From contig NSIB01000003.1 of assembly GCA_002737625.1 (NCBI GenBank), positions 1-47,448 of the forward strand: a stretch of DNA of 47,448 nt. The letters are read 5' to 3'. The notes below the pieces were generated by a model. The model saw nothing but the letters and a program-made list of their open reading frames with translations, was not told where the DNA came from and did no database searches. Numbering within the stretch: position 1 is the stretch's first letter; each line of letters starts with the position of its first letter. Shown piece after piece: positions 1 to 47,448 of the stretch. The DNA is from Flavobacteriales bacterium. GTDB lineage: Bacteria; Bacteroidota; Bacteroidia; NS11-12g; UBA955. The translations under genes were made by a program, and so were the position numbers.

Positions 1-180
1 CTAGCTGTATCGCAGAGTAGCTACGTGCGGAATAGATAAGCGCTGAAAGCATCTAAGCGCGAAACTAGTCTCAAGATGAGTTTTCCTTTAAGGGTCGTAG
101 AAGACTACTACGTTGATAGGCTACAGATGTAAATACAGTAATGTATGAGTCGAGTAGTACTAATTACCCGTAGACTTACC
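1..180 (+). rRNA. rrl: 23S rRNA, 3' end (truncated by window start)
   Basis: Conserved 23S 3' motifs GATAAGCGCTGAAAGCATCTAAG and GTTGATAGG. 3' boundary approximate. Confidence 0.95.
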
Positions 181-234
181 TTTAACTCTTTATTATTTCT
201 TATTTCCAGCATTTGTCATAGACTTTTAAGACCT

Positions 235-345
<111 letters not shown>

Positions 346-354
346 TTTATTAAG

Positions 355-388
355 ACAAAAAACCTGACCTTACGGTCGGGTTTTTTTG
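355..388 (+). terminator. Intrinsic terminator of the rRNA operon, likely bidirectional
   Basis: A-tract, CCTGACC-TTAC-GGTCGGG stem-loop, then T7; lies between 5S and convergent mazG. Confidence 0.85.
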
Positions 389-491
389 TTTATTGCGGTT
401 TTACGCAGAATGGGATTCAACATAGCATTTAGCTGGTACTTTGTCCAGCAATCTGTAATGAAAGTTATTTTTTTATTCTAATTAATTCAAG

Positions 492-1292
492 CTACTGCGA
501 TCTTTCAATCCGCTTCACCTCATCCCACATCGCATCCATTTGTTCCAATGTTAAATCATTGAGAGACAGCCCTTTCGATTCAGCAATGCTTTCAATCGCC
601 TTGAATCTTCTGATGAACTTATGGTTGGTTAACTCCAACGCATCATCTGGATTGATACCACTTAATCGTGCGAAATTTACCAGCGCAAATAAGTAATCGC
701 CAAATTCGGCCTCTTTATCCGCCTTGTTGTCCGCCTCCTGAAATTCTTGCCACTCTTCCTCCACCTTTTTATAAGCATCTTCCGGATTATTCCAATCAAA
801 TCCAACCTGAGATGCCTTCTCCTGCATGCGATAGGCCTTTACTATTCCTGTTAATCCCTTTGGAACGCCATTTAATATGCCATTCTTCTTGGTGCCCTTT
901 TCTTTGATTTTGATCTGCTCCCAATTCTGTTTCACCTTGTCTGAGTCGTTTGCTTCCACATCGCCATAAATATGTGGATGTCGTCGGACGAGCTTTCCAA
1001 TTAATGATTCGATGACATGCCCAACATTGAATTCATTGGTTTCCGAGGCGATCTTACAATAAAATACAATGTGTAGCAGAATGTCGCCGAGTTCTTTCTT
1101 TATCTCCTCTGAATCTTTTTGTATGATGGCATCCGATAATTCAAACGTCTCTTCAATTGTTAGCGTTCGGATGGTCTCCATAGTTTGCTCTTTATCCCAC
1201 GGACATTTTTCGCGCAATTCGTCCATCACATCCAATAACTTTGAAAATTGGTCTAGTATTTCGGCTCTGTGCATTTTGTGTTTTGTAATCAT
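492..1292 (-). CDS. mazG: Nucleoside triphosphate pyrophosphohydrolase MazG
   Basis: CPWDKEQT, IEETFE, KELGDILL, KLVRRHPHIYG, GFDW, EFGDYLFALVN: tandem MazG domains. Confidence 0.95.
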   Translation of the reverse strand: MITKHKMHRAEILDQFSKLLDVMDELREKCPWDKEQTMETIRTLTIEETFELSDAIIQKDSEEIKKELGDILLHIVFYCKIASETNEFNVGHVIESLIGKLVRRHPHIYGDVEANDSDKVKQNWEQIKIKEKGTKKNGILNGVPKGLTGIVKAYRMQEKASQVGFDWNNPEDAYKKVEEEWQEFQEADNKADKEAEFGDYLFALVNFARLSGINPDDALELTNHKFIRRFKAIESIAESKGLSLNDLTLEQMDAMWDEVKRIERSQ

Positions 1293-1355
1293 TCTTGATT
1301 TACCATCTTACTTCTTTACTGACTGATTGCTTAATAATTCGTTGCTTCTTGGAAT

Positions 1356-2423
1356 CTATTTGCTCTCAAGAATCAAATCCATAATGGCCAAGGCACACAT
1401 CGCTTCAACAATTGGAACAGCCCTCGGTAATACACAGGGGTCATGTCGGCCCGTGGCTGCAATTGTTACGTTTTCACCCAATTTATTCAGGGTGTTTTGT
1501 TCTTTGCCGATGGTTGAAGTAGGTTTAAAGGCCACCTGAATTTTAATGTCGTCCCCGGTACTCATGCCACCGATGATCCCTCCACTGTGATTGGTTCTTG
1601 TGCTAACCCCGTTTGAATCACTGACCCATTCATCGTTATGCTCCGAACCCTTCATCGTAGCGGCAGAAAAGCCATCGCCAAATGAAATGCCCTTAACCGC
1701 GTTGATATTCAATAAATACTGACCCAAAACGGATTGCAATTTACCGAATACGGGTTCTCCGATACCTTTGGGCATTCCGCTGATATTGCATTGGATTACT
1801 CCGCCTAAACTGTCTTTTTCTAATTTTGCCATTTCAATGGCCTCAATCATGGCTTCGCTTGTCTGTTCATCCCAGCATCGTACACGGCTTCTTTCAATGT
1901 CTGATGCAATAGGCGTGGATTGGGTTTTTGGGGCGATGATTGTATAGATTTGATTTACCCACCCGGTTATGGTGATGCCTTGTTTTTCTAAATATTGATT
2001 GGCCATTGCACCAGCGGCGACCCAGCCTGCGGTAGTTCTGGCACTGCTTCTTCCTCCACCACGGTGATCCCTATGTCCGTATTTGGCATCATATAACAAA
2101 TCAGCATGGCCAGGTCTGTAAATATCCTTTAATTCATCGTAATCCGCCGACTTCGCATCAGTATTTGGAATGAGAATGGTAATCGGAGAACCCAGGGTTT
2201 TTCCTTCAAACAGTCCAGAGATGATTTCCACTTCATCGCTTTCATTGCGGGCAGTAGTGATTGCACTTTGTCCAGGACGTCTGCGCTGCATAGATTGTTG
2301 CAATGCCGCCATATCAATCTCAACATTTGATGGATATCCATCTATCACAACCCCAATGGCAGTCCCGTGGCTTTCACCAAAAGAGGTGATGGTTAAATTC
2401 TTGCCGATGCTATTTCTTGCCAT
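1356..2423 (-). CDS. aroC: Chorismate synthase
   Basis: FGESHG, RRRPGQS, RPGHAD, RGGGRSSAR, GRHDPCV motifs. Start moved to ATG at 2423 (MARNSIGK). Confidence 0.97.
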   Translation of the reverse strand: MARNSIGKNLTITSFGESHGTAIGVVIDGYPSNVEIDMAALQQSMQRRRPGQSAITTARNESDEVEIISGLFEGKTLGSPITILIPNTDAKSADYDELKDIYRPGHADLLYDAKYGHRDHRGGGRSSARTTAGWVAAGAMANQYLEKQGITITGWVNQIYTIIAPKTQSTPIASDIERSRVRCWDEQTSEAMIEAIEMAKLEKDSLGGVIQCNISGMPKGIGEPVFGKLQSVLGQYLLNINAVKGISFGDGFSAATMKGSEHNDEWVSDSNGVSTRTNHSGGIIGGMSTGDDIKIQVAFKPTSTIGKEQNTLNKLGENVTIAATGRHDPCVLPRAVPIVEAMCALAIMDLILESK

Positions 2424-2454
2424 GTTGTGTTTATTGTTCAAGTTATTTGTACGA

Positions 2455-3048
2455 CTACCAAGTATGGTCGATCTGGATTTTGGGTCCTTCTGGCGTTCCA
2501 ACAAAAATCAAACTGAAACGACCGCTCAAAGTATCGTGGGTAGGTGTATTTTTTTGAATGACTTCCCATCTTCCGATGACTTGCGCGATGTATGCCGATT
2601 CATTGACCCATCGGATTTCGTCGCGATGAAATGTGAGTTTCCCCATGGCGTCTTTATCTGGGTAGCCCTTTTTATAAGAATCCGTAATTTCTTGCCAGCT
2701 CGTTTTTACTTTTTTGCTGGTAATGAATCGTACGCTTGAATCTTTGATGTATCCCGACATAAAAACGTCGATGTTCGCATCATTCCAACCCTTCAGTTGA
2801 AAATCTAGAACTTTATTTACTTCGTCTAGCGTATATGCAAAAACACTTTGACTCTTGGATAGATTAGTTGCTGCGTCGGAACTACCACTTTGATAGCGAT
2901 AGATAAACGATATGATCGTGCACACCATGGCAAAAATTGCCAGAATCCAAGTTTTTCGGTTGTCAGGCCCCTTCTTCTCGTTAACAGTTTCTATTGTATT
3001 GTTGATTGGGTTTTGCGAATTCATAGGGTTGGCTATTAACTTATTCAA
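2455..3048 (-). CDS. Membrane-anchored NTF2-like/DUF4440 (YybH-like) protein
   Basis: N-terminal TM helix, then WNDANIDVFMSGY...YKKGYPDKDAMGKLTF...GRFSLIF...DHT. Start uncertain (3048 or 3024). Confidence 0.75.
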   Translation of the reverse strand: MNKLIANPMNSQNPINNTIETVNEKKGPDNRKTWILAIFAMVCTIISFIYRYQSGSSDAATNLSKSQSVFAYTLDEVNKVLDFQLKGWNDANIDVFMSGYIKDSSVRFITSKKVKTSWQEITDSYKKGYPDKDAMGKLTFHRDEIRWVNESAYIAQVIGRWEVIQKNTPTHDTLSGRFSLIFVGTPEGPKIQIDHTW

Positions 3049-4396
3049 AGGTACACTTCTTCAATTGCTCCCAAAACTGCGGGAAAGATTTTTCTACACA
3101 AGCGGTGTCGGTAAAACTCAAAGCGGGAATCCATGGTTTTAGCGCAGAGAATGCCATTGCAATTCGATGGTCTGATTGGGTATATACATGAAGTTGGGCA
3201 GGGAAGAAGCGGCCAGAACAATTCAATATCCAATGGTCTTCTGCCTCAGAACCCGACATTGTTAAAGTACATCCTAAGTATTTGATGTTTTCCTGTAATG
3301 CTGATATTCTGTCGCACTCTTTGAATCGCAAATTATGCATACCCGATATTATCACAGATTTTCCCATGATGCACCATCCAACCACCAACGCGGGAACCAA
3401 GTCTGGGTTGTTCTTGAGGTTGATATGTAAGATGTTATCCTGTTTTAAAATTTCTTCATCCTCCGAAAAATGCAAGGGAATATCAATGGTTGTTGGGTAC
3501 CTTGAAATCAGAATCCCGCTATCGGTTTCCCTCGTTTCAATGCCCAAATGAGTGCCCAAAGTGTACAACGCGGCATCGCCCTGGGAACTGTGCTTGTTTA
3601 AGTCAGTGATTTCTAGGTCTAAATTACCTAAAGAATTATCCATCTTCAATCCCAGGAGTTCTATCGTTGCATTCTTCGGCATACCCAATAGAAGTGGGTA
3701 AAAGAATGCGGCTGAACTCCAGTCAGATTCTAGTATATCTGCAGGTAATATTTTGTTTGAACTTTGATATTCGCCTTTTATTGTTATGTGGATTTCGGCG
3801 CCCACGGCAGCACTTACTGTTTCAATTCCCATGCGATTCATCAAATCAATGGTCATCTTTATATAAGCCTGGGAATGTGAACTGTCTGTGATGATCAGGT
3901 TTTTATTCCCTTTAAACAATGGGGCAATCAGCAGCAATGCACTGGCAAATTGAGAACTAACCGCCGCGCTGATGCGAACATCGGACCATTCTTTTATACC
4001 GCCTTTGATGGAAATTGGAGTAAATCCAGCTCGATCAGAATAACGAATATCGGAGCCCATAGAATTTAACGCAGTAACCAAAGGTTCAATACTTCGGCTG
4101 TTTAAACTGTCATTGCCGGCAATTTCGCAGGGTGCAGTAAAATTCGCAGCTGCGAATGCTGTAAATAGTCGACATGGTGTACCCGCATCTTGAAAGTAAT
4201 AGGAAGGTAATCCACTTTGATTTATACCGGTGAGAGCGTTTATCAGCAATTGCGTGTCTCTACAACCATTGGCGACAATGTGTGAATTTTTTTCAAGCCA
4301 TGTTTTTAGATTGCCTTGTCCGGCCATGGCGATCATAGCGCGGTTTAGCAAACTTTTACTTAACGGGAGCTCAATCTGGATGGCTAACATAGTCAT
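3041..4396 (-). CDS. aroA: 3-phosphoshikimate 1-carboxyvinyltransferase (EPSP synthase)
   Basis: PLSKS, DAGT, SSQFASA, DWSSA, LRFKECDRI, DHRIAMAF, VEKSFPQFW; adjacent to aroB and near aroC. Confidence 0.92.
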   Translation of the reverse strand: MTMLAIQIELPLSKSLLNRAMIAMAGQGNLKTWLEKNSHIVANGCRDTQLLINALTGINQSGLPSYYFQDAGTPCRLFTAFAAANFTAPCEIAGNDSLNSRSIEPLVTALNSMGSDIRYSDRAGFTPISIKGGIKEWSDVRISAAVSSQFASALLLIAPLFKGNKNLIITDSSHSQAYIKMTIDLMNRMGIETVSAAVGAEIHITIKGEYQSSNKILPADILESDWSSAAFFYPLLLGMPKNATIELLGLKMDNSLGNLDLEITDLNKHSSQGDAALYTLGTHLGIETRETDSGILISRYPTTIDIPLHFSEDEEILKQDNILHINLKNNPDLVPALVVGWCIMGKSVIISGMHNLRFKECDRISALQENIKYLGCTLTMSGSEAEDHWILNCSGRFFPAQLHVYTQSDHRIAMAFSALKPWIPALSFTDTACVEKSFPQFWEQLKKCTFE

Positions 4397-5459
4397 TCAA
4401 TACTTGAATTATGGCCTCGGGTGATACTACTATGTTATAATCACATTCTCCCGGGGCAAAGGCCATAGAGAACAATAGTTTTTCATGGTTATTCTTTTTA
4501 TCGGCACGGATATAGTTCATCAACGCCGGAATGTTATCCTGGCTAAAATGAATGGGAGTAAATAATTTTTGAATCATCGTTTTTAAATTCTGATGCAATG
4601 ATTCAGTCGCCTCCCGTTGGGGCGATGATTGAATGGCTAATGCCGATTCCATTACAAGTCCCCAAGCAATGGCGTAACCATGGGGAATGGACTTTTCCTG
4701 GTTGAGACTAAAAGATTCCAGGGCATGGCCGATACTATGACCCAGGTTTAACAATTTCCGCTGTCCTTTTTCTTCGAAATCAGCAGTCACAATGCGTGAT
4801 TTGATTTTAATATTCCATTTCAAGATACTCAACCAAACTTGGTGGTCGTGGGTGTTTGGAATCGGTTGCTGCACCTGTGTCCAAGCTTTTCCACCCAATA
4901 AGATTCCGTGCTTGATTACTTCGCCCCACCCGCTTAAAATTTCATTTTCGGGTAGGGTTTTTAACCAATGCGGGGTGATGAAAATGTGAGTGGCTTGAGA
5001 AAAAGTGCCGATGTAATTTTTGTAATGACCCAGATTGATTCCCGTTTTTCCACCAACCGAAGCATCAACCATCGCCAACAGGGTAGTAGGGATGTTCCAA
5101 AATTCAATGCCCCTTAAATAAGTGGATGCACAGAATGCCCCAACATCACAGAGTGCACCACCTCCAATATTTATAATTAGAGAACTGCGTTGCGCGTTAT
5201 TATCTTTTAGCCAAATATAAATCGTTTCGCAGATGGTGAGATTTTTGGCATCTTCGCCATCGGGAATAGATAGGATATGGGATTCGGGTATTCCACCTAC
5301 GCAGTCATCAATGAGCGATAAACAAAGGGAATGGGTTGATTGGCTGCATAAGAAAAAGACATCGGGTTTTGAAGCGATGTTGGCGTCTGAAATGTTATCA
5401 AACCTCGACGATAAAGCTTCAGAAAACTCTGTGGCGATATCCAAGCCACACCAAATCAT
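4371..5459 (-). CDS. aroB: 3-dehydroquinate synthase
   Basis: GEDAK, GGGALCDVGAF, PTTLLAMVDASVGGKTGIN, LNLGHSIGHALE, HGYAI. Confidence 0.96.
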   Translation of the reverse strand: MIWCGLDIATEFSEALSSRFDNISDANIASKPDVFFLCSQSTHSLCLSLIDDCVGGIPESHILSIPDGEDAKNLTICETIYIWLKDNNAQRSSLIINIGGGALCDVGAFCASTYLRGIEFWNIPTTLLAMVDASVGGKTGINLGHYKNYIGTFSQATHIFITPHWLKTLPENEILSGWGEVIKHGILLGGKAWTQVQQPIPNTHDHQVWLSILKWNIKIKSRIVTADFEEKGQRKLLNLGHSIGHALESFSLNQEKSIPHGYAIAWGLVMESALAIQSSPQREATESLHQNLKTMIQKLFTPIHFSQDNIPALMNYIRADKKNNHEKLLFSMAFAPGECDYNIVVSPEAIIQVLNDYVSHPD

Positions 5460-6367
5460 GATTTGATTTTTTCGTATCGTTGGCTGTTGGTGGGGTCGAT
5501 TTCTGATAGAAATTTCGACATCGCCGTTTTTTCAGGAACAGATGCTCCTTTGTATATTTCTATTAACTCAGGCCATTTGGTAGAGAAGAAGGATTTTTGC
5601 AATAAGCAGTTTTGAAATATCGACTGGGTTTCTTTGAGTTTTTTGATATTCTCGGTAATACTTTTTCTGGCTTGCTCGGGGTTTGCTGCAAATTGGTCCA
5701 TTCCCTTGCGATGATAATTGTAAGTAAGCAAACGAAGGTCTTTAAATCTTGGGTTTGTTAGGTTCTCGGCCAAGTAGAATCTGTTTCTGATACCTTTTCC
5801 GTCACCTTGATTCCATCCCATTTTATTGGTCATTATGGAAACCATGCTCTGCATTTTCGAGAAATAAGGGGATCCGCCCAATTCTGAAAAACTGTCGAAA
5901 TCCATTCCAATCGCTAAGTTGACATAATAAGCGAGTAGGGTGGTGAAGTCGTTCATGTTCATGTTTTCCTGATATTCGAGGTTTTCGAATTCACGATAGC
6001 TAAAATTGATGTCCTCGTCGTTGAACTGAAAAATGGTTGTCTTGTAAGTAGAATTATATGTCGGCCTAACCACCTGAAACTGCATGGAGCCTGAAAAGTC
6101 GTTGTTGTTGATTGCTGTGATATCGAAAAACAGGCTAAACTCAATTTTTTCCTGTGTTGTTATGTTCTCATCGGTCCATTTTCTCGTGTTGATGAACTGC
6201 TGAGCGGCATTTTGCAAAGTTTGTAACACCTGTTTGTCGGTCATTTGAACACGGGGTGCAACAATTTGGATGTTCGCTTTTATTTCTTGCGAAAAGAGGC
6301 TGGGAATAGTCATCGCAAGTGCAATAACAACGAGGAATTTCCTCAAGGGGGTTGCGGTGTAGTTCAT
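5456..6367 (-). CDS. DUF4835 family exported protein (T9SS-associated PorD-like)
   Basis: Signal peptide then QEIKANI, FINTRKWT, LAYYVNLAIGMDFDSFSELGG, YHRKGMD; usual position after coaBC in Bacteroidota. ATG at 6367 overlaps the coaBC stop (TGATG). Confidence 0.8.
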   Translation of the reverse strand: MNYTATPLRKFLVVIALAMTIPSLFSQEIKANIQIVAPRVQMTDKQVLQTLQNAAQQFINTRKWTDENITTQEKIEFSLFFDITAINNNDFSGSMQFQVVRPTYNSTYKTTIFQFNDEDINFSYREFENLEYQENMNMNDFTTLLAYYVNLAIGMDFDSFSELGGSPYFSKMQSMVSIMTNKMGWNQGDGKGIRNRFYLAENLTNPRFKDLRLLTYNYHRKGMDQFAANPEQARKSITENIKKLKETQSIFQNCLLQKSFFSTKWPELIEIYKGASVPEKTAMSKFLSEIDPTNSQRYEKIKS

Positions 6368-7590
6368 CAATGAGTTTGGTTTAACCATTCTGATAAAGAT
6401 TGAAGGAGTTGCTTTGCGATTTCGGTTTTGGAAGCGGTAGGAATTTGCCATTGTTTTCCATCCTTGCAGAAAACGGTTACGGAATTGGTATCCATACCAA
6501 ACCCGGCTTCGGGGTTGCTTTGTAAATTAAGAACGATGCAATCTAGGTTTTTCTTTTGCAATTTGCCTAGCGCATTTTCGTTTTCATTTTCTGTTTCTAG
6601 CGCAAATCCAATGGTGATTTGGTTTTGACGTTTTTGATTCGATAGTTCACTAAGTATATCGGGATTCTTTTTCAATGTAAGCGTAATAGAATCCTCAGAC
6701 TTTTTGATTTTCTGCGATGCGATTTCAACCGGAGCATAATCTGCAACAGCCGCCGCCATGATTAAGATATCGCAATGCGGGAAAAGGTCTAGACATTTAT
6801 TGTACATATCCTTGGCGCTGAGGGCAGGGTATACGTTACAATTATCAGGCAATGCTACACTAACCGAGCTATAAACCAAGTCCACTGTTGCGCCCGATTG
6901 AACCAATGCATCGGCGATCGCAAATCCCATTTTACCAGAACTATGGTTGCCAATAAATCTCACGGGATCGATGGATTCTTGCGTGCCACCAGCGGTGATC
7001 AAGACTCTCTTGCCTGTAAAATAATTGGGCGCGGGCAATAATTGACTTTCCAGGATAGCAAAAATTTGTTCGGGTTCTGCCATTCTGCCTTTTCCGGATA
7101 GGCCAGAAGCCAATTCACCTTCTTCGGGATCGATGATGTTAACGCCTTGATCAACGAGTGTTTTGATATTGGCCTGTGTTGATGCGTGGGTCCACATGTC
7201 CAGGTCCATTGCCGGGGCTACCCAAATGGGACATCTTGCGGATAGGACAACAGACATTAATAAATTATCGCATAAACCGTGAGCCATTTTAGCCAAGGTG
7301 TTTGCACCGGCTGGGGCGATTATAATGGCATCAGCCCACAGAGCTAGATGGACATGATTGTTCCATTCGCCCTGGCTATTTTTGAAAAAATCGGATAAAA
7401 CCGGATTTTCGGATAGAACCGAAAGGGTTTGGGGTGTGACAAAAGATTTTGCCGCCTCGGTTACAACGACCTGTACTTCGGCACCCTCCTTTTTGAGAAG
7501 TCGAACCAATTGTGGGATTTTATAAGCGGCGATGCCTCCTGTAATCCCAACAATGATTTTCTTGTTTTTAAAGTGGTTTTTCCGGAGCAT
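6367..7590 (-). CDS. coaBC: Bifunctional phosphopantothenoylcysteine decarboxylase/synthetase
   Basis: GITGGIAAYK, APAGANTLAKMA, APAMD, GKGRMAEP, DPVRFIGNHSSGKMG, GFALET. Start set at ATG 7590. Confidence 0.97.
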   Translation of the reverse strand: MLRKNHFKNKKIIVGITGGIAAYKIPQLVRLLKKEGAEVQVVVTEAAKSFVTPQTLSVLSENPVLSDFFKNSQGEWNNHVHLALWADAIIIAPAGANTLAKMAHGLCDNLLMSVVLSARCPIWVAPAMDLDMWTHASTQANIKTLVDQGVNIIDPEEGELASGLSGKGRMAEPEQIFAILESQLLPAPNYFTGKRVLITAGGTQESIDPVRFIGNHSSGKMGFAIADALVQSGATVDLVYSSVSVALPDNCNVYPALSAKDMYNKCLDLFPHCDILIMAAAVADYAPVEIASQKIKKSEDSITLTLKKNPDILSELSNQKRQNQITIGFALETENENENALGKLQKKNLDCIVLNLQSNPEAGFGMDTNSVTVFCKDGKQWQIPTASKTEIAKQLLQSLSEWLNQTH

Positions 7591-7891
7591 CGGGGATTCT
7601 CCAGTAGGTTTTTTGATCGTCAAACTCCTGCGTAGCCATCAAAGTAGGTTTTGGCATGCGCTCATACATCATCGAGATTTCAATTTGTTCTCTATTTTCT
7701 TGAATTTCTTCCAAGTTGTCTGAGTCATTAATAAATGGCTCCAAACGATTGTGCAACTCTTCTTTTTGCTTTTCAGCGATTTGATTTGCACGCTTAGAAA
7801 TGATGATTGCACTCAAGTAAATGTTGTCGGTCTCTTGCTCTAAATTGCGCAAGTCACGTGTTTCGGCATTACGGGATATGGGGTTGCTCAT
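7568..7891 (-). CDS. rpoZ: RNA polymerase omega subunit (Bacteroidota type)
   Basis: NIYLSAIIISKRANQI, LEEIQENREQIEISMMYERMPKPT; bamD-rpoZ-coaBC order. Confidence 0.9.
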   Translation of the reverse strand: MSNPISRNAETRDLRNLEQETDNIYLSAIIISKRANQIAEKQKEELHNRLEPFINDSDNLEEIQENREQIEISMMYERMPKPTLMATQEFDDQKTYWRIPDAPEKPL

Positions 7892-8706
7892 ATGATTTCT
7901 TTCAATTTTGTGATTTCTTTGATGATTTTGATTCGAGTTTCTGATGCATCAGAACTATGTGCGCCGGCAGATCTGTTTGCGTCTAAATAATCGTCGATCA
8001 GATCGATGGCTTTTTCCAATCGTTCGATGCGCTTGGATTCCACGGAGTTCATTCCGTACAAAAACTGTGCCTCGTAGGCTATATATTCCAATTCCTCTTT
8101 TTGTGGGATATCAGGATAAGATTTAAGTGCTAAAACAGCGGCAGCACTGGCCGCCTTAAATTCTGAAATTTGAAAATACTGATTTACCTGCTCAAAGGCT
8201 TTTTTATGAATGCGTTCTCTTAGATTATCGATATGTTCATTGCATTTAGGAATGTAATCCGAGTCCGGATAAGCATTCATGAATTCCTGAATCTCATTCA
8301 CGATGTCAATTGTATTTACTTGGTCTAAATCATAATCTGCCACAGACATATAATCGCAATATAGCGCCATGTAGGAACAATCAATCGCCTTTGGGCTACG
8401 TGTGAATTTGTATGTGAAATCCTTAAATAAGGTACTGGCATCTTCGTAAGCTTTTAAGTAGAAGTAGCAATAAGCAACTTTCACATAGGTTAGTTCAAGA
8501 CTGTCACGCTTGTTCTTGAAATATTCGTCTTTTAGCTGTTCGTACAAAGGCAATGCTCTACCAAAATCTTCTTTGGCATAGAGCTCTTCTGCCTTAGCTA
8601 GTTTGATGGATGCGTTCTTGCCTTTGAAAATTTTTCCATAGTCGCTGCAACCCCCAAGTATTGTAAGGATGGCAACCATTAAAATCAAAATAGACTTGAA
8701 CCGCAT
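7888..8706 (-). CDS. bamD: Outer membrane protein assembly factor BamD (TPR lipoprotein)
   Basis: Lipobox LGGC, TPR-like helices, YDLDQ..T...IQEFMNAYPDS; conserved gene order. Confidence 0.88.
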   Translation of the reverse strand: MRFKSILILMVAILTILGGCSDYGKIFKGKNASIKLAKAEELYAKEDFGRALPLYEQLKDEYFKNKRDSLELTYVKVAYCYFYLKAYEDASTLFKDFTYKFTRSPKAIDCSYMALYCDYMSVADYDLDQVNTIDIVNEIQEFMNAYPDSDYIPKCNEHIDNLRERIHKKAFEQVNQYFQISEFKAASAAAVLALKSYPDIPQKEELEYIAYEAQFLYGMNSVESKRIERLEKAIDLIDDYLDANRSAGAHSSDASETRIKIIKEITKLKEII

Positions 8707-8716
8707 AATAAACTTG

Positions 8717-8724
8717 CAAATATA
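8717..8724 (-). promoter_or_regulatory. Bacteroidota primary-sigma -7 box for the bamD operon
   Basis: TATATTTG on the minus strand matches TAnnTTTG, 10 nt before the bamD ATG. Confidence 0.65.
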
Positions 8725-8855
8725 AGCAAAATCAAGGATTTTTGTATTAAAATCGACTGGGATTCTAGGGTGTTGGTCAGATTATTGTGTATTGCACCAA
8801 TCTCTTGAAAACTTGTGCATACATAGCCGTCTTTTATCGTCAATTTTGAACCTTT

Positions 8856-9713
8856 ATGGAATCCCTCAATATTGTTTCATCCATGGTCACTATGGCTACA
8901 CAAATTCGGCGCGATATACTTCGCATGGTTCATGCTGTATCCAGTGGGCACCCTGGTGGTTCTTTGGGCTGTGTGGATTATTTTACTGCGTTGCATTTTC
9001 ATTTCATGAAGCACAATGCGGCCAATTTTAACATGAGTGGAAATGGGGAAGACGTTTTCTTTTTGAGTAATGGGCACATTTCGCCGGTTTATTACAGTAC
9101 GTTGGCTCGCTCGGGTTACTTTCCAGTAGCAGAGTTGGCCACTTTTCGTAAATTGAATTCAAGGCTACAAGGTCACCCCGCAACCCACGAGCACCTTCCA
9201 GGTATTCGTGTTGCGACAGGCTCTTTGGGACAGGGTTTGAGCGTAGCGTCCGGCTTGGCGCTTCAGAAAAAAATTGATCATGATACTCACACGGTTTGGG
9301 TGGTTACCGGCGATGGAGAATTGCAAGAAGGTCAGATTTGGGAGGCGGTAATGTTTGCGGCCCACCGAAAATTGGATAATATGATCGTTGCGGTTGATTT
9401 CAATCAGAAACAAATTGATGGATCTACAGGCGATGTGATGGGCTTAACGGAGTGGACGTCGAAATTCTTGGCCTTTGGCTGGGAAGTGTTGGAAATGGAT
9501 GGTAACAACTGGGATAGCATCATGAAAGTGATTCCCGAGGCCCAGTCTAAGTTGGGTGGCGGCAAGCCGATTGTGATCATCATGAAAACTGAAATGGGGC
9601 AGGGTGTTGACTTTATGATGGGCACACATGCTTGGCATGGTAAGGCTCCGAACGATGAACAGTTGGAGCGTGCGTTGGCACAATTGCCTGAGACGGCACA
9701 CGGAGATTATTAA
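8856..9713 (+). CDS. Transketolase, N-terminal (TPP-binding) subunit
   Basis: SGHPGGSLG, LSNGH, LQGHP, TGSLGQGLS, GDGELQEGQIWEA...N. Confidence 0.95.
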   Translation: MESLNIVSSMVTMATQIRRDILRMVHAVSSGHPGGSLGCVDYFTALHFHFMKHNAANFNMSGNGEDVFFLSNGHISPVYYSTLARSGYFPVAELATFRKLNSRLQGHPATHEHLPGIRVATGSLGQGLSVASGLALQKKIDHDTHTVWVVTGDGELQEGQIWEAVMFAAHRKLDNMIVAVDFNQKQIDGSTGDVMGLTEWTSKFLAFGWEVLEMDGNNWDSIMKVIPEAQSKLGGGKPIVIIMKTEMGQGVDFMMGTHAWHGKAPNDEQLERALAQLPETAHGDY

Positions 9714-9761
9714 TGGCATGATAATGGATTGACGGGCATCGAGTTATCCAAAATACAAACT

Positions 9762-11132
9762 ATGAGAAAAATCACGCTATTGCTCTGCTTACTGATTGTG
9801 TCTTCTTTGGGCGCACAAGTAAAAAACGGGTATCCCGGACAAAAAACGCGGATGTTGTTTTTGCTTGACGGCAGTGGAAGTATGTTGGCGGAGATGGGGA
9901 ATTCAACGCGATGGGCGGTAGCTGTTACGTTGATGAATAAAATGGTGGATACGTTGCGGTCGGTTGAGAATTTGGAGGTGGGATTGCGTGTTTTTGGTCA
10001 TACCCAGCCCAACGAGAAAAAAGATTGTAACGACACGAAATTGGAAGTGCCTTTTGCGCCTTTCAATCACAAACAGTTCACGGCTAAATTAAAGACTATA
10101 AAGCCTTTGGGATATACGTCGATTGCGCAATCGTTGTTGGCATCGGCAAAAGATTTTCCTGCAGACCCTACGGCGAGAAATATCATCATCATCATCACAG
10201 ATGGGGTAGAAGAATGCGGCGGAGATCCTTGTGCAATTAGTATCGCCTTACAACAAAAGGGCATTATATTGAGACCGTTTGTTATTGGTTTAGGAACTGA
10301 TAGTGAGGCGTTTAGGAATGCCTATTCATGTACGGGGAGATACTTTAACGCAGAAACGCCAGCACAATTTCAAAAAATTATTGGGGTAATTATCAACCAA
10401 GCGTTGAACAATACAACGGTTCAAATCAACTTGTTGGATAACCAGGGTTTGCCAAGAGAAACGGACGTCCCTTTGACCATTTTTGATGCCGACAACGGTC
10501 AGATGGTTGAGAATGTGATTCATACAATGAACGGAAAGGGTGTGCCCGATACATTGTATTTGGATCCTGTACGTCGTTATAGAGTTGTGGCCCACACCAA
10601 GCCTCAGGTGAGTTCGGAGATTTTTGAAATGGTTCCAGGAAAGCACAATGTGATTCCGTTGCAGACCCCCCAAGGAAGTTTGTTGTTGAAGATGGGAGGA
10701 ATTACCAAATACCCTCGATTGCAGGCCATTGTGCGGAAGGGGAATACCATGCAAACAATCAATGCGCAAGAGTTCAACACAATAGAAAAATATATTGTTG
10801 GGGGTTACGATTTAGAGATTTTAACCATTCCGAGATTAAAATTCAACGGAGTTCAAATCAAACAAAATCAAACATTTACGATAGAGATTCCCAATCCTGG
10901 GGTTTTGCAATTGAGCATTGGCAAGGATGTTACGGGCGCTATTTTTCAGAGGGTGGATAATAAATTGGAGTGGGTGATGGATTTGAGTGGCACGGTGCCA
11001 AAGCAGATGATAAATATGCAGCCTGGCGAATACACGGTTGTTTATCGCACGGCTGGGGAGACACGCACTCTATACAGTAAATCGAAAATATTTAAAATCA
11101 ATTCAGGAACCAATACGCAATTATCTATCTAA
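9762..11132 (+). CDS. Secreted von Willebrand factor A domain protein
   Basis: Signal peptide from ATG 9762; MIDAS motif LLDGSGSM, T (GYTSI), ITDG; beta-rich C-terminal region. Confidence 0.88.
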
Positions 11133-11137
11133 CACAC

Positions 11138-12094
11138 ATGAAATCATACGAAATTTTAGGACAAAAAGACACCCGCAGTGGTTTTGGTGCTGGATTACAC
11201 GAAGCTGGCAAGTTGGACAGCAATGTAGTTGCGTTGTGTTCGGATTTAACGGGTTCTTTGATGATGGATGCCTTCAAGGATGAATTCCCAGAGCGTTTTA
11301 TTCAGGCGGGGATTGCGGAGGCAAATATGATTAGTGCTTCGGCGGGATTGGCTACAGGTGGCAAGATTCCGTTTGCGGGTACGTTTGCGAATTTTGCAAC
11401 AGGCCGGGTATACGATCAAATTCGTCAGAGTGTGGCTTACAGTCATAAGAACGTGAAAATCTGTGCATCGCATGCAGGATTGACATTGGGAGAGGACGGC
11501 GCCACGCACCAAATTTTGGAAGATCTTGGATTGATGAAGATGTTGCCAGGAATGGTGGTGATTAACCCATGCGATTACAATCAGACGAAGGCTGCCACGA
11601 TGGCCATTGCCAAATATGATGGTCCTTGTTATCTGCGTTTTGGTCGTCCCAAGTGGCCCGTATTTATTCCTGAAGACATGCCATTTGAAATTGGCAAAGC
11701 GTTGATGTTGAGCGAGGGCAAAGACGTAACCATTTTTGCTACCGGTCATATGGTATGGAAGGCGATTGAAGCCGGACATGTTTTGGCGGAGAAGGGGATT
11801 GATGCGGAGGTGATTAATATTCATACGATTAAGCCTTTGGATAGGGATGCGATTTTGGCATCGGCGAAAAAGACGGGTTGTGTGGTAAGTGCGGAGGAGC
11901 ATCAGATGAATGGCGGTTTGGGTGATAGCATTGCTCAATTGTTGAGCAGGGAGTTGCCAACACCGATGGAGTATGTGGCTGTGAACGATTCATTTGGAGA
12001 GAGTGGCACGCCGGATCAGTTGTTAGAGAAGTACGGATTAACTACGGCGGCGATAGTGGCTGCGGCGGAACGTGCGATTGCTAGAAAGGCATAA
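11138..12094 (+). CDS. Transketolase, C-terminal subunit
   Basis: [53 protein letters not shown]. Confidence 0.95.
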
Positions 12095-12146
12095 AAGGTT
12101 AGACAAATTCAGATCGTTGCGGGTCGTTTCGATGCGTATGCGGTTG

Positions 12147-12154
12147 TATCTTTG
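12147..12154 (+). promoter_or_regulatory. Candidate -7 promoter box for mfd
   Basis: TATCTTTG is an exact TAnnTTTG match abutting the terminator hairpin; no clean -33 TTTG seen. Confidence 0.5.
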
Positions 12155-12183
12155 AGGCCCGGCGAAGCCGGGCCTCTTTTTTT
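12154..12183 (+). terminator. Intrinsic terminator after the transketolase operon
   Basis: GAGGCCCGGC-GAA-GCCGGGCCTC (10-bp perfect stem) followed by T7. Confidence 0.85.
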
Positions 12184-12205
12184 ACGGGGTAGTGAGCAAT
12201 ACACG

Positions 12206-15200
12206 ATGAATACGAGAGAAATTTTGGGTGCCTTTGCCCAAATCCAACCCATGCAAGCACTGTCGGCCGCGGCGGAGCACGCGGCCGAACCCATCTACCT
12301 CCAAGGGCTGGCTGGCTCGGGCTTCGCCCTCGCCACCGCCACCCTCTACGCTTCAATATCCCGTCCCATCATCGCAATCCTCCCCAACAAAGACGAAGCC
12401 CAATATTTTAAATCCGACCTCGAAAATCTCCTCGTCGGTGAATCCATCTATTTCCTCCCAGATTCCTTCCTCAAACCCTATAATGCCGCCCGTGAAAATG
12501 CCATGGGTGTGCAAGAACGTATCGAAACCCTCAATGCCCTTCGTAAAAATAACAAACGCATCTTCGTAACCTATGGCTCCGCCATAGCAGAATATGTGGT
12601 CGATAAAATTGAACTCGAAAAATCTTCCATCGATATCGCTAGAGGCCAAAATCTAGATACCGAATTTTTGATGGAATTTCTGGAAATCAATGGCTTTGAA
12701 CGACGGGATTTTGTGTTCGCTCCCGGTGAATTTAGCATCCGCGGGGGAATTGTCGACCTATTCAGTTTCGCCCACGAATTCCCCTTTCGCATAGAACTCG
12801 ATGGTGATATCATCGAAAGTATCCGTACGTTTGATGTCAACGACCAACTTTCCCTCAAAGAAATTGCCCATTTCTCGCTTCTCCCCAATATTCAAGATCA
12901 ACGCGATCAAGAAACCACAATATCCATTACCGATTACTTTGATCCTAAAACACTGGTTGTTGCGTTCGACCTTAGCTTTCAAATTGAAGAACTTGGCAAA
13001 GCCTGGGAAAAAGCCCTCCAAATCCATCAAGAAGCCGTTGATTTTGGCAGAGAAGTCATCCCCAAACACCCCAAACAAATTTGGAATACGCCCAAAGGCC
13101 TCATGTCGGCCCTACAGCCCTTCACTCAAATACATAATAGCGGCGCTAGACCCACCGGAAAAATTGAAATTATCGAATTCTTGCAACAGCCGCAACCGCT
13201 CTTCAAAAGGAATTTTTCGATGCTCACCGAATGGATGCAATCCAATAAAGCCGAAGGCCTATCAACACTTGTATTTAGTGAGAATAGCCGTCAGATAGAA
13301 CGACTCATTGCAATTTTAGCCGATACCCAGTCCCAAGTCAGCTTTGAACCCGTGTATCAGGGATTGTCGTCCGGATTTGTGGATCGCGACGTAAAAATTG
13401 CTTTTACAACAGAGCATCAGCTGTTTGATAAATATTATCGTCCGCGGGGACGACAAAAATATTCGTCGCAAACATCGCTCACGTTAAGAGAACTAAAACA
13501 CTTAAAACCCGGGGATTTTGTTACTCATATTGATCATGGCATCGGCAGATTTGCGGGCCTGGAGAAAATGGATGTTCACGGTGTAAAGCAGGAAGTGGTG
13601 CGCATCGTATACAAGGACAACGATTTACTCTATGTGTCTGTGAATAGTTTGCACAAAATAAGTAAATACACAGGAAAGGATGGCACACCCCCAAGCATGC
13701 ACAAGTTGGGGAGTCCACAGTGGGATAAACAGAAAAAGGCGACAAAAAAGAAGGTTAAAGATATTGCCCGAGAGTTGATTGCATTGTACGCAAAGCGGAA
13801 ATTACAGCAGGGATTTGCGTTTGGGCCAGACAATTATATGCAGATGGAGTTGGAAGCCAGCTTTTTTTATGAGGATACGCCGGATCAAGCCAAAGCGGTG
13901 GAGGATACAAAACGAGATATGGAATCTCCGCAGCCGATGGACCGATTGGTGTGTGGCGATGTGGGTTTCGGCAAAACAGAGGTCGCCATGCGCGCCGCAT
14001 TTAAAGCCGTTTGTGATAGTAAACAGGTGGCGGTTCTAGTGCCAACAACAATTTTAGCACAACAGCATTTCCGTTCATTCTCAAAGCGATTTGCGGGGTT
14101 TCCTATAACCGTGGATTATATAAACCGATTTAAATCGGCCAAGGAGCAAAAAGACACATTGGAGAAGGTGAAAGCGGGAAAAGTAGATGTGCTCATTGGT
14201 ACGCATCGTATTTTAGGCAAAGACATCGAGTTTAAAGATTTGGGGTTGATGATCATCGACGAAGAACAGAAATTTGGTGTGGCCGCCAAAGAGAAATTGA
14301 AGGAATTTAAAGTAAATGTGGATGCACTCACACTCACGGCTACACCCATACCGCGGACTTTGCACTTTAGCTTGATGGGAGCTCGGGATTTGTCTATTAT
14401 TAACACCCCACCGCCCAACCGTCAGCCTGTGCATACCGAATTACACATGTTCAACAAGGACTTAATTGCCGAGGCGGTTCAGCAAGAAATGGAACGGGGC
14501 GGACAGATCTTCTTTGTTCATAGCCGGGTGAAAGACATCCATGAGATGGCCAGAATTATTGGAGATCTGGTGCCTGGATGCAGGGTTTGTGTGGCTCATG
14601 GTCAGATGGAAGGACATGAATTGGAAGATGCGATGGTTCAGTTTATTGAGGGGGAGTTTGATGTACTCGTGGCAACAACCATTATTGAGAGTGGGTTGGA
14701 TATTCCCAATGCCAATACAATTATTATCAACAATGCGCACATGTTTGGTCTGAGTGATTTGCACCAAATGCGGGGTAGGGTGGGCCGTAGCAATACCAAG
14801 GCTTTCTGTTATTTGCTTTCACCTCCGGTATCTGTTTTGAGTGAGGATGCGCGGAAAAGATTGCGCACGTTGGAAGAATACAGTGAATTGGGCAGTGGGT
14901 TTCAGGTTGCGATGCGGGATTTGGATATCCGAGGGGCTGGAAATTTATTGGGCGGAGAGCAGTCTGGATTCATCAGCGAAATGGGGTTTGACATGTATCA
15001 TAAGATTTTGGATGAAGCGGTGAGGGAGTTAAAAAATGAAGAGTTTGATGCGTTGTTTGATCAACCCGACGATATCAGCAGCCGAGACTGTCAAGTAGAT
15101 ACCCAATTTGAAATGCTCATTCCATCGGAATACGTCACCCAAACCTCGGAACGATTGGCGTTGTACAGTGAATTATCAAATATTAATACGGAATTGGAAT

Positions 15201-15550
15201 TGCAGCGATTTGCAAACAATTTAAAAGATCGATTTGGTAAAATTCCAAATACGGTGGCGGCATTATTGGATACCGTTCGATTAAAATGGGCGGGCAAACA
15301 GCTTGGAATGGAGAAAATTTCACTCGGAAACGGTGGAATGCGTTGCTATTTTCCTGGCGATGCCAATGCGGCAGTATATCACAGCGACAGTTTTGTGGCC
15401 ATTATGGGTTTTGTTGCTAGCAATCCCAATAAGTTTAGCGTTAGACAAACCGATAAAGCGCTGATTGTGAGTGTGAAAGGGTTGGAAACGGTTTTCGAAG
15501 CGCTCCATGTATTGGGGGAATGGGACTTGCATCGGACAACAGAAATATAA
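12206..15550 (+). CDS. mfd: Transcription-repair coupling factor
   Basis: GEFSIRGGIVD, CarD-like HIDHGIGRF, CGDVGFGKTEVA, DEEQKFGV, TATPIPRT, QMRGRVGRS, DLDIRGAGNLLG. Start set at ATG 12206. Confidence 0.98.
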   Translation: MNTREILGAFAQIQPMQALSAAAEHAAEPIYLQGLAGSGFALATATLYASISRPIIAILPNKDEAQYFKSDLENLLVGESIYFLPDSFLKPYNAARENAMGVQERIETLNALRKNNKRIFVTYGSAIAEYVVDKIELEKSSIDIARGQNLDTEFLMEFLEINGFERRDFVFAPGEFSIRGGIVDLFSFAHEFPFRIELDGDIIESIRTFDVNDQLSLKEIAHFSLLPNIQDQRDQETTISITDYFDPKTLVVAFDLSFQIEELGKAWEKALQIHQEAVDFGREVIPKHPKQIWNTPKGLMSALQPFTQIHNSGARPTGKIEIIEFLQQPQPLFKRNFSMLTEWMQSNKAEGLSTLVFSENSRQIERLIAILADTQSQVSFEPVYQGLSSGFVDRDVKIAFTTEHQLFDKYYRPRGRQKYSSQTSLTLRELKHLKPGDFVTHIDHGIGRFAGLEKMDVHGVKQEVVRIVYKDNDLLYVSVNSLHKISKYTGKDGTPPSMHKLGSPQWDKQKKATKKKVKDIARELIALYAKRKLQQGFAFGPDNYMQMELEASFFYEDTPDQAKAVEDTKRDMESPQPMDRLVCGDVGFGKTEVAMRAAFKAVCDSKQVAVLVPTTILAQQHFRSFSKRFAGFPITVDYINRFKSAKEQKDTLEKVKAGKVDVLIGTHRILGKDIEFKDLGLMIIDEEQKFGVAAKEKLKEFKVNVDALTLTATPIPRTLHFSLMGARDLSIINTPPPNRQPVHTELHMFNKDLIAEAVQQEMERGGQIFFVHSRVKDIHEMARIIGDLVPGCRVCVAHGQMEGHELEDAMVQFIEGEFDVLVATTIIESGLDIPNANTIIINNAHMFGLSDLHQMRGRVGRSNTKAFCYLLSPPVSVLSEDARKRLRTLEEYSELGSGFQVAMRDLDIRGAGNLLGGEQSGFISEMGFDMYHKILDEAVRELKNEEFDALFDQPDDISSRDCQVDTQFEMLIPSEYVTQTSERLALYSELSNINTELELQRFANNLKDRFGKIPNTVAALLDTVRLKWAGKQLGMEKISLGNGGMRCYFPGDANAAVYHSDSFVAIMGFVASNPNKFSVRQTDKALIVSVKGLETVFEALHVLGEWDLHRTTEI

Positions 15551-15577
15551 AAATCTTTGTAGGAATCACGCCATAAA

Positions 15578-16408
15578 TTATATCTTTCTAATGCCAGTTT
15601 CTTCGATGATGATTGCCTTGGCTTTGTACAAAACGCCAACGGTTTGTTTGAAAGCTTTTTTACTCATTCCCAATTTCGATTGAATGAGATTCGCATCAGA
15701 TTTGTCGTGCAGTGCTAAAAATCCCCCCGCAGCGGTGATAGCCTCTAATACAGTATCGGACAGGGTACTCACTTTCTTATGTCCCATCGGGGTAAGAGAT
15801 ACATCTACGTGTCCATTCTCTCTAACCAATCGAACATAGCCTTTTAATTGATCGCCCATTTCAATTCGTTGAAAGACTTCGTTTTTGTAAATAATTCCCT
15901 GATGCTTTTGGTTGATAATGACTCTAAACCCAATTTCAGTTTCTTCAAAACACAATAAATCAACGGCGGTATTATAAAGTAAGTGTACGTCCGTTTTTTC
16001 GAGCCATTTGGAAATTTTTGTACTGGCTAACAGTCGATCAGTGACTTCGTCGCGATACAAATATGCTACAGAGTGCTCTCCCTCCACCAGTTTGCGATGT
16101 TGTTCTTTGAAAGGTACGAAAAGGTCTTTCTCCAAACCCCAATCCAAGAATGCACCTATCCCAGTCGCTGAAACCACTTCCAAACATGCGAATTGCCCGA
16201 TTTCAATCATCGGAACAACGGTAGTGGCTGTTAAGCGGTCTTCTGAATCTCTAAAAATGAAAACATTAATTACATCCCCTTCAATGGCCTCGGACGGACA
16301 AAATTTATTGGGTAGTAATACTTCTACTCCCATTTCATCAACCAAATACCAACCTTGAGGTGTATCGTGATGAAAGGTCAAATCAAGGAATAGGCCGGTC
16401 TGAATCAT
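15578..16408 (-). CDS. cvfB: CvfB/YitL family S1-domain RNA-binding protein
   Basis: EVLLPNK, VFIFRDSEDRL, GAFLDWGLEKDLFVPFKEQ, C-terminal winged helix GMSKKAFKQTVGVLYK. Start set at ATG 16408. Confidence 0.88.
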   Translation of the reverse strand: MIQTGLFLDLTFHHDTPQGWYLVDEMGVEVLLPNKFCPSEAIEGDVINVFIFRDSEDRLTATTVVPMIEIGQFACLEVVSATGIGAFLDWGLEKDLFVPFKEQHRKLVEGEHSVAYLYRDEVTDRLLASTKISKWLEKTDVHLLYNTAVDLLCFEETEIGFRVIINQKHQGIIYKNEVFQRIEMGDQLKGYVRLVRENGHVDVSLTPMGHKKVSTLSDTVLEAITAAGGFLALHDKSDANLIQSKLGMSKKAFKQTVGVLYKAKAIIIEETGIRKI

Positions 16409-16460
16409 ATCAATTTGCAAAAGTCGGGGTAAACTTTCACATTCACACGATAATAGATGT

Positions 16461-18749
16461 TTATCTCAGCAGGGTAACGCTACCAGAAAAGTGTTGGAGT
16501 TCGTTCTCTGGGTTTTTGAAGATAGCATCGTAGACATAAACACCACCCTGGCAAAGTTCTCCGTTTACAAAGCCATCCCACAGCGTAGATTGGTCTTTGG
16601 CTTCAAAAATTTGTTGTCCGTATCGGTTGTAAATCATGAGTCTGTAATTGCTAACAGTGAGGGGAGAATAAAGCCCAAAGTAATCGTTCGTTCCATCAGA
16701 GTTTTTAGGTGTAAATGCCGTTGGAAACCAGTATAATGGAATGGATTTCACCTTTATACTCTTCGTCATTGTGTCGGCACAACCATATTGATTGTCGGTA
16801 ATCAGCATGATATTGTAATTGCCATACATTTTATAAATGTGCTGTGGATCTCTTACCAAATCGTAATAGCCATCGCCGAAATCCCAAGACCATTTCGTAT
16901 CAATTTTAGATTTATTGGTAAAGGCCACATTTTGCGTCATCAAAGGGATGTAAGGATCGTACTTAAAATCCGCAATGGCACGAGGATAGACTCTTAAGTT
17001 TTGGGCATTGGTATCACGACAGCCATAGCTATTGGTCACAATCAAGTTGACTTTATAAGTTCCGGAGTCGGGGTAAAGGATATTTTCGTTTCGCTGGCCA
17101 GATTTTCTACCATTGCCGAAATCCCACTTATAGGTGCTAATGGTTCCAATGCCAGCGGTTGATGCGTTTGCGAATGGGAACATCAAATCTTCACAATCGG
17201 GTTTAACCATGAAGTAAGCATAGGGTTTGTTCGCTATGAAAAGAGTGCGGATTATGGTGTCTTTACAGAGGTTGCTGTTGTACACTATGTATGTCACTGT
17301 AGGGTATCCTGCCGATCCATAAAAGTGTGTCGGGCTCTTTCCTGCTGTTGTTGTACCATCACCAAACCACCAATATTCTTTGGCAAGGAATCCACTGCCC
17401 GGAGCGGTAAGTGAGGTGAATTTTACGATTTCGTTTTCGCAGGTATCTTCTACAACGTAGTTGGCTTGCGGTGCGCCTAGGATGCTTACATTTTTGAGGG
17501 TAGTGTCCTCACAACCATTTGCAGCGCGCACTATCAATTGGACTTTGTAATTTCCTGCTGGTGAGAAATGGCCAACCGTTGAATCGCCACTTCCTTTATT
17601 GCCATTGCCATAATTCCAACGCCATTGAACGAGGGTGTCGTCAACTACGGTTGATTTATCTGTAAATAGGACAGAATCTTTTTCACAAACACCATAGGAT
17701 GCAAAATTTGCGATAGGGCAGGGCGTCGTGTCGCTTAAGGTCCAAATACCCGAGAATTTCTGTCCAGTATGAATGAGAAGCGTATTTCTTGATGCAATAA
17801 CTCTTGACTGCACGGGGTAACTCCATTTGTTGGATGCGGCCACCCAGTTAATGGCTCCCATATTAGATTCTTGGATGGTGTTGGTTCCTGTATTGTGTTC
17901 TGAGCCTCGGTATGAGAATCCTAGACTGATCTCTGGTTTTGTACTATAGCCGCCATCATTTAGTATCCAAAAGCGATCCAACATTCTGCGTGCGTTTTCC
18001 GTTCCGAATTCATTTTTGACATTGTTTACGCCTGTTGGCATCGGTCTGTTGTTAGGCAATGAAACGGTTGGTGTTGGATAGGTTGCGATGGTTACAAAGG
18101 CACTATCTTTGGTTTGCAGACCTACATTTTTGACATTGTAATCAAAGGGGATGTCGGCACCGGTTACCGTTTGGAATGGCACAGTGTATAGAGGGCCGGC
18201 ACCTGCATCGCGAATATTCCATTGGACATATCCATAACCAATGGATGGGAACGACTCGGAGACAATTCCGCCTGTAGTTTTGGCGATTGCCGTTTCGGAT
18301 CTATTATTAATGATTAATGTTCTGCCGTTTAGTTGAAGCTGTTTTGAAAATAGGTTGAGTTTTCCAATTCCGCCTCCTGAATGACCTCCACCCACAAGAA
18401 TGTTCACTTGCATGGTTGGATTTGCGCTACATAGAAGGTCGATGGCTGGGAATGCAGTTACTGTGGTTCCCATGAATAATTGTGCGGCTCCGTTGAGTGT
18501 GACCCGGCCATTGTTATTCATGAAGATGGCTCCTGCGGAGTTGTTGATCCAGTTTCCGGTATAAAACAGATTGACATCACCGTTAAAAATCAATCTGGAA
18601 GCGCCTCGGGCCTCGTAATTCCCTTTGGTACCTGATATGACAATAAAACTTCCCGAGTTGGCTACCACATGGGCGCCATTATGAACCCAACCCTGACCAT
18701 AGAGGAGGGAAGAGGCTAATAATGCTAGGGATAGCAGTAACTTTTTCAT
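16461..18749 (-). CDS. PKD-domain surface protein with T9SS type B (gliding-motility-associated) C-terminal domain
   Basis: Signal peptide; four PKD-like units (WxW[ND][FY]G[DN]G...GC.DT); C-terminal PTAFTP..DGTND.F...IYNRYGQQIF...WDG...GVYVY...GSVTLLR. Confidence 0.9.
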   Translation of the reverse strand: MKKLLLSLALLASSLLYGQGWVHNGAHVVANSGSFIVISGTKGNYEARGASRLIFNGDVNLFYTGNWINNSAGAIFMNNNGRVTLNGAAQLFMGTTVTAFPAIDLLCSANPTMQVNILVGGGHSGGGIGKLNLFSKQLQLNGRTLIINNRSETAIAKTTGGIVSESFPSIGYGYVQWNIRDAGAGPLYTVPFQTVTGADIPFDYNVKNVGLQTKDSAFVTIATYPTPTVSLPNNRPMPTGVNNVKNEFGTENARRMLDRFWILNDGGYSTKPEISLGFSYRGSEHNTGTNTIQESNMGAINWVAASNKWSYPVQSRVIASRNTLLIHTGQKFSGIWTLSDTTPCPIANFASYGVCEKDSVLFTDKSTVVDDTLVQWRWNYGNGNKGSGDSTVGHFSPAGNYKVQLIVRAANGCEDTTLKNVSILGAPQANYVVEDTCENEIVKFTSLTAPGSGFLAKEYWWFGDGTTTAGKSPTHFYGSAGYPTVTYIVYNSNLCKDTIIRTLFIANKPYAYFMVKPDCEDLMFPFANASTAGIGTISTYKWDFGNGRKSGQRNENILYPDSGTYKVNLIVTNSYGCRDTNAQNLRVYPRAIADFKYDPYIPLMTQNVAFTNKSKIDTKWSWDFGDGYYDLVRDPQHIYKMYGNYNIMLITDNQYGCADTMTKSIKVKSIPLYWFPTAFTPKNSDGTNDYFGLYSPLTVSNYRLMIYNRYGQQIFEAKDQSTLWDGFVNGELCQGGVYVYDAIFKNPENELQHFSGSVTLLR

Positions 18750-18768
18750 CGTTTCTGTTTAGAGCGGA

Positions 18769-21700
18769 TTATTTTTTGTTCTGCAATTCAGTGATGGCTT
18801 TTAGCAAAGCTTCGTTTTGTTTCTTCAATAATTCGATTTGCGCTTGTTGTTCTTGGATGGCCTTAACCATAGGGACTACAAATTCGCTATATCTCAAACC
18901 GTAAAGGTCTGTTTCTGATTTCGCTTTGTCAACACCGGAGAAGTCGTATCCGATTTCCTTCGCCGCTTTTTCGACATCCTGCGCTACAAATCCTGAAAAT
19001 CTTACACCTGTATTTGGGTTATTTTCTGTGGTAATGTTTGCGCTTGCAACCCCAGGAGTAACAGGTTGGTCCGCACTTACTGGTTGTAAAGCTTTGTTTA
19101 ATTTATCGAAATCAAAATTGTAAGTAACTGGCTGAAGCTTTAAAATGAAATCTAAACCTGGTACATTTTTTTGGATGTTGGTTTTGAAGCGACCATCTGA
19201 TAGGTTGGTCCACGCTGCAAATCCCCCAATGGAAGTAACAAAGTTATTTCCAATACGCACTTGGTTACTGGCGGTTGTTACGGCTTGATAACCTACGGCA
19301 GTTGCGTTTGTATTTGCACCACCAGTCCAGTCTGGTCCGGCCTGGAATCCAATGGCAGTATTGTTACCACCACTTGCAACTCTGGCAAGCGCTTGATAGC
19401 CTATTCCTGTATTATTGTTTGCAGTAGATAAATCATTTAACACATCATAACCCACAGCTGTATTATTTCCGGCTGTTGTAGAACTGGGCATTGCGGCGTA
19501 TCCTATGGCTGTATTTAATTGACCGGTGGTGTTGTTGTCTAATGATTGATATCCTATGGCTGTATTGTATGATCCACTGGTAGTTCTATACATAGATTGG
19601 TAACCAACTGCGGTATTTCTACCAGTATTACTATTTGTGTTGTTAAAAGTTCTCAGTGCTTGAGCGCCTAAGGCAACATTAAATTCTGTAGATGTAGCTG
19701 AAAGCAAAGATTCAAATCCCAGAGCGACGTTAAGGTTTCCTGTAGAATTTGCATTTAACGACAAATCGCCGATGGCGATGTTTTGACTTCCAGAAGTCAA
19801 AGAAACGGATGCAGGTGCTCCAATGGCTATATTGTTTATTCCTGAGGTATTTGCAGTTAATGACCTGAATCCAATGGCAGTATTGTTACTTGCCGTGGTG
19901 CTGGTGGCCAAGGTTTGGAAACCGATGGCTGTGTTGTTTGCTCCTGTTGTATTTGCCAATAAAGCGTCTGAACCTAAGGCGGAATTGTTTGAACTGGTTG
20001 TTGTTGCAGCTAGCGCACGATTGCCCAGAGCTACATTGTCCGAGCCAGTAGTGGCTGCCTTTAATGCGTTATATCCATTGGCTAAATTTCTGTTACCCGT
20101 GGTGTTGGCGGCTAGTGCTTCTGACCCATTGGCTGTATTGTTAATTCCCGTTGTATTTTTTGCAAGGGTATTGTAACCAACAGCGGTGTTATCGCTAGCA
20201 GTGTTCGTTGTGTTTAATGCATTGGCACCAACGGCGGTGTTGTTATTTGCAGTAGTTCCGGCGTTTAAGGATCTGGTTCCCACTGCGGTGTTATTTGCTC
20301 CCGTGGAGTTTGACTGTAACGCCACAAAACCCAGAGCCGTGTTGTTTGATCCGGAAGTATTTGAAAATAGCGCCTTACTACCAACGGCAGAGTTAAACGA
20401 GGCCTGGCCAGCTGCGGAAGAAATTCCATTGTTGAAAAGTGCGGAATCACCTACGGCAACCATATTGCCGCGTATTGTGTTGTTGTATAGTGTAGCGACA
20501 CCGATTGCCACGTTTGAATAACCTGTTGTGTTTTTGTACAAAGAAGCATATCCAACCGCCGTGTTGTTGTCGCCTTTTGTTGTGGTGTTTAAAGCCGCAA
20601 ATGCCCCCATTGCCGTGTTGCTGTTGGAGCCATAGCTAGTGTATAAAGATTGATAGCCACTGCTTGTATTCCAATTACCGGACGTGTTAACGGTAAGAGC
20701 ATACATACCTGAAGCCGTATTGCCTACGCCACTGCTATTGTAAAGCAAAGAATAAAAGCCATAAGCACAATTGTAATATCCGTTTCCATTGTACAGCATT
20801 GCTCCATAACCTATGGCACAATTATAGTTTCCGGTTTGGTTGTAACTCATCGCATACATACCGATGGCGACGTTATAGTATGAGTTGTAGGTTTGCTTTA
20901 ACGCCTCAAAACCGATACCGATGTTGCCATAATTGAATTGACCGGTTTCCATAACACGTTGTCCTAAACCGATATTGTAACTGCCAGATCGATTGCCCGA
21001 CATGACCTTTGGGCCGATGGCGATATTTTCAACGCCTTGAGTGCTTCCCGTAGCTCCAATTCCGTTGGACGATAATGCATATTGTCCTATCGCAATAATA
21101 TCACCCTTGTTGTTTGCTGCTTTCTCTAAAGCGCTTAGCCCGATAGCAATATTTTGGGCGCCATTTGATGTGTTATTTGCATTGGTCCCCAATGAAATAT
21201 TGTCGTTTATTGGACTGATTTCCCCGGCCCACTTATTATTTACTCTAAATCTAAGTGCCTTGTTGTCTTGGGTTCCCAAGAAATGCTTTGTATCATCCGT
21301 TCCTTTGTTGCCTATGATTCTCCAACTCCACAGTGTGTCTGTTTTGTTTAAGAAGTTTGTAGCAATTGTTGTCGCCGCTATGATTTGTCCTTCGGAATTT
21401 ACAGTAACCACAGGAATAGAATCCATGGCGCCATATTTTCTTGCAGTAACACCTGTTGTTTTTAATGCAACGGTTCCTTTTCCTTGAATATAACCGCCTG
21501 TTAAACCTTTTCCGAAAGTGATTGAACGCATCACGGGTACCCATTTGGTGTTTTCGTAGTACCATAAACCCACGGTATCGTCGGTTTGATATACCAACAA
21601 TCCATTGGCTGGCGATGCAATTAGACTTTTCTGTGCTTTAGACAACCTAGGAATCAGCAACCCTTTGTTGCTAGTTGAAATATCCAACATCGCCGAAGGG

Positions 21701-21813
21701 TCTGGATTTGCTCCCGTTTCGTTGATACCCACGTTTTGGGCCTGAATGGATAACTGCGTTCCGATGGTTAAAATAAAAACAAATGCAATTTGTTTGAGTA
21801 AGTGCTTATTCAT
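18769..21813 (-). CDS. Exported tail-fibre/adhesin-like protein with 14-aa beta-roll repeats and a C-terminal peptidase S74 (intramolecular chaperone) domain
   Basis: Signal peptide; NVGINET..P.PSAMLDI.S.NKGLLIPR head; many N[TV]A[IV]GxxAL repeats; SDGRFKTNI...GFVAQDVE...YSEFVVPMVKAIQEQQ coiled coil. Confidence 0.85.
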   Translation of the reverse strand: MNKHLLKQIAFVFILTIGTQLSIQAQNVGINETGANPDPSAMLDISTSNKGLLIPRLSKAQKSLIASPANGLLVYQTDDTVGLWYYENTKWVPVMRSITFGKGLTGGYIQGKGTVALKTTGVTARKYGAMDSIPVVTVNSEGQIIAATTIATNFLNKTDTLWSWRIIGNKGTDDTKHFLGTQDNKALRFRVNNKWAGEISPINDNISLGTNANNTSNGAQNIAIGLSALEKAANNKGDIIAIGQYALSSNGIGATGSTQGVENIAIGPKVMSGNRSGSYNIGLGQRVMETGQFNYGNIGIGFEALKQTYNSYYNVAIGMYAMSYNQTGNYNCAIGYGAMLYNGNGYYNCAYGFYSLLYNSSGVGNTASGMYALTVNTSGNWNTSSGYQSLYTSYGSNSNTAMGAFAALNTTTKGDNNTAVGYASLYKNTTGYSNVAIGVATLYNNTIRGNMVAVGDSALFNNGISSAAGQASFNSAVGSKALFSNTSGSNNTALGFVALQSNSTGANNTAVGTRSLNAGTTANNNTAVGANALNTTNTASDNTAVGYNTLAKNTTGINNTANGSEALAANTTGNRNLANGYNALKAATTGSDNVALGNRALAATTTSSNNSALGSDALLANTTGANNTAIGFQTLATSTTASNNTAIGFRSLTANTSGINNIAIGAPASVSLTSGSQNIAIGDLSLNANSTGNLNVALGFESLLSATSTEFNVALGAQALRTFNNTNSNTGRNTAVGYQSMYRTTSGSYNTAIGYQSLDNNTTGQLNTAIGYAAMPSSTTAGNNTAVGYDVLNDLSTANNNTGIGYQALARVASGGNNTAIGFQAGPDWTGGANTNATAVGYQAVTTASNQVRIGNNFVTSIGGFAAWTNLSDGRFKTNIQKNVPGLDFILKLQPVTYNFDFDKLNKALQPVSADQPVTPGVASANITTENNPNTGVRFSGFVAQDVEKAAKEIGYDFSGVDKAKSETDLYGLRYSEFVVPMVKAIQEQQAQIELLKKQNEALLKAITELQNKK
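19270..21200 (-). repeat. Degenerate coding tandem repeat, about 42-nt/14-aa period (NTAxGxxALxxNTTG)
   Basis: Periodic NTAVG/NIAIG/NVALG units are visible throughout the translation; DNA copies are strongly diverged. Boundaries approximate. Confidence 0.85.
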
Positions 21814-21972
21814 AGAATTAAATTAGGCTGCTAATATAGTGTATCTGCGATAAAGACACAATTAAAACAGATTGGGTTGCTTGGTTTTTTTGAGTGTATT
21901 GTCCCTTGTGGTTGATCTGTCAATTGATTATTGTTGGTTTTTCGACTTGCAATACTTTAATTTGTTTTTAAT

Positions 21973-22452
21973 ATGAAAAATAAATTTTTTAGCATTGGTC
22001 GCATCGCAATGATAATAATTGCCAGCGTTGTTCTTGTTTCATTGGCCGGTTGCGGTGATAAATCAACACCCACACCCACACCTTCAAAAACCGAATTGAT
22101 CTGCAAAGGCAAATGGGAAATCGCTTCCTTGCCTATCGAACCTGCCCTCGATTTGGGTGGTGGAGTGAAGTTGACGGACTATACTCAAATGTTGCAAGAT
22201 TGCGAAAAGGACAATTTTTATGCATTCAAAGCAGACAATACTTACACATTGGATGAAGGTTTATTAAAGTGCAATCCAGCAGATCCCCAAACAAAACCCG
22301 GTGTATGGAGTTTGAGTGCCGATGGCAAGATCTTTACATTGGATGGTGAAAAAGCGATCTTGATTTTGATTGATGACAATAACTTGCACACCAGAGTAGA
22401 CAGCTTCTTGCAAAATAGCAGTCTTACAGCGAAATTCCGCAAAAGACCTTAG
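21973..22452 (+). CDS. Lipocalin-like domain lipoprotein
   Basis: Lipobox LAGC, PTPTP linker, LICKGKW, DCEKDNFYAFKAD, GVWSLSAD. Confidence 0.75.
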   Translation: MKNKFFSIGRIAMIIIASVVLVSLAGCGDKSTPTPTPSKTELICKGKWEIASLPIEPALDLGGGVKLTDYTQMLQDCEKDNFYAFKADNTYTLDEGLLKCNPADPQTKPGVWSLSADGKIFTLDGEKAILILIDDNNLHTRVDSFLQNSSLTAKFRKRP

Positions 22453-22475
22453 TCGTTTCGTTTAATGCGATTGAT

Positions 22476-22507
22476 ATAAAGCGGGGCGCAATAGCGCCCC
22501 GCTTTAT
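22476..22507. terminator. 14-bp perfect stem-loop after the lipoprotein gene (probable terminator)
   Basis: ATAAAGCGGGGCGC-AATA-GCGCCCCGCTTTAT; U-tract is short. Confidence 0.6.
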
Positions 22508-22556
22508 CGTTATTACCCATTTCGAAATACCGCCAATCCTAGATTCCGGCGATTAA

Positions 22557-22588
22557 TTTGGCACTTTAAAAGCTATCGCCTATCTTTG
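22557..22588 (+). promoter_or_regulatory. Bacteroidota promoter for guaB (-33 TTTG, -7 TATCTTTG)
   Basis: TTTG at 22557-22560, 20-nt spacer, TATCTTTG at 22581-22588: full consensus. Confidence 0.8.
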
Positions 22589-22633
22589 CACTGCAAATAA
22601 CCATTCCAATTTCTCTCTTAATTCGTTATTTGC

Positions 22634-24106
22634 ATGTCTACCCAAAACAATTCCAAAATCGCCACAGAAGGACTCACGTTTGATGATGTTCTTGTTGTTC
22701 CACGTTATTCTGAGGTTATGCCTCGCGACGTAAATACATCGGTTCAACTGACCCGCAATTTGCGCCTGAATATCCCTATTATGTCGGCCGCCATGGATAC
22801 CGTTACCGAAAGTGGCATGGCCATCGCAATGGCAAGGGAAGGGGGTATTGGCATCATTCATAAAAACATGACCATCGCCCGGCAGGCCGAGGAGGTGAAA
22901 AAGGTAAAACGATCTGAAAGTGGGATGATTATGGAGCCGGTTACATTGGGCGCGGATGCCGTTCTGCGAGAAGCGGTGAATTTGATGCGAGAACACAAAA
23001 TTGGTGGGATTCCGGTGGTAAATGAAAAGAATCAGTTGGTAGGGATTATCACGAATCGTGATTTGCGTTTCGAAAAGGATTTGGATAAAAAAGTGAGTGA
23101 CGTGATGACCCGTGAAAATTTAATCACGGCTGCGGTAGGTACAGACCTGAGAGGGGCGCAGGAGATTTTAGAGAAATACAAAATTGAGAAGTTGCCAATT
23201 GTAGATGTAGAGAATACATTGGTTGGGTTGATTACTTTTAAAGACATTCAAAAGGTAAAAAACCATCCAAAAGCCTGTAAGGATTCACATGGCCGTTTGG
23301 TTGTGGGGGCTGCGGTGGGTGTTACCGCCGATACGTTAGAGCGCGTGAGTGCTTTGGTTGCTGTGGGGGTGGATGTGATTGCGATTGATACTGCACACGG
23401 TCATTCGAGAGGTGTGATTAATGAAGTGAAGCGTGTAAAAACGGCTTTTCCTCAGCTTCAAATTATTGCGGGGAATATCGCCACGGGGGCGGCGGCGAAG
23501 GCCTTGGCCGAAGCCGGCGCAGATGCTGTTAAAGTGGGTGTGGGTCCAGGCAGTATTTGTACAACTAGAATTATTGCGGGTATCGGAATGCCTCAATTAA
23601 CGGCGTTGATGGAAGCGGCTGAGGCCTTGGAAGGCACCGGGGTTCCTGTGATTGCTGATGGGGGGATTCGTTACAGTGGCGATATCGTAAAGGCATTGGT
23701 TGCAGGTGCCAATGTGATTATGGCCGGTGGGCTGTTTGCTGGTACGGAAGAAGCACCCGGTGAAACTACTTTTTTTGAAGGTAGGAAAGTGAAAAGCTAT
23801 CGCGGAATGGGTAGCATCGAAGCGATGAAAGACGGGTCAAAAGATCGGTATTTTCAGGATGCCGAAGAAGAGGTTTCCAAACTGGTGCCCGAAGGGATTG
23901 TGGGCTCTGTGGCATATAAAGGACAGGTGTCTGAGGTGTTGTATCAGTTGGTTGGGGGAATTCGTGCGGGAATGGGCTATTGTGGTTCGGCCACTATAGA
24001 CGAGTTACAAACTTCAAAATTTGTCCGTATCACGAACGCAGGGATGAGAGAAAGTCATCCTCACGACGTGTCGATAACTCGCGAAGCGCCAAATTACAGT
24101 CGTTGA
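22634..24106 (+). CDS. guaB: IMP dehydrogenase
   Basis: [22 protein letters not shown] pair, [32 protein letters not shown]. Confidence 0.98.
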
Positions 24107-24186
24107 TATAAAGTTAATCTGGGAAGTGCAACTTCCATAGACAATTGCATTTTTGCTTCGGTTGAGATATCTATCTTTGCCATAAC

Positions 24187-25305
24187 ATGCGGAAAGTAAA
24201 TTCTTTTTTTGAAGTAAATTTAGTCCTGGGATTGGGTTTCCTATTGATTTTGGCTGGTTGCGGTGCAATGGGCTCCAAGAGACATGGGTGCAAGGTGGAT
24301 ACGCATCTTTTAGATTCGCTTCTTGCATCGGGTTCCAATCAACCACCGGTGGCTCCTCTTCGGGTGTCGTTTTATAATTTGGAGAATTTATTTGATACGG
24401 TAGATGGTCCAAACGACGATACGGAGTTTTTGCCGAATTCGGCGAATGCATGGAACGGTGAGAGGTATAAGAGTAAGTTGCGGAATATGGCGCAGGTTAT
24501 TGATAGTATAGCACCTGACATTTTGGGATTGGTAGAATTAGAGAATGCTTTTGTTTTGGAGGATTTGCGTGCCAACAGTGTGGTGATGAAGGGGAAGTTT
24601 GAGATTGCGCATCGGGAATCTCCGGATTTAAGGGGTATTGATGTTGCGCTGATGTATAATGCGGAGTTATTTAGAATTTCTGGGATATGTATGATTCCAA
24701 TTACTTTGCCTGATGGTTATGCCACGCGGAGTATTATGCGGGTTCATTTGGTTGAGAAGGGCACGGGTGATTCTTTGGCGGTATTTATTAACCATTGGCC
24801 AAGTCGTCGCGGCGGTGCGGCCAGTGCGGCAAGCCGCATGGCCGCCGCCGCCGCTCTCTTGCAAAACATTCAATCTTTACCCAATCTACCCAATAATTAT
24901 ATCCTTTTGGGTGATTTTAACGATGATCCAGAAGATAAATCAATCACCGAGGGTCTCAATGCTGGTGATTCATATCACCCCATTGTCAATTTGGCTTTTC
25001 TTGCGCGCGCGAAAGACACTACCGTGGGCACCATTGCTTGGTATGATGGCTGGAATATGTTTGATCAAATCATGTTGAGTAGGGCCCTGTATTTTGCCAA
25101 CTTGCACAACAATGAAACACTGGCCAACAAACAAATTGCCGTTGCTGAGCCTCGTATCAACGTATATAAACGCCCTTGGATGCTTCAGCATGGAGGGAAA
25201 TACGATGGTTGGCCCTTGCGAACCTTTGCCGGTAAAAAATACATGAATGGGTATTCAGATCACTTGCCCGTCTATACAGACCTGGTCCTCGTGCATCGTC
25301 ATTAA
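24187..25305 (+). CDS. Endonuclease/exonuclease/phosphatase family lipoprotein
   Basis: Lipobox LAGC; FYNLENLFD, GLVELEN, SPDLRGIDVAL, NHWPSRRGG, LGDFND, WNMFDQI, GYSDHLPV. TATCTTTG box at 24172-24179. Confidence 0.9.
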   Translation: MRKVNSFFEVNLVLGLGFLLILAGCGAMGSKRHGCKVDTHLLDSLLASGSNQPPVAPLRVSFYNLENLFDTVDGPNDDTEFLPNSANAWNGERYKSKLRNMAQVIDSIAPDILGLVELENAFVLEDLRANSVVMKGKFEIAHRESPDLRGIDVALMYNAELFRISGICMIPITLPDGYATRSIMRVHLVEKGTGDSLAVFINHWPSRRGGAASAASRMAAAAALLQNIQSLPNLPNNYILLGDFNDDPEDKSITEGLNAGDSYHPIVNLAFLARAKDTTVGTIAWYDGWNMFDQIMLSRALYFANLHNNETLANKQIAVAEPRINVYKRPWMLQHGGKYDGWPLRTFAGKKYMNGYSDHLPVYTDLVLVHRH

Positions 25306-25309
25306 GCAA

Positions 25310-26965
<1,656 letters not shown>

Positions 26966-27032
26966 TTAATGTCTTAATGGGAAAGTAATTCGCTAGTTTT
27001 CAACAAAGGAGAGGGGGCCGCATCGCGGCGGT

Positions 27033-28028
27033 TCAATCGTTTAAGACTTGCTGACGTAATTTGTCGATACTCACATAAATCGCTCTAAAAAACTGATTTC
27101 TTGATTTTTCAGCCACCAAACTTAAATGGGTGCTTTTAGAAATCATATTTCTCAGCCATCCTTCATTGGATTCGTTGAAATAGCGATTGTTACTGCGCAT
27201 AAAATTGAATGAGTTGTAACTGATATAACTGGCTTGATGCGTATCAGATGTCAGGAAAACAGCATTATTTCCAATCATCAATTCACAACCATACATAGAA
27301 TATTCAACGTCATAGTATTGATCCTTGATAGGGTTGTATTTTTTACCCATTGCTGCTTGTTTTGTTGCCATTGCAAGGATTCCATCTAGATCTTCTAAGA
27401 TGGCGAGAATGGTTTCTTTCTTTTGAAAAAATCCGGCTTCCCAATAGAATTTGATTTGTTGAATGCTACTTTTCAGGGTATCGTCGTTCCAAATCTCTGT
27501 AGTTGGCATTTTAAGAAATACTTCTCTCACTTTAGGGACTTCTTCTAGCCAAGTGGGAGGCAATTGAATTTCTTCTATTGTTTTGCCTTGCAAGGCTTCG
27601 GCGTTAAGGATACTCTTATTCCAATACACCATTTTGAAAAGTGCGAGATTGGGGAAGAAGAAATGGTAGAATACGGGCAGGTCTTCTGCGGCATAGATGA
27701 GATGATGATTGGGGTATTTCATCATCCAGTTTAAATCGCCGTGGAGCACTTGTAAATATTGACTAAAACTTTCGGCGCTATTGGAAAGTTTGTTGATTCT
27801 AAAGGCGACCATATTGGAGTTGATTTCCGCTAGGGCCTCCAAAGGGATGTTAAAATGCTTGCAAATGGCGAATGTTTCCGACAAAGTGATATCGGTTTCG
27901 CATCTCAATCTTCTGTAGACAGAATCGAGTGAAATCTTCAATAGTTCGCTCAATTCCTCCGCTAGGCTAATGTGGGTGGCGGTTGATCGCTTTAGAAGTT
28001 CAATGAAATTCGATTGGATAGCTTCCAT
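27033..28028 (-). CDS. Putative transcriptional regulator with N-terminal HTH and C-terminal ligand-binding-like domain
   Basis: LAEELSELLKISLDSVYRRLRCET.ITLSE...ICKHFNIPLE helix-turn-helix. Start set at ATG 28028. Confidence 0.75.
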   Translation of the reverse strand: MEAIQSNFIELLKRSTATHISLAEELSELLKISLDSVYRRLRCETDITLSETFAICKHFNIPLEALAEINSNMVAFRINKLSNSAESFSQYLQVLHGDLNWMMKYPNHHLIYAAEDLPVFYHFFFPNLALFKMVYWNKSILNAEALQGKTIEEIQLPPTWLEEVPKVREVFLKMPTTEIWNDDTLKSSIQQIKFYWEAGFFQKKETILAILEDLDGILAMATKQAAMGKKYNPIKDQYYDVEYSMYGCELMIGNNAVFLTSDTHQASYISYNSFNFMRSNNRYFNESNEGWLRNMISKSTHLSLVAEKSRNQFFRAIYVSIDKLRQQVLND

Positions 28029-28063
28029 ATTTTTGCGATTTTCCGTAAAGGTATAAAAAAACT

Positions 28064-28080
28064 GTTGCAAAAAATGCAAC
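28064..28080. promoter_or_regulatory. Inverted repeat GTTGCA-N5-TGCAAC, candidate operator
   Basis: Perfect 6-bp arms in the short intergenic region upstream of the HTH gene. Confidence 0.45.
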
Positions 28081-28095
28081 TTTTTTATCAATCGC

Positions 28096-28758
28096 TCAAT
28101 TTTGGATAATATCCAACTGTCCGTCTTTCATTTGAAGGATTCTGTTGGCGATGTTGGCCAAGGCCATGTTGTGTGTAACAATGACCAATGTTTGGTTAAA
28201 ATCGTCGCGCATTTTTTGGAAATAATCGTGGATCAGGCAAGCGTTTTGGGTGTCGAGATTGCCGGTGGGTTCATCGGCAAAAATTACTTTGGGTTGATTG
28301 AATTGGGCTCTTGCGATGGCCACGCGTTGTTGTTCTCCGCCAGACAGCTGTCCGGGTTTGTGGTGGATGCGATGGGAAAGTCCAAAATAGTCTAGGAGTT
28401 CTTTGCCTCTTTTTTCGGCGGTGCTAATGGAAGTTCCGGCAATCAATCCTGGCATCATAGCATTTTCCAATGCAGTAAATTCGGGTAATAATTGATGAAA
28501 TTGAAATACAAATCCCAGCGAAGAATTTCTAAAATGTGCAAGATGTTTTCCTTTGAGCGTAGAAAGGTTCTGTCCATCAATTTTGATATCTCCTTCATCA
28601 GCCTTATCAAGTGTTCCCAGGATTTGTAGTAAAGTGCTTTTGCCTGCGCCACTTTCGCCAATGATGGACAGGATTTCACCGGCTTCGATGGAAAGGCTTA
28701 CCCCTTTCACCACGTGAAGTGGGCCATAGTACTTGTGTAAATTGTTGCAGAAAACCAT
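28096..28758 (-). CDS. ABC transporter ATP-binding protein, LolD-like
   Basis: GESGAGKST, GFVFQFHQLLPEFTALEN, LSGGEQQRVAIARA, FADEPTGNLD, VTHN. Confidence 0.9.
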   Translation of the reverse strand: MVFCNNLHKYYGPLHVVKGVSLSIEAGEILSIIGESGAGKSTLLQILGTLDKADEGDIKIDGQNLSTLKGKHLAHFRNSSLGFVFQFHQLLPEFTALENAMMPGLIAGTSISTAEKRGKELLDYFGLSHRIHHKPGQLSGGEQQRVAIARAQFNQPKVIFADEPTGNLDTQNACLIHDYFQKMRDDFNQTLVIVTHNMALANIANRILQMKDGQLDIIQN

Positions 28759-28791
28759 CTTAAAGTTGCGTAATTATGCCTTTAATTGGGT

Positions 28792-28809
28792 CAAAGTTAG
28801 TTAATTTTG
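28792..28809. promoter_or_regulatory. Back-to-back -7 boxes for the divergent LolD-like gene and sucC
   Basis: TAACTTTG on minus (28792-28799) and TAATTTTG on plus (28802-28809). Confidence 0.65.
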
Positions 28810-28840
28810 CAGCGCAATTATCTAGCATTCTCGCAACAAC

Positions 28841-30055
28841 ATGAATATTCACGAGTATCAAGCCAAAGAAATTCTTAAAAAGTACGGTGTAGCCGTTCAA
28901 GAAGGATTCGTAGCGGAAACAGCCGAACAAGCATCGGAAGCCGCCAAAAAAGTCAAAGAACAGTTCCAATCTGATTGGTGTGTGGTGAAAGCCCAAATAC
29001 ATGCCGGCGGGAGAGGAAAGGGTAAAATCCAAGGCAGCGAACAGCGCGGGGTTCAAGTGGCAAAAAGTGCGGATCAGGCCGGTGAAATAGCTACAAATAT
29101 GTTGGGAGGAACTTTGGTTACCATCCAAACAGGTGCTGCAGGTAAATTAGTAAGTAAAGTGTTGGTGGCTCAAGATGTATTTTATCCTGGAGCGAATGAG
29201 CCCAAGGAATATTATATGAGTGTGTTGTTGGATCGTGCTACCAAACAAAATGTAATCATTTACACTACAGAAGGTGGAATGGATATTGAGGAAGTGGCTG
29301 AGCAACATCCTGAAAAAATCCATAGAGAGTGGGTGAATCCAGCAGTGGGTTTGCAACCTTTCCAAGCGCGCAAAATTGCGTTTAACTTGGGTTTGGAAGG
29401 AAAGCCGTTCAAAGAAATGGTGACTTTTGTTACTGCTTTGTACAAGGCTTACGATGAAACCGATAGTGCGATGTTCGAGATCAACCCAGTATTGAAGACT
29501 TCTGATGATCGAATCATTGCGGTTGATGCGAAGGTGGATTTGGACGATAACGCTTTGTATCGCCATAAAGACTTCTTGGAATTGCGTGATTTGGCCGAAG
29601 AAGATCCAACAGAAGTTGAAGCCGGTAAATACAATTTGAACTATGTAAAATTGGATGGTAACGTGGGTTGCATGGTGAACGGAGCGGGTTTGGCGATGGC
29701 TACCATGGATATCATTAAATTGAGTGGTGGTGAGCCAGCGAATTTCTTGGATGTGGGTGGTACCGCCAATGCAGAAACTGTGGAGTCTGGATTCAGAATT
29801 ATAATGAGCGACCCCAATGTAAAGGCGATTTTGATCAATATTTTCGGTGGTATCGTTCGCTGTGATCGTGTGGCCAATGGAGTTGTTGAGGCGTATCGTA
29901 AAATTGGAGATGTTCAAATCCCAATCATTGTTCGTTTGCAAGGTACCAATGCTGTGGAAGCAAAACGTATCATTGATGAGAGTGGTTTGAAAGTGTATAG
30001 CGCAATTACTTTGTCTGAAGCAGCTGCTTTGGTAGAGCAGGTGTTAAAGGCCTAA
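28841..30055 (+). CDS. sucC: Succinyl-CoA synthetase beta subunit
   Basis: [65 protein letters not shown]. Confidence 0.98.
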
Positions 30056-30076
30056 TTATATAAGAATTTTCTTTGT

Positions 30077-30106
30077 AAAAAGGGAGCCCATGGGCTCCCT
30101 TTTTTT
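30077..30106 (+). terminator. Intrinsic terminator after sucC
   Basis: AAAAAGGGAGCCCATGGGCTCCCTTTTT, a perfect 28-bp palindrome running into a T-tract. Confidence 0.85.
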
Positions 30107-30191
30107 GGTACTGTACAATGAAATTGGCAGTGGGTCTGAAAGTGAATAAGGTGGTCCATTGTGCGAATTGTGATCCCATAACTTTGACATC

Positions 30192-33173
30192 ATGAGATTG
30201 GCATTCTATGTCTTGTTAATGACTGTCCTTGGTCCCTTGTTTGGGCAGGAAGGCAAACAAAATCAATTCCCCGAAACCCATTATGATCGGGGGATGGAGT
30301 TGTACCGTGAAGGGCGCTTTAATGCGGCTGTGGCTCAGTTTAGAAATTACCTGAATGTTGCGGGCAATAGTTCTCAGCGATCTGAGGCAGAATACTATTA
30401 TGCAATTTCTAAGTTAAAGGCTCAGCATACCGATGGAGTGGCGTATTTACAGCAGTTTTTGGACCAAAATCCGGGTTCATTAAAAACAAATGAGGCCAAT
30501 TTGGCCTTGGGTGATTTTTACTATTTGAAGCCGAGATATTCCAATGCGTTGCGGTATTATAAAAATGTGGATGAGAAATCGATCGACAAAGAACTTCGCT
30601 CTCGTTTGAACTATCGAAAAGGTTTTTGCTTGGTCAATGCCAAGAAATACAAAGAGGCGGTGGAAGTATTGAAGTCTGTTGCGGATGCTCCCGGCGAGTA
30701 TCGAGATTTGGGCAGTTATTACTATGGATATGCCTGTTTGATGATGGGGGATTATCCACAAGCCATTGCTGCTTTTGAGAGAATCAAGGACAAAGGATAT
30801 GATAATGTGAGATTTTATTTGGCTCAGGTGCATTACCAAATGAGCAACTATGATTTTGCGATTGCCGAATTGGATAAGGTGGGTAATAAAGTGCCTCAGA
30901 ATCAAGTATTTTGGTTGAAAGGCAAGTGTTATTTTAGGAAGAATTCTTTTGAAAAAGCGGCCGAAGCCTATCGTTTGGCGGAGCTTTCTCCGGATACGTT
31001 GAAAGTGGAAGAGCGTTATGAAATTGGATATTCATTCTATCGCACCGGAGATTATGAGGGGAGTTTGAAATGGTTGAGCAGTGTGGCGGCCGAGGGTGAT
31101 AGTTTGTCGCAGATTGCCAGCTTCCAACTCGGAAATGCCTTGATGAAGCAAAAGAACAACCGTGAGGCGATGAATGCTTATGCCGAAGCTTTCCGGACAG
31201 GGTTTGACCCATCCATTGCGGAAATGGCACTGTTTAATCAAGCCAAATTGGCGATTCAATTGGGCGATAACGGCAGCATCGGACTGCTGGATAAGTACGT
31301 CAAATTGTTCCCAAACAACCCCAATGCAAAAGAAGCCACCAAACTCAAAGCGAGGTTGTTGATTAATACGGATAGTTATCGCGAAGCGGTTTCGTTGTTG
31401 GATGGTCTGGGGGAGTTGGATGCGCAAACCGAAGAAGTGTATCAAAAAGTAACCCTGGCTCGTGGGATGGAGTTGTATAAGGCTCGCAATTTAAAAGGAG
31501 CAATAGAACTGTTCGATAAATGCGCATCAAAGCGAACCAATATGGATCTGAACGCGCAGTCGAAGTTTTGGAAAGCCGAAACTTTGATGCTCATGGGCGA
31601 AGAGGCGGCAGCAACAAAAGCCTATCAAGAATTCATGGATATGCCATCTGCCAGTTCAACGGAAATGTACCCGTACGCCTACTACGGTTTGGGTTACATG
31701 AAGTTTCAGCAGAAGAAATACGATGAAGCAGCGAGCAATTTTAGTCGTTTTACCACCCAAGCCGCTCAAGGTCGTTACGACGAAAGAATGGTTCACGATG
31801 GCTACTTGCGTTTGGGCGATTGTAACTTCATGACAAAACAATTGACCGAGTCAGTGAAGGCTTATGCTTATGTAACTGGTAAAAAGGGAACGGATGCGGA
31901 TTATGCTTTGTATCAAAGTGGGTTGATTTATGGCTTGCTAACAAAAAGCGAGGAGAAGGTGACTACCATGAAGCGGTTGATTACAGATTTTCCGAATTCT
32001 CGTTTTGTTGTGGATGCCTATTTTGAGTGTGCTGAGGAATATATGGTAATGGGCAGAAGCACAGAAGCAGAGAAGTATTACAGCGATATCCTTCAGAAAT
32101 TCCCAAACAACCCGAAAGCCAATCGTGCGTATTCTACGTTGGGTAGGATCTATTACAATAACAACAAGTTGAGCAATGCGGTGGAGGTTTATAGCAAGCT
32201 GTACGACAACTATCCGGGCACACCAGAAGCGCAAGCTGCCAACGATATGGTTCGTAAGATCTATTCTGAGCAGGGCGATGCAAAGTCGTATGTGCGATGG
32301 AAGAAAGATCGCGGAGGAATATCAGACAACGATCAAGACAGTTTGATGTATGAAACCGGTTACAATGCCTACGAAAAAGGGGAGTTTGCTGTTGCTAAGA
32401 AAGGTTTTGATGCGTATTTGGCTGACTATCCCAAGGGCTCTTTCTATTTGTCGGCCCATTATTACCTGGCTCAGACCAACGAAGAGTTGAAAAATTCTGG
32501 CGAAGCGATCAAACATTATTCGGTGGTTGCTTTGGCCAATAGCGGAGAGTTGAAAGAAGACGCAGCCTTGGCTGTGTTGAAGTTGAGCGGTGAGAATCCA
32601 ACCTGCGACCAGATATTGGCTTATGTTGAAGTTTTGGAGCCCATTACGCAATCACGTCAGACCAAGCAAAACTGCTGGAAGACGATGATGTATTGTTATG
32701 CGAAGAATGGCAATACAACGGGCTTAGAAACAATTTCTGCCAAGGTATTGGCCGACGAAGGCACTCCAGTAGAGTTGCGCACCGAAGCCAAGTTGATTTT
32801 GGTTAAGGCGGATATCAAAGCGGGTAAGACAGAAAATGCCATGACCGACTTAAAAGACATTTACAGCAAGGAGAACAATCGTTTTGCTGCGGAGGCCAAG
32901 TATTTGGAAGCGGAATTGTTGTATTCACGCGATAGTATTGCTGCTTGTCAGGCCTCTTGTTACATCATATTAGATGAGTTTAACGGGTACGATATGTGGG
33001 TTGGTAAAGCACTGATATTGTTGGGCGATGCGTTTAAAAAGGAAGGCGACTTCTTTAACGCAAAAGCCACTTGGAACGGTGTGATTGAGAATTTTGATGT
33101 TGCTGAGTTGGTCGCCATCGCCAAAGAGAAATTGGCACAATTGGCTGCCGAGCAAGCAAAGAATCCCAAATAA
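30192..33173 (+). CDS. Large exported tetratricopeptide-repeat protein
   Basis: Signal peptide and many TPR units (e.g. YYYGYA...GDY.QAI.AF, AYYGLGY..FQQKKY, LRLGDCNF). TAACTTTG box at 30179-30186. Confidence 0.9.
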   Translation: MRLAFYVLLMTVLGPLFGQEGKQNQFPETHYDRGMELYREGRFNAAVAQFRNYLNVAGNSSQRSEAEYYYAISKLKAQHTDGVAYLQQFLDQNPGSLKTNEANLALGDFYYLKPRYSNALRYYKNVDEKSIDKELRSRLNYRKGFCLVNAKKYKEAVEVLKSVADAPGEYRDLGSYYYGYACLMMGDYPQAIAAFERIKDKGYDNVRFYLAQVHYQMSNYDFAIAELDKVGNKVPQNQVFWLKGKCYFRKNSFEKAAEAYRLAELSPDTLKVEERYEIGYSFYRTGDYEGSLKWLSSVAAEGDSLSQIASFQLGNALMKQKNNREAMNAYAEAFRTGFDPSIAEMALFNQAKLAIQLGDNGSIGLLDKYVKLFPNNPNAKEATKLKARLLINTDSYREAVSLLDGLGELDAQTEEVYQKVTLARGMELYKARNLKGAIELFDKCASKRTNMDLNAQSKFWKAETLMLMGEEAAATKAYQEFMDMPSASSTEMYPYAYYGLGYMKFQQKKYDEAASNFSRFTTQAAQGRYDERMVHDGYLRLGDCNFMTKQLTESVKAYAYVTGKKGTDADYALYQSGLIYGLLTKSEEKVTTMKRLITDFPNSRFVVDAYFECAEEYMVMGRSTEAEKYYSDILQKFPNNPKANRAYSTLGRIYYNNNKLSNAVEVYSKLYDNYPGTPEAQAANDMVRKIYSEQGDAKSYVRWKKDRGGISDNDQDSLMYETGYNAYEKGEFAVAKKGFDAYLADYPKGSFYLSAHYYLAQTNEELKNSGEAIKHYSVVALANSGELKEDAALAVLKLSGENPTCDQILAYVEVLEPITQSRQTKQNCWKTMMYCYAKNGNTTGLETISAKVLADEGTPVELRTEAKLILVKADIKAGKTENAMTDLKDIYSKENNRFAAEAKYLEAELLYSRDSIAACQASCYIILDEFNGYDMWVGKALILLGDAFKKEGDFFNAKATWNGVIENFDVAELVAIAKEKLAQLAAEQAKNPK

Positions 33174-33208
33174 AGAGTTGTTGTAGTTTTATTTCATAGG
33201 GTTAAATG

Positions 33209-33234
33209 AGGGGGCGGGAGCGCCCCCTTTTTTT
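33209..33234 (+). terminator. Intrinsic terminator after the TPR gene
   Basis: AGGGGGCG-GGAG-CGCCCCCT followed by a T-tract, between convergent genes. Confidence 0.8.
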
Positions 33235-33271
33235 GCTGTGAAGCAAATATGAAAATTGATTCTAATCGATC

Positions 33272-34177
33272 TTATTTCAAATCCAAAAGGGTAGAACCCA
33301 TTTTGTATCCTTCTGAGTAAATCTCCACCGTGTATTTTCCCGGCTTTAATTGCTCCGTAGGCTTCCAAACTGTGGGTTGTACAGGCTTGGTCTCGTTTTC
33401 AAATACCGCTGAAATCTTGTAGGTGTACTTGCTTGATTTACCATCAATGTCAAATGTCCCACCTTGACCAGAATTGGCAAGTGTTACACCTTCAGGGCCT
33501 GTGATTTTAACATACAAGGTTTTGTCGCCTGCTGCAGCTACATTGTTCTCGTTGATGCTAAAGCTGATTCTAAATGCCTCTACAGCGTTCGCCTTTAAGG
33601 TTCCAGTTTCTTTGCCGGTTAACCACTTCTTTTTCAAGGTTTCGATTTTAACCGCGCTGGCTTGAAGTCTAGATGCCAAACTTTTCAGTTTCGCTTTGTC
33701 AGCAGAAAGATTTGTATTTTCCTTGTTCAAATTATCGTTCTGATTCGTCAAAACTTCATTTTTAGTAATCAATTCTTCATTCTCAGATTCAACTTGGGCC
33801 AAACGGGCTAATAGATCAGCCAATTGCTTGTTTAAGTAATTCACTGCGGCCTGGCTATTCGCTTTATTCGACTTAAGATCGGCTACCAATTTTGCGATTT
33901 CTCTTTTACGACTTACCAATTCCTCAGAAAGAATTAGGTTGTCGCCGGCCAGTGCCAAACTATCCTTTTGATATTGTTCGAGAAGCAATTCTGCTTTCAC
34001 TAGGGCTTCTTCTTTCCCTTTGAGTGTTTCTTCAACTGCGGTTTTGGCTTTTTCCGTGTTGTCTTTTTCAACGCTTACATTGTTTAACATGTAAAGAAGT
34101 ACTGCGATGATTACAACCAAAATTGCGATAATGGTGTACAGCAGCGGCTTGTTGTTGGATTCGTTTTGGTTTTGCAT
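33272..34177 (-). CDS. Membrane-anchored coiled-coil protein with C-terminal Ig-like beta domain (function unknown)
   Basis: Single N-terminal TM helix, long heptad region, C-terminal YVKITGPEG...LKPGKYTVEIY. Confidence 0.75.
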   Translation of the reverse strand: MQNQNESNNKPLLYTIIAILVVIIAVLLYMLNNVSVEKDNTEKAKTAVEETLKGKEEALVKAELLLEQYQKDSLALAGDNLILSEELVSRKREIAKLVADLKSNKANSQAAVNYLNKQLADLLARLAQVESENEELITKNEVLTNQNDNLNKENTNLSADKAKLKSLASRLQASAVKIETLKKKWLTGKETGTLKANAVEAFRISFSINENNVAAAGDKTLYVKITGPEGVTLANSGQGGTFDIDGKSSKYTYKISAVFENETKPVQPTVWKPTEQLKPGKYTVEIYSEGYKMGSTLLDLK

Positions 34178-34262
34178 ATTGCTAAATGTTTAGAAATCTT
34201 GTGCAAGTAAATGACAAACTTCTTGCCAAAGCGGATTTTTGGGCAGTGATTTGTATTTATTT

Positions 34263-34802
34263 ATGCGAATAACGGAATTATTGCCCAATTTATTACTAAT
34301 CGAGCCAAAGGTTTTTGAAGACCATAGGGGTCATTTTTTTGAGAGTTTTCGTGAGGATGTATTAAAAGAACACGGATTAACTGCGCCATTTGTTCAAGAC
34401 AACCAGAGTCTATCTCATCGGGGCATACTTCGCGGGTTACATTTTCAGCAGGCCCCCTATGCCCAAGGCAAATTTGTTCGGGTTATCACGGGTGCTGTTT
34501 TGGATGTGGCTTTGGATATTCGCAAAGATTCCCCTACCTATGGCCAATTTGTTGCAGAGGAACTCACTGCCAGCAATAAAAGGATGCTCTATATACCGCC
34601 GGGTTTTGCGCATGGCTTTGCGACTTTGGAAGACAATACAATCTTTACCTATAAATGCACCGATTACTATTACCCTGAATCGGAGGGAGGCATATTGTGG
34701 AATAGCGCATCGTTAAACATCCCTTGGGGATTGGAAAATCCTGTTTTGTCGGCCAAAGATGAGTTATTGTCTGACTTTGCTCATTTTATTTCTCCTTTTT
34801 AA
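34263..34802 (+). CDS. rfbC: dTDP-4-dehydrorhamnose 3,5-epimerase
   Basis: DHRGHFFESF, FVQDNQSLS, LRGLHFQ, DIRKDSPTYG, IPPGFAHGF, YKC. Start set at ATG 34263. Confidence 0.96.
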   Translation: MRITELLPNLLLIEPKVFEDHRGHFFESFREDVLKEHGLTAPFVQDNQSLSHRGILRGLHFQQAPYAQGKFVRVITGAVLDVALDIRKDSPTYGQFVAEELTASNKRMLYIPPGFAHGFATLEDNTIFTYKCTDYYYPESEGGILWNSASLNIPWGLENPVLSAKDELLSDFAHFISPF

Positions 34803-34825
34803 TTGTCATTTTTGAGGAATTAACC

Positions 34826-35779
34826 ATGGAACAATCACAAAAAACGGAAGCATTAATTGTTGAATTGCGCGCAAAATTTGAGGCCAGCGGACAGAGTATT
34901 AATGATTATTTGGAGGGGATGTTGGTGGGGAACTATGAACCCTATTGGCGTTACATCGCGGTGGATGCGTTGTTGGGTTTGCAACAGCCCAAGACCGATT
35001 TACCCGATGAGATGATATTTATTGGGTATCACCAAATCACAGAGTTGTATTTCAAATTGATACTTCACGAATTGGATCAAATGCGTGATGTGAATTTGGG
35101 CGGCAAACGATTTGCGGATAAACTATGTAGGATTCGTAGATATTTTAATAACCTGATTTACAGTTTTGATATCATGATAGACGGGATGGAGAAGGAGCAA
35201 TTCTTGAAGTTTCGGATGGCTTTGTTGCCCGCGAGTGGGTTTCAAAGTGCACAATTCCGTTTGATTGAAATGGCGTTTACGGATTTAAACAATTTGGCAT
35301 TGGCCGAGCAACGCGAGGCCTTAATAGGACAGAATTTGGAAACGCAATACAACGCAATCTATTGGAAACAAGGTGCTGTGGTTGTAGAAACGGGTAAGAA
35401 AACACTGACATTAACTCAGTTTGAAGACGCTCATCAAGATCAGTTTTTGCAATGGGCCGCCAAATGGCAGGACAATAACCTATGGCAAATGGCTCAAAAG
35501 CTTATGTCGTTGGGAGAATTTACCGACGAACTCCGCGAAGAGTTCCGTATGTTAGATACTTGTCTGAATGTCAATTGGAGATTGTCGCATTATCGCTCCG
35601 CCGTTCGATACCTGGCCAATTCCGATTCAGGCGCTGATGCCCCCGCAACCGGTGGTACCAATTGGCAGAAGTTCCTGCCTCCGCGTTTTCAAAAAATCGT
35701 TTCTTTCCCTGGACTTTGGAGCGAAGAAGAATTGCAGAACTGGGGTAAAGGTTGGGTTGAAGAGCAATTGACGCGCTAA
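34826..35779 (+). CDS. kynA: Tryptophan 2,3-dioxygenase family protein
   Basis: DEMIFIGYHQITELYFK, FRMALLPASGFQSAQFRLIE, WRLSH, ATGGT. Confidence 0.88.
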   Translation: MEQSQKTEALIVELRAKFEASGQSINDYLEGMLVGNYEPYWRYIAVDALLGLQQPKTDLPDEMIFIGYHQITELYFKLILHELDQMRDVNLGGKRFADKLCRIRRYFNNLIYSFDIMIDGMEKEQFLKFRMALLPASGFQSAQFRLIEMAFTDLNNLALAEQREALIGQNLETQYNAIYWKQGAVVVETGKKTLTLTQFEDAHQDQFLQWAAKWQDNNLWQMAQKLMSLGEFTDELREEFRMLDTCLNVNWRLSHYRSAVRYLANSDSGADAPATGGTNWQKFLPPRFQKIVSFPGLWSEEELQNWGKGWVEEQLTR

Positions 35780-35791
35780 TTATTAATTTCA

Positions 35792-36202
35792 ATGTCCAAC
35801 GAAACACCGCAATCTATTCCAAACGAAACGCCGCATTTTCAGGAAACTGTAATGCCGTCTGCTGAACCAATCACTTTGGTGGAGGCCCAGGCGATGGTAG
35901 ACAATTGGATTAAAACCGTAGGCGTTCGTTATTTTTCAGAACTTACCAATACCGCCGTTTTAATGGAAGAAGTGGGTGAATTGGCTCGTTTGATGTCGAG
36001 GAGCTACGGCGACCAATCCTTTAAATCCGGGGAAAAACAAGGTCCCGAAGCACTCGGCGATGAAATGTCTGATGTGCTATTTGTGTTGATCTGTTTGGCC
36101 AATCAAACAGGAGTTGACTTAACCCAAGCGTTTTATCGAGGTATGGAAAAGCGGACGAAACGGGATGCGGAACGACATAAAAACAATCCTAAGTTGGGTT
36201 GA
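35792..36202 (+). CDS. Single-domain MazG-like nucleotide pyrophosphohydrolase (YpjD-like)
   Basis: GVRYFSELTN, LMEEVGELAR, YGDQSFK, LGDEMSDVLFVLICLANQTGVDL, RDAERH. Start uncertain. Confidence 0.88.
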   Translation: MSNETPQSIPNETPHFQETVMPSAEPITLVEAQAMVDNWIKTVGVRYFSELTNTAVLMEEVGELARLMSRSYGDQSFKSGEKQGPEALGDEMSDVLFVLICLANQTGVDLTQAFYRGMEKRTKRDAERHKNNPKLG

Positions 36203-36258
36203 TTGCAGAGGGCAAAGGGAAAACAAAGCGGCGATTTAATCGTTAACTTTGCGTTGCC

Positions 36259-37272
36259 GTGACAAATTCTACCATTAGTTCCCGAAAGTTAGACCACATT
36301 CAATTGGCATTTGAAGCGCAGTTGAGCGATGTGGATCGAAGGTTTTATTACGAACCGATGTTGGCGGCGCACCCAAAATTGGATGTAATTCCCAAGATAG
36401 AAGTGGCAGGGGCGTTCATGCTTGCTCCAATTTGGATTAGCAGTATGACAGGCGGCGCGGAGCTGGCAGGTAAAATCAATTTATTACTGGCCGAAGTATG
36501 TAAAAATCATGGGTTGGGTATGGGATTGGGTTCATGTAGACCCGTTTTGGAGAACTCGGCCTATTCAAACGACTTTGATATCCGCAAATACATTGGTGAT
36601 CAACCCTTATTTGCCAATTTAGGGATTGCACAAATAGAAGAATTAATTGCGTCAAATCAACTGCAAAAGCTCATCGATATGGTGCACCGCTTGCAGGCCA
36701 ATGGTTTGATAATACATGTAAATCCTTTGCAAGAATGGATGCAACCCGAAGGCGATCGATTTGAGTTATCGCCCATAGAAACGGTAAAACGTGTTTTGGA
36801 TGCAGTGAAATTTCCTATCATCGTAAAAGAGGTAGGTCAGGGGTTTGGCCCTAAGAGTTTAGAAGCTTTGTTGCAATTGCCCCTAGAAGCACTGGATTAT
36901 GGCGCTTTTGGCGGGACAAATTTTAGCAAATTAGAGAATTTACGTCGTGAATCGTTGGAGCGTGGCCTTCTAGAACCCGTTCAGCATGTGGGTCATACCG
37001 CTGAAGAAATGACACCTTGGGTAAACGCAATCGCGGAGAAATTGGGCCACAAGGTCCAGTGCAAACGAATCATTGTATCGGGTGGGATTTCGAATTTCTT
37101 AGATGGATATTACCATTTGCAAAAATTGCAAATGTCGTCGTTGTACGCCCAAGCATCGCCTTTCTTGAAATACGCTTTAGAAGGGGAAGATGCTTTAAAT
37201 CAATTTGTTGAATCCCAAATCAAAGGCTTGGCTTTGGCATATACCTATTTAACTTTGAAAGAGAACGCATGA
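36259..37272 (+). CDS. fni: Type 2 (FMN-dependent) isopentenyl-diphosphate isomerase
   Basis: RKLDHI, ISSMTGG, GLGS, ANLG, HVNPLQE..QPEGD, IVKEVGQG, GGTNF, SGGI. TAACTTTG box at 36244-36251. Confidence 0.92.
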   Translation: MTNSTISSRKLDHIQLAFEAQLSDVDRRFYYEPMLAAHPKLDVIPKIEVAGAFMLAPIWISSMTGGAELAGKINLLLAEVCKNHGLGMGLGSCRPVLENSAYSNDFDIRKYIGDQPLFANLGIAQIEELIASNQLQKLIDMVHRLQANGLIIHVNPLQEWMQPEGDRFELSPIETVKRVLDAVKFPIIVKEVGQGFGPKSLEALLQLPLEALDYGAFGGTNFSKLENLRRESLERGLLEPVQHVGHTAEEMTPWVNAIAEKLGHKVQCKRIIVSGGISNFLDGYYHLQKLQMSSLYAQASPFLKYALEGEDALNQFVESQIKGLALAYTYLTLKENA

Positions 37273-38615
37273 TTAAACCGGTCAAAGGATTTAGTAAATT
37301 AAGCAAAGAGGCCAAAATTGAATGGCTTGTCAATAATTACACATCAGACGCTTCATCCACCATGGAAATGTTGGAAGGCTACTGGCACAATCAGCCGGAG
37401 GTACAGAAGTTGCACGATGAATTCATCGAGAACACAATTAGCAATTTTTATATGCCTTTTGGCGTGGCACCCAATTTTCTGATTAACGGGAAGATGTATG
37501 CCATTCCATTGGCTATTGAGGAGAGTTCAGTAGTGGCGGCCGCGGCGAAGGCGGCGAATTTCTGGATCGACAGAGGAGGATTTACCACCAAGGTAATTGG
37601 TATGGTGAAAGTGGGTCATGTTCATTTCATTTGGGAGGGTTCCAATGTTGCGGGGCTGTATCGCGTTTTTGAGGAGCATAAGCATCGTTTTTTTGAAAAC
37701 ACGGAAGGAATTACCAAGAACATGCGCGCCAGAGGTGGTGGGGTGTTGGATTTGACGTTACAAGATAAAACAGATTTAGAGCCTGGTTATTATCAAGTGG
37801 AGGCTCGTTTTGAGACTTGCGATAGCATGGGGGCAAATTTTATTAATAGTTGCTTGGAATCGTTTGCGCAGACATTGAAAGACTTGGCGGCCGAATATGC
37901 TGCTGAATTGGGCGATGCTACATTGCAGGTGGTGATGAGTATTTTGAGCAATTTTACGCCGGAGTGTTTGGTAAGGGCAGAAGTGAGTTGTAAGATTTCG
38001 GAGATTGAGGAAGGCAGTGGCATCGGAAATCTCGAGTTTGCGGAAAAGTTTTGTAGAGCCATTCGCATCGCATCGGTGGAACCTTATCGGGCGGTGACGC
38101 ACAATAAAGGGATTATGAACGGGATCGACTCAGTGATTATTGCTACGGGTAATGATTTTAGGGCTACTGAGGCTTGTGCGCATGCTTTTGCTGCCAAAGA
38201 GGGCCGATATACGAGTTTGACGCATGCTTCAATTGAGGGCGATGAGTTTCATTTTTGGATTGAGTTGCCGTTGAGCATTGGTACGGTTGGCGGGATTACC
38301 AATTTGCATCCGATGGTGAGGTTTGCCCATGAATTATTGGGATATCCTTCTGCCAATGAATTGATGCAGATTACTGCTGTTGCTGGTCTGGCACAGAATT
38401 TTAGTGCGGTTCGATCTTTGATTACTTCGGGGATTCAAAAGGGTCACATGAAGATGCATTTGTTGAATATTTTGAATCAATTGGAAGCCACGGATGCAGA
38501 AAAGGAAGAAATTGTTTCGTATTTCAAAGATAAGGTGGTGAGTCATTCTGCGGCGGTGGAGGCATTTCTGCGGGTGAGGGGTTTGGCTGCGGTACATTCG
38601 AACAAAAACAATTAA
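37269..38615 (+). CDS. mvaA: HMG-CoA reductase, class II
   Basis: IENTIS, PLAIEESSVVAAA, DSMGANFIN, RAVTHNKGIMNG, TGNDFRA, GLAQNFSA, GIQKGHMKMH. Confidence 0.95.
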   Translation: MIKPVKGFSKLSKEAKIEWLVNNYTSDASSTMEMLEGYWHNQPEVQKLHDEFIENTISNFYMPFGVAPNFLINGKMYAIPLAIEESSVVAAAAKAANFWIDRGGFTTKVIGMVKVGHVHFIWEGSNVAGLYRVFEEHKHRFFENTEGITKNMRARGGGVLDLTLQDKTDLEPGYYQVEARFETCDSMGANFINSCLESFAQTLKDLAAEYAAELGDATLQVVMSILSNFTPECLVRAEVSCKISEIEEGSGIGNLEFAEKFCRAIRIASVEPYRAVTHNKGIMNGIDSVIIATGNDFRATEACAHAFAAKEGRYTSLTHASIEGDEFHFWIELPLSIGTVGGITNLHPMVRFAHELLGYPSANELMQITAVAGLAQNFSAVRSLITSGIQKGHMKMHLLNILNQLEATDAEKEEIVSYFKDKVVSHSAAVEAFLRVRGLAAVHSNKNN

Positions 38616-38620
38616 AACAA

Positions 38621-39574
38621 TTGAAATCGTATTTTTCCCACGGTAAAATCATGCTTTGCGGCGAATATGCCGTCACAATTGGCATTGAGGCGTTGGCGAT
38701 TCCTGTTGTACCCGGTCAGTGGATGCATGTTTGGGAGTTTGATTCCCCTGGCGGCGGTGACCGATTGATTTGGGAGGCCAAAGAAAAAAATGGCAACACA
38801 TGGTTGAATGAGAGTTTCTCTTTGCCATTGGAAGTGATGGATGCGGCGGATGAAAAAAACAGCAGCGAAAGAGATCGCGACAGAAAAGTGCTTCATTCGA
38901 TGATTTCATTGGTGGAGGCGAGTTTTTGGAAGGCGGGGAAATCTTATCGCATAGAGACTCAATTGGAGTTTGAGCGCAGTAGCGGATTGGGTAGTTCCAG
39001 TACGATGGTCGCGAATTTTGCGAGATACGCAGGCTTGGATGCCCAGAAAGTGCAGCAAAACGTGTTTGGAGGCAGTGGGTACGACGTGGCTGTGGCAGAA
39101 TTGGGTAAAGGTTTGGTTTTTTGGAAAAATGGGGAAGACGCGAATTGGGATGCTTGGAAATTATCGCCCGAGCTAACCTCAAAGTGGAAAATCGTTTTTT
39201 TGGGAGAAAAGCAAAATAGCAGAAGTGCTTTGGACGATGTGAAAGGGAAACTAATAGAAATTCAGAAAGATGATTTTTTGATGCATCAGTTGCAACAAGT
39301 GTGTGCAGCGGTAAAATTGGCCAGTCAAGTCCCGATGTTGGAAGCGGGTTTGGAAATGTGGCAAGCGATTTTGGCGATGAGTTTGGGCTTGGAAACACCC
39401 TATCAGTATTTTAAATTTCAACCCACCAAAGGCGGTTTATGCAAGTGGTTGGGTGCTTGGGGTGGAGATATGTTATTGATCAACGAGATTTTTGCCGAGA
39501 GCGAGCAAGAAGCGTTAAAAAAATTCCAAACAGTGGCATGGAATGAGATAGTTGTGCAACAAAGTGTGTCGTAA
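38621..39574 (+). CDS. GYDIA-family GHMP kinase (mevalonate pathway kinase)
   Basis: HGKIMLCGEYAV, GLGSSST, GGSGYDVAVA, KQNSR, KWLGAWGGD; directly after HMG-CoA reductase. Confidence 0.85.
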   Translation: MKSYFSHGKIMLCGEYAVTIGIEALAIPVVPGQWMHVWEFDSPGGGDRLIWEAKEKNGNTWLNESFSLPLEVMDAADEKNSSERDRDRKVLHSMISLVEASFWKAGKSYRIETQLEFERSSGLGSSSTMVANFARYAGLDAQKVQQNVFGGSGYDVAVAELGKGLVFWKNGEDANWDAWKLSPELTSKWKIVFLGEKQNSRSALDDVKGKLIEIQKDDFLMHQLQQVCAAVKLASQVPMLEAGLEMWQAILAMSLGLETPYQYFKFQPTKGGLCKWLGAWGGDMLLINEIFAESEQEALKKFQTVAWNEIVVQQSVS

Positions 39575-39575
39575 T

Positions 39576-40655
39576 ATGAGGGAAATGGATAACAATTTTA
39601 CATCGATTCGTGTGGGTTACCAATGTCCATCGAACATCGCGTTGGTGAAATATTGGGGCAAAAAGGAAGGTGGGGTTCAATTGCCTGCCAATCCAAGTAT
39701 CAGTTGGAGCCTGGGAGATTTGCATGCAACCACAACAGTTGAGATGGTTCCACGCAAAGGCGAGCAAGCTTTTGTATTTACTTTGGGTGGTGTTTTGAAG
39801 CCATCATTCGAGCCTAAAATTGAAGCATTTTTGGGTAAAATCGCCAATGATTGTCCTTGGTTATCGGATTACATGCTTTTGATAGATTCGCAAAACAATT
39901 TCCCTCACGGAACCGGTATTGCCAGTTCTGCCGCAGGTTTTGGTGCCTTGAGTTTGTGTTTGGCGCATATCGAACAATTGCTTTTGGGAGATACTTCCTT
40001 GCAGACCTTGGTTGGAGGAATGAATTTTTGGAAACGCAGCAGTTATTTGTCGCGCATGGGCTCTGGCAGTGCTTGTAGGTCCATGTTTTCTCGACCTGCT
40101 GTTTGGGGCGAAACTCCGGCAGTTGCCGGAAGTAGCAATTTGTTTGCGGTGGAAATAGATGCTGAGGTACACCCCAGTTTATCCTATTGGAAAGATGTTG
40201 TTTTGATCGTAGACGATGGGGAAAAATCGGTGAGTAGTTCGGCGGGACATGCCTTGTTGACGAATCATCCTTATGCAGAAGCTCGGTTTGGTCAGGCGCA
40301 AAAGAACTTGGATGGCATCGTTTTGGCGATGAGAAATGGCGATGTTAAATCGTTTATTGAAATTGTGGAATCTGAAGCCCTGCAATTGCACAGTATGATG
40401 ATGACATCGATTCCGTATTATGTGCTTATGCGACCCAATACGTTGGCGATTATCGAACAAATTTGGCGTTTCCGCGAACAAACGGGACTGTCGATTTGCT
40501 TCACCTTAGATGCCGGGGCCAATGTTCACTTCCTTTACGATGGAAAAATCGAAGAGACAGTGATGAACTTTGTGAATAATACATTGTTACCTTATTGCAA
40601 AAATGGGCAGTATCTTTGCAGCGATATAGGTAAAAGCCCTGTTCAAATCATATAA
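39576..40655 (+). CDS. mvaD: Diphosphomevalonate decarboxylase
   Basis: PSNIALVKYWGK, NNFPHGTGIASSAAG, GSGSACRS, VSSSAGH, FTLDAGANVH. Start 39576 or 39585. Confidence 0.93.
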   Translation: MREMDNNFTSIRVGYQCPSNIALVKYWGKKEGGVQLPANPSISWSLGDLHATTTVEMVPRKGEQAFVFTLGGVLKPSFEPKIEAFLGKIANDCPWLSDYMLLIDSQNNFPHGTGIASSAAGFGALSLCLAHIEQLLLGDTSLQTLVGGMNFWKRSSYLSRMGSGSACRSMFSRPAVWGETPAVAGSSNLFAVEIDAEVHPSLSYWKDVVLIVDDGEKSVSSSAGHALLTNHPYAEARFGQAQKNLDGIVLAMRNGDVKSFIEIVESEALQLHSMMMTSIPYYVLMRPNTLAIIEQIWRFREQTGLSICFTLDAGANVHFLYDGKIEETVMNFVNNTLLPYCKNGQYLCSDIGKSPVQII

Positions 40656-41606
40656 ATGGGAGAAATGATTAAGGATTCACTTTATTACGCCAAGATTCTC
40701 TTGTTTGGCGAATATGGTATCATCGAAAATTCGATGGGTTTGAGCATTCCTTATCATTTTTTCAAAGGCAATTTTGATTTTGCGAAAGAGCCCAATGAAG
40801 TGCAGAAAAATTCCAACGAGAGCATCAAACAGTTCGTGTCTCATTTAGAGTGGTTGCGCGACACCGGAGGGCTTCCTTGCTCCTTAAATTTTGTTCAGTT
40901 GCAAACGGATATTCATTCGGGTTTGTATTTTGATAGTAGTATTCCACAAGGTTTCGGCGTGGGTAGTTCGGGTGCTTTGGTGGCCGCTTTGTATGCCAAG
41001 TATTCAGTATCGCCGTTGAAACAGTCTGATGTGATGGTTGGCGATAATTTGAAGAAACTCAAGTCTACACTGGCCACTATGGAATCGTTTTTTCATGGAA
41101 AAAGCTCTGGATTGGATCCGCTGATTTGTTATTTAAATTTGCCCATATTGGTTAAAGGTCAGGGCGATTTGGGTACTGTTGGTATTCCAACAGAAAATGC
41201 AGAGGGCAAGGGGGCTATCTTTTTATTGAATTCTGGTTCGCCAGGAAAAACCCAGAATATGGTTTCGATATTCTTGAATCGTTTGAAAGACGATGGATTT
41301 AGAAACATGGTGAAGACACAGTTGAAAAAACAAAACGACGATTGCGTGACATCGTTCTTGAAAGGTGATATTTCGCAGTTGTTTGGCCATTTGAAAGGAC
41401 TTTCTCAGTTGTTATTGGATAATTTCAGGCCTATGATTCCTGATCATTTTGAAAAGGTTTGGCGTGAAGGGATTGATAGCGGTGATTATTATTTGAAATT
41501 GTGTGGAAGTGGTGGTGGAGGATTTATATTGGGTTTTACCCAGGACTTTGAAAAAGCGCAATCCTTGTTGAAAGCGCATAAATTGCAGGTGATTTACAAA
41601 ATGTAA
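40656..41606 (+). CDS. Mevalonate/phosphomevalonate kinase family GHMP kinase
   Basis: AKILLFGEY, SSIPQGFGVGSSGALVAA, ESFFHGKSSGLDP, KLCGSGGGG. Possible internal promoter TATCTTTG at 40611-40618. Confidence 0.9.
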   Translation: MGEMIKDSLYYAKILLFGEYGIIENSMGLSIPYHFFKGNFDFAKEPNEVQKNSNESIKQFVSHLEWLRDTGGLPCSLNFVQLQTDIHSGLYFDSSIPQGFGVGSSGALVAALYAKYSVSPLKQSDVMVGDNLKKLKSTLATMESFFHGKSSGLDPLICYLNLPILVKGQGDLGTVGIPTENAEGKGAIFLLNSGSPGKTQNMVSIFLNRLKDDGFRNMVKTQLKKQNDDCVTSFLKGDISQLFGHLKGLSQLLLDNFRPMIPDHFEKVWREGIDSGDYYLKLCGSGGGGFILGFTQDFEKAQSLLKAHKLQVIYKM

Positions 41607-41610
41607 TCAC

Positions 41611-42510
41611 TTGATGCCAGGAATTCGAAAAAACCACATTACCAGATTCATGCTGTTATTGGGGATTGTACGATGGTACAACCTTGCTTTGATTGCCGCT
41701 TCTCAGTATTTGTTGTTCTGGCTCACATTTTCGCAGCATGAATTGTGGCGTGTGTTCTACGATGTTAAACTGCATTGCATCGTGGCAGCTAGCATTTTTT
41801 CTGTCGCCGCGGCCTTTATCATCAATGCCTTTTACGATGTTGACAAGGATTTGGTGAACAAGCCAAAGCAAGTGGTGATTGGGAAATTGTTGGGGGAGTC
41901 GAGTTTGCTCAATTTATACGTCGTCCTAAATTTATTGGCAGTAGCCTTTGCGATGATGGCCTCTGTGAAGGTGATGGTTTTTTTCCTGTGTTACACAGTA
42001 TTTTGTTGGTTTCACAGTCATAAATTGCAGAAATTGCCGGTGGTGAGAGAGGTATCGGCCTCCTTGTTAACGATGATTCCATTGCTCGCTATATGGTTTC
42101 ATTTTGGTCATTGGCATTGGGGCATGTTTTATTACATGGGTAGTTTGGCGATTTTATTGTTTACCAGAGAGGTGGTGAAGGATATGGCTGGACACAAGGG
42201 GAACTTGATTTTTGGGTATCAAACGGTTGTGGTTGCGGCTGGGATACGTCGTGCAAGATGGGGGTTGGTGGCAATGAATACGGGCTTTTTTGTGATGTAT
42301 TGGACGTTAAATTGGATTCAAATGGTAGATCCTGTTTTACCCAATTGGCATCCGGATTATTATTTGATTATCTCTGGAGTTTCGTTGTTCACCGCCTTTT
42401 GGGTTTCTTGGGCGATGTTTTTTATTCGAGATGATTCTAAAATTGTGGTAATGGATGCATTTTTAAAGTTGGGCGTGGTGATTCATTTGCTCAGTATCGT
42501 AACGCAGTAG
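41611..42510 (+). CDS. UbiA-family (DGGGP-synthase-like) membrane prenyltransferase
   Basis: VRWYNL, IINAFYDVDKDLVNKP, REVVKD, multiple TM helices. Confidence 0.85.
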   Translation: MMPGIRKNHITRFMLLLGIVRWYNLALIAASQYLLFWLTFSQHELWRVFYDVKLHCIVAASIFSVAAAFIINAFYDVDKDLVNKPKQVVIGKLLGESSLLNLYVVLNLLAVAFAMMASVKVMVFFLCYTVFCWFHSHKLQKLPVVREVSASLLTMIPLLAIWFHFGHWHWGMFYYMGSLAILLFTREVVKDMAGHKGNLIFGYQTVVVAAGIRRARWGLVAMNTGFFVMYWTLNWIQMVDPVLPNWHPDYYLIISGVSLFTAFWVSWAMFFIRDDSKIVVMDAFLKLGVVIHLLSIVTQ

Positions 42511-42552
42511 TTTTGGTGGGAGGGCTACGGATTTAATTTGTAACTTGCGATA

Positions 42553-45015
42553 GTGACGGAGATTCAGACCCTTTTTGCGCATGTGTTGGTGCCAGTGCCG
42601 GTGCCAAAGGCCTATACGTATCGGGTTCCTCACGATTGGAACGACTGGATTCATCAGGGTTTGAGGGTTGCGGTGCAATTTGGACCAAAGAAGATATATG
42701 CAGGAATTATTTTGGAGCTGAGTGATTCTCCACCGGAGGGTTATCAAGCTTCTTATATCTTGGATGTGTTGGACGATGCACCCATTGTGAATCACAAGCA
42801 ATTGCAGTTTTGGCGTTGGGTGGCCAAATATTATATGTGTTATTTGGGGGAGGTGATGGCTACTGCGTTGCCAGCGGGGTATCGACTTCAGAGTGAGACG
42901 AAGATTGTTTTGCATCCCGATGCAGATTTGGAAGCGATAAGTAGGACTGATGTTGAAGATTTGGAGTGGCAGATTTTGGAGTTGTTAGGGAAGAAGGATG
43001 GGATGTCGTTGGACGATATACATCAAAAGCTGGCGGTTAAGAATGTGCTGAAGCATGTTAAGTCGTTGTATTTAAGGGGTTTGGTGGTAATGGAGGAGGA
43101 GTTGAAGGAGAATTATCGACCTAAATATGAGGAGTTTTTAGAGTTGTGCAGTATTTGGGATGATTCGGAATTGGCAAATTCGAGTTTGAACGCGTTGGAG
43201 CGACGTGCACCGAAGCAGTATGAGGCGATTATGCATATTTTGGGGACGGGAAAGAGGGAGTTGACGGTGGAATCAATTGTGAAGGGATTTGAGATGGACA
43301 GGACGGTGCTGAAGCAGTTAGAGAAGAAGTCGTTGATAATGATTGTGAAGCGCCGCCGCGATCACCTTCAGGTGATCCGCGGCGGCGCGCAAGAATACCA
43401 ACTCACCGAATCTCAGTCGCGGGCCCTTGGAATCATTCGCGCTGGATTTGAAGAAAAACAGCCGGCCTTGCTTTACGGGGTTACGGGATCGGGTAAAACC
43501 CATGTGTATATGGAGTTGGTGAAGGAGACGTTGGCGGCGGGGAAACAGGTGCTTTATTTGTTGCCAGAGGTTGCACTAACGGAGCATATGGTGGCTCGGA
43601 TGGGTGCGTTTTTGCCGGTGGAAATTGGCGTTTGGCATCACTTTTATAGTTCTCACGAGAGGACGGAATTGTACGATCGGATATTGAAGGATCAAATCCA
43701 GTTTGTGGTGGGTACTAAAGGGGCGGTGTTTGCTCCTTTTTCTAATTTGGGGTTGATTGTGGTGGATGAGGAGCATGAATCAACGTATAAGCAGTTTGAT
43801 AAAAAGCCATTTTATCACGGTCGGGATTCGGCGTTTCAGTTGGCCAAGTATCATGGGGCCAATGTTTTGTTGGGTTCGGCTACGCCGAGTTATGAAATGC
43901 AGTTTGCTGTGCAGCAGCATCGTATGGTAATTGCCGAAATAACGGAGAAGTACGATGGCGGAAAACCGGCTGAGTTGATGTATTTGAATATCGGTGAGTT
44001 GAAGAAAACGGGTCAGATGAATTCGTTGTTTTCCGAGCCGGTGAGGATGGCCATTCAGAAGGCGATGGATGTGAAGCAGAAGGTGGTGGTGTATCACAAT
44101 CGAAAGGGGTATGTGCCTTATATTGAGTGTGGGGATTGTGGGTTGACAACGCAGTGCAAGCATTGTGATATTTCGATGACCTACTATAAGAGTTCAGACA
44201 ATCAGCGATGCAGTTATTGTGGGTTTCAGCAGCCGGTACCATCGAAATGTGTGGCCTGTGGTTCTCAGGATTTGAAGTTGAAGGGGACGGGCACGGAGAA
44301 GTTGGCGGAGGAATTGGGGCAGCTGTTTCCCAAGGCTAGGGTGGCGCGGTTTGACCAGCAGAGCATGCGGAAGCGGGATGATTTTCAGAATATTTTGACG
44401 GCGTTTGAGCGGGGTGATATTGATATTTTGGTGGGGACGCAGTTGTTATCGAAGGGGATTGATATAGAGAATATCGGCTTGGTTGTGGTGCCGGATGCGG
44501 ATATGTTGTTGCACATTCCTGATTTTAGGAGTCATGAACGGGCATTTCAGCAACTGCAACAATTGAGTGGTAGGATAGGGCGCCGCGCGGAGCGCGGCGT
44601 GATGATGTTACAGACATATCAACCGGAACATGAAGTATTGAAGTCCCTGAAAGCCGATGATTACCAAGGGTTGATGCAAGTGGAAATGGAGCAGCGCGAA
44701 GCCTTCGGCTATCCTCCTTACACAAAGTTGATTAAGGTGGATGTGAAGCACATAGATGCACAAGTGGCGACCGAGGCCAGCCGTTGGCTGGCCGACCAAT
44801 TGCGAAAGCAATTGGGGAACCTGGTGCTGGGGCCCCAGGTTCCTTCGGTCGCCCGCATAAAAAATCGATTCATCCAGCAAATTGTCATCAAGGTCCCCCG
44901 AGAAACCGCCCAACTGAACGCCGCAAAATTCCTATTGCAACAAGTTCGTGAAGCGGCCTTGGCTCACAACAGTTGGCGTTCGGTTCGCATCGATATTATC
45001 ATCGATCCCAATTAA
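42553..45015 (+). CDS. priA: Primosomal protein N' (replication restart helicase)
   Basis: YTYRVP, GVTGSGKT, DEEHE, GSATPS, four CxxC pairs, GTEKL, PDFRSHER, GRIGR, YPPY, DPN end. Confidence 0.97.
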   Translation: MTEIQTLFAHVLVPVPVPKAYTYRVPHDWNDWIHQGLRVAVQFGPKKIYAGIILELSDSPPEGYQASYILDVLDDAPIVNHKQLQFWRWVAKYYMCYLGEVMATALPAGYRLQSETKIVLHPDADLEAISRTDVEDLEWQILELLGKKDGMSLDDIHQKLAVKNVLKHVKSLYLRGLVVMEEELKENYRPKYEEFLELCSIWDDSELANSSLNALERRAPKQYEAIMHILGTGKRELTVESIVKGFEMDRTVLKQLEKKSLIMIVKRRRDHLQVIRGGAQEYQLTESQSRALGIIRAGFEEKQPALLYGVTGSGKTHVYMELVKETLAAGKQVLYLLPEVALTEHMVARMGAFLPVEIGVWHHFYSSHERTELYDRILKDQIQFVVGTKGAVFAPFSNLGLIVVDEEHESTYKQFDKKPFYHGRDSAFQLAKYHGANVLLGSATPSYEMQFAVQQHRMVIAEITEKYDGGKPAELMYLNIGELKKTGQMNSLFSEPVRMAIQKAMDVKQKVVVYHNRKGYVPYIECGDCGLTTQCKHCDISMTYYKSSDNQRCSYCGFQQPVPSKCVACGSQDLKLKGTGTEKLAEELGQLFPKARVARFDQQSMRKRDDFQNILTAFERGDIDILVGTQLLSKGIDIENIGLVVVPDADMLLHIPDFRSHERAFQQLQQLSGRIGRRAERGVMMLQTYQPEHEVLKSLKADDYQGLMQVEMEQREAFGYPPYTKLIKVDVKHIDAQVATEASRWLADQLRKQLGNLVLGPQVPSVARIKNRFIQQIVIKVPRETAQLNAAKFLLQQVREAALAHNSWRSVRIDIIIDPN
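43350..43388. other. Intragenic GC-rich hairpin (17-bp stem, one bulged C)
   Basis: GCGCCGCCGCG-ATCACC-TTCA-GGTGAT-c-CGCGGCGGCGC read directly. Confidence 0.85.
44766..44853. other. Intragenic four-way cloverleaf (closing stem plus three hairpins)
   Basis: Perfect Watson-Crick stems of 9, 8, 8 and 9 bp joined by 0-2 nt linkers; pairings are given in the findings. Confidence 0.85.
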
Positions 45016-45079
45016 TGACATTCCTCATCATTTTTTCCCAATCGGATATCGTAAATTTGAAAAATATTATCACAATACC

Positions 45080-46204
45080 ATGGAAACATCAACCTTAGAA
45101 ACTGTAGCCACCGATGTGGATTTTTTACCCTTAAATGGTACGGATCACTTGGAATTTTATGTGGGCAATGCCAAACAGAGCGCCTACTATTATCAAACAG
45201 CTTGGGGCTATAAGCTAGTTGCGTATGCTGGACCGGAAACAGGAGTGAGAGATCGCGCTAGTTATGTGTTACAGCAAGATAAAATCCGCTTGGTTTTAAC
45301 CACCTCGATGGATCCAAATAGCGAAGTGACAAAGCATCAATCACAGCATGGCGATGGAGTTAAGTTTTTGAGCCTTTGGGTAGATGATGCAACGGCGAGT
45401 TTCAATGAAACAGTGAAGCGCGGTGCAAGGCCTTATATGGAGCCTACCACCATGGAAGATGAGTTTGGAACCGTTGTAGTGAGTGGTATTTATACCTACG
45501 GAGAAACCGTTCACAAGTTTGTTGAGCGTAAAAATTATAAAGGCGCCTTTTTGCCAGGTTACAAAGCCGTGCCAAACGCAATGGACGTAACCCCAGTGGG
45601 ACTCAAATACGTGGACCATTGCGTGGGTAATGTTGAGTTGGGTAAAATGGATGAGTGGGTTGAATTTTATGAGAATGTAATGGGCTTTAAGTTGTTGTTG
45701 ACCTTCGACGATAAGGATATCAGTACAGAATACAGTGCTTTGATGAGTAAGGTTGTGAGCAACGGAAACGGGTATGTTAAGTTCCCAATCAATGAGCCAG
45801 CCGACGGAAAGAAGAAGTCTCAAATTGAAGAGTATTTGGATTTTTATCGCGGCCCAGGTGTGCAACACATCGCCGTTGAAACCGATGATATTCTAGAAAC
45901 TGTAGCCGATTTACGTCGTAGAGGCGTGGAATTCCTTTACGTTCCAGAGACCTACTACGATGATGTTTTGGATCGTGTAGGTCATGTTGAGGAAGATTTA
46001 GTAGCGTTGAAAAAAATGAATATCCTTATCGATCGCGATGATAGTGGGTATTTGTTGCAGATTTTCACCAAGCCGGTTGAAGACCGACCTACGTTGTTTT
46101 ATGAAATCATCCAGCGCAAAGGGGCCAAGAGTTTCGGGAAAGGAAACTTTAAGGCCTTGTTTGAAAGCATTGAACGCGAGCAAGCCAGCCGCGGAAACTT
46201 GTAA
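45080..46204 (+). CDS. hppD: 4-hydroxyphenylpyruvate dioxygenase
   Basis: DHLEFYVGNAKQ, HGDGVK, DHCVGNV, KFPINEP, SQIEEYL, GVQHIA, LLQIFT, FGKGNFKALFESIE. Start ATG 45080; TAAATTTG box at 45052-45059. Confidence 0.97.
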   Translation: METSTLETVATDVDFLPLNGTDHLEFYVGNAKQSAYYYQTAWGYKLVAYAGPETGVRDRASYVLQQDKIRLVLTTSMDPNSEVTKHQSQHGDGVKFLSLWVDDATASFNETVKRGARPYMEPTTMEDEFGTVVVSGIYTYGETVHKFVERKNYKGAFLPGYKAVPNAMDVTPVGLKYVDHCVGNVELGKMDEWVEFYENVMGFKLLLTFDDKDISTEYSALMSKVVSNGNGYVKFPINEPADGKKKSQIEEYLDFYRGPGVQHIAVETDDILETVADLRRRGVEFLYVPETYYDDVLDRVGHVEEDLVALKKMNILIDRDDSGYLLQIFTKPVEDRPTLFYEIIQRKGAKSFGKGNFKALFESIEREQASRGNL

Positions 46205-46244
46205 TTCAGGAAATCGATTCCCGGAAAGCGAATTCCATAAAAAA

Positions 46245-47342
46245 TTAGTTCGGTGTGTTGAACTTGTTGGTATCGATAGAATAGTGTCGACCTACTTTGT
46301 TGTTTTTGGCCATCAATTCTTTGATCTTATTCAACTTTTCAATCATCTTTTCGCCGTCTTTGGCATCGTAATCATTTGCAATCAATGCATTACACGATTC
46401 GATTGCTTTGTCGGGCATATCCAAGATGGTATACAAAACAGCATTATTGTAATCACAAGCATATCTCAATTTTCGTTCTGATTTTTCATCGGCGGCATAC
46501 TTTGCAAGCACTCCGGTCATATATTCGATACTACTCATCAACTCGGCGCGTGTTGCAGCATCGATGCCATTGGCGGTTACCTTAGCAACGCTAGCCTTCA
46601 TTTTTGCCATGTTGGCAACCCAAGCTTCGTTTTCAGGGTGCTTCTTAGAATCTGTTGTCCACAAACTCGCTTGGTCTGTGCTTACTGGAAAACCATATTT
46701 GTCGTTGATAGAGTAATTCAAACTGTTCAACCAAGATTCCATATGTTCTTTTACCAATTTGTTAGAGATGGCCTGACGGTTGTTGCTGAAGTATCTTTCG
46801 GCTTCAGAATGGCTGCTGAATTCTGGGCTTTTCCACTCCATTTTGGTGGTGCTGTTGCTGATTGTGCTGCGGTTGATCAATACGTTGCTTTGCCAATCTT
46901 TTGCAGAATACGTTGCGCCAATGCTATAGTTTACCGTAGACCAATAGTAATAACGAGTTGCGGTAACAACACCCTCTTTGTTTTTGGTTTCTTCTTTGCG
47001 CTGATCGATTTTCTGACCATCGAACATCAAATCGTCAAAGTTTACGGTGAATTGGGCATGACCGCCTTCAATTCTTCGGCCTTCAAAATCTTCGAAGCCG
47101 CCATATACTTTTTTCCAACCCTGAAGGTTTACGCGCTCTTCGATGGAAGAAGCAGACATCGCATTGGAAATGGTAGAAGGAACTTCAACACGAACATTGT
47201 AGGTTCTCCAAGTGCTATCCAAAGGAGTTGAAGGCAAGTCACGGTATTGGTGAGGTACAAATACGCGATCTAAGTCGATTTTTTGAGCCGTTCCCATTCC
47301 TGAGAATACGATTGTAATGGCAATGATGAGTTGTTTTTTCAT
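46245..47342 (-). CDS. Exported hypothetical protein with helical C-terminal region
   Basis: 365-aa ORF with a Sec signal peptide (MKKQLIIAITIVFSGMGTA-Q); no family recognised. Confidence 0.8.
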   Translation of the reverse strand: MKKQLIIAITIVFSGMGTAQKIDLDRVFVPHQYRDLPSTPLDSTWRTYNVRVEVPSTISNAMSASSIEERVNLQGWKKVYGGFEDFEGRRIEGGHAQFTVNFDDLMFDGQKIDQRKEETKNKEGVVTATRYYYWSTVNYSIGATYSAKDWQSNVLINRSTISNSTTKMEWKSPEFSSHSEAERYFSNNRQAISNKLVKEHMESWLNSLNYSINDKYGFPVSTDQASLWTTDSKKHPENEAWVANMAKMKASVAKVTANGIDAATRAELMSSIEYMTGVLAKYAADEKSERKLRYACDYNNAVLYTILDMPDKAIESCNALIANDYDAKDGEKMIEKLNKIKELMAKNNKVGRHYSIDTNKFNTPN

Positions 47343-47448
47343 AGTTTGTAAATTTGATGGTATTGATTTTTTAAGTTTTTAAGGATTCGTGCACTACGTT
47401 AAGTCCATTTGGACGAGTGTTAAACAAAATCAATTGATTCGTTTAATT

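Follow-up and report, generated by a model that had tools for sequence, protein, structure and literature searches.

Bacterial GC skew is usually read as a two-domain signal, with one origin and one terminus. Why, then, does the strand bias flip between tktC and mfd, two neighbouring genes on the same strand? Is the flip genuine, does it act on DNA or on RNA, and what fixes its position? The flip lies in a window of 47,448 nucleotides (the whole stretch analysed, from contig NSIB01000003.1 of the Flavobacteriales assembly GCA_002737625.1; the host group are freshwater bacteria).

The skew switch between tktC and mfd

The initial annotation had counted G30/C10 at 11881–11960 and G7/C31 at 12341–12420, and a recount returned exactly these numbers. 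The switch persists at four-fold degenerate sites and is strongest at synonymous sites: G26/C11 in the 3' half of tktC (from 11600), then in mfd G18/C87 at 12302–13351 against G86/C57 at 13502–15547 (Fisher p 7e-9 and 6e-12). With amino-acid and codon-family effects removed, no step in the genome (1.46 Mb) is stronger (z 9.4). The C-rich bias is gone by about 13.35 kb, where the annotation had placed its end. The contig is G-rich along its whole length, with a baseline of +0.09, and most of the switch signal therefore comes from the C-rich right arm. The G excess of tktC is small in some relatives, and tktC as a whole has no G-directed bias in a clade-wide rate fit (to-G/from-G 0.93–0.95). The description of the switch as a strand-symmetric, DNA-level effect centred on a cluster of hairpins (Table 1), each strand differing where it nears the hairpin from its 5' side, was upheld.

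Could the switch be made by an assembly chimera, a foreign insert or amino-acid composition? The bin does contain one contaminant contig (C8), which is separate from the contig bearing the switch. Independent contigs cross the site: 8800–16400 lies in a single contig in two of four runs, from separate studies, and a further run has a contig covering 10500–13728, with no chimeric join. The tktC–mfd junction is present in all 14 other genus loci reaching that far, the step is shared with relatives and the effect stands at synonymous sites, which leaves such an origin a negligible chance. The tktC/mfd skew switch is real.

Table 1. Genes, hairpins and tracts of the window
Feature	Position	Strand	Remarks
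tktC, transketolase C-terminal subunit	11138–12094	+	Pfam PF02779/PF02780; left, G-rich arm formed by its 3' half
Perfect 10-bp GC-rich hairpin, C-GAA-G triloop, then T run	12154–12176		Intergenic
mfd, transcription-repair coupling factor	12206–15550	+	Pfam TRCF, CarD_TRCF_RID, UvrB_inter, DEAD, Helicase_C
Hairpin within mfd, 9-bp stem, one bulge, C-GGA-G loop	12263–12288		Overprints codons SAAAEHAAE
C-rich synonymous tract of mfd (G-rich on minus strand), ~1 kb decay	12302–13351	+	Four-fold G18/C87; A>C 4.0, T>C 2.6
Short hairpin, TTC loop (minus strand: GAA), 4-bp core	12319–12329		DNA fold -6.4/-7.0 kcal/mol; codons conserved
7-bp hairpin, TCC loop, within mfd	12571–12587		Own step absent (z 1.1)
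Second site: long imperfect GC-rich hairpin, CAAG loop (not GNA)	24809–24854		Fold -25 kcal/mol; G-to-C step z 6.0
Third site: 8-bp hairpin, C-GGA-G loop, within priA	44581–44599		G-to-C step z 7.8
Four-way palindrome (cloverleaf) in priA adjoining third site	44766–44853		Fold about -41 kcal/mol; step z 6.0

How well are these structures kept? The intergenic hairpin has one genomic copy, even at up to 3 mismatches; in relatives it carries a GAA or GCA loop on an altered stem. The hairpin close to the mfd start (placed at ATG 12206 from relatives) has all seven four-fold positions at a major-allele frequency of 0.97–1.0 (36–37 loci), whereas of 436 other sites 9% reach 0.93 or more; it is missing from two sister genomes, G012 and G017. 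The 7-bp hairpin is present, among mfd loci, in its own genome only. The second site sits in an endonuclease/exonuclease/phosphatase gene (Pfam PF19580), and the priA hairpin of the third is retained in 15 of the 19 genus genomes having sequence there. Nearest-neighbour DNA folding scores both hairpin strands alike.

C-GNA-G hairpins across the genome

Is the locus a singular case? The genome has 72 GC-rich hairpins with a C-GNA-G triloop and a stem of at least 7 bp, a density of about 5 per 100 kb (the pattern SSSCGNAGSSS is too loose to separate them), and all four middle bases are represented (GCA 34, GAA 19, GGA 12, GTA 7). Genes hold 53 of the 72, among them priA, dnaG, adk, murD and hisS, and coding stems reach 23 bp. 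Coding C-GNA-G hairpins with stems of 8 bp or more number 44, against 2, 1 and 1 in three codon shuffles; other triloops in coding DNA show no excess (25 observed; 23, 28 and 19 in shuffles). Loops flip between GNA and TNC, altering amino acids, while stems persist.

At the 69 scorable hairpins the step is positive in 61, with z>2 in 42 and z<-2 in none; 5.9% of random positions lie beyond the threshold in each direction. From the side of the steps, a C-GNA-G hairpin lies within 300 bp of 17 of the 23 G-to-C steps with z of at least 5 (random positions 3%) and, by the hairpin rule applied, is absent at six. None of the 26 opposite (C-to-G) steps with z of at least 4 has one within 300 bp. Mean skew is 0.21 before the hairpin and 0.01 after it, around a baseline of about 0.09, and strong sites reverse sign. 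The profile is the same whichever strand holds the loop, whichever way the gene points and whether the gene is head-on or co-directional. On each strand the G-rich arm extends about 1 kb 5' of the hairpin, and the contig baseline is regained within 1–1.5 kb. The tktC/mfd switch is one of dozens of kilobase-scale flips from G-rich to C-rich that C-GNA-G hairpins mark.

Could transcription be responsible? A terminator or Rho effect was rejected as the cause of the steps, since skew is flat, with no step, at non-GNA intergenic hairpins (ordinary terminators), and flat at 1,039 hairpin-free gene junctions except for +0.035 at divergent ones. The Rho-loading tract that the annotation had offered for the 5' region of mfd likewise fits poorly, for steps are found in the middle of genes and between convergent ones (three of eight scored convergent sites, z 3.5, 4.0 and 2.9), and half of the effect is gain of G before the hairpin. 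Unlike a rut tract, the C-rich tract of mfd is coding and follows the hairpin, and G is on average not lowered. Might selection instead favour C-rich flanks after the hairpin on either strand, which would serve as a Rho trap for transcripts that a two-way hairpin promoter starts, or as a zone where a polar translocase loads? To the right of the hairpin N>C is raised and C>N lowered, a fixation-bias signature, and raised gain with lowered loss is also expected under weak selection. The rule is strand-symmetric, hence the sense strand is always C-rich past the hairpin crossed; N4 vRNAP promoters, in the available part of PMC13037366, are GNA hairpins. Against it, the convergent-gene steps come without C-rich sense RNA, C is gained after the hairpin while G is on average unchanged (0.236 vs 0.234), the flanks have no motif excess and most of the hairpins lie in coding sequence. 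We regard flank selection as unlikely.

The flanks were searched for motifs and folds. G-runs and G4-like motifs are not in excess in hairpin flanks, nor is the KOPS motif GGGNAGGG (5 observed against 3.2 +/- 1.5 in the flanks of 40 sites), and long fold-back of the flanks is not supported (paired, observed/expected: 178/175, 448/412, 2427/2384). A repeat family or mobile element was also rejected: the hairpin sequences are not repeated, and a Y1 transposase (PF01797) was found in 0 of 20 genus genomes, 10 of them under 90% complete or over 5% contaminated, against 6 of 14 controls.

Does the step depend on the hairpin? Contrasts within the clade where hairpins have been lost lean toward such a link, but overlap. 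With classes assigned by eye and overlapping, the mean step is 0.36 with the hairpin (11 genomes) against 0.16 without (5) in polX, 0.22 (7 genomes) against 0.06 (3) in GH3, and 0.54 (15 genomes) against 0.48 and 0.39 in priA, the neighbouring cloverleaf being disregarded. Of the two sister genomes, G012 has 5 hairpins in 1.17 Mb, a mean skew of 0.035 against 0.088 and one DnaE, and G017 is similar; a second DnaE is found in 17 of the 19 other genus genomes and is lacking in these two (PF07733 genes: two in G000, G003 and G018, one in G012 and G017). Hairpins, steps and second DnaE are thus nearly absent together, in a single phylogenetic contrast, and the sisters do carry a few hairpins that have steps (z 4.3; z 2.3–2.8). 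The second DnaE is not sufficient, because 57/74 family genomes having it show no hairpin excess; in four of them, 100 kb each contained 0 hairpins. The protein is shorter, has both catalytic-region motifs and scores 434 bits against an NCBIfam error-prone cut-off of 939 bits, and its gene neighbours resemble, by sequence, an FKBP-type isomerase and a DNA ligase. A single Y-family gene lies away from it in all five genomes tested. Repair-gene loss was rejected as a cause, UDG, MutS, HhH-GPD and Y-family genes occurring in hairpin-rich and hairpin-poor genomes alike, and a synteny screen (1,247 predicted proteins against 62% of G012, N-termini compared by eye) gave no further clade-specific DNA enzyme. 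Other hairpin-rich lineages are genus g14, G098, G108 and G109; G074–G076 and G083 are hairpin-rich as well, and G094, which lacks a second DnaE, has 9 motif matches.

Substitution spectra and the cause of the bias

Which substitutions build the arms? Rates were fitted at near-saturated sites with six bootstrap replicates. Right of the tktC/mfd hairpin, A>C reaches 4.0 and T>C 2.6 (far zones 0.8–1.4), and G>A is 1.5 (far zones 1.0–1.7). Pooling four sites, the 5' strand gains G near the hairpin relative to far (T>G 2.16/1.35, C>G 1.40/1.08) and loses it less (G>C 0.39/0.68, G>T 0.74/1.15); C>T is 1.38/1.72. A>G is not elevated in this fit (2.21 near, 2.23 far), unlike two-fold-site composition, which suggests an A>G gain on the 5' strand. 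The total substitution rate near hairpins is not elevated either (3.39 against 3.63 far). The bias is similar on shallow and deep branches (ratio 2.5–5.1 against 5.2–5.6, p 0.2–1.0 in a low-power test), which, together with the lack of motif excess in the flanks, is as expected of a mutational cause.

The annotation had favoured breaks and resection that expose 3' tails, followed by cytosine deamination, and had predicted C>T on the left of the hairpin and G>A on its right. The polarity is correct, C at two-fold sites falls on the 5' side (0.288 to 0.235; 0.308 to 0.210) and four-fold C>T in tktC is 1.75. The predicted pair is not seen in the fitted rates, however, as neither pooled C>T nor right-side G>A is raised. 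Four-fold T falls while G+C rises, G>T and G>C drop on the supposedly exposed strand, and 16 of 20 genus genomes have a UDG-family gene. This chemistry fails on G gain and G protection, and the explanation is very improbable.

Would recombination do better? If the hairpins were cut, or acted as structural Chi sites, heteroduplex repair could raise G+C and add a strand bias. G+C indeed climbs near hairpins, symmetrically and with an exponential-like decay, GNA loops favour the G-rich strand (49:23, p 0.003), and GNA mini-hairpins withstand 3' exonuclease, as far as the available part of the literature goes. A Chi-like signal should, however, be one-sided by strand, and here both arms appear whichever strand bears the GNA. 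The biases known for G.T and G.A repair increase G+C but produce no skew. Recombination hot spots are accordingly improbable.

Another candidate, also put forward in the annotation, is local fork convergence: the hairpin would be a two-way barrier ending short repair- or R-loop-primed forks, a miniature terminus that reverses the leading/lagging bias. The polarity at hairpin sites is that of a terminus, strong sites reverse sign, and the change in composition has an antisymmetric component similar to the replichore bias of the genome itself. Yet a 1 kb decay would demand very short replicons, a clear one-way baseline is kept along contigs, mean skew does not fall below 0.01 after the hairpin, and the symmetric G+C rise is left unexplained. 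We consider this, too, an unlikely cause.

A restart reading and its relation to known systems

What process would join the direct observations, namely the hairpin family, its siting at steps, the polarity, the decay over ~1 kb, the N>G gain together with protection of G on the strand 5' of the hairpin, and the shared scarcity of hairpins, steps and second DnaE in two sister genomes? The best reading, to which we give a probability of about 0.4, is that a hairpin sets the place at which a polymerase prone to misinserting C restarts the strands. A GC-rich C-GNA-G hairpin would fold on single-stranded template and block the replicative polymerase; a polymerase that restarts synthesis or fills gaps, probably the second DnaE and with a preference for misinserting C, would then copy the template stretch 5' of the hairpin, on both strands. 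C placed opposite damaged or misread A, T or C would give N>G on the template, and C opposite damaged G, being correct, would lower G>T and G>C. Acting at a low level on the lagging-strand template, this process could also account for the replichore skew, which is strong and linked to G+C. Template switching, nucleated by the stable GNA loop, likely keeps the hairpins perfect; the two arm ends show paired change in the window, and G013 has an inverted spacer. It is a doubtful further step to see scores of fixed restart sites on the chromosome, in the form of gene-overprinted mini-hairpins at which a dedicated low-fidelity DnaE starts strands both ways and leaves kilobase footprints that set local skew and G+C.

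Why does this matter? A 20-base structure resets strand bias locally, dozens of times, and alters host proteins. The hairpins are a natural map of a second mutational process, with tract length (~1 kb), polarity and spectrum measured and sister species as controls, which makes testable what causes skew when deamination does not and how a second DnaE raises G+C. If the restart reading is true, restart sites can be read from genome sequence alone.

The pattern itself is new, a link of GNA hairpins to local skew not being found in the literature searched; the likely mechanism is made of known parts. The closest structural match is the d(GCGNAGC) mini-hairpin DNA of Hirao, a C-GNA-G triloop on a GC-rich stem as here. 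The available part of PMC13037366 places such extra-stable hairpins at phage G4 priming sites, RSF1010 ssiA and N4 promoters, each a single phage or plasmid site, and contains no skew; ours are chromosome-wide, mostly genic and each with a compositional footprint. Judged from sequence, they resemble ssi/pas priming signals in the loop. REP/RAYT palindromes are likewise dispersed short GC-rich hairpins, unlike ours in having a shared sequence or end tag; here stems differ and most are coding. Coding palindromes of Nematomorpha mitochondria are perfect inverted repeats overprinting proteins too, gained and lost and probably maintained by arm conversion (PMC6649704, in part); the word skew is absent from the text available, and the bacterial hairpins have one loop type and a 1 kb flanking bias.

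For the enzymology, hairpin bypass by Pol zeta/Rev1 in yeast is a working analogue, with stalling, C insertion by Rev1, template switching and error-prone extension; in the part of PMC3874155 available the enzymes are eukaryotic, mutations cluster at the hairpin and no genome-composition footprint is claimed. DnaE2/ImuC offers a further comparison: a second, shorter DnaE in both, and transversions towards G:C and C:G that match the Caulobacter spectrum, where the mutations that depend on imuB/imuC(DnaE2) are G:C>C:G and A:T>C:G (PMC3901139, whose available part describes no site-targeting by hairpins). The replication terminus (ter/dif), finally, has the same polarity from G-rich to C-rich and a lasting reversal of skew, once per chromosome over hundreds of kilobases; here the flips number 23 or more per 1.46 Mb, each of about 1 kb and each returning to baseline.

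The skew switch at tktC/mfd and its counterparts across the genome

The initial annotation described an abrupt flip from G-rich to C-rich sequence at the tktC/mfd boundary, and its hand counts are exact on recount; both flanking genes lie on the plus strand. Could this be an effect of protein sequence, or of a faulty assembly? The bias resides at synonymous sites: at four-fold degenerate positions G/C counts are 26/11 over the 3' half of tktC, then 18/87 for the part of mfd between 12302 and 13351, and 86/57 for the remainder of mfd. Contigs from two independent studies cross the region and the tktC–mfd junction is common to relatives, so a skew that vanishes at synonymous sites and a chimeric join are both set aside. 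Close relatives of the source genome are recorded as freshwater Bacteroidota/Flavobacteriales MAGs.

Is the switch a singular event? The source genome was scanned over 1,247 genes, called with a simple codon model, using third-position G minus C with codon-family means subtracted. G-to-C versus C-to-G steps number 23 versus 7 at z≥5 and 6 versus 0 at z≥7; the tktC/mfd step ranks first, and the window has two further strong steps. Step centres, when listed, contained GC-rich palindromes with three-base loops. In coding DNA, stems of at least 8 bp with a GNA/TNC triloop occur 44 times, against 2, 1 and 1 in codon shuffles, by which measure other triloops are overall at chance level; GC-rich stems with non-GNA loops are also in excess, but less so. 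Of 72 hairpins with a C-closed loop and a stem of at least 7 bp, 69 could be scored: the step is positive at 61, exceeds z=2 at 42 and falls below z=−2 at none. Such a hairpin lies within 300 bp of 17/23 steps at z≥5 and 30/61 at z≥4, compared with 3% of random positions, and of 0/26 opposite steps. Six strong steps (z≥5) have no qualifying hairpin, several of them having imperfect or other-loop stems (for example the CAAG hairpin in the table).

Table. Features of the window, the source genome (G000) and its hairpin-poor sister G012.
Feature	Location	Remarks
von Willebrand A domain gene	window 9729-11132	separates two halves of split transketolase
tktC	window 11138-12094 (+)	
Hairpin	window 12154-12176	intergenic
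mfd	window 12206-15550 (+)	
Hairpin	window 12263-12288	inside mfd
Long hairpin, CAAG loop	window 24809-24854	strong step at 24.8 kb; overprints alanine-rich stretch of endonuclease/exonuclease/phosphatase protein
Step	window ~28430	z 4.6; no strong hairpin detected there
Step	window 44.6 kb	strong; priA site
Second dnaE (L187)	G000:C25:633-3662	~1,009 aa; carries conserved hairpins
13-bp perfect hairpin, AGA loop	G000:C12:3903-3931	inside Y-family polymerase (dinB-like) gene; weaker step, z 3.9
28-bp perfect stem, GCA loop	G000:C10:20496-20554	between B12-dependent ribonucleotide reductase gene and proS
Hairpin in glycoside hydrolase 3 gene (L314)	G012:C41 near 9545	identical to G000:C6:10277; step z 4.3; either relic or gene acquired by transfer

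Footprint and direction of substitution

The fork-oriented score rises from 0.10 to 0.21 on approach to the hairpin, falls to 0.01 and has recovered by 1–1.5 kb; within 1 kb its antisymmetric component shrinks from 0.10 to 0.015. This shape is independent of loop strand, gene direction and coding status, and the G-rich strand bears the GNA loop 49:23. An explanation by forks converging at the hairpins is one that we consider unlikely. 5' of the hairpin G climbs from 0.234 to 0.377 at the expense of A, C and T; past it C climbs from 0.191 to 0.300 with G unchanged, and G+C thus rises on both sides. Selection acting on the flanks is just as improbable a cause. The flanks of 40 sites gave neither a motif nor an arm-pairing signal.

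Non-reversible rate matrices fitted on fixed trees give, to the right of the focal hairpins (137 sites, 42 loci), A>C 4.0, T>C 2.6, G>C 1.2, C>A 0.52, C>G 0.21, C>T 0.69 and G>A 1.5. A fit that pools 601 near sites in 18 genomes from mfd, priA, polX and the second dnaE has T>G and C>G raised and G>C and G>T lowered on the strand 5' of the hairpin, where transitions are not raised and the total rate is flat; the near/far contrast is blunted by some G bias in the far class as well. Deamination of cytosines in exposed 3' tails, put forward in the initial annotation, predicts the opposite of the fitted C>T and G+C behaviour near hairpins. Fitted by itself over the clade, tktC has no bias towards G. 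A test of low power gives no significant difference between shallow and deep branches.

The stem within mfd is near-invariant at synonymous sites, of a kind that elsewhere differ by 40–60% between species. In the window, the two arm ends of the mfd hairpin have changed as a pair, with two residues altered as a result; in one relative (G013) the spacer is inverted. The second dnaE retains two stems whose loops vary among TGC, TTC, GAA, GGA, GCA, GTA and TAC, changing amino acids, with GNT loops at one stem in three genomes. This pattern fits arm conversion by template switching and in itself is no proof of selection, an argument also made for Nematomorpha (PMC6649704). Recombination at the hairpins, as the origin of the steps, is if anything slightly less probable than the two alternatives already named. 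Host genes, from a scan of 43 references covering part of the hairpin genes, are diverse (adk, mnmA, murD, ftsW, hisS, a menD-like gene and others); several act in DNA metabolism (mfd, priA, the second dnaE, polX, dnaG, dprA and a UvrD/AddA-like helicase).

Lineage distribution and the second DnaE

Two sister genomes, G012 and G017, have 5 hairpins in 1.17 Mb examined of ~1.9 Mb and 3 in 120 kb (all clustered at one site), respectively. The hairpins of mfd, priA and polX are missing from both, the steps at these genes are small or absent, and replichore skew is weaker. The additional skew of the source genome is a gain of G on the G-rich strand (0.244 versus 0.171), and over 60 contigs skew correlates with four-fold G+C (Spearman 0.73; 0.33 in G012). 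Contig C8 of the source assembly is a contaminant, its first 20 kb at least 95% identical to G012 C11, and brings a second mutS into the bin.

A second DnaE is present in 17/19 other genus genomes and absent only from these two sisters. Near residue 410 of this protein many relatives carry an insertion of 50–100 aa, absent in G000, G003 and G005. Among 94 family genomes, a clear excess of the hairpin-core motif (at least 19 matches and 2.5 times the reversed control) occurs in 17, spread over four genera, all of which have the second DnaE (one as a fragment). The excess is found in 0/20 genomes without a second-DnaE match and is missing from 57/74 with one; four polymerase-positive, motif-poor genomes have 0 hairpins in 100 kb each and steps that are weak at most. 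Given the shared ancestry of related genomes and the high G+C of the motif, this survey suggests that the second DnaE is possibly needed, and not sufficient.

A candidate mechanism and its parallels

How might a hairpin leave such a footprint? Whether it blocked a polymerase or restarted a strand, the template 5' of it would be copied by whichever enzyme resumes. Were that enzyme to prefer inserting C, changes of N>G with G spared would accumulate along ~1 kb of either strand. This inferred action of a C-preferring enzyme is the sole reading to cover polarity, symmetry, spectrum, G+C rise and lineage pattern together.

Full-text searches, reaching few subscription papers, turned up no description of local skew steps anchored at hairpins in any bacterium; passages of one study treat aberrant skew only as possible mis-assembly, and its supplements list genomes with odd skew (10.1101/808410). 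Support for the C-preferring enzyme comes by analogy from known systems: G:C>C:G and A:T>C:G changes depend on DnaE2 in Caulobacter (PMC3901139), Rev1/Pol zeta act at hairpins (PMC3874155) and mini-hairpins occur at priming sites (PMC13037366).

Follow-up and report, generated by a model that had tools for sequence, protein, structure and literature searches.

The window analysed, a 47,448-nt stretch of contig NSIB01000003.1, comes from a MAG (G000; 1.46-Mb assembly, 73.6% complete) of a genus of uncultured freshwater Flavobacteriales. All the inverted repeats listed in the initial annotation were located in it (Table 1), and all of these sites lie within intact, Pfam-supported genes: mfd, IMPDH (guaB), an Exo_endo_phos_3 nuclease (EEP family) and priA. 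Site energies were obtained by folding with DNA parameters, and the skew step is the left minus the right value over 300-nt flanks, excluding the hairpin. Folding of every 60-nt segment of the window, moved along by 10 nt, gave a mean of -4.2 (sd 2.4); the lowest energies are those of the EEP site, which ranks first with -25.2, and of two priA sites, and these three folds exceed every intergenic terminator in stability. The coding hairpins of the window have no T run behind them, and no Rfam family was matched within the window. The hairpin upstream of mfd has a C-GAA-G cap in common with them, but it is intergenic and lies downstream of the ORF at 11138-12094.

Table 1. Features of the window and their folding energies and skew steps.
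Feature	Coordinates	Strand	Structure	dG (kcal/mol)	Skew step	Remarks
Terminator-like hairpin	12154..12176	+	GAGGCCCGGC-GAA-GCCGGGCCTC followed by a T run			Intergenic, upstream of mfd
mfd coding hairpin	12263..12288		9-bp perfect stem TCGGCCGCG/CGCGGCCGA, 8-nt spacer with inner GC-GGA-GC mini-hairpin	-13.6	0.63 (mfd range 0.61-0.63)	
mfd second, weaker fold	12312..12335		GGGC-TTC-GCCC core			Encodes conserved LAGSGFALA motif
mfd combined fold	12263..12335		Includes the second fold	-21.2		
guaB weak inverted repeat	23489..23520			-11.5	-0.05	Judged outside the system
EEP-family nuclease hairpin	24809..24854		Nested stems CGGCGG-T-GCGGCCA / TGCGGC-AA-GCCGCA / TGGCCGC-CGCCG	-24.6	0.48	
priA hairpin 1	43350..43388		11-bp GC stem and 6-7-bp inner stem, one bulge	-23.1		
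priA hairpin 2	44581..44599		CGCCGCGC-GGA-GCGCGGCG, 8-bp stem, GGA triloop	-11.6	0.39	
priA four-way junction	44766..44853		88 nt, 8-9-bp closing stem, three hairpins with GTT, GAAA and 9-nt loops	about -40 (-39.9 to -40.6)		
priA composition footprint	42350..45853 (approximate)		About 1 kb on each side			Extent taken from the genome-wide profile and per-site steps

Concerning the listed repeats, those of EEP, priA and mfd proved to be real members of the system, whereas that of guaB is not special. It was rejected because it shows no skew step and its ordinary fold is equally stable in the hairpin-poor genomes G012 and G017 (-10.6 and -11.4). At guaB the peptide is fully conserved while the third positions change freely.

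Of the 16 genus orthologs aligned over the mfd site, 14 retain the hairpin, and the EEP core persists in 13 of 15 at 73-81% local identity. Both structures are absent from G012 and G017, where the EEP peptide also differs (RRSGESSVANRVIAASIL versus RRGGAASAASRMAAAAAL). G000 has T-A as the outermost mfd pair where all the others have G-C, both changes being nonsynonymous (A to S / A to E), and the mfd spacer is inverted in G013, matching 7 of the 8 bases of an exact inversion. In priA, which encodes 820 aa and is ungapped in 18 genus orthologs, hairpin 1 differs at 0 of 39 bases in L012-L014 and at 1 of 39 in L009-L011, although these genes are only 73-75% identical; it is decayed in L008 and L017 and absent from L015 and L016. 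Hairpin 2 is kept in the G000 clade and is weakened or lost elsewhere. The junction is identical at 87 of its 88 bases in L008 and L017 (gene identity 77-78%, flanks diverged), while L009-L014 have its first hairpin only and L015 and L016 none. Among close relatives, six of the eight distinct changes in the junction fall in loops or junctions and the other two affect edge pairs (in L007 the outermost one, in L018 the first one of the third hairpin), and 2 of 72 stem columns vary. The third-position skew step at hairpin 1 is 0.36-1.12 in carriers and -0.06 to 0.35 in non-carriers; at the junction it is 0.68-0.94 where the structure is full, 0.49-0.63 where it is partial and -0.33 to 0.42 where there is none. 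Over 300-nt flanks, the priA steps are 0.33, 0.39 and 0.43.

The proposal that this element is chromosome-wide, defined by structure and written through synonymous and permissive codons was borne out. Perfect-stem hairpins deep within ORFs (custom ORF caller) were counted over the whole assembly and compared with 10 gene-wide synonymous shuffles and with 20-codon block shuffles. At or below -18 kcal there are 23 hairpins, versus 3.4 in block shuffles and 0 in gene-wide shuffles, where none of the 10 runs gave a single one. At or below -14 the 48 observed compare with 12.8 and 3.4 (maximum 6), respectively, and at or below -10 the 146 observed show no excess over the 162 of the gene-wide shuffles. 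These results show far more stable coding hairpins than codon-preserving shuffles permit. Orthologs keep the same length, and their arms contain some residue changes, conservative or even non-conservative. As had been noticed in the window, the sites have no common primary sequence, and they form no repeat family. On the other hand, a special tie to genes acting on DNA was not supported, the strongest sites of the genome being in unrelated genes (a ddl-like ligase, trpG, a DUF4159 protein, a WD40 protein, a rhodanese, a glycosyltransferase and others). The hairpins are clustered, with 9 gaps below 200 nt versus 0.5 expected, and have no fixed spacing.

The peptides encoded at hairpins are conserved motifs of the host proteins, with Ala (3.3x), Arg (2.3x), Pro (2.1x) and Gly (1.7x) over-represented in them. 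This enrichment would agree with a chance by-product of Ala/Gly/Arg-rich stretches in GC-rich codons, and the weak guaB site belongs to this kind. However, the shuffles keep both the protein and the codon usage, perfect stems of 20-22 bp containing AT are present in G000, and relatives encode identical peptides without hairpins. These observations refute chance as a general explanation, and its probability is considered close to nil.

Regarding their form, 55 of 82 hairpins have 3-nt loops; among these 55, the loop reads GNA or the complementary TNC in 44, a strong enrichment of the mini-hairpin motif, and the closing pair is C-G in 48. The typical hairpin is a GC-rich stem with such a closing pair and a GNA/TNC triloop. 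The claim of special mini-hairpin loops was thereby confirmed and generalised. A GNA triloop closed by a C-G pair is a DNA motif. Complementarity mirrored just outside the stems is 21-30%, versus 22-28% in a shifted control, and the helix resumes past the first mismatch in 1 of the 82 hairpins. The stems are thus shown to end abruptly, as binary elements that are perfect rather than merely stable. Codon phases are 21/13/21, and the hairpins display no sense-strand or wobble bias.

The hairpins could instead act in the transcript, through its stability, RNase processing, translation pausing or attenuation. They are located within transcribed regions, stable loops are present, among them the GNRA-like GAAA, and RNA-library contigs cover the priA hairpins, although such contigs cannot prove transcription. 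Nevertheless, the loop orientation ignores the coding strand (24 GNA loops are sense and 20 antisense), and boundary pairs G-T and A-C number 13 and 14, with no sense-strand G-U tolerance. Furthermore, the C-G-closed GNA triloop is described for DNA (PMC3201870, PMC13037366), the window sites have no T run behind them and the window no Rfam match, as indicated above, and the change in composition extends 1 kb to both sides of the hairpins. Transcription adds almost nothing to skew in this genome. A DNA-level reading fits better, and a role as RNA seems improbable.

The switch from G-rich to C-rich sequence first noticed in the window turned out to be a general and exclusive property of strong hairpins. 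The left-minus-right skew over 300-nt flanks is +0.245 +/- 0.023 (n=80), versus -0.017 in 1348 controls, and the upstream skew exceeds the downstream one at 84-90% of the sites. The third-position plot that the initial annotation proposed gives a step of about 0.45, independent of gene orientation and the strongest of the codon positions. From 0.176 adjoining the hairpin, the half-step of skew declines to about 0.09 at a distance of 500 nt and to about 0.02 past 1 kb, so the footprint is a zone of roughly two kilobases centred on the hairpin, G-rich and then C-rich on both strands. Among intragenic steps of at least 0.4, a fold of -12 or below lies within 80 nt at 17 of 29 G-to-C steps and at 0 of 38 C-to-G steps (Fisher 1.5e-8). 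Across orthologs, presence of the step follows that of the hairpin at 5 of 6 loci, and orthologs without a hairpin do not have it; trpG has no third-position step. The third-position skew of the genome has a transcription part of about 0.01 and a replication part of 0.22, the direction of replication being inferred from skew. The composition pattern recurs in G018. In the flanks G is up by 0.09, A down by 0.05 and C down by 0.04, with T unchanged. These shifts are not those of simple extra cytosine deamination, and they look replication-like only if a GC3 rise is added. Polarised substitutions lent no support to the explanation favoured below and, if anything, suggest that the skew is relaxing in the G000 clade, parsimony being biased here.

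The polarity of the footprint fits the "fork barrier or cleavage/recombination site" mentioned among the possible roles in the initial annotation. Its leading idea, a priming or primosome-assembly signal of the phage G4 / phiX174 ssi type used on the lagging strand or in restart, is on the contrary very unlikely. The GCGNAGC/GCGAAAGC caps resemble those of known ssi hairpins, and the GNA loop in G000 is mostly on the G-rich strand, which is the lagging-strand template (32 of 44). However, at a fixed priming site exposure would be lowest in the template flank 5' of the site and highest in the 3' flank, predicting a C-to-G switch, and the strong steps display the opposite polarity without exception, which therefore argues against this role. 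In addition, the strand bias is not repeated in G018 (G-rich strand in 3 of 10), and the hairpins are clustered, not spaced.

As for the origin of the arms, the EEP, ddl, trpG and DUF4159 orthologs that lack the hairpin align gap-free, and the WD40 outgroups differ by one codon. A check of orthologs for compensatory changes, also proposed at the outset, revealed double changes in trpG (T-A to C-G), ddl (C-G to T-A), DUF4159 (G031 contributing three pairs and G015 one), WD40 (two pairs, both from G016, with a W to R change among them) and mfd. Clustered rewrites of one arm were found in the ddl 5' arm of G000, with three changes within 4 nt, and in the DUF4159 5' arm relative to G002. Judged from these alignments, the arms are shown to co-evolve. 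Close species differ in their hairpins, which are freely acquired, extended and lost. The WD40 hairpin is common to G016 and absent from G013 and G008, which group with G016 in priA identity, and this hints at a spread by recombination. Arm conversion is neither fast nor complete, because in hairpin-keeping orthologs 18 of 174 pairs are disrupted in at least one sequence and a strict filter leaves only 2 covarying. In the same orthologs stem variability is 22/348 versus 439/1541 in the flanks, a comparison that is partly circular because the filter conditions on hairpin retention.

Rickettsia palindromic elements are hairpin-forming DNA located inside reading frames and translated. The in-frame insertion of mobile palindromes, either like these or of the intragenic REP/REPIN type, could be considered here since such elements are known in other bacteria (PMC3733652). 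Against it, lengths equal those of hairpin-less orthologs, there is no repeat family, GTAG and CGTC tags occur at only 2 and 4 of 173 hairpin feet, no Y1 transposase (RAYT) was found in 5 of 5 genus genomes, and the peptides are the host proteins' own motifs. These tests refute mobile-repeat insertion for G000, and it is regarded as extremely unlikely; the hairpins are shown to be neither insertions, repeats nor RNA-family members.

Coding palindromes are a property of one sub-clade of the genus, which spells dozens of perfect hairpins within ordinary protein-coding genes. The excess was found in G000 and in G018 (529 kb; 19 versus 2.8 expected at or below -14, and 7 versus 0.2 at or below -18) and was not seen in six sampled relatives. 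Six genomes of the hairpin clade have an operon encoding SbcD-like and SbcC-like proteins; none was found in G012, in G017 or among 111 genomes that represent 22 other genera in the order. This co-occurrence would agree with selected DNA cis-elements, that is, useful programmed sites of fork pausing, gaps or breaks that start recombination or restart and that a clade-specific SbcCD/Mre11-Rad50-like nuclease might process. The exact conservation of the priA and EEP hairpins over about 25% nucleotide divergence, the motif residues changed to keep pairing (in WD40 and mfd), the complexity of the priA junction and the WD40 distribution are on the same side, and frequent breaks with recombination would suit the polar footprint and the rise in GC3. 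But hairpins come and go among close species, cluster without fixed spacing in unrelated genes and have perfect stems, which selection for stability does not need. Moreover, the nuclease link is a single evolutionary event, no copy was found in G010 (92% complete), which has hairpins, and an independent lineage with a 38%-identical homolog has no excess in 100 kb (0 versus 0.8 expected at or below -14). Selected elements are hence a possible, though rather doubtful, explanation.

The strand-composition flip at perfect coding hairpins speaks for a process at the DNA level, in which stalling or breakage goes with self-copying, and chance, an RNA signal and a jumping repeat all fit less well. Self-perpetuating structural elements are favoured here over selected signals, and we would give an even chance to coding palindromes maintained by template switching and acting as replication barriers or break sites. 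One arm would be copied from the other by intrastrand template switching, through which hairpins would be born, lengthened and kept perfect, and selection on the protein would merely decide which copies survive. In single-stranded DNA during replication the hairpin would fold and either block synthesis, leaving a gap, or be cut and resected. The flank 5' of it on each strand would then spend extra time single-stranded and in repair, and this exposure could write a replication-like G>C/T>A asymmetry and a small GC3 rise into synonymous sites. The clustering would be explained because repair synthesis would favour further template switching. Since the arms carry hallmarks of template switching, selection for function would not be required to keep these elements. 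As a counterpoint, priA and EEP hairpins with 0-1 changes at about 74% gene identity also fit selection for function, and many separate changes are needed to build the 88-nt junction.

Several known systems resemble these hairpins in part. In the mitochondria of Nematomorpha (2019, PMC6649704), perfect inverted repeats are likewise described within intact coding genes, with conserved protein encoded by both arms; they are perfect or absent and are gained and lost between species, and their authors propose active arm conversion via template switching and a parasitic nature. Those repeats are organellar and reach 284 bp, whereas the present ones are in a bacterial chromosome, have arms of up to 22 bp and GC-rich stems with C-GNA-G caps, and show a polar 1-kb footprint and multi-hairpin junctions, which the cited sections of that study do not mention. 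In Proteobacteria, perfect inverted repeats are reported as over-abundant and conserved above expectation, as here, imperfect ones being preferentially corrected to perfect and then conserved via template switching (Lavi et al. 2018, PMC5941160). The described hallmarks of this process, homogenised arms and inverted spacers (PMC8604942), are also seen here. The Proteobacteria study deals with non-coding repeats only and sets coding ones aside, while the present elements occupy ORFs at the price of amino-acid changes, belong to a single clade and are accompanied by a skew footprint. In E. coli, palindromes fold into hairpins on the leading-strand as well as the lagging-strand template during replication, SbcCD, a Mre11/Rad50-type nuclease, cuts them and recombination repairs the break (Azeroglu et al. 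2014, PMC4245961); hairpins on both templates give the two-sided polarity needed for the footprint. Those palindromes were engineered and measure 460-480 bp, and the cited portions of that study include neither cleavage of natural hairpins nor an evolutionary footprint; here natural hairpins of 20-50 nt are linked to a nuclease only by co-occurrence. Intragenic REP (PMC3733652) and Rickettsia palindromic elements, as described, also place translated hairpin DNA in frames, but they are repeated, mobile and inserted and add residues, whereas each hairpin here is unique, uninserted and re-encodes the host protein's sequence. Finally, the d(GCGNAGC)/d(GCGAAAGC) mini-hairpins, described as an extra-stable DNA motif (PMC13037366, PMC3201870), have the same cap that dominates here (44/55 loops, 48/55 closing pairs); they are a thermodynamic motif and not a genomic system.

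The window belongs to an assembly (G000) of 1.46 Mb in 61 contigs, with 42.7% GC and 73.6% completeness. The inverted repeats that the initial annotation placed inside reading frames were all present as described, within intact genes with full Pfam support (mfd, IMP dehydrogenase, the Exo_endo_phos_3 nuclease of the EEP family, and priA). The three most stable 60-nt folds of the window are all intragenic, the window mean being -4.2 kcal/mol (sd 2.4), and every intergenic terminator of the window is weaker than these three. A local-fold scan also found, in priA, a four-way junction of 88 nt in which a closing stem encloses three hairpins. Judged by eye and within the window, no intragenic site has a T run right after the stem; among the hairpins checked in this way, the run was seen only at one ordinary intergenic hairpin. 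The repeat in guaB, already described as weaker than the others, reaches -11.5 kcal/mol and shows no skew step, and its stability is the same in relatives without such hairpins; it was excluded from the system on these grounds. Regarding the neighbourhood, the window opens with rRNA genes, and the reading frame that overlaps the 3' end of priA may have its true start further downstream.

Features of the window and of related sequences, with DNA folding energies where computed
Feature	Sequence	Positions	Energy (kcal/mol)	Remark
3' end of 23S rRNA gene, then 5S rRNA gene	window	1-346		
Terminator-like hairpin, intergenic	window	12154-12176		ordinary; T run present
Terminator-like hairpin, intergenic	window	22476-22507		
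Stable 60-nt fold, intragenic	window	24801-24860	-25.2	DNA parameters
Terminator-like hairpin, intergenic	window	30077-30104		
Stable 60-nt fold, intragenic	window	43341-43400	-24.3	DNA parameters
Four-way junction in priA	window	44766-44854	-40.6	local-fold scan
Stable 60-nt fold, intragenic	window	44791-44850	-22.1	DNA parameters
Reading frame downstream of priA	window	44948-46204		GTG start as listed; 68-nt overlap with priA (44948-45015)
Second DnaE-type polymerase gene of G000 (L094)	contig C25	633-3659		~980 aa; three adjacent perfect hairpins at 1244-1369
11-bp intragenic hairpin, congener G012	locus L048	12761-12785		skew step 0.23
The same hairpin, congener G017	locus L055	4615-4639		skew step 0.32
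SbcD-like/SbcC-like operon, G031	contig C54 (locus L236)	6396-9991		
SbcD-like/SbcC-like operon, G005	contig C42 (locus L233)			

To place these sites in the whole genome, our own ORF calling (1196 ORFs covering 94.5% of the assembly) was combined with a scan for perfect stems with loops of 3-20 nt, scored by nearest-neighbour stacking. A hairpin counted as deep when it kept a distance of 90 nt or more to the start of its ORF and of 30 nt or more to the end, and the controls were 10 gene-wide synonymous shuffles and, additionally, shuffles within 20-codon blocks. At or below -12, -14, -16, -18 and -20 kcal/mol, the assembly holds 82, 48, 31, 23 and 16 deep hairpins, versus 27.4, 3.4, 0.8, 0 and 0 after gene-wide shuffling and 38.1, 12.8, 5.9, 3.4 and 2.1 after block shuffling. 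The block-shuffle counts are higher because many hairpins survive this treatment intact. There is no excess at -10 (146 observed, 162 shuffled), and therefore the excess is confined to strong hairpins. Folds of this strength are not common in codon-preserving shuffles (23 versus none at or below -18), so the first outcome that would have refuted the initial annotation did not occur.

The longest perfect stems (15-22 bp) are found in trpG and dprA and in the genes of a ddl-like ligase, a DUF4159 protein, a WD40 protein, a rhodanese, a second DnaE-type polymerase and a glycosyltransferase, among others. As the strongest sites lie in such unrelated genes, the link with DNA metabolism suggested by the window is due to chance, as the initial annotation had allowed. 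Both arms of these repeats encode conserved protein in intact coding sequences, for example GPGPG in TrpG, HSVNAL in a WD40 repeat and the active-site loop of the rhodanese, which the hairpin spans. Ala, Arg, Pro and Gly are enriched in the peptides that hairpins encode. The second DnaE-type polymerase gene carries three hairpins in a row, and in several relatives it shows split matches or in-frame stops near residues 142-156.

Concerning their anatomy, 55 of the 82 deep hairpins have 3-nt loops, and 44 of these triloops are GNA or its complement TNC (expected 12.5%), while 48 are closed by a 5'-C...G-3' pair. The same holds in G018, a second hairpin-rich genome, with GNA/TNC loops in 11 of 14 and C-G closure in 11 of 14. 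The C-GNA-G cap is an extra-stable DNA mini-hairpin (PMC13037366, PMC3201870), the motif that the initial annotation had named. GNA lies on the sense strand in 24 cases and on the antisense strand in 20. The loops fall in the three codon phases 21, 13 and 21 times, the first mismatch past the stem is G-T in 13 cases and A-C in 14, and we see no trace of RNA-level constraint on the hairpins. The stems have sharp ends: outside them, mirrored complementarity matches that of the control, and the helix resumes past the first mismatch in only 1 of 82. Some composite elements carry single bulges. Hairpins are also clustered, with 9 of 46 gaps shorter than 200 nt versus 0.5 expected. The intergenic terminator-like hairpins of G000 have a C-G closing pair in 28 of the 32 with 3-nt loops; the GNA loop is frequent among them and lies on the G-rich strand in 16 of 18. 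They also sit at a G-to-C step, as expected between convergent genes.

Two known classes of palindromic element were considered. In-frame palindromic insertions (RPE-like) would add residues, and none are added: PriA has 820 aa and aligns without gaps in 18 orthologs of the genus with or without hairpins, and the EEP nuclease, trpG, ddl and DUF4159 sites also align gap-free to their orthologs, the WD40 outgroups differing by one codon. A REP/REPIN family would share its sequence. In an all-against-all comparison, the 173 hairpins at or below -12 share only short GC-rich words and the long arms are unique, as had been noted for the window. REP foot tags are rare (of the 173 hairpins, 2 have GTAG and 4 have CGTC at the foot), and the Y1 (HUH) transposase PF01797 was found in none of five genomes of the genus, 91-100% complete and other than G000. 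Both classes were rejected for these hairpins. An Rfam search of the window at gathering thresholds matched only the 23S end and the 5S rRNA.

The initial annotation had also placed the hairpins at switches from a G-rich to a C-rich strand. With the hairpin itself left out and flanks of 300 nt, the left-minus-right GC skew is +0.245 +/- 0.023 (n=80), versus -0.017 at 1348 random intragenic points. The step persists without the hairpin, which discards the tautology that G-rich and C-rich arms would create it. It is present for genes on both strands, and no orientation is needed because a G-then-C step looks identical from the two strands. At third codon positions of genes co-oriented with replication, the skew is +0.52 upstream and +0.10 downstream (baseline +0.23); in the remaining genes it is +0.02 and -0.47 (baseline -0.21). 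Codon positions 1 and 2 show a far smaller step, and 84-90% of the sites have the same sign. The half-step falls from 0.176 in the first 100 nt to ~0.09 at 500 nt and ~0.02 beyond 1 kb, and a parallel T>A step of ~0.05 surrounds the hairpins. In G018 the step is 0.185 +/- 0.035, positive at 93% of sites.

Several ordinary causes of skew were weighed. From the gene baselines, the third-position skew has a replication component of 0.22 and a transcription component of ~0.01; therefore, transcription cannot cause the step. Regarding local composition, 17 of 29 intragenic G-to-C steps of at least 0.4 have a fold at or below -12 within 80 nt, versus none of 38 C-to-G steps (Fisher 1.5e-8) and ~1% of random points; composition alone is insufficient, because a C-then-G boundary would favour pairing equally. 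Extended imperfect palindromy of the flanks could also produce a step, and none was found. Moreover, orthologs with and without a given hairpin could be compared. The step follows the hairpin across orthologs of a given protein, except for trpG, which has no third-position step. The second outcome that would have refuted the initial annotation, no average skew switch at such hairpins genome-wide, therefore did not occur either.

Third-position skew step in orthologs with and without the hairpin
Site	With hairpin	Without hairpin
priA hairpin 1	0.36-1.12	-0.06 to 0.35
priA junction	0.68-0.94 (full); 0.49-0.63 (partial)	-0.33 to 0.42
EEP nuclease	0.62-0.94	0.14-0.25
ddl	0.23-0.87	-0.52 to 0.24
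DUF4159	0.57-0.81	0.12

The base composition behind the step was resolved at third positions. Within 300 nt 5' of the hairpin, G, C, A and T amount to 0.308, 0.179, 0.234 and 0.279, the strand-symmetrised baseline being 0.218 for G and C and 0.282 for A and T; in G018 the shift of this flank is +0.075 for G, -0.046 for C, -0.03 for A and 0 for T. As T shows no increase, the footprint cannot be put down simply to extra cytosine deamination. On the leading strand as a whole, the third-position values are G 0.269, C 0.170, T 0.312 and A 0.249, and the footprint would combine a replication-type keto skew, ~1.3 times the genome-wide difference between leading and lagging strands, with a GC3 rise of 3-5 points. 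Polarised substitutions counted around seven sites, by a parsimony that is biased and uses distant outgroups, were C>T 14, G>A 40, T>C 33 and A>G 21 upstream, and 24, 17, 22 and 28, respectively, downstream.

Ortholog alignments showed that nucleotide conservation is coextensive with the structures. Hairpin 1 of priA has no change in 39 positions in the ortholog sequences L012-L014 and one in L009-L011, in a gene only 73-75% identical; it has decayed in L008 and L017 and is absent from L015 and L016. The four-way junction, on the other hand, is identical at 87 of 88 bases in L008 and L017, with a gene identity of 77-78% and differences that begin within a few bases outside it, and only its first hairpin is found in L009-L014. 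Among close relatives, 6 of the 8 distinct changes in this structure affect loop or junction positions and the other 2 affect edge pairs, and 2 of 72 stem columns vary. The EEP hairpin core is kept in 13 of 15 orthologs; in the hairpin-poor congeners G012 and G017, both the hairpin and its Ala/Gly-rich peptide are replaced. Hairpins have been gained and lost between related species at priA, trpG, ddl, DUF4159 and WD40.

Compensatory changes, which the initial annotation had proposed to look for, were detected at several sites. In trpG a T-A pair alternates with C-G, with a Q to R replacement, and in ddl C-G becomes T-A in four relatives. DUF4159 has three compensatory pairs in G031 and one in G015, both relatives with orthologs, and WD40 has two in another, G016, one of which makes the W of the repeat an R. 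In mfd the outer pair, T-A in G000, is G-C in every other ortholog, and each of the two changes is nonsynonymous. Arms have also been rewritten as a block: in G000, three changes within 4 nt of one ddl arm extend the stem from 16 to 22 bp and alter two residues, and the 5' arm of DUF4159 is rewritten relative to the ancestral-looking ortholog of G002. One spacer inversion was seen: the 8-nt spacer of mfd in G013 matches the reverse complement of the spacer in all others at 7 of 8 bases. Arm homogenisation and spacer inversion are reported as hallmarks of template switching between the arms of inverted repeats (PMC8604942, PMC5941160). Fast or complete conversion is not favoured by the 174 pairs examined in hairpin-keeping orthologs, of which 18 have lost pairing in one or more sequences and just 2 show covariation under a strict filter. 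Variation affects 22 of 348 stem columns, 7 of 48 unpaired columns and 439 of 1541 flank columns, a comparison that is partly circular because only orthologs that retain the hairpin pass the filter.

The WD40 hairpin allele is common to G016 (L199) and the G000 clade and is not found in G008 and G013 (L200, L202), which group with G016 by priA identity. Its region is 86% identical, versus 68% in the flanks, a sequence pattern that may reflect a short segment transferred by recombination.

The excess is restricted to part of the genus: in six relatives of 1.41 Mb combined, there is no deep hairpin at or below -16. An 11-bp intragenic hairpin is conserved between the congeners G012 and G017. The hairpin process may operate at a low level outside the rich clade; in G012, G017 and G027 the samples are small, with few hairpin sites for skew steps, mixed with terminators.

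Deep hairpins in G018 and in six relatives (expected numbers in brackets)
Genome	Relationship	Sequence scanned	≤ -14	≤ -16	≤ -18
G018	hairpin clade, ~74% priA nucleotide identity	529 kb	19 (2.8)	14	7 (0.2)
G012	congener	535 kb	2 (1.0)	0	0
G017	congener	151 kb	1	0	0
G033	same family	200 kb	0	0	0
G036	same family	200 kb	2	0	0
G020	sister family	160 kb	0	0	0
G027	sister family	160 kb	1	0	0

The hairpins are real and occur in independent assemblies. Those of priA are present in contigs from runs of three other studies, one of them identical across 43350-43388, and the unitigs from these runs often stop at or inside hairpins; neither molecule ends nor joints are visible in these contigs, and they give no sign of transcription. 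Likewise, in other metagenome-assembled genomes, contigs end exactly at or inside the orthologous hairpins of EEP, ddl and trpG. Since contigs break at hairpins, assemblies probably under-count them. Contigs broken in this way are L037 (end of G002:C7), L040, L036 and L039 (G031:C1), and contigs C62 and C53 of G013, C123 and C51 of G006, and C64 of G008; in G031, NN lies within a duplicated arm of the EEP hairpin, with an apparent frame break.

Among candidate causal genes, an SbcD/Mre11-like phosphoesterase (385-388 aa) adjoins an SbcC/Rad50-like ATPase (813 aa) in an ordinary chromosomal context. This operon is present in G018, G003, G016, G008, G005 and G031, and was not found in G012, G017, G010 (92% complete) or G000 (73.6% complete), nor in 111 genomes from 22 other genera of the order. 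Within the order (121 genomes), it was found only in the hairpin-rich part of the genus; in the wider phylum, 3 of 400 further genomes have a homolog 33-38% identical, and the PADLOC matches of the pair are weak. The nuclease family alone is not sufficient as a cause, given that one of the three, G346, of an independent lineage, has a 38%-identical homolog and no hairpin excess in 100 kb. The association with the clade amounts to a single evolutionary event and can serve as a lead but does not test the link. The second DnaE-type polymerase was rejected as a cause, since it was not found in the hairpin-poor G012 and G017 but is present in G020 and G027, also hairpin-poor. Loss of exonuclease VII does not discriminate by hairpin status, its large subunit PF02601 being found in 1 of 10 genomes of the order regardless of it. 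PF02601 was detected in the Bacteroides thetaiotaomicron control.

Regarding the mechanism, the polarity of the skew suggests that, on each strand, the 5' flank of the hairpin would behave as over-exposed template. A hairpin in the template could block a polymerase coming from the template 3' side and leave the 5' side unreplicated; alternatively, a break at the hairpin followed by 5'-to-3' resection could leave 3' tails on both sides. Both situations are textbook and yield this polarity on both strands, which does not distinguish a gap from a break. In E. coli, palindromes are reported to form hairpins on the two template strands in the course of replication, where SbcCD cleaves them (PMC4245961). 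Deviation is somewhat stronger in the 5' flank on the G-rich strand, at +0.26 to +0.30, than in the opposite flank, at -0.13 to -0.23, which would suit hairpins that fold more often on the lagging-strand template. GNA lies on the G-rich strand in 32 of 44 deep hairpins of G000 and 16 of 18 intergenic ones (significant) and in 3 of 10 in G018 (pooled 35 of 54, p=0.04); the replication-strand preference of the loop seen in G000 was not reproduced in G018 and is tentative.

The initial annotation is partly borne out, in its structure-defined DNA element and its skew switch, and the sites of the window are confirmed as a local view of a clade-wide phenomenon. As to its function, the skew polarity favours a barrier or a cleavage site, and disfavours the priming or primosome-assembly role, because a fixed lagging-strand priming site would be expected to give the opposite step. 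A bolder possibility, which we regard as improbable, is that hairpins and the clade-specific Mre11/Rad50-like nuclease form programmed, structure-defined sites of chromosomal breaks or gaps, a bacterial counterpart of recombination hotspots. Dozens of sites would then lie in essential genes, from which they could not be deleted, and would be cut or stalled in each replication round, leading to recombination between sisters or strains and to a polar mutational scar ~2 kb wide. The recombination so driven would account for the GC3 rise and, possibly, for the spread of hairpin alleles between species.

If the main reading, that of a DNA element acting as a barrier or cleavage site, is right, a DNA-structure process systematically overwrites the reading frames of a free-living bacterial lineage. 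Conserved motifs would pay for this with residue replacements, and code degeneracy would be spent on a use other than translation. The polar, distance-decaying footprint at synonymous sites is an in vivo record of the effect of a small hairpin on replication or repair, readable in an uncultured organism and searchable in any genome. Hairpins can be recoded synonymously, which makes the question of whether a palindrome is selfish or useful directly testable. This question and the polar footprint are the points most worth following.

In a literature search that covered few subscription journals and no supplements, nothing was found on a genome-wide excess of coding palindromes in any bacterial lineage, on a C-GNA-G cap as the rule for them, or on a polar composition footprint around bacterial hairpins. 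Perfect short inverted repeats in bacteria are over-abundant and conserved and have been ascribed to template switching; that study dealt with non-coding DNA only (PMC5941160), whereas the hairpins of G000 are coding. The nearest published case is that of the coding palindromes of Nematomorpha mitochondria, read by its authors as actively converted and possibly parasitic (PMC6649704): there, as here, the repeats are perfect and intragenic, both arms are coding, and their presence is binary and dynamic.

Follow-up and report, generated by a model that had tools for sequence, protein, structure and literature searches.

A compound coding palindrome with four-way junction geometry in the priA gene of freshwater Flavobacteriales

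RESULTS

The priA locus and its folded element

The window (the whole analyzed stretch of 47,448 nt, from an uncultured freshwater Flavobacteriales bacterium) carries in its 3′ part the genes priA and hppD (Table 1). The PriA product reaches 493 bits against NCBIfam TIGR00595 (cut-off 230) and the HppD product 450 bits against TIGR01263 (cut-off 277). An element runs from the third base of codon 738 of priA to codon 767, and hppD, which has its own short upstream region, starts 226 nt 3′ of it. The frame remains coding throughout (VATEASRWLADQLRKQLGNLVLGPQVPSVA), as an earlier sequence-only reading had said, and the encoded peptide, identical in clades A and B (see below), aligns with the C-terminal domain of solved PriA structures.

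All the coordinates and arms given in that reading were reproduced, as were the 34 Watson–Crick pairs with no G·T wobble. The four helices are tightly packed, with three linker bases in total between them, and two additional inner G–C pairs are predicted in the loop of arm 3. In the closing stem, third codon positions pair with third codon positions. The element is thus a compound “coding palindrome,” that is, four nested perfect inverted repeats in the C-terminal codons of PriA. Its G+C content is 67% (42.7% in the genome) and its GC3 is 0.80 (0.44 in the genome).

Table 1. Features of the priA locus (positions in the window)
Feature	Position	Strand	Description	Remarks
priA, replication restart helicase	42553..45015	+	820-aa ORF; TIGR00595	Host gene
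Second priA coding hairpin	43350..43388		17 bp, one bulged C, loop TTCA	
Third priA coding hairpin	44581..44599		CGCCGCGC-GGA-GCGCGGCG	Over helicase motif GRIGRRAERG
Compound coding palindrome, whole	44766..44853		88 nt, four-way junction, 34 Watson–Crick pairs	
Closing stem, 5′ arm	44766..44774		GGCGACCGA, codons V-A-T-E	Pairs with 44845–44853, 9 bp
Arm 1	44775..44793		8-bp hairpin, loop GTT	Perfect in clades A, B, and C
GA linker			Between arm 1 and arm 2	
Arm 2	44796..44815		8-bp hairpin, loop GAAA	Clades A and B only
Arm 3	44816..44843		9-bp hairpin, 10-nt loop	Clades A and B only
T linker	44844		Between arm 3 and closing stem 3′ arm	Varies T/G
Closing stem, 3′ arm	44845..44853		TCGGTCGCC, codons S-V-A	
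hppD, 4-hydroxyphenylpyruvate dioxygenase	45080..46204	+	Downstream gene	Not part of the element

The minimum-energy prediction is exactly the four-way structure. As RNA, the plus strand folds with −64.4 kcal/mol (z −8.50, none of 200 shuffles being as good) and the minus strand with −61.6 (z −8.33); the DNA fold has −39.9 (z −9.56). These predictions bear out the earlier remark that both strands can fold; the two do so equally. The synonymous shuffling proposed at that time as a check gives the same picture: the value of −64.4 is reached by none of 5000 recodings with the codon usage of the genome (mean −25.9, z −8.7), by none of 5000 GC3-matched recodings (mean −36.9, z −5.4), and, when the synonymous codons of the region itself are permuted, by one of 5000 permutations. 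The G and C counts once read as a skew flip across the element (G29/C7 before, G12/C25 after) are correct, but the flip itself is a local change in a strongly G-skewed gene; an origin-like switch is rejected, the change not being on the scale of the window.

The element is not a tRNA, as had been recognized. A tRNA cloverleaf has arms of 7/4/5/5 bp, conserved D and T loops, and an anticodon loop. Here the arms are of 9/8/8/9 bp, ARAGORN finds 0 genes in 44000–45500, and there is no match to the tRNA clan of Rfam at E up to 10. The best overlap in Rfam 15 is with RAGATH-32 (12.7 bits vs. a gathering threshold of 41.8, E 7.9). An intrinsic terminator was also discarded: The bases after 44853 read CGCATAAAAAATCG, without a T run, while the real terminators of this genome are flanked by A and T tracts.

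Rickettsia palindromic elements, MITEs, and REP/RAYT systems are palindromic and, like the present repeats, can be intragenic and translated. The first two are insertions in many copies, which lengthen the protein and decay with time, whereas the priA element is single-copy, adds no residue, and stays perfect; with no insertion relative to the orthologs, an in-frame mobile palindrome of this type was rejected. REPs are extragenic and go with a Y1 transposase. The present element is intragenic and single-copy, and the Y1, IS200-like transposase (PF01797) was found in none of the 20 genomes of the genus (two of them 100% complete) vs. 11 of 21 outside, so that REP/RAYT was set aside as well. An intragenic inverton was rejected too, an inverted interior being present in 0 of 28 sequences of clades A and B; inversion would leave the frame open but lose the conserved VLGP motif. 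No strand-changing joints were seen at the element in the contigs.

Conservation and build-up among clades

The element is complete in two sub-clades (A and B) of one freshwater genus of Flavobacteriales, in 11 of the 20 genomes of the genus, all of which have priA. PriA orthologs are present in 41 of the 41 genomes searched. The orthologs (53 usable sequences from 81 loci) align codon for codon with no gap across the element, which is thus overprinted on conserved C-terminal codons without indels and not inserted among them. Watson–Crick combinations occupy 9–14 of the 34 paired positions in distant orthologs, 18 in clade D, 18–22 in clade C, and 33–34 in clades A and B; no orthologs fall between the last two levels. 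Arm 1, with 8/8 pairs in all the clade C sequences, is the oldest part. In clades C and D, arm 2 has 1–4 of its 8 pairs and the closing stem already 5–7 of its 9. The loops are less constant: the middle base of the arm 1 loop can be T, G, or A, the GAAA of arm 2 is not fixed (GGAA in several lineages), and site 44829 in the loop of arm 3 is G, A, or T.

Among the 14 distinct sequences of clades A and B, third codon positions vary at 44 of 60 sites in the flanks, 4 of 6 unpaired sites of the element, and 2 of 24 paired sites (p 5e-8 and 0.007 for the lower variability of the paired sites). When A is compared with B, a single third position of the 30 in the element is different, vs. 356 of 790 (∼45%) in the rest of priA (p 7e-7). 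It is the pairing that is conserved. The two stem variants seen are both transversions, and a G·T wobble is absent from all 16 distinct full-element sequences. In the closing stem and arm 1, six third-to-third pairs could be changed synonymously; none is changed between A and B, and the three of arm 1 are unchanged in clade C too. Over all four clades, 79% of the cells are paired and 8 pairs are changed on both sides. On the covariation check in orthologs, also suggested earlier, pairing is conserved in A and B, but there is little true covariation over the four clades because the structure is clade-limited.

The two other hairpins of priA behave differently. The second is identical over 40–42 nt in clades A and C and decayed in B and D; the third is intact in A and C and broken in B and D. 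Their decay in clade B is at the background rate.

The near-identity of the element in A and B might also come from a recent recombination patch of ∼92 bp and not from long-term constraint. The branching order of A, B, and C is not settled, B shares the cloverleaf with A without the two hairpins common to A and C, the clade B sequence L062 equals L001 over all 88 bases, and with only 4–6 free sites the identity at unpaired sites is not significant. However, the identical block ends at most 2–3 bases from the structure on both sides, between flanks that are ∼25% divergent, a coincidence of block and structure that would be odd for a random tract; the unpaired sites are, besides, polymorphic within both clades, as in an old constrained sequence. 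We regard such a patch as quite improbable. It concerns the spread of the element only and is compatible with an origin by template switching as with a functional one.

Coding hairpins in the genome

Perfect hairpins of at least 10 bp number 109 in the 1.46-Mb genome vs. 6–9 in shuffles. Deep inside ORFs and without A/T tracts, there are 43 (36 of them downstream from the first ATG). The intragenic perfect hairpins, ∼40, are GC-rich with stems of 10–23 bp, where chance would give fewer than 10 genome-wide. Their host genes include those for DprA, a DnaE-like polymerase, Ddl, PabA, and a rhodanese, and no sequence motif shared by the hairpins was found. Densities are 29.5/Mb in this genome (G000), 26/Mb in clade C, and 15/Mb in clade B (a small sample), vs. 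5.9/Mb in clade D, 5.0/Mb in another genus, and 9.6/Mb in another family, these last three with none of 12 bp or more; the values for the relatives are based on samples of 133–538 kb. The excess is limited to clades A–C and falls to chance level in the genus outgroup and in two more distant relatives.

The four-way junction is alone in this class. A structural scan of the 1.46-Mb genome for multi-branch perfect junctions returns the priA element only (0 in two shuffles), so that no further copy of the fold, for which a search had been proposed, was found. BLAST gives no second sequence copy in this genome, and a covariance model matches only priA, at one locus per genome, in 17 of the 20 genomes of the genus.

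Between orthologous hairpins, at least 13 pairs in 9 hairpins are changed on both sides and still Watson–Crick, one compensated block of 4 pairs altering amino acids. Stem extension is observed, as are three exact loop inversions (GAA/TTC once and TGC/GCA twice). In the priA element and in the DnaE-like gene, amino acids are changed to fit the pairing. The footprints of template switching are therefore present in the class of hairpins, while the priA element shows conservation of pairing only, with no loop inversion or compensated pair within it among the orthologs compared.

In 50 intragenic hairpins, there are 5 isolated mismatches, none of them G·T or A·C. The triloops on the sense strand are 12 GNA, 12 TNC, and 8 others; the two main types, which are especially stable as DNA triloops, are strand-symmetric and there is no bias on the sense strand. 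Because of the lack of G·T wobbles and the strand symmetry of the GNA/TNC loops, the evidence favors what would be a feature of the DNA over one of the sense RNA. Along the quarters of the ORFs, the hairpins are distributed 15/5/7/9, a weak 5′ lean with p 0.049 (0.0007 before the removal of 7 hairpins upstream of the first ATG).

The same observations bear on a structured RNA on a priA–hppD transcript, which would act as a stabilizer, processing site, or attenuator ahead of hppD. The RNA fold is very stable, and in three studies RNA-library contigs extend over the whole of 44300–45300 at ∼94% identity (DNA carry-over being possible); among the 40 differences listed of 61, none is at 44755–44855. 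In a fourth RNA run, small contigs cover 44798–45009 and 45031–45300, so that one starts within the element, although the contigs show no ends, strand, or level and thus carry no information on processing. Against such an RNA, no G·U is tolerated, both stem variants are transversions, the antisense strand folds as well, the loops of the class have no sense bias, no U-tract follows 44853, no Rfam family matches, and hppD lies at a distance with its own upstream region. A role in the regulation of hppD, raised at first, is thus without support, and an RNA element of this kind is extremely unlikely.

PriA recognizes branched DNA and a hairpin assembly site. Signals of the phiX174 type for primosome assembly or single-strand initiation are folded single-stranded DNA of 50–100 nt with stem–loops; they are defined by activity, occur in noncoding DNA of phages or plasmids, and lack the form of a perfect multi-branch palindrome. 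The present element resembles them as a predicted folded single strand. On a reading as a priA-specific signal, the folded strand would mimic branched DNA or a primosome site to which PriA binds, with a part in restart, priming, or autoregulation; the position within priA, a geometry like that of a junction, and the ability of both strands to fold agree with this. But ∼40 unrelated genes of the lineage hold similar perfect palindromes, the full structure is restricted to two sub-clades while PriA is everywhere (and, within the genus, to little more than half of the genomes with priA), the two further hairpins of priA are decayed in one clade, and a single copy per genome would serve poorly for restart across the whole genome. 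We consider this signal very unlikely, and the tie to PriA made in the sequence-only reading is not supported.

DISCUSSION

Precedents for coding palindromes

The closest precedent is found in the mitochondria of nematomorphs, where perfect inverted repeats occur in protein genes (PMC6649704). There, as here, both arms encode conserved protein, the repeats are perfect or absent, and gains and losses are scattered; the authors put forward conversion or template switching and suggest that the structure is “parasitic,” with no function required of it (PMC6649704). The present repeats are likewise wholly intragenic, and they are numerous in the genome, with gains and losses between related lineages. 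The differences are in the setting, a bacterial chromosome vs. an animal mitochondrion, in the size, stems of 8–29 bp that are GC-rich with loops of 3–4 nt vs. up to 284 bp, and in the nested four-way junction, which is not known to be described in the nematomorph account (PMC6649704). Our literature searches, on main texts, brought up no description of coding palindromes in the chromosomes of bacteria in general or of Bacteroidota.

In Proteobacteria, perfect short inverted repeats are kept by template switching, in a model of mutation and correction (Lavi et al. 2018; PMC5941160). In both sets, the excess grows with arm length and orthologous repeats show more conservation than the sequence around them. 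The repeats of Lavi et al. are noncoding only, coding ones being set aside, whereas the present ones are intragenic and alter amino acids, and the present excess, unlike theirs, is confined to part of one genus (PMC5941160). Template-switch mutations can both create and maintain hairpins (Monttinen and Löytynoja 2022; PMC8794818). The footprints in that account match those above (several compensated pairs at once, stem extension, full inversion of a loop), but it deals with RNA genes in which the hairpin is functional, while here the mRNAs and proteins have no known need of one (PMC8794818).

Template switching as a likely origin

We find it rather probable that the element is a product of template switching on coding sequence, needing no function of its own and not serving as a signal for PriA. 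The protein sequence would already have given four imperfect inverted repeats (ATE...SVA, EASR/WLA, QL.K/QLG, and GN.V/PQVP), which may have been brought to perfect complementarity in the ancestor of the two sub-clades. The most likely process is intrastrand template switching during DNA replication (quasi-palindrome correction): The nascent strand would fold back and copy the complementary arm, so that mismatches are erased, stems become longer, and loops are sometimes inverted. Selection on the protein would purge conversions harmful to PriA; because those are removed, third positions that pair with constrained sites would be frozen while unpaired ones drift. Clades A, B, and C would be unusual either in how active this process is or in how well it is tolerated, and it would there have made dozens of GC-rich intragenic hairpins, the priA cloverleaf being the most elaborate. 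The compensated changes, the loop inversions, the absence of wobbles, and the symmetric loops point to template switching at the DNA level, and the perfect-or-nothing state is more in line with conversion than with two selections pulling against each other. We infer, as most likely, both template switching as the agent and the absence of a dedicated function; the evidence for the former consists of comparative patterns in metagenome-assembled genomes.

Some observations sit less easily with template switching. A neutral process must explain why four tightly packed helices arose only here. With neutral conversion, ∼45% of the third-to-third pairs are expected to be changed between A and B, and none is, which hints at selection for the exact GC-rich sequence. 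Conversion alone does not predict the high GC3 of the element either.

Alternatively, the coding hairpins could form a functional class under purifying selection, with the priA junction as a specialized member having its own role and template switching as, at most, a source of variation. The candidate roles are signals in single-stranded DNA (lagging strand or DNA uptake), cruciform or protein-binding sites, and barriers to nucleases or polymerases. One would then expect what is seen at the paired sites, frozen across a third-position divergence of ∼45% while unpaired sites vary, at the undrifted synonymous pairs with a GC3 staying at 0.80, and at arm 1, retained in three clades. The amino acids altered to fit pairing in priA and the DnaE-like gene, the junction geometry unique in the genome, the loops that are mostly GNA/TNC (24/32), and the weak lean to the 5′ quarter (p 0.049) go in the same direction. 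However, the host genes are unrelated, as are the positions within them, sister clades differ by gains and losses of hairpins (two of those in priA having decayed in B), there is neither a common motif nor a second copy, the state is perfect or nothing without imperfect intermediates, and no candidate binding protein was found. A functional class is thus somewhat unlikely. A stronger form, in which an active system writes and polices hairpins that are used, and the priA junction is a dedicated DNA or RNA structure assembled stepwise from an older hairpin, is in our opinion doubtful; if true, it would be a bacterial case of a protein code and a multi-branch nucleic-acid structure selected together.

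Consequences and gene content

Because an inverted repeat in coding DNA constrains two segments of protein simultaneously, few are expected there. Yet there are dozens in one bacterial lineage, culminating in a flawless four-way junction in the gene of an essential-type helicase. With a function, the structures would make up a new class of DNA signals inside genes. If template switching is causal, the lineage would offer a naturally occurring case of exceptionally strong quasi-palindrome drive, in which perfect conservation and compensated changes can arise without a function of the structure. Caution would then be needed in covariation-based RNA discovery, in dN/dS, in site-independent phylogenetics, and in the interpretation of conserved structures in coding regions; and a comparison of clades A–C with D could find the factors that set the rate.

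Among XseA, the Y1 transposase, and a second DnaE-like polymerase, no change in gene content accounts for the hairpin-prone clades. Loss of exonuclease VII was rejected as a cause: PF02601 (XseA) is patchy and does not track hairpin richness. Within the genus, it was found in only 4 of the 19 other genomes, which belong to clades A and B, and the sister family has it in 1 genome of 16. The second DnaE-like polymerase was rejected likewise; it is absent from clade D but present in two hairpin-poor genomes (G021 and G039), and it is widespread in the order.

A four-way cloverleaf within priA

The 88-nt inverted repeat in the 3' end of priA is built exactly as the sequence-only reading had drawn it, with a 9-bp closing stem around hairpins of 8, 8, and 9 bp (arms 1 to 3) and with GA, no nucleotide, and T as the successive linkers; all 34 pairs are Watson–Crick and none is a wobble. 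In ViennaRNA, the same cloverleaf is the minimum free energy fold of both RNA strands (-64.4 kcal/mol and z -8.5 for the + strand, -61.6 and z -8.3 for the - strand) and of the DNA (-39.9, z -9.6), so that both strands fold, as had been claimed; in each case, none of 200 shuffles equals the native energy. In the synonymous shuffling that the sequence-only reading had asked for, that energy is likewise reached by none of 5000 recodings at genome codon usage (z -8.7) and by none of 5000 matched in GC3 (z -5.4). The element has 67% G+C and a GC3 of 0.80 (42.7% and 0.44 for the genome). It gives no ARAGORN match, in agreement with its reading as a non-tRNA cloverleaf, and a search of Rfam with the element finds no family.

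The element is in frame in priA, and the peptide it encodes is part of the C-terminal domain in solved PriA structures. The host belongs to an uncultured freshwater Bacteroidota/Flavobacteriales lineage represented by metagenome-assembled genomes only. A skew flip had been noted across the element: the counts are correct, but what they show is a shift confined to the end of a gene with strong G skew, and not a strand switch. On the priA sense strand, G strongly exceeds C over 42553-44750, with a skew of 0.2-0.66 per 200-nt bin (the bin 42953-43152, for instance, has G69/C14), and the skew falls to about zero between the element and the stop codon. Downstream, TAAATTTG (45052-45059) fits TAnnTTTG, the Bacteroidota promoter -7 element; hppD starts 20 nt farther downstream, and a small RNA-library contig starts at 45031.

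Coordinates of genes and coding hairpins (window positions, or contig C with positions)
Feature	Position	Remarks
priA ORF	42553-45015	820 codons; NCBIfam TIGR00595, 493 bits vs. cut-off 230
priA cloverleaf	44766-44853	
Other priA coding hairpins	43350-43388; 44581-44599	
hppD	45080-46204	downstream of priA; TIGR01263
Coding hairpin GAGGCCCGGC-GAA-GCCGGGCCTC	12154-12176	GC-rich; near start of 1151-codon ORF 12095-15547
Perfect intragenic hairpins, 17-23 bp (examples)	C43:6093-6141; C43:6199-6246; C60:25836-25882; C11:26051-26096; C13:14956-14998; C13:2622-2660; C25:1244-1316; C18:6172-6208	

Conservation and history of the pairing

The priA genes of clades A (that of the window) and B, two of the four sub-clades (A to D) of one freshwater Flavobacteriales genus, differ at 22% of all bases. 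Third positions differ at 356 of 790 sites outside the element versus 1 of 30 inside (p = 7e-7), and, of all 90-nt segments of priA, the one with the element is the best conserved (98.9% vs. a gene mean of 77.8%). Among 14 distinct clade A and B sequences, the variable third positions number 44/60 in the flanks, 4/6 at unpaired sites of the element (44784, 44805, 44829, 44844), and 2/24 at paired sites (paired vs. flank, p = 5e-8; paired vs. unpaired, p = 0.007). The two invariant unpaired positions are those predicted to form two extra pairs within the arm 3 loop, and the two paired-site variants are each a singleton and a transversion. No G.T pair occurs in any sequence with the element. The GAAA loop of arm 2 is replaced by GGAA in several lineages, and the motif GCGAAAGC as such is therefore not required. 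These comparisons indicate that the pairing is what is conserved.

PriA orthologs are present in all 41 related genomes searched. The 81 loci examined came from relatives (30) and from two pattern scans in public collections (51), and give 53 complete, gap-free codon alignments across the region, after exclusion of 20 unrelated pattern matches, six partial loci, and two gapped elsewhere. No indel occurs at the element in these 53, and from the alignments the element is overprinted on priA, not inserted. With hairpins masked, the priA tree places clade D as outgroup, with A, B, and C in a three-way split without resolved order. Out of 34 pairs, 9-14 form in distant orthologs, 18 in clade D, 18-22 in clade C (arm 1 already 8/8, closing stem 5-7/9), and 33-34 in clades A and B; no ortholog compared falls between 22 and 33. 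A covariance model of the element reaches its full score (110-116 bits) in 11 of the 20 genomes from the genus, scores weakly at clade C priA, and finds nothing in clade D; it never matches a second locus in the 20 genomes. The PriA amino-acid sequence pre-forms imperfect inverted repeats (e.g., the codons of A-T-E and S-V-A are complementary save for third positions), and completion of arms 2 and 3 further required substitutions in the protein where its sequence is variable (K to R, S/V to Q, R/K/N to L).

Coding hairpins across the genome

A fold scan of the window's genome in 38,491 segments of 90 nt (mean -15.9 and sd 5.5 over the first 26,637) reveals many further regions of extreme stability. 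Perfect hairpins (stem of at least 10 bp, loop of 3-8 nt) number 109, against 6-9 in three local shuffles. Two-way terminators bearing A and T tracts account for many of these. Another 43 lack the tracts and are set 30 nt or more within ORFs of at least 150 codons; among these 43, 26 have stems of at least 12 bp (maximum 23 bp, mean G+C 0.62). Ordinary genes serve as hosts: DprA, a second DnaE-like polymerase, a fused Ddl, PabA, and a rhodanese in which a coding hairpin encodes the active-site loop. Hairpins of 17-23 bp reside in these and in a lipoprotein-like ORF and a WD40 protein, several host genes having two apiece. In the window, the perfect hairpins at 22476-22507 and 30077-30104 resemble two-way terminators.

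Coding-hairpin density is clade-limited.

Density of intragenic hairpins in genomes of the genus and beyond
Genome	Extent	Hairpins per Mb	Stems of at least 12 bp	Remarks
G000 (clade A)	whole genome	29.5	26	genome of the window
G018 (clade C)	538 kb	26.0	6	
G010 (clade B)	133 kb only	15	1	
G012 (clade D)	340 kb	5.9	0	
G021 (another genus)	200 kb	5.0	0	
G039 (another family)	520 kb	9.6	0	AT-rich hairpins, chance level

No gene-content change accounting for the hairpin proneness of the clade was found. Exonuclease VII has a patchy distribution that bears no relation to the trait, the second DnaE-like polymerase occurs widely across the order, and no Y1/RAYT transposase was found in the genus. The exonuclease VII large subunit (PF02601) occurs in only 9 of 41 genomes of the order sample and is missing from many that are 99-100% complete.

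A single-stranded signal tied to PriA, as first suggested, finds no support: the element occurs once per genome, is absent from about half of the genus, and belongs to a class spread across unrelated genes. An RNA element acting on hppD is likewise unsupported, with no U-tract after the element; RNA-library contigs span the region, and such contigs are unable to show ends.

Template switching as the likely origin

Orthologs were aligned across the genus for three host genes, and all hairpins of the window's genome were checked for orthologs in sampled relatives. Two-sided substitutions preserving Watson–Crick pairing occur at 13 or more pairs in nine hairpins; in the DnaE-like gene, a block of four compensated pairs has altered the residues encoded by both arms. 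Stems extend outward in some clades. In three cases, the loop is swapped for its exact reverse complement with co-linear flanks: GAA/TTC distinguishes two clade C sequences that otherwise do not differ, and TGC/GCA is seen in DprA and at C59:33654. Multiple compensated pairs at a time, lengthened stems, and complete inversion of the loop are listed as footprints of template-switch mutations in PMC8794818. A structure selected in mRNA should tolerate G.U and be biased to the sense strand. Over 50 intragenic hairpins, there are five isolated mismatches in all, none of wobble type, and sense-strand triloops comprise 12 GNA, 12 TNC, and 8 others; neither expectation is borne out, and pairing therefore acts at the DNA level.

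Coding palindromes, and inverted repeats maintained by template switching, are already known. PMC5941160 presents a model in which imperfect inverted repeats become perfect through template switching in replication; PMC6649704 describes, in nematomorph mitochondria, "coding palindromes" that are perfect or absent in genes, for which the authors proposed active conversion as the mechanism and a parasitic nature that requires no function. The pattern here matches both, and template switching is most likely what lies behind the coding hairpins. Literature searches, supplements excluded, found neither a bacterial chromosome in which a burst of intragenic palindromes is limited to one clade nor a nested four-way coding palindrome.

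In coding DNA, conversion would act jointly with selection on the protein. A synonymous change in one arm would be reverted or copied to the other arm, where the copy would usually be non-synonymous and be removed by selection. Such a combination would leave paired third positions frozen and unpaired ones free, which matches the observation. The PriA sequence would have offered four quasi-palindromes for the cloverleaf, arm 1 becoming perfect before the remaining helices, which would have been completed in the common ancestor of A and B, or in one of the two clades with a short transfer afterwards. Loss occurs too: over 40-42 nt, the other two priA hairpins show no difference between A and C, but in clade B they have decayed at background rate; this sharing conflicts with a cloverleaf common to A and B, and implies loss or short transfer.

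A functional role would be the alternative, for the whole class or for the priA element alone, and some features of the element sit less easily with template switching. The element is the single candidate for a perfect multi-branch junction in the genome (none in two shuffles), and its energy is lower than that of every scan window (minimum -58.8). Its six third-to-third pairs could change synonymously, and none has done so over about 45% third-position divergence; it also remains GC-rich against the genome bias. On these points, a functional reading stands as the less likely alternative to template switching.

The 43 intragenic hairpins favor the first quarter of the ORF (21/6/7/9 by quarter, p = 0.0007), and, with the seven upstream of the first ATG removed, the remaining 36 are distributed 15/5/7/9 (p = 0.049). 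In 34 of the 43, the partners of third codon positions are first or second positions. In the DnaE-like gene of one clade C genome (L144, G008:C6), an in-frame TAA within the hairpin 2 palindrome may represent a gene broken by palindrome evolution, or an assembly error. The 20-bp hairpin C13:14956-14998, at the end of the WD40 gene, falls where the sequence and its clade C counterpart (L213, G018) differ in length by ~35 nt; the alignment suggests that ancestral sequence was replaced by the 3' arm of the hairpin.
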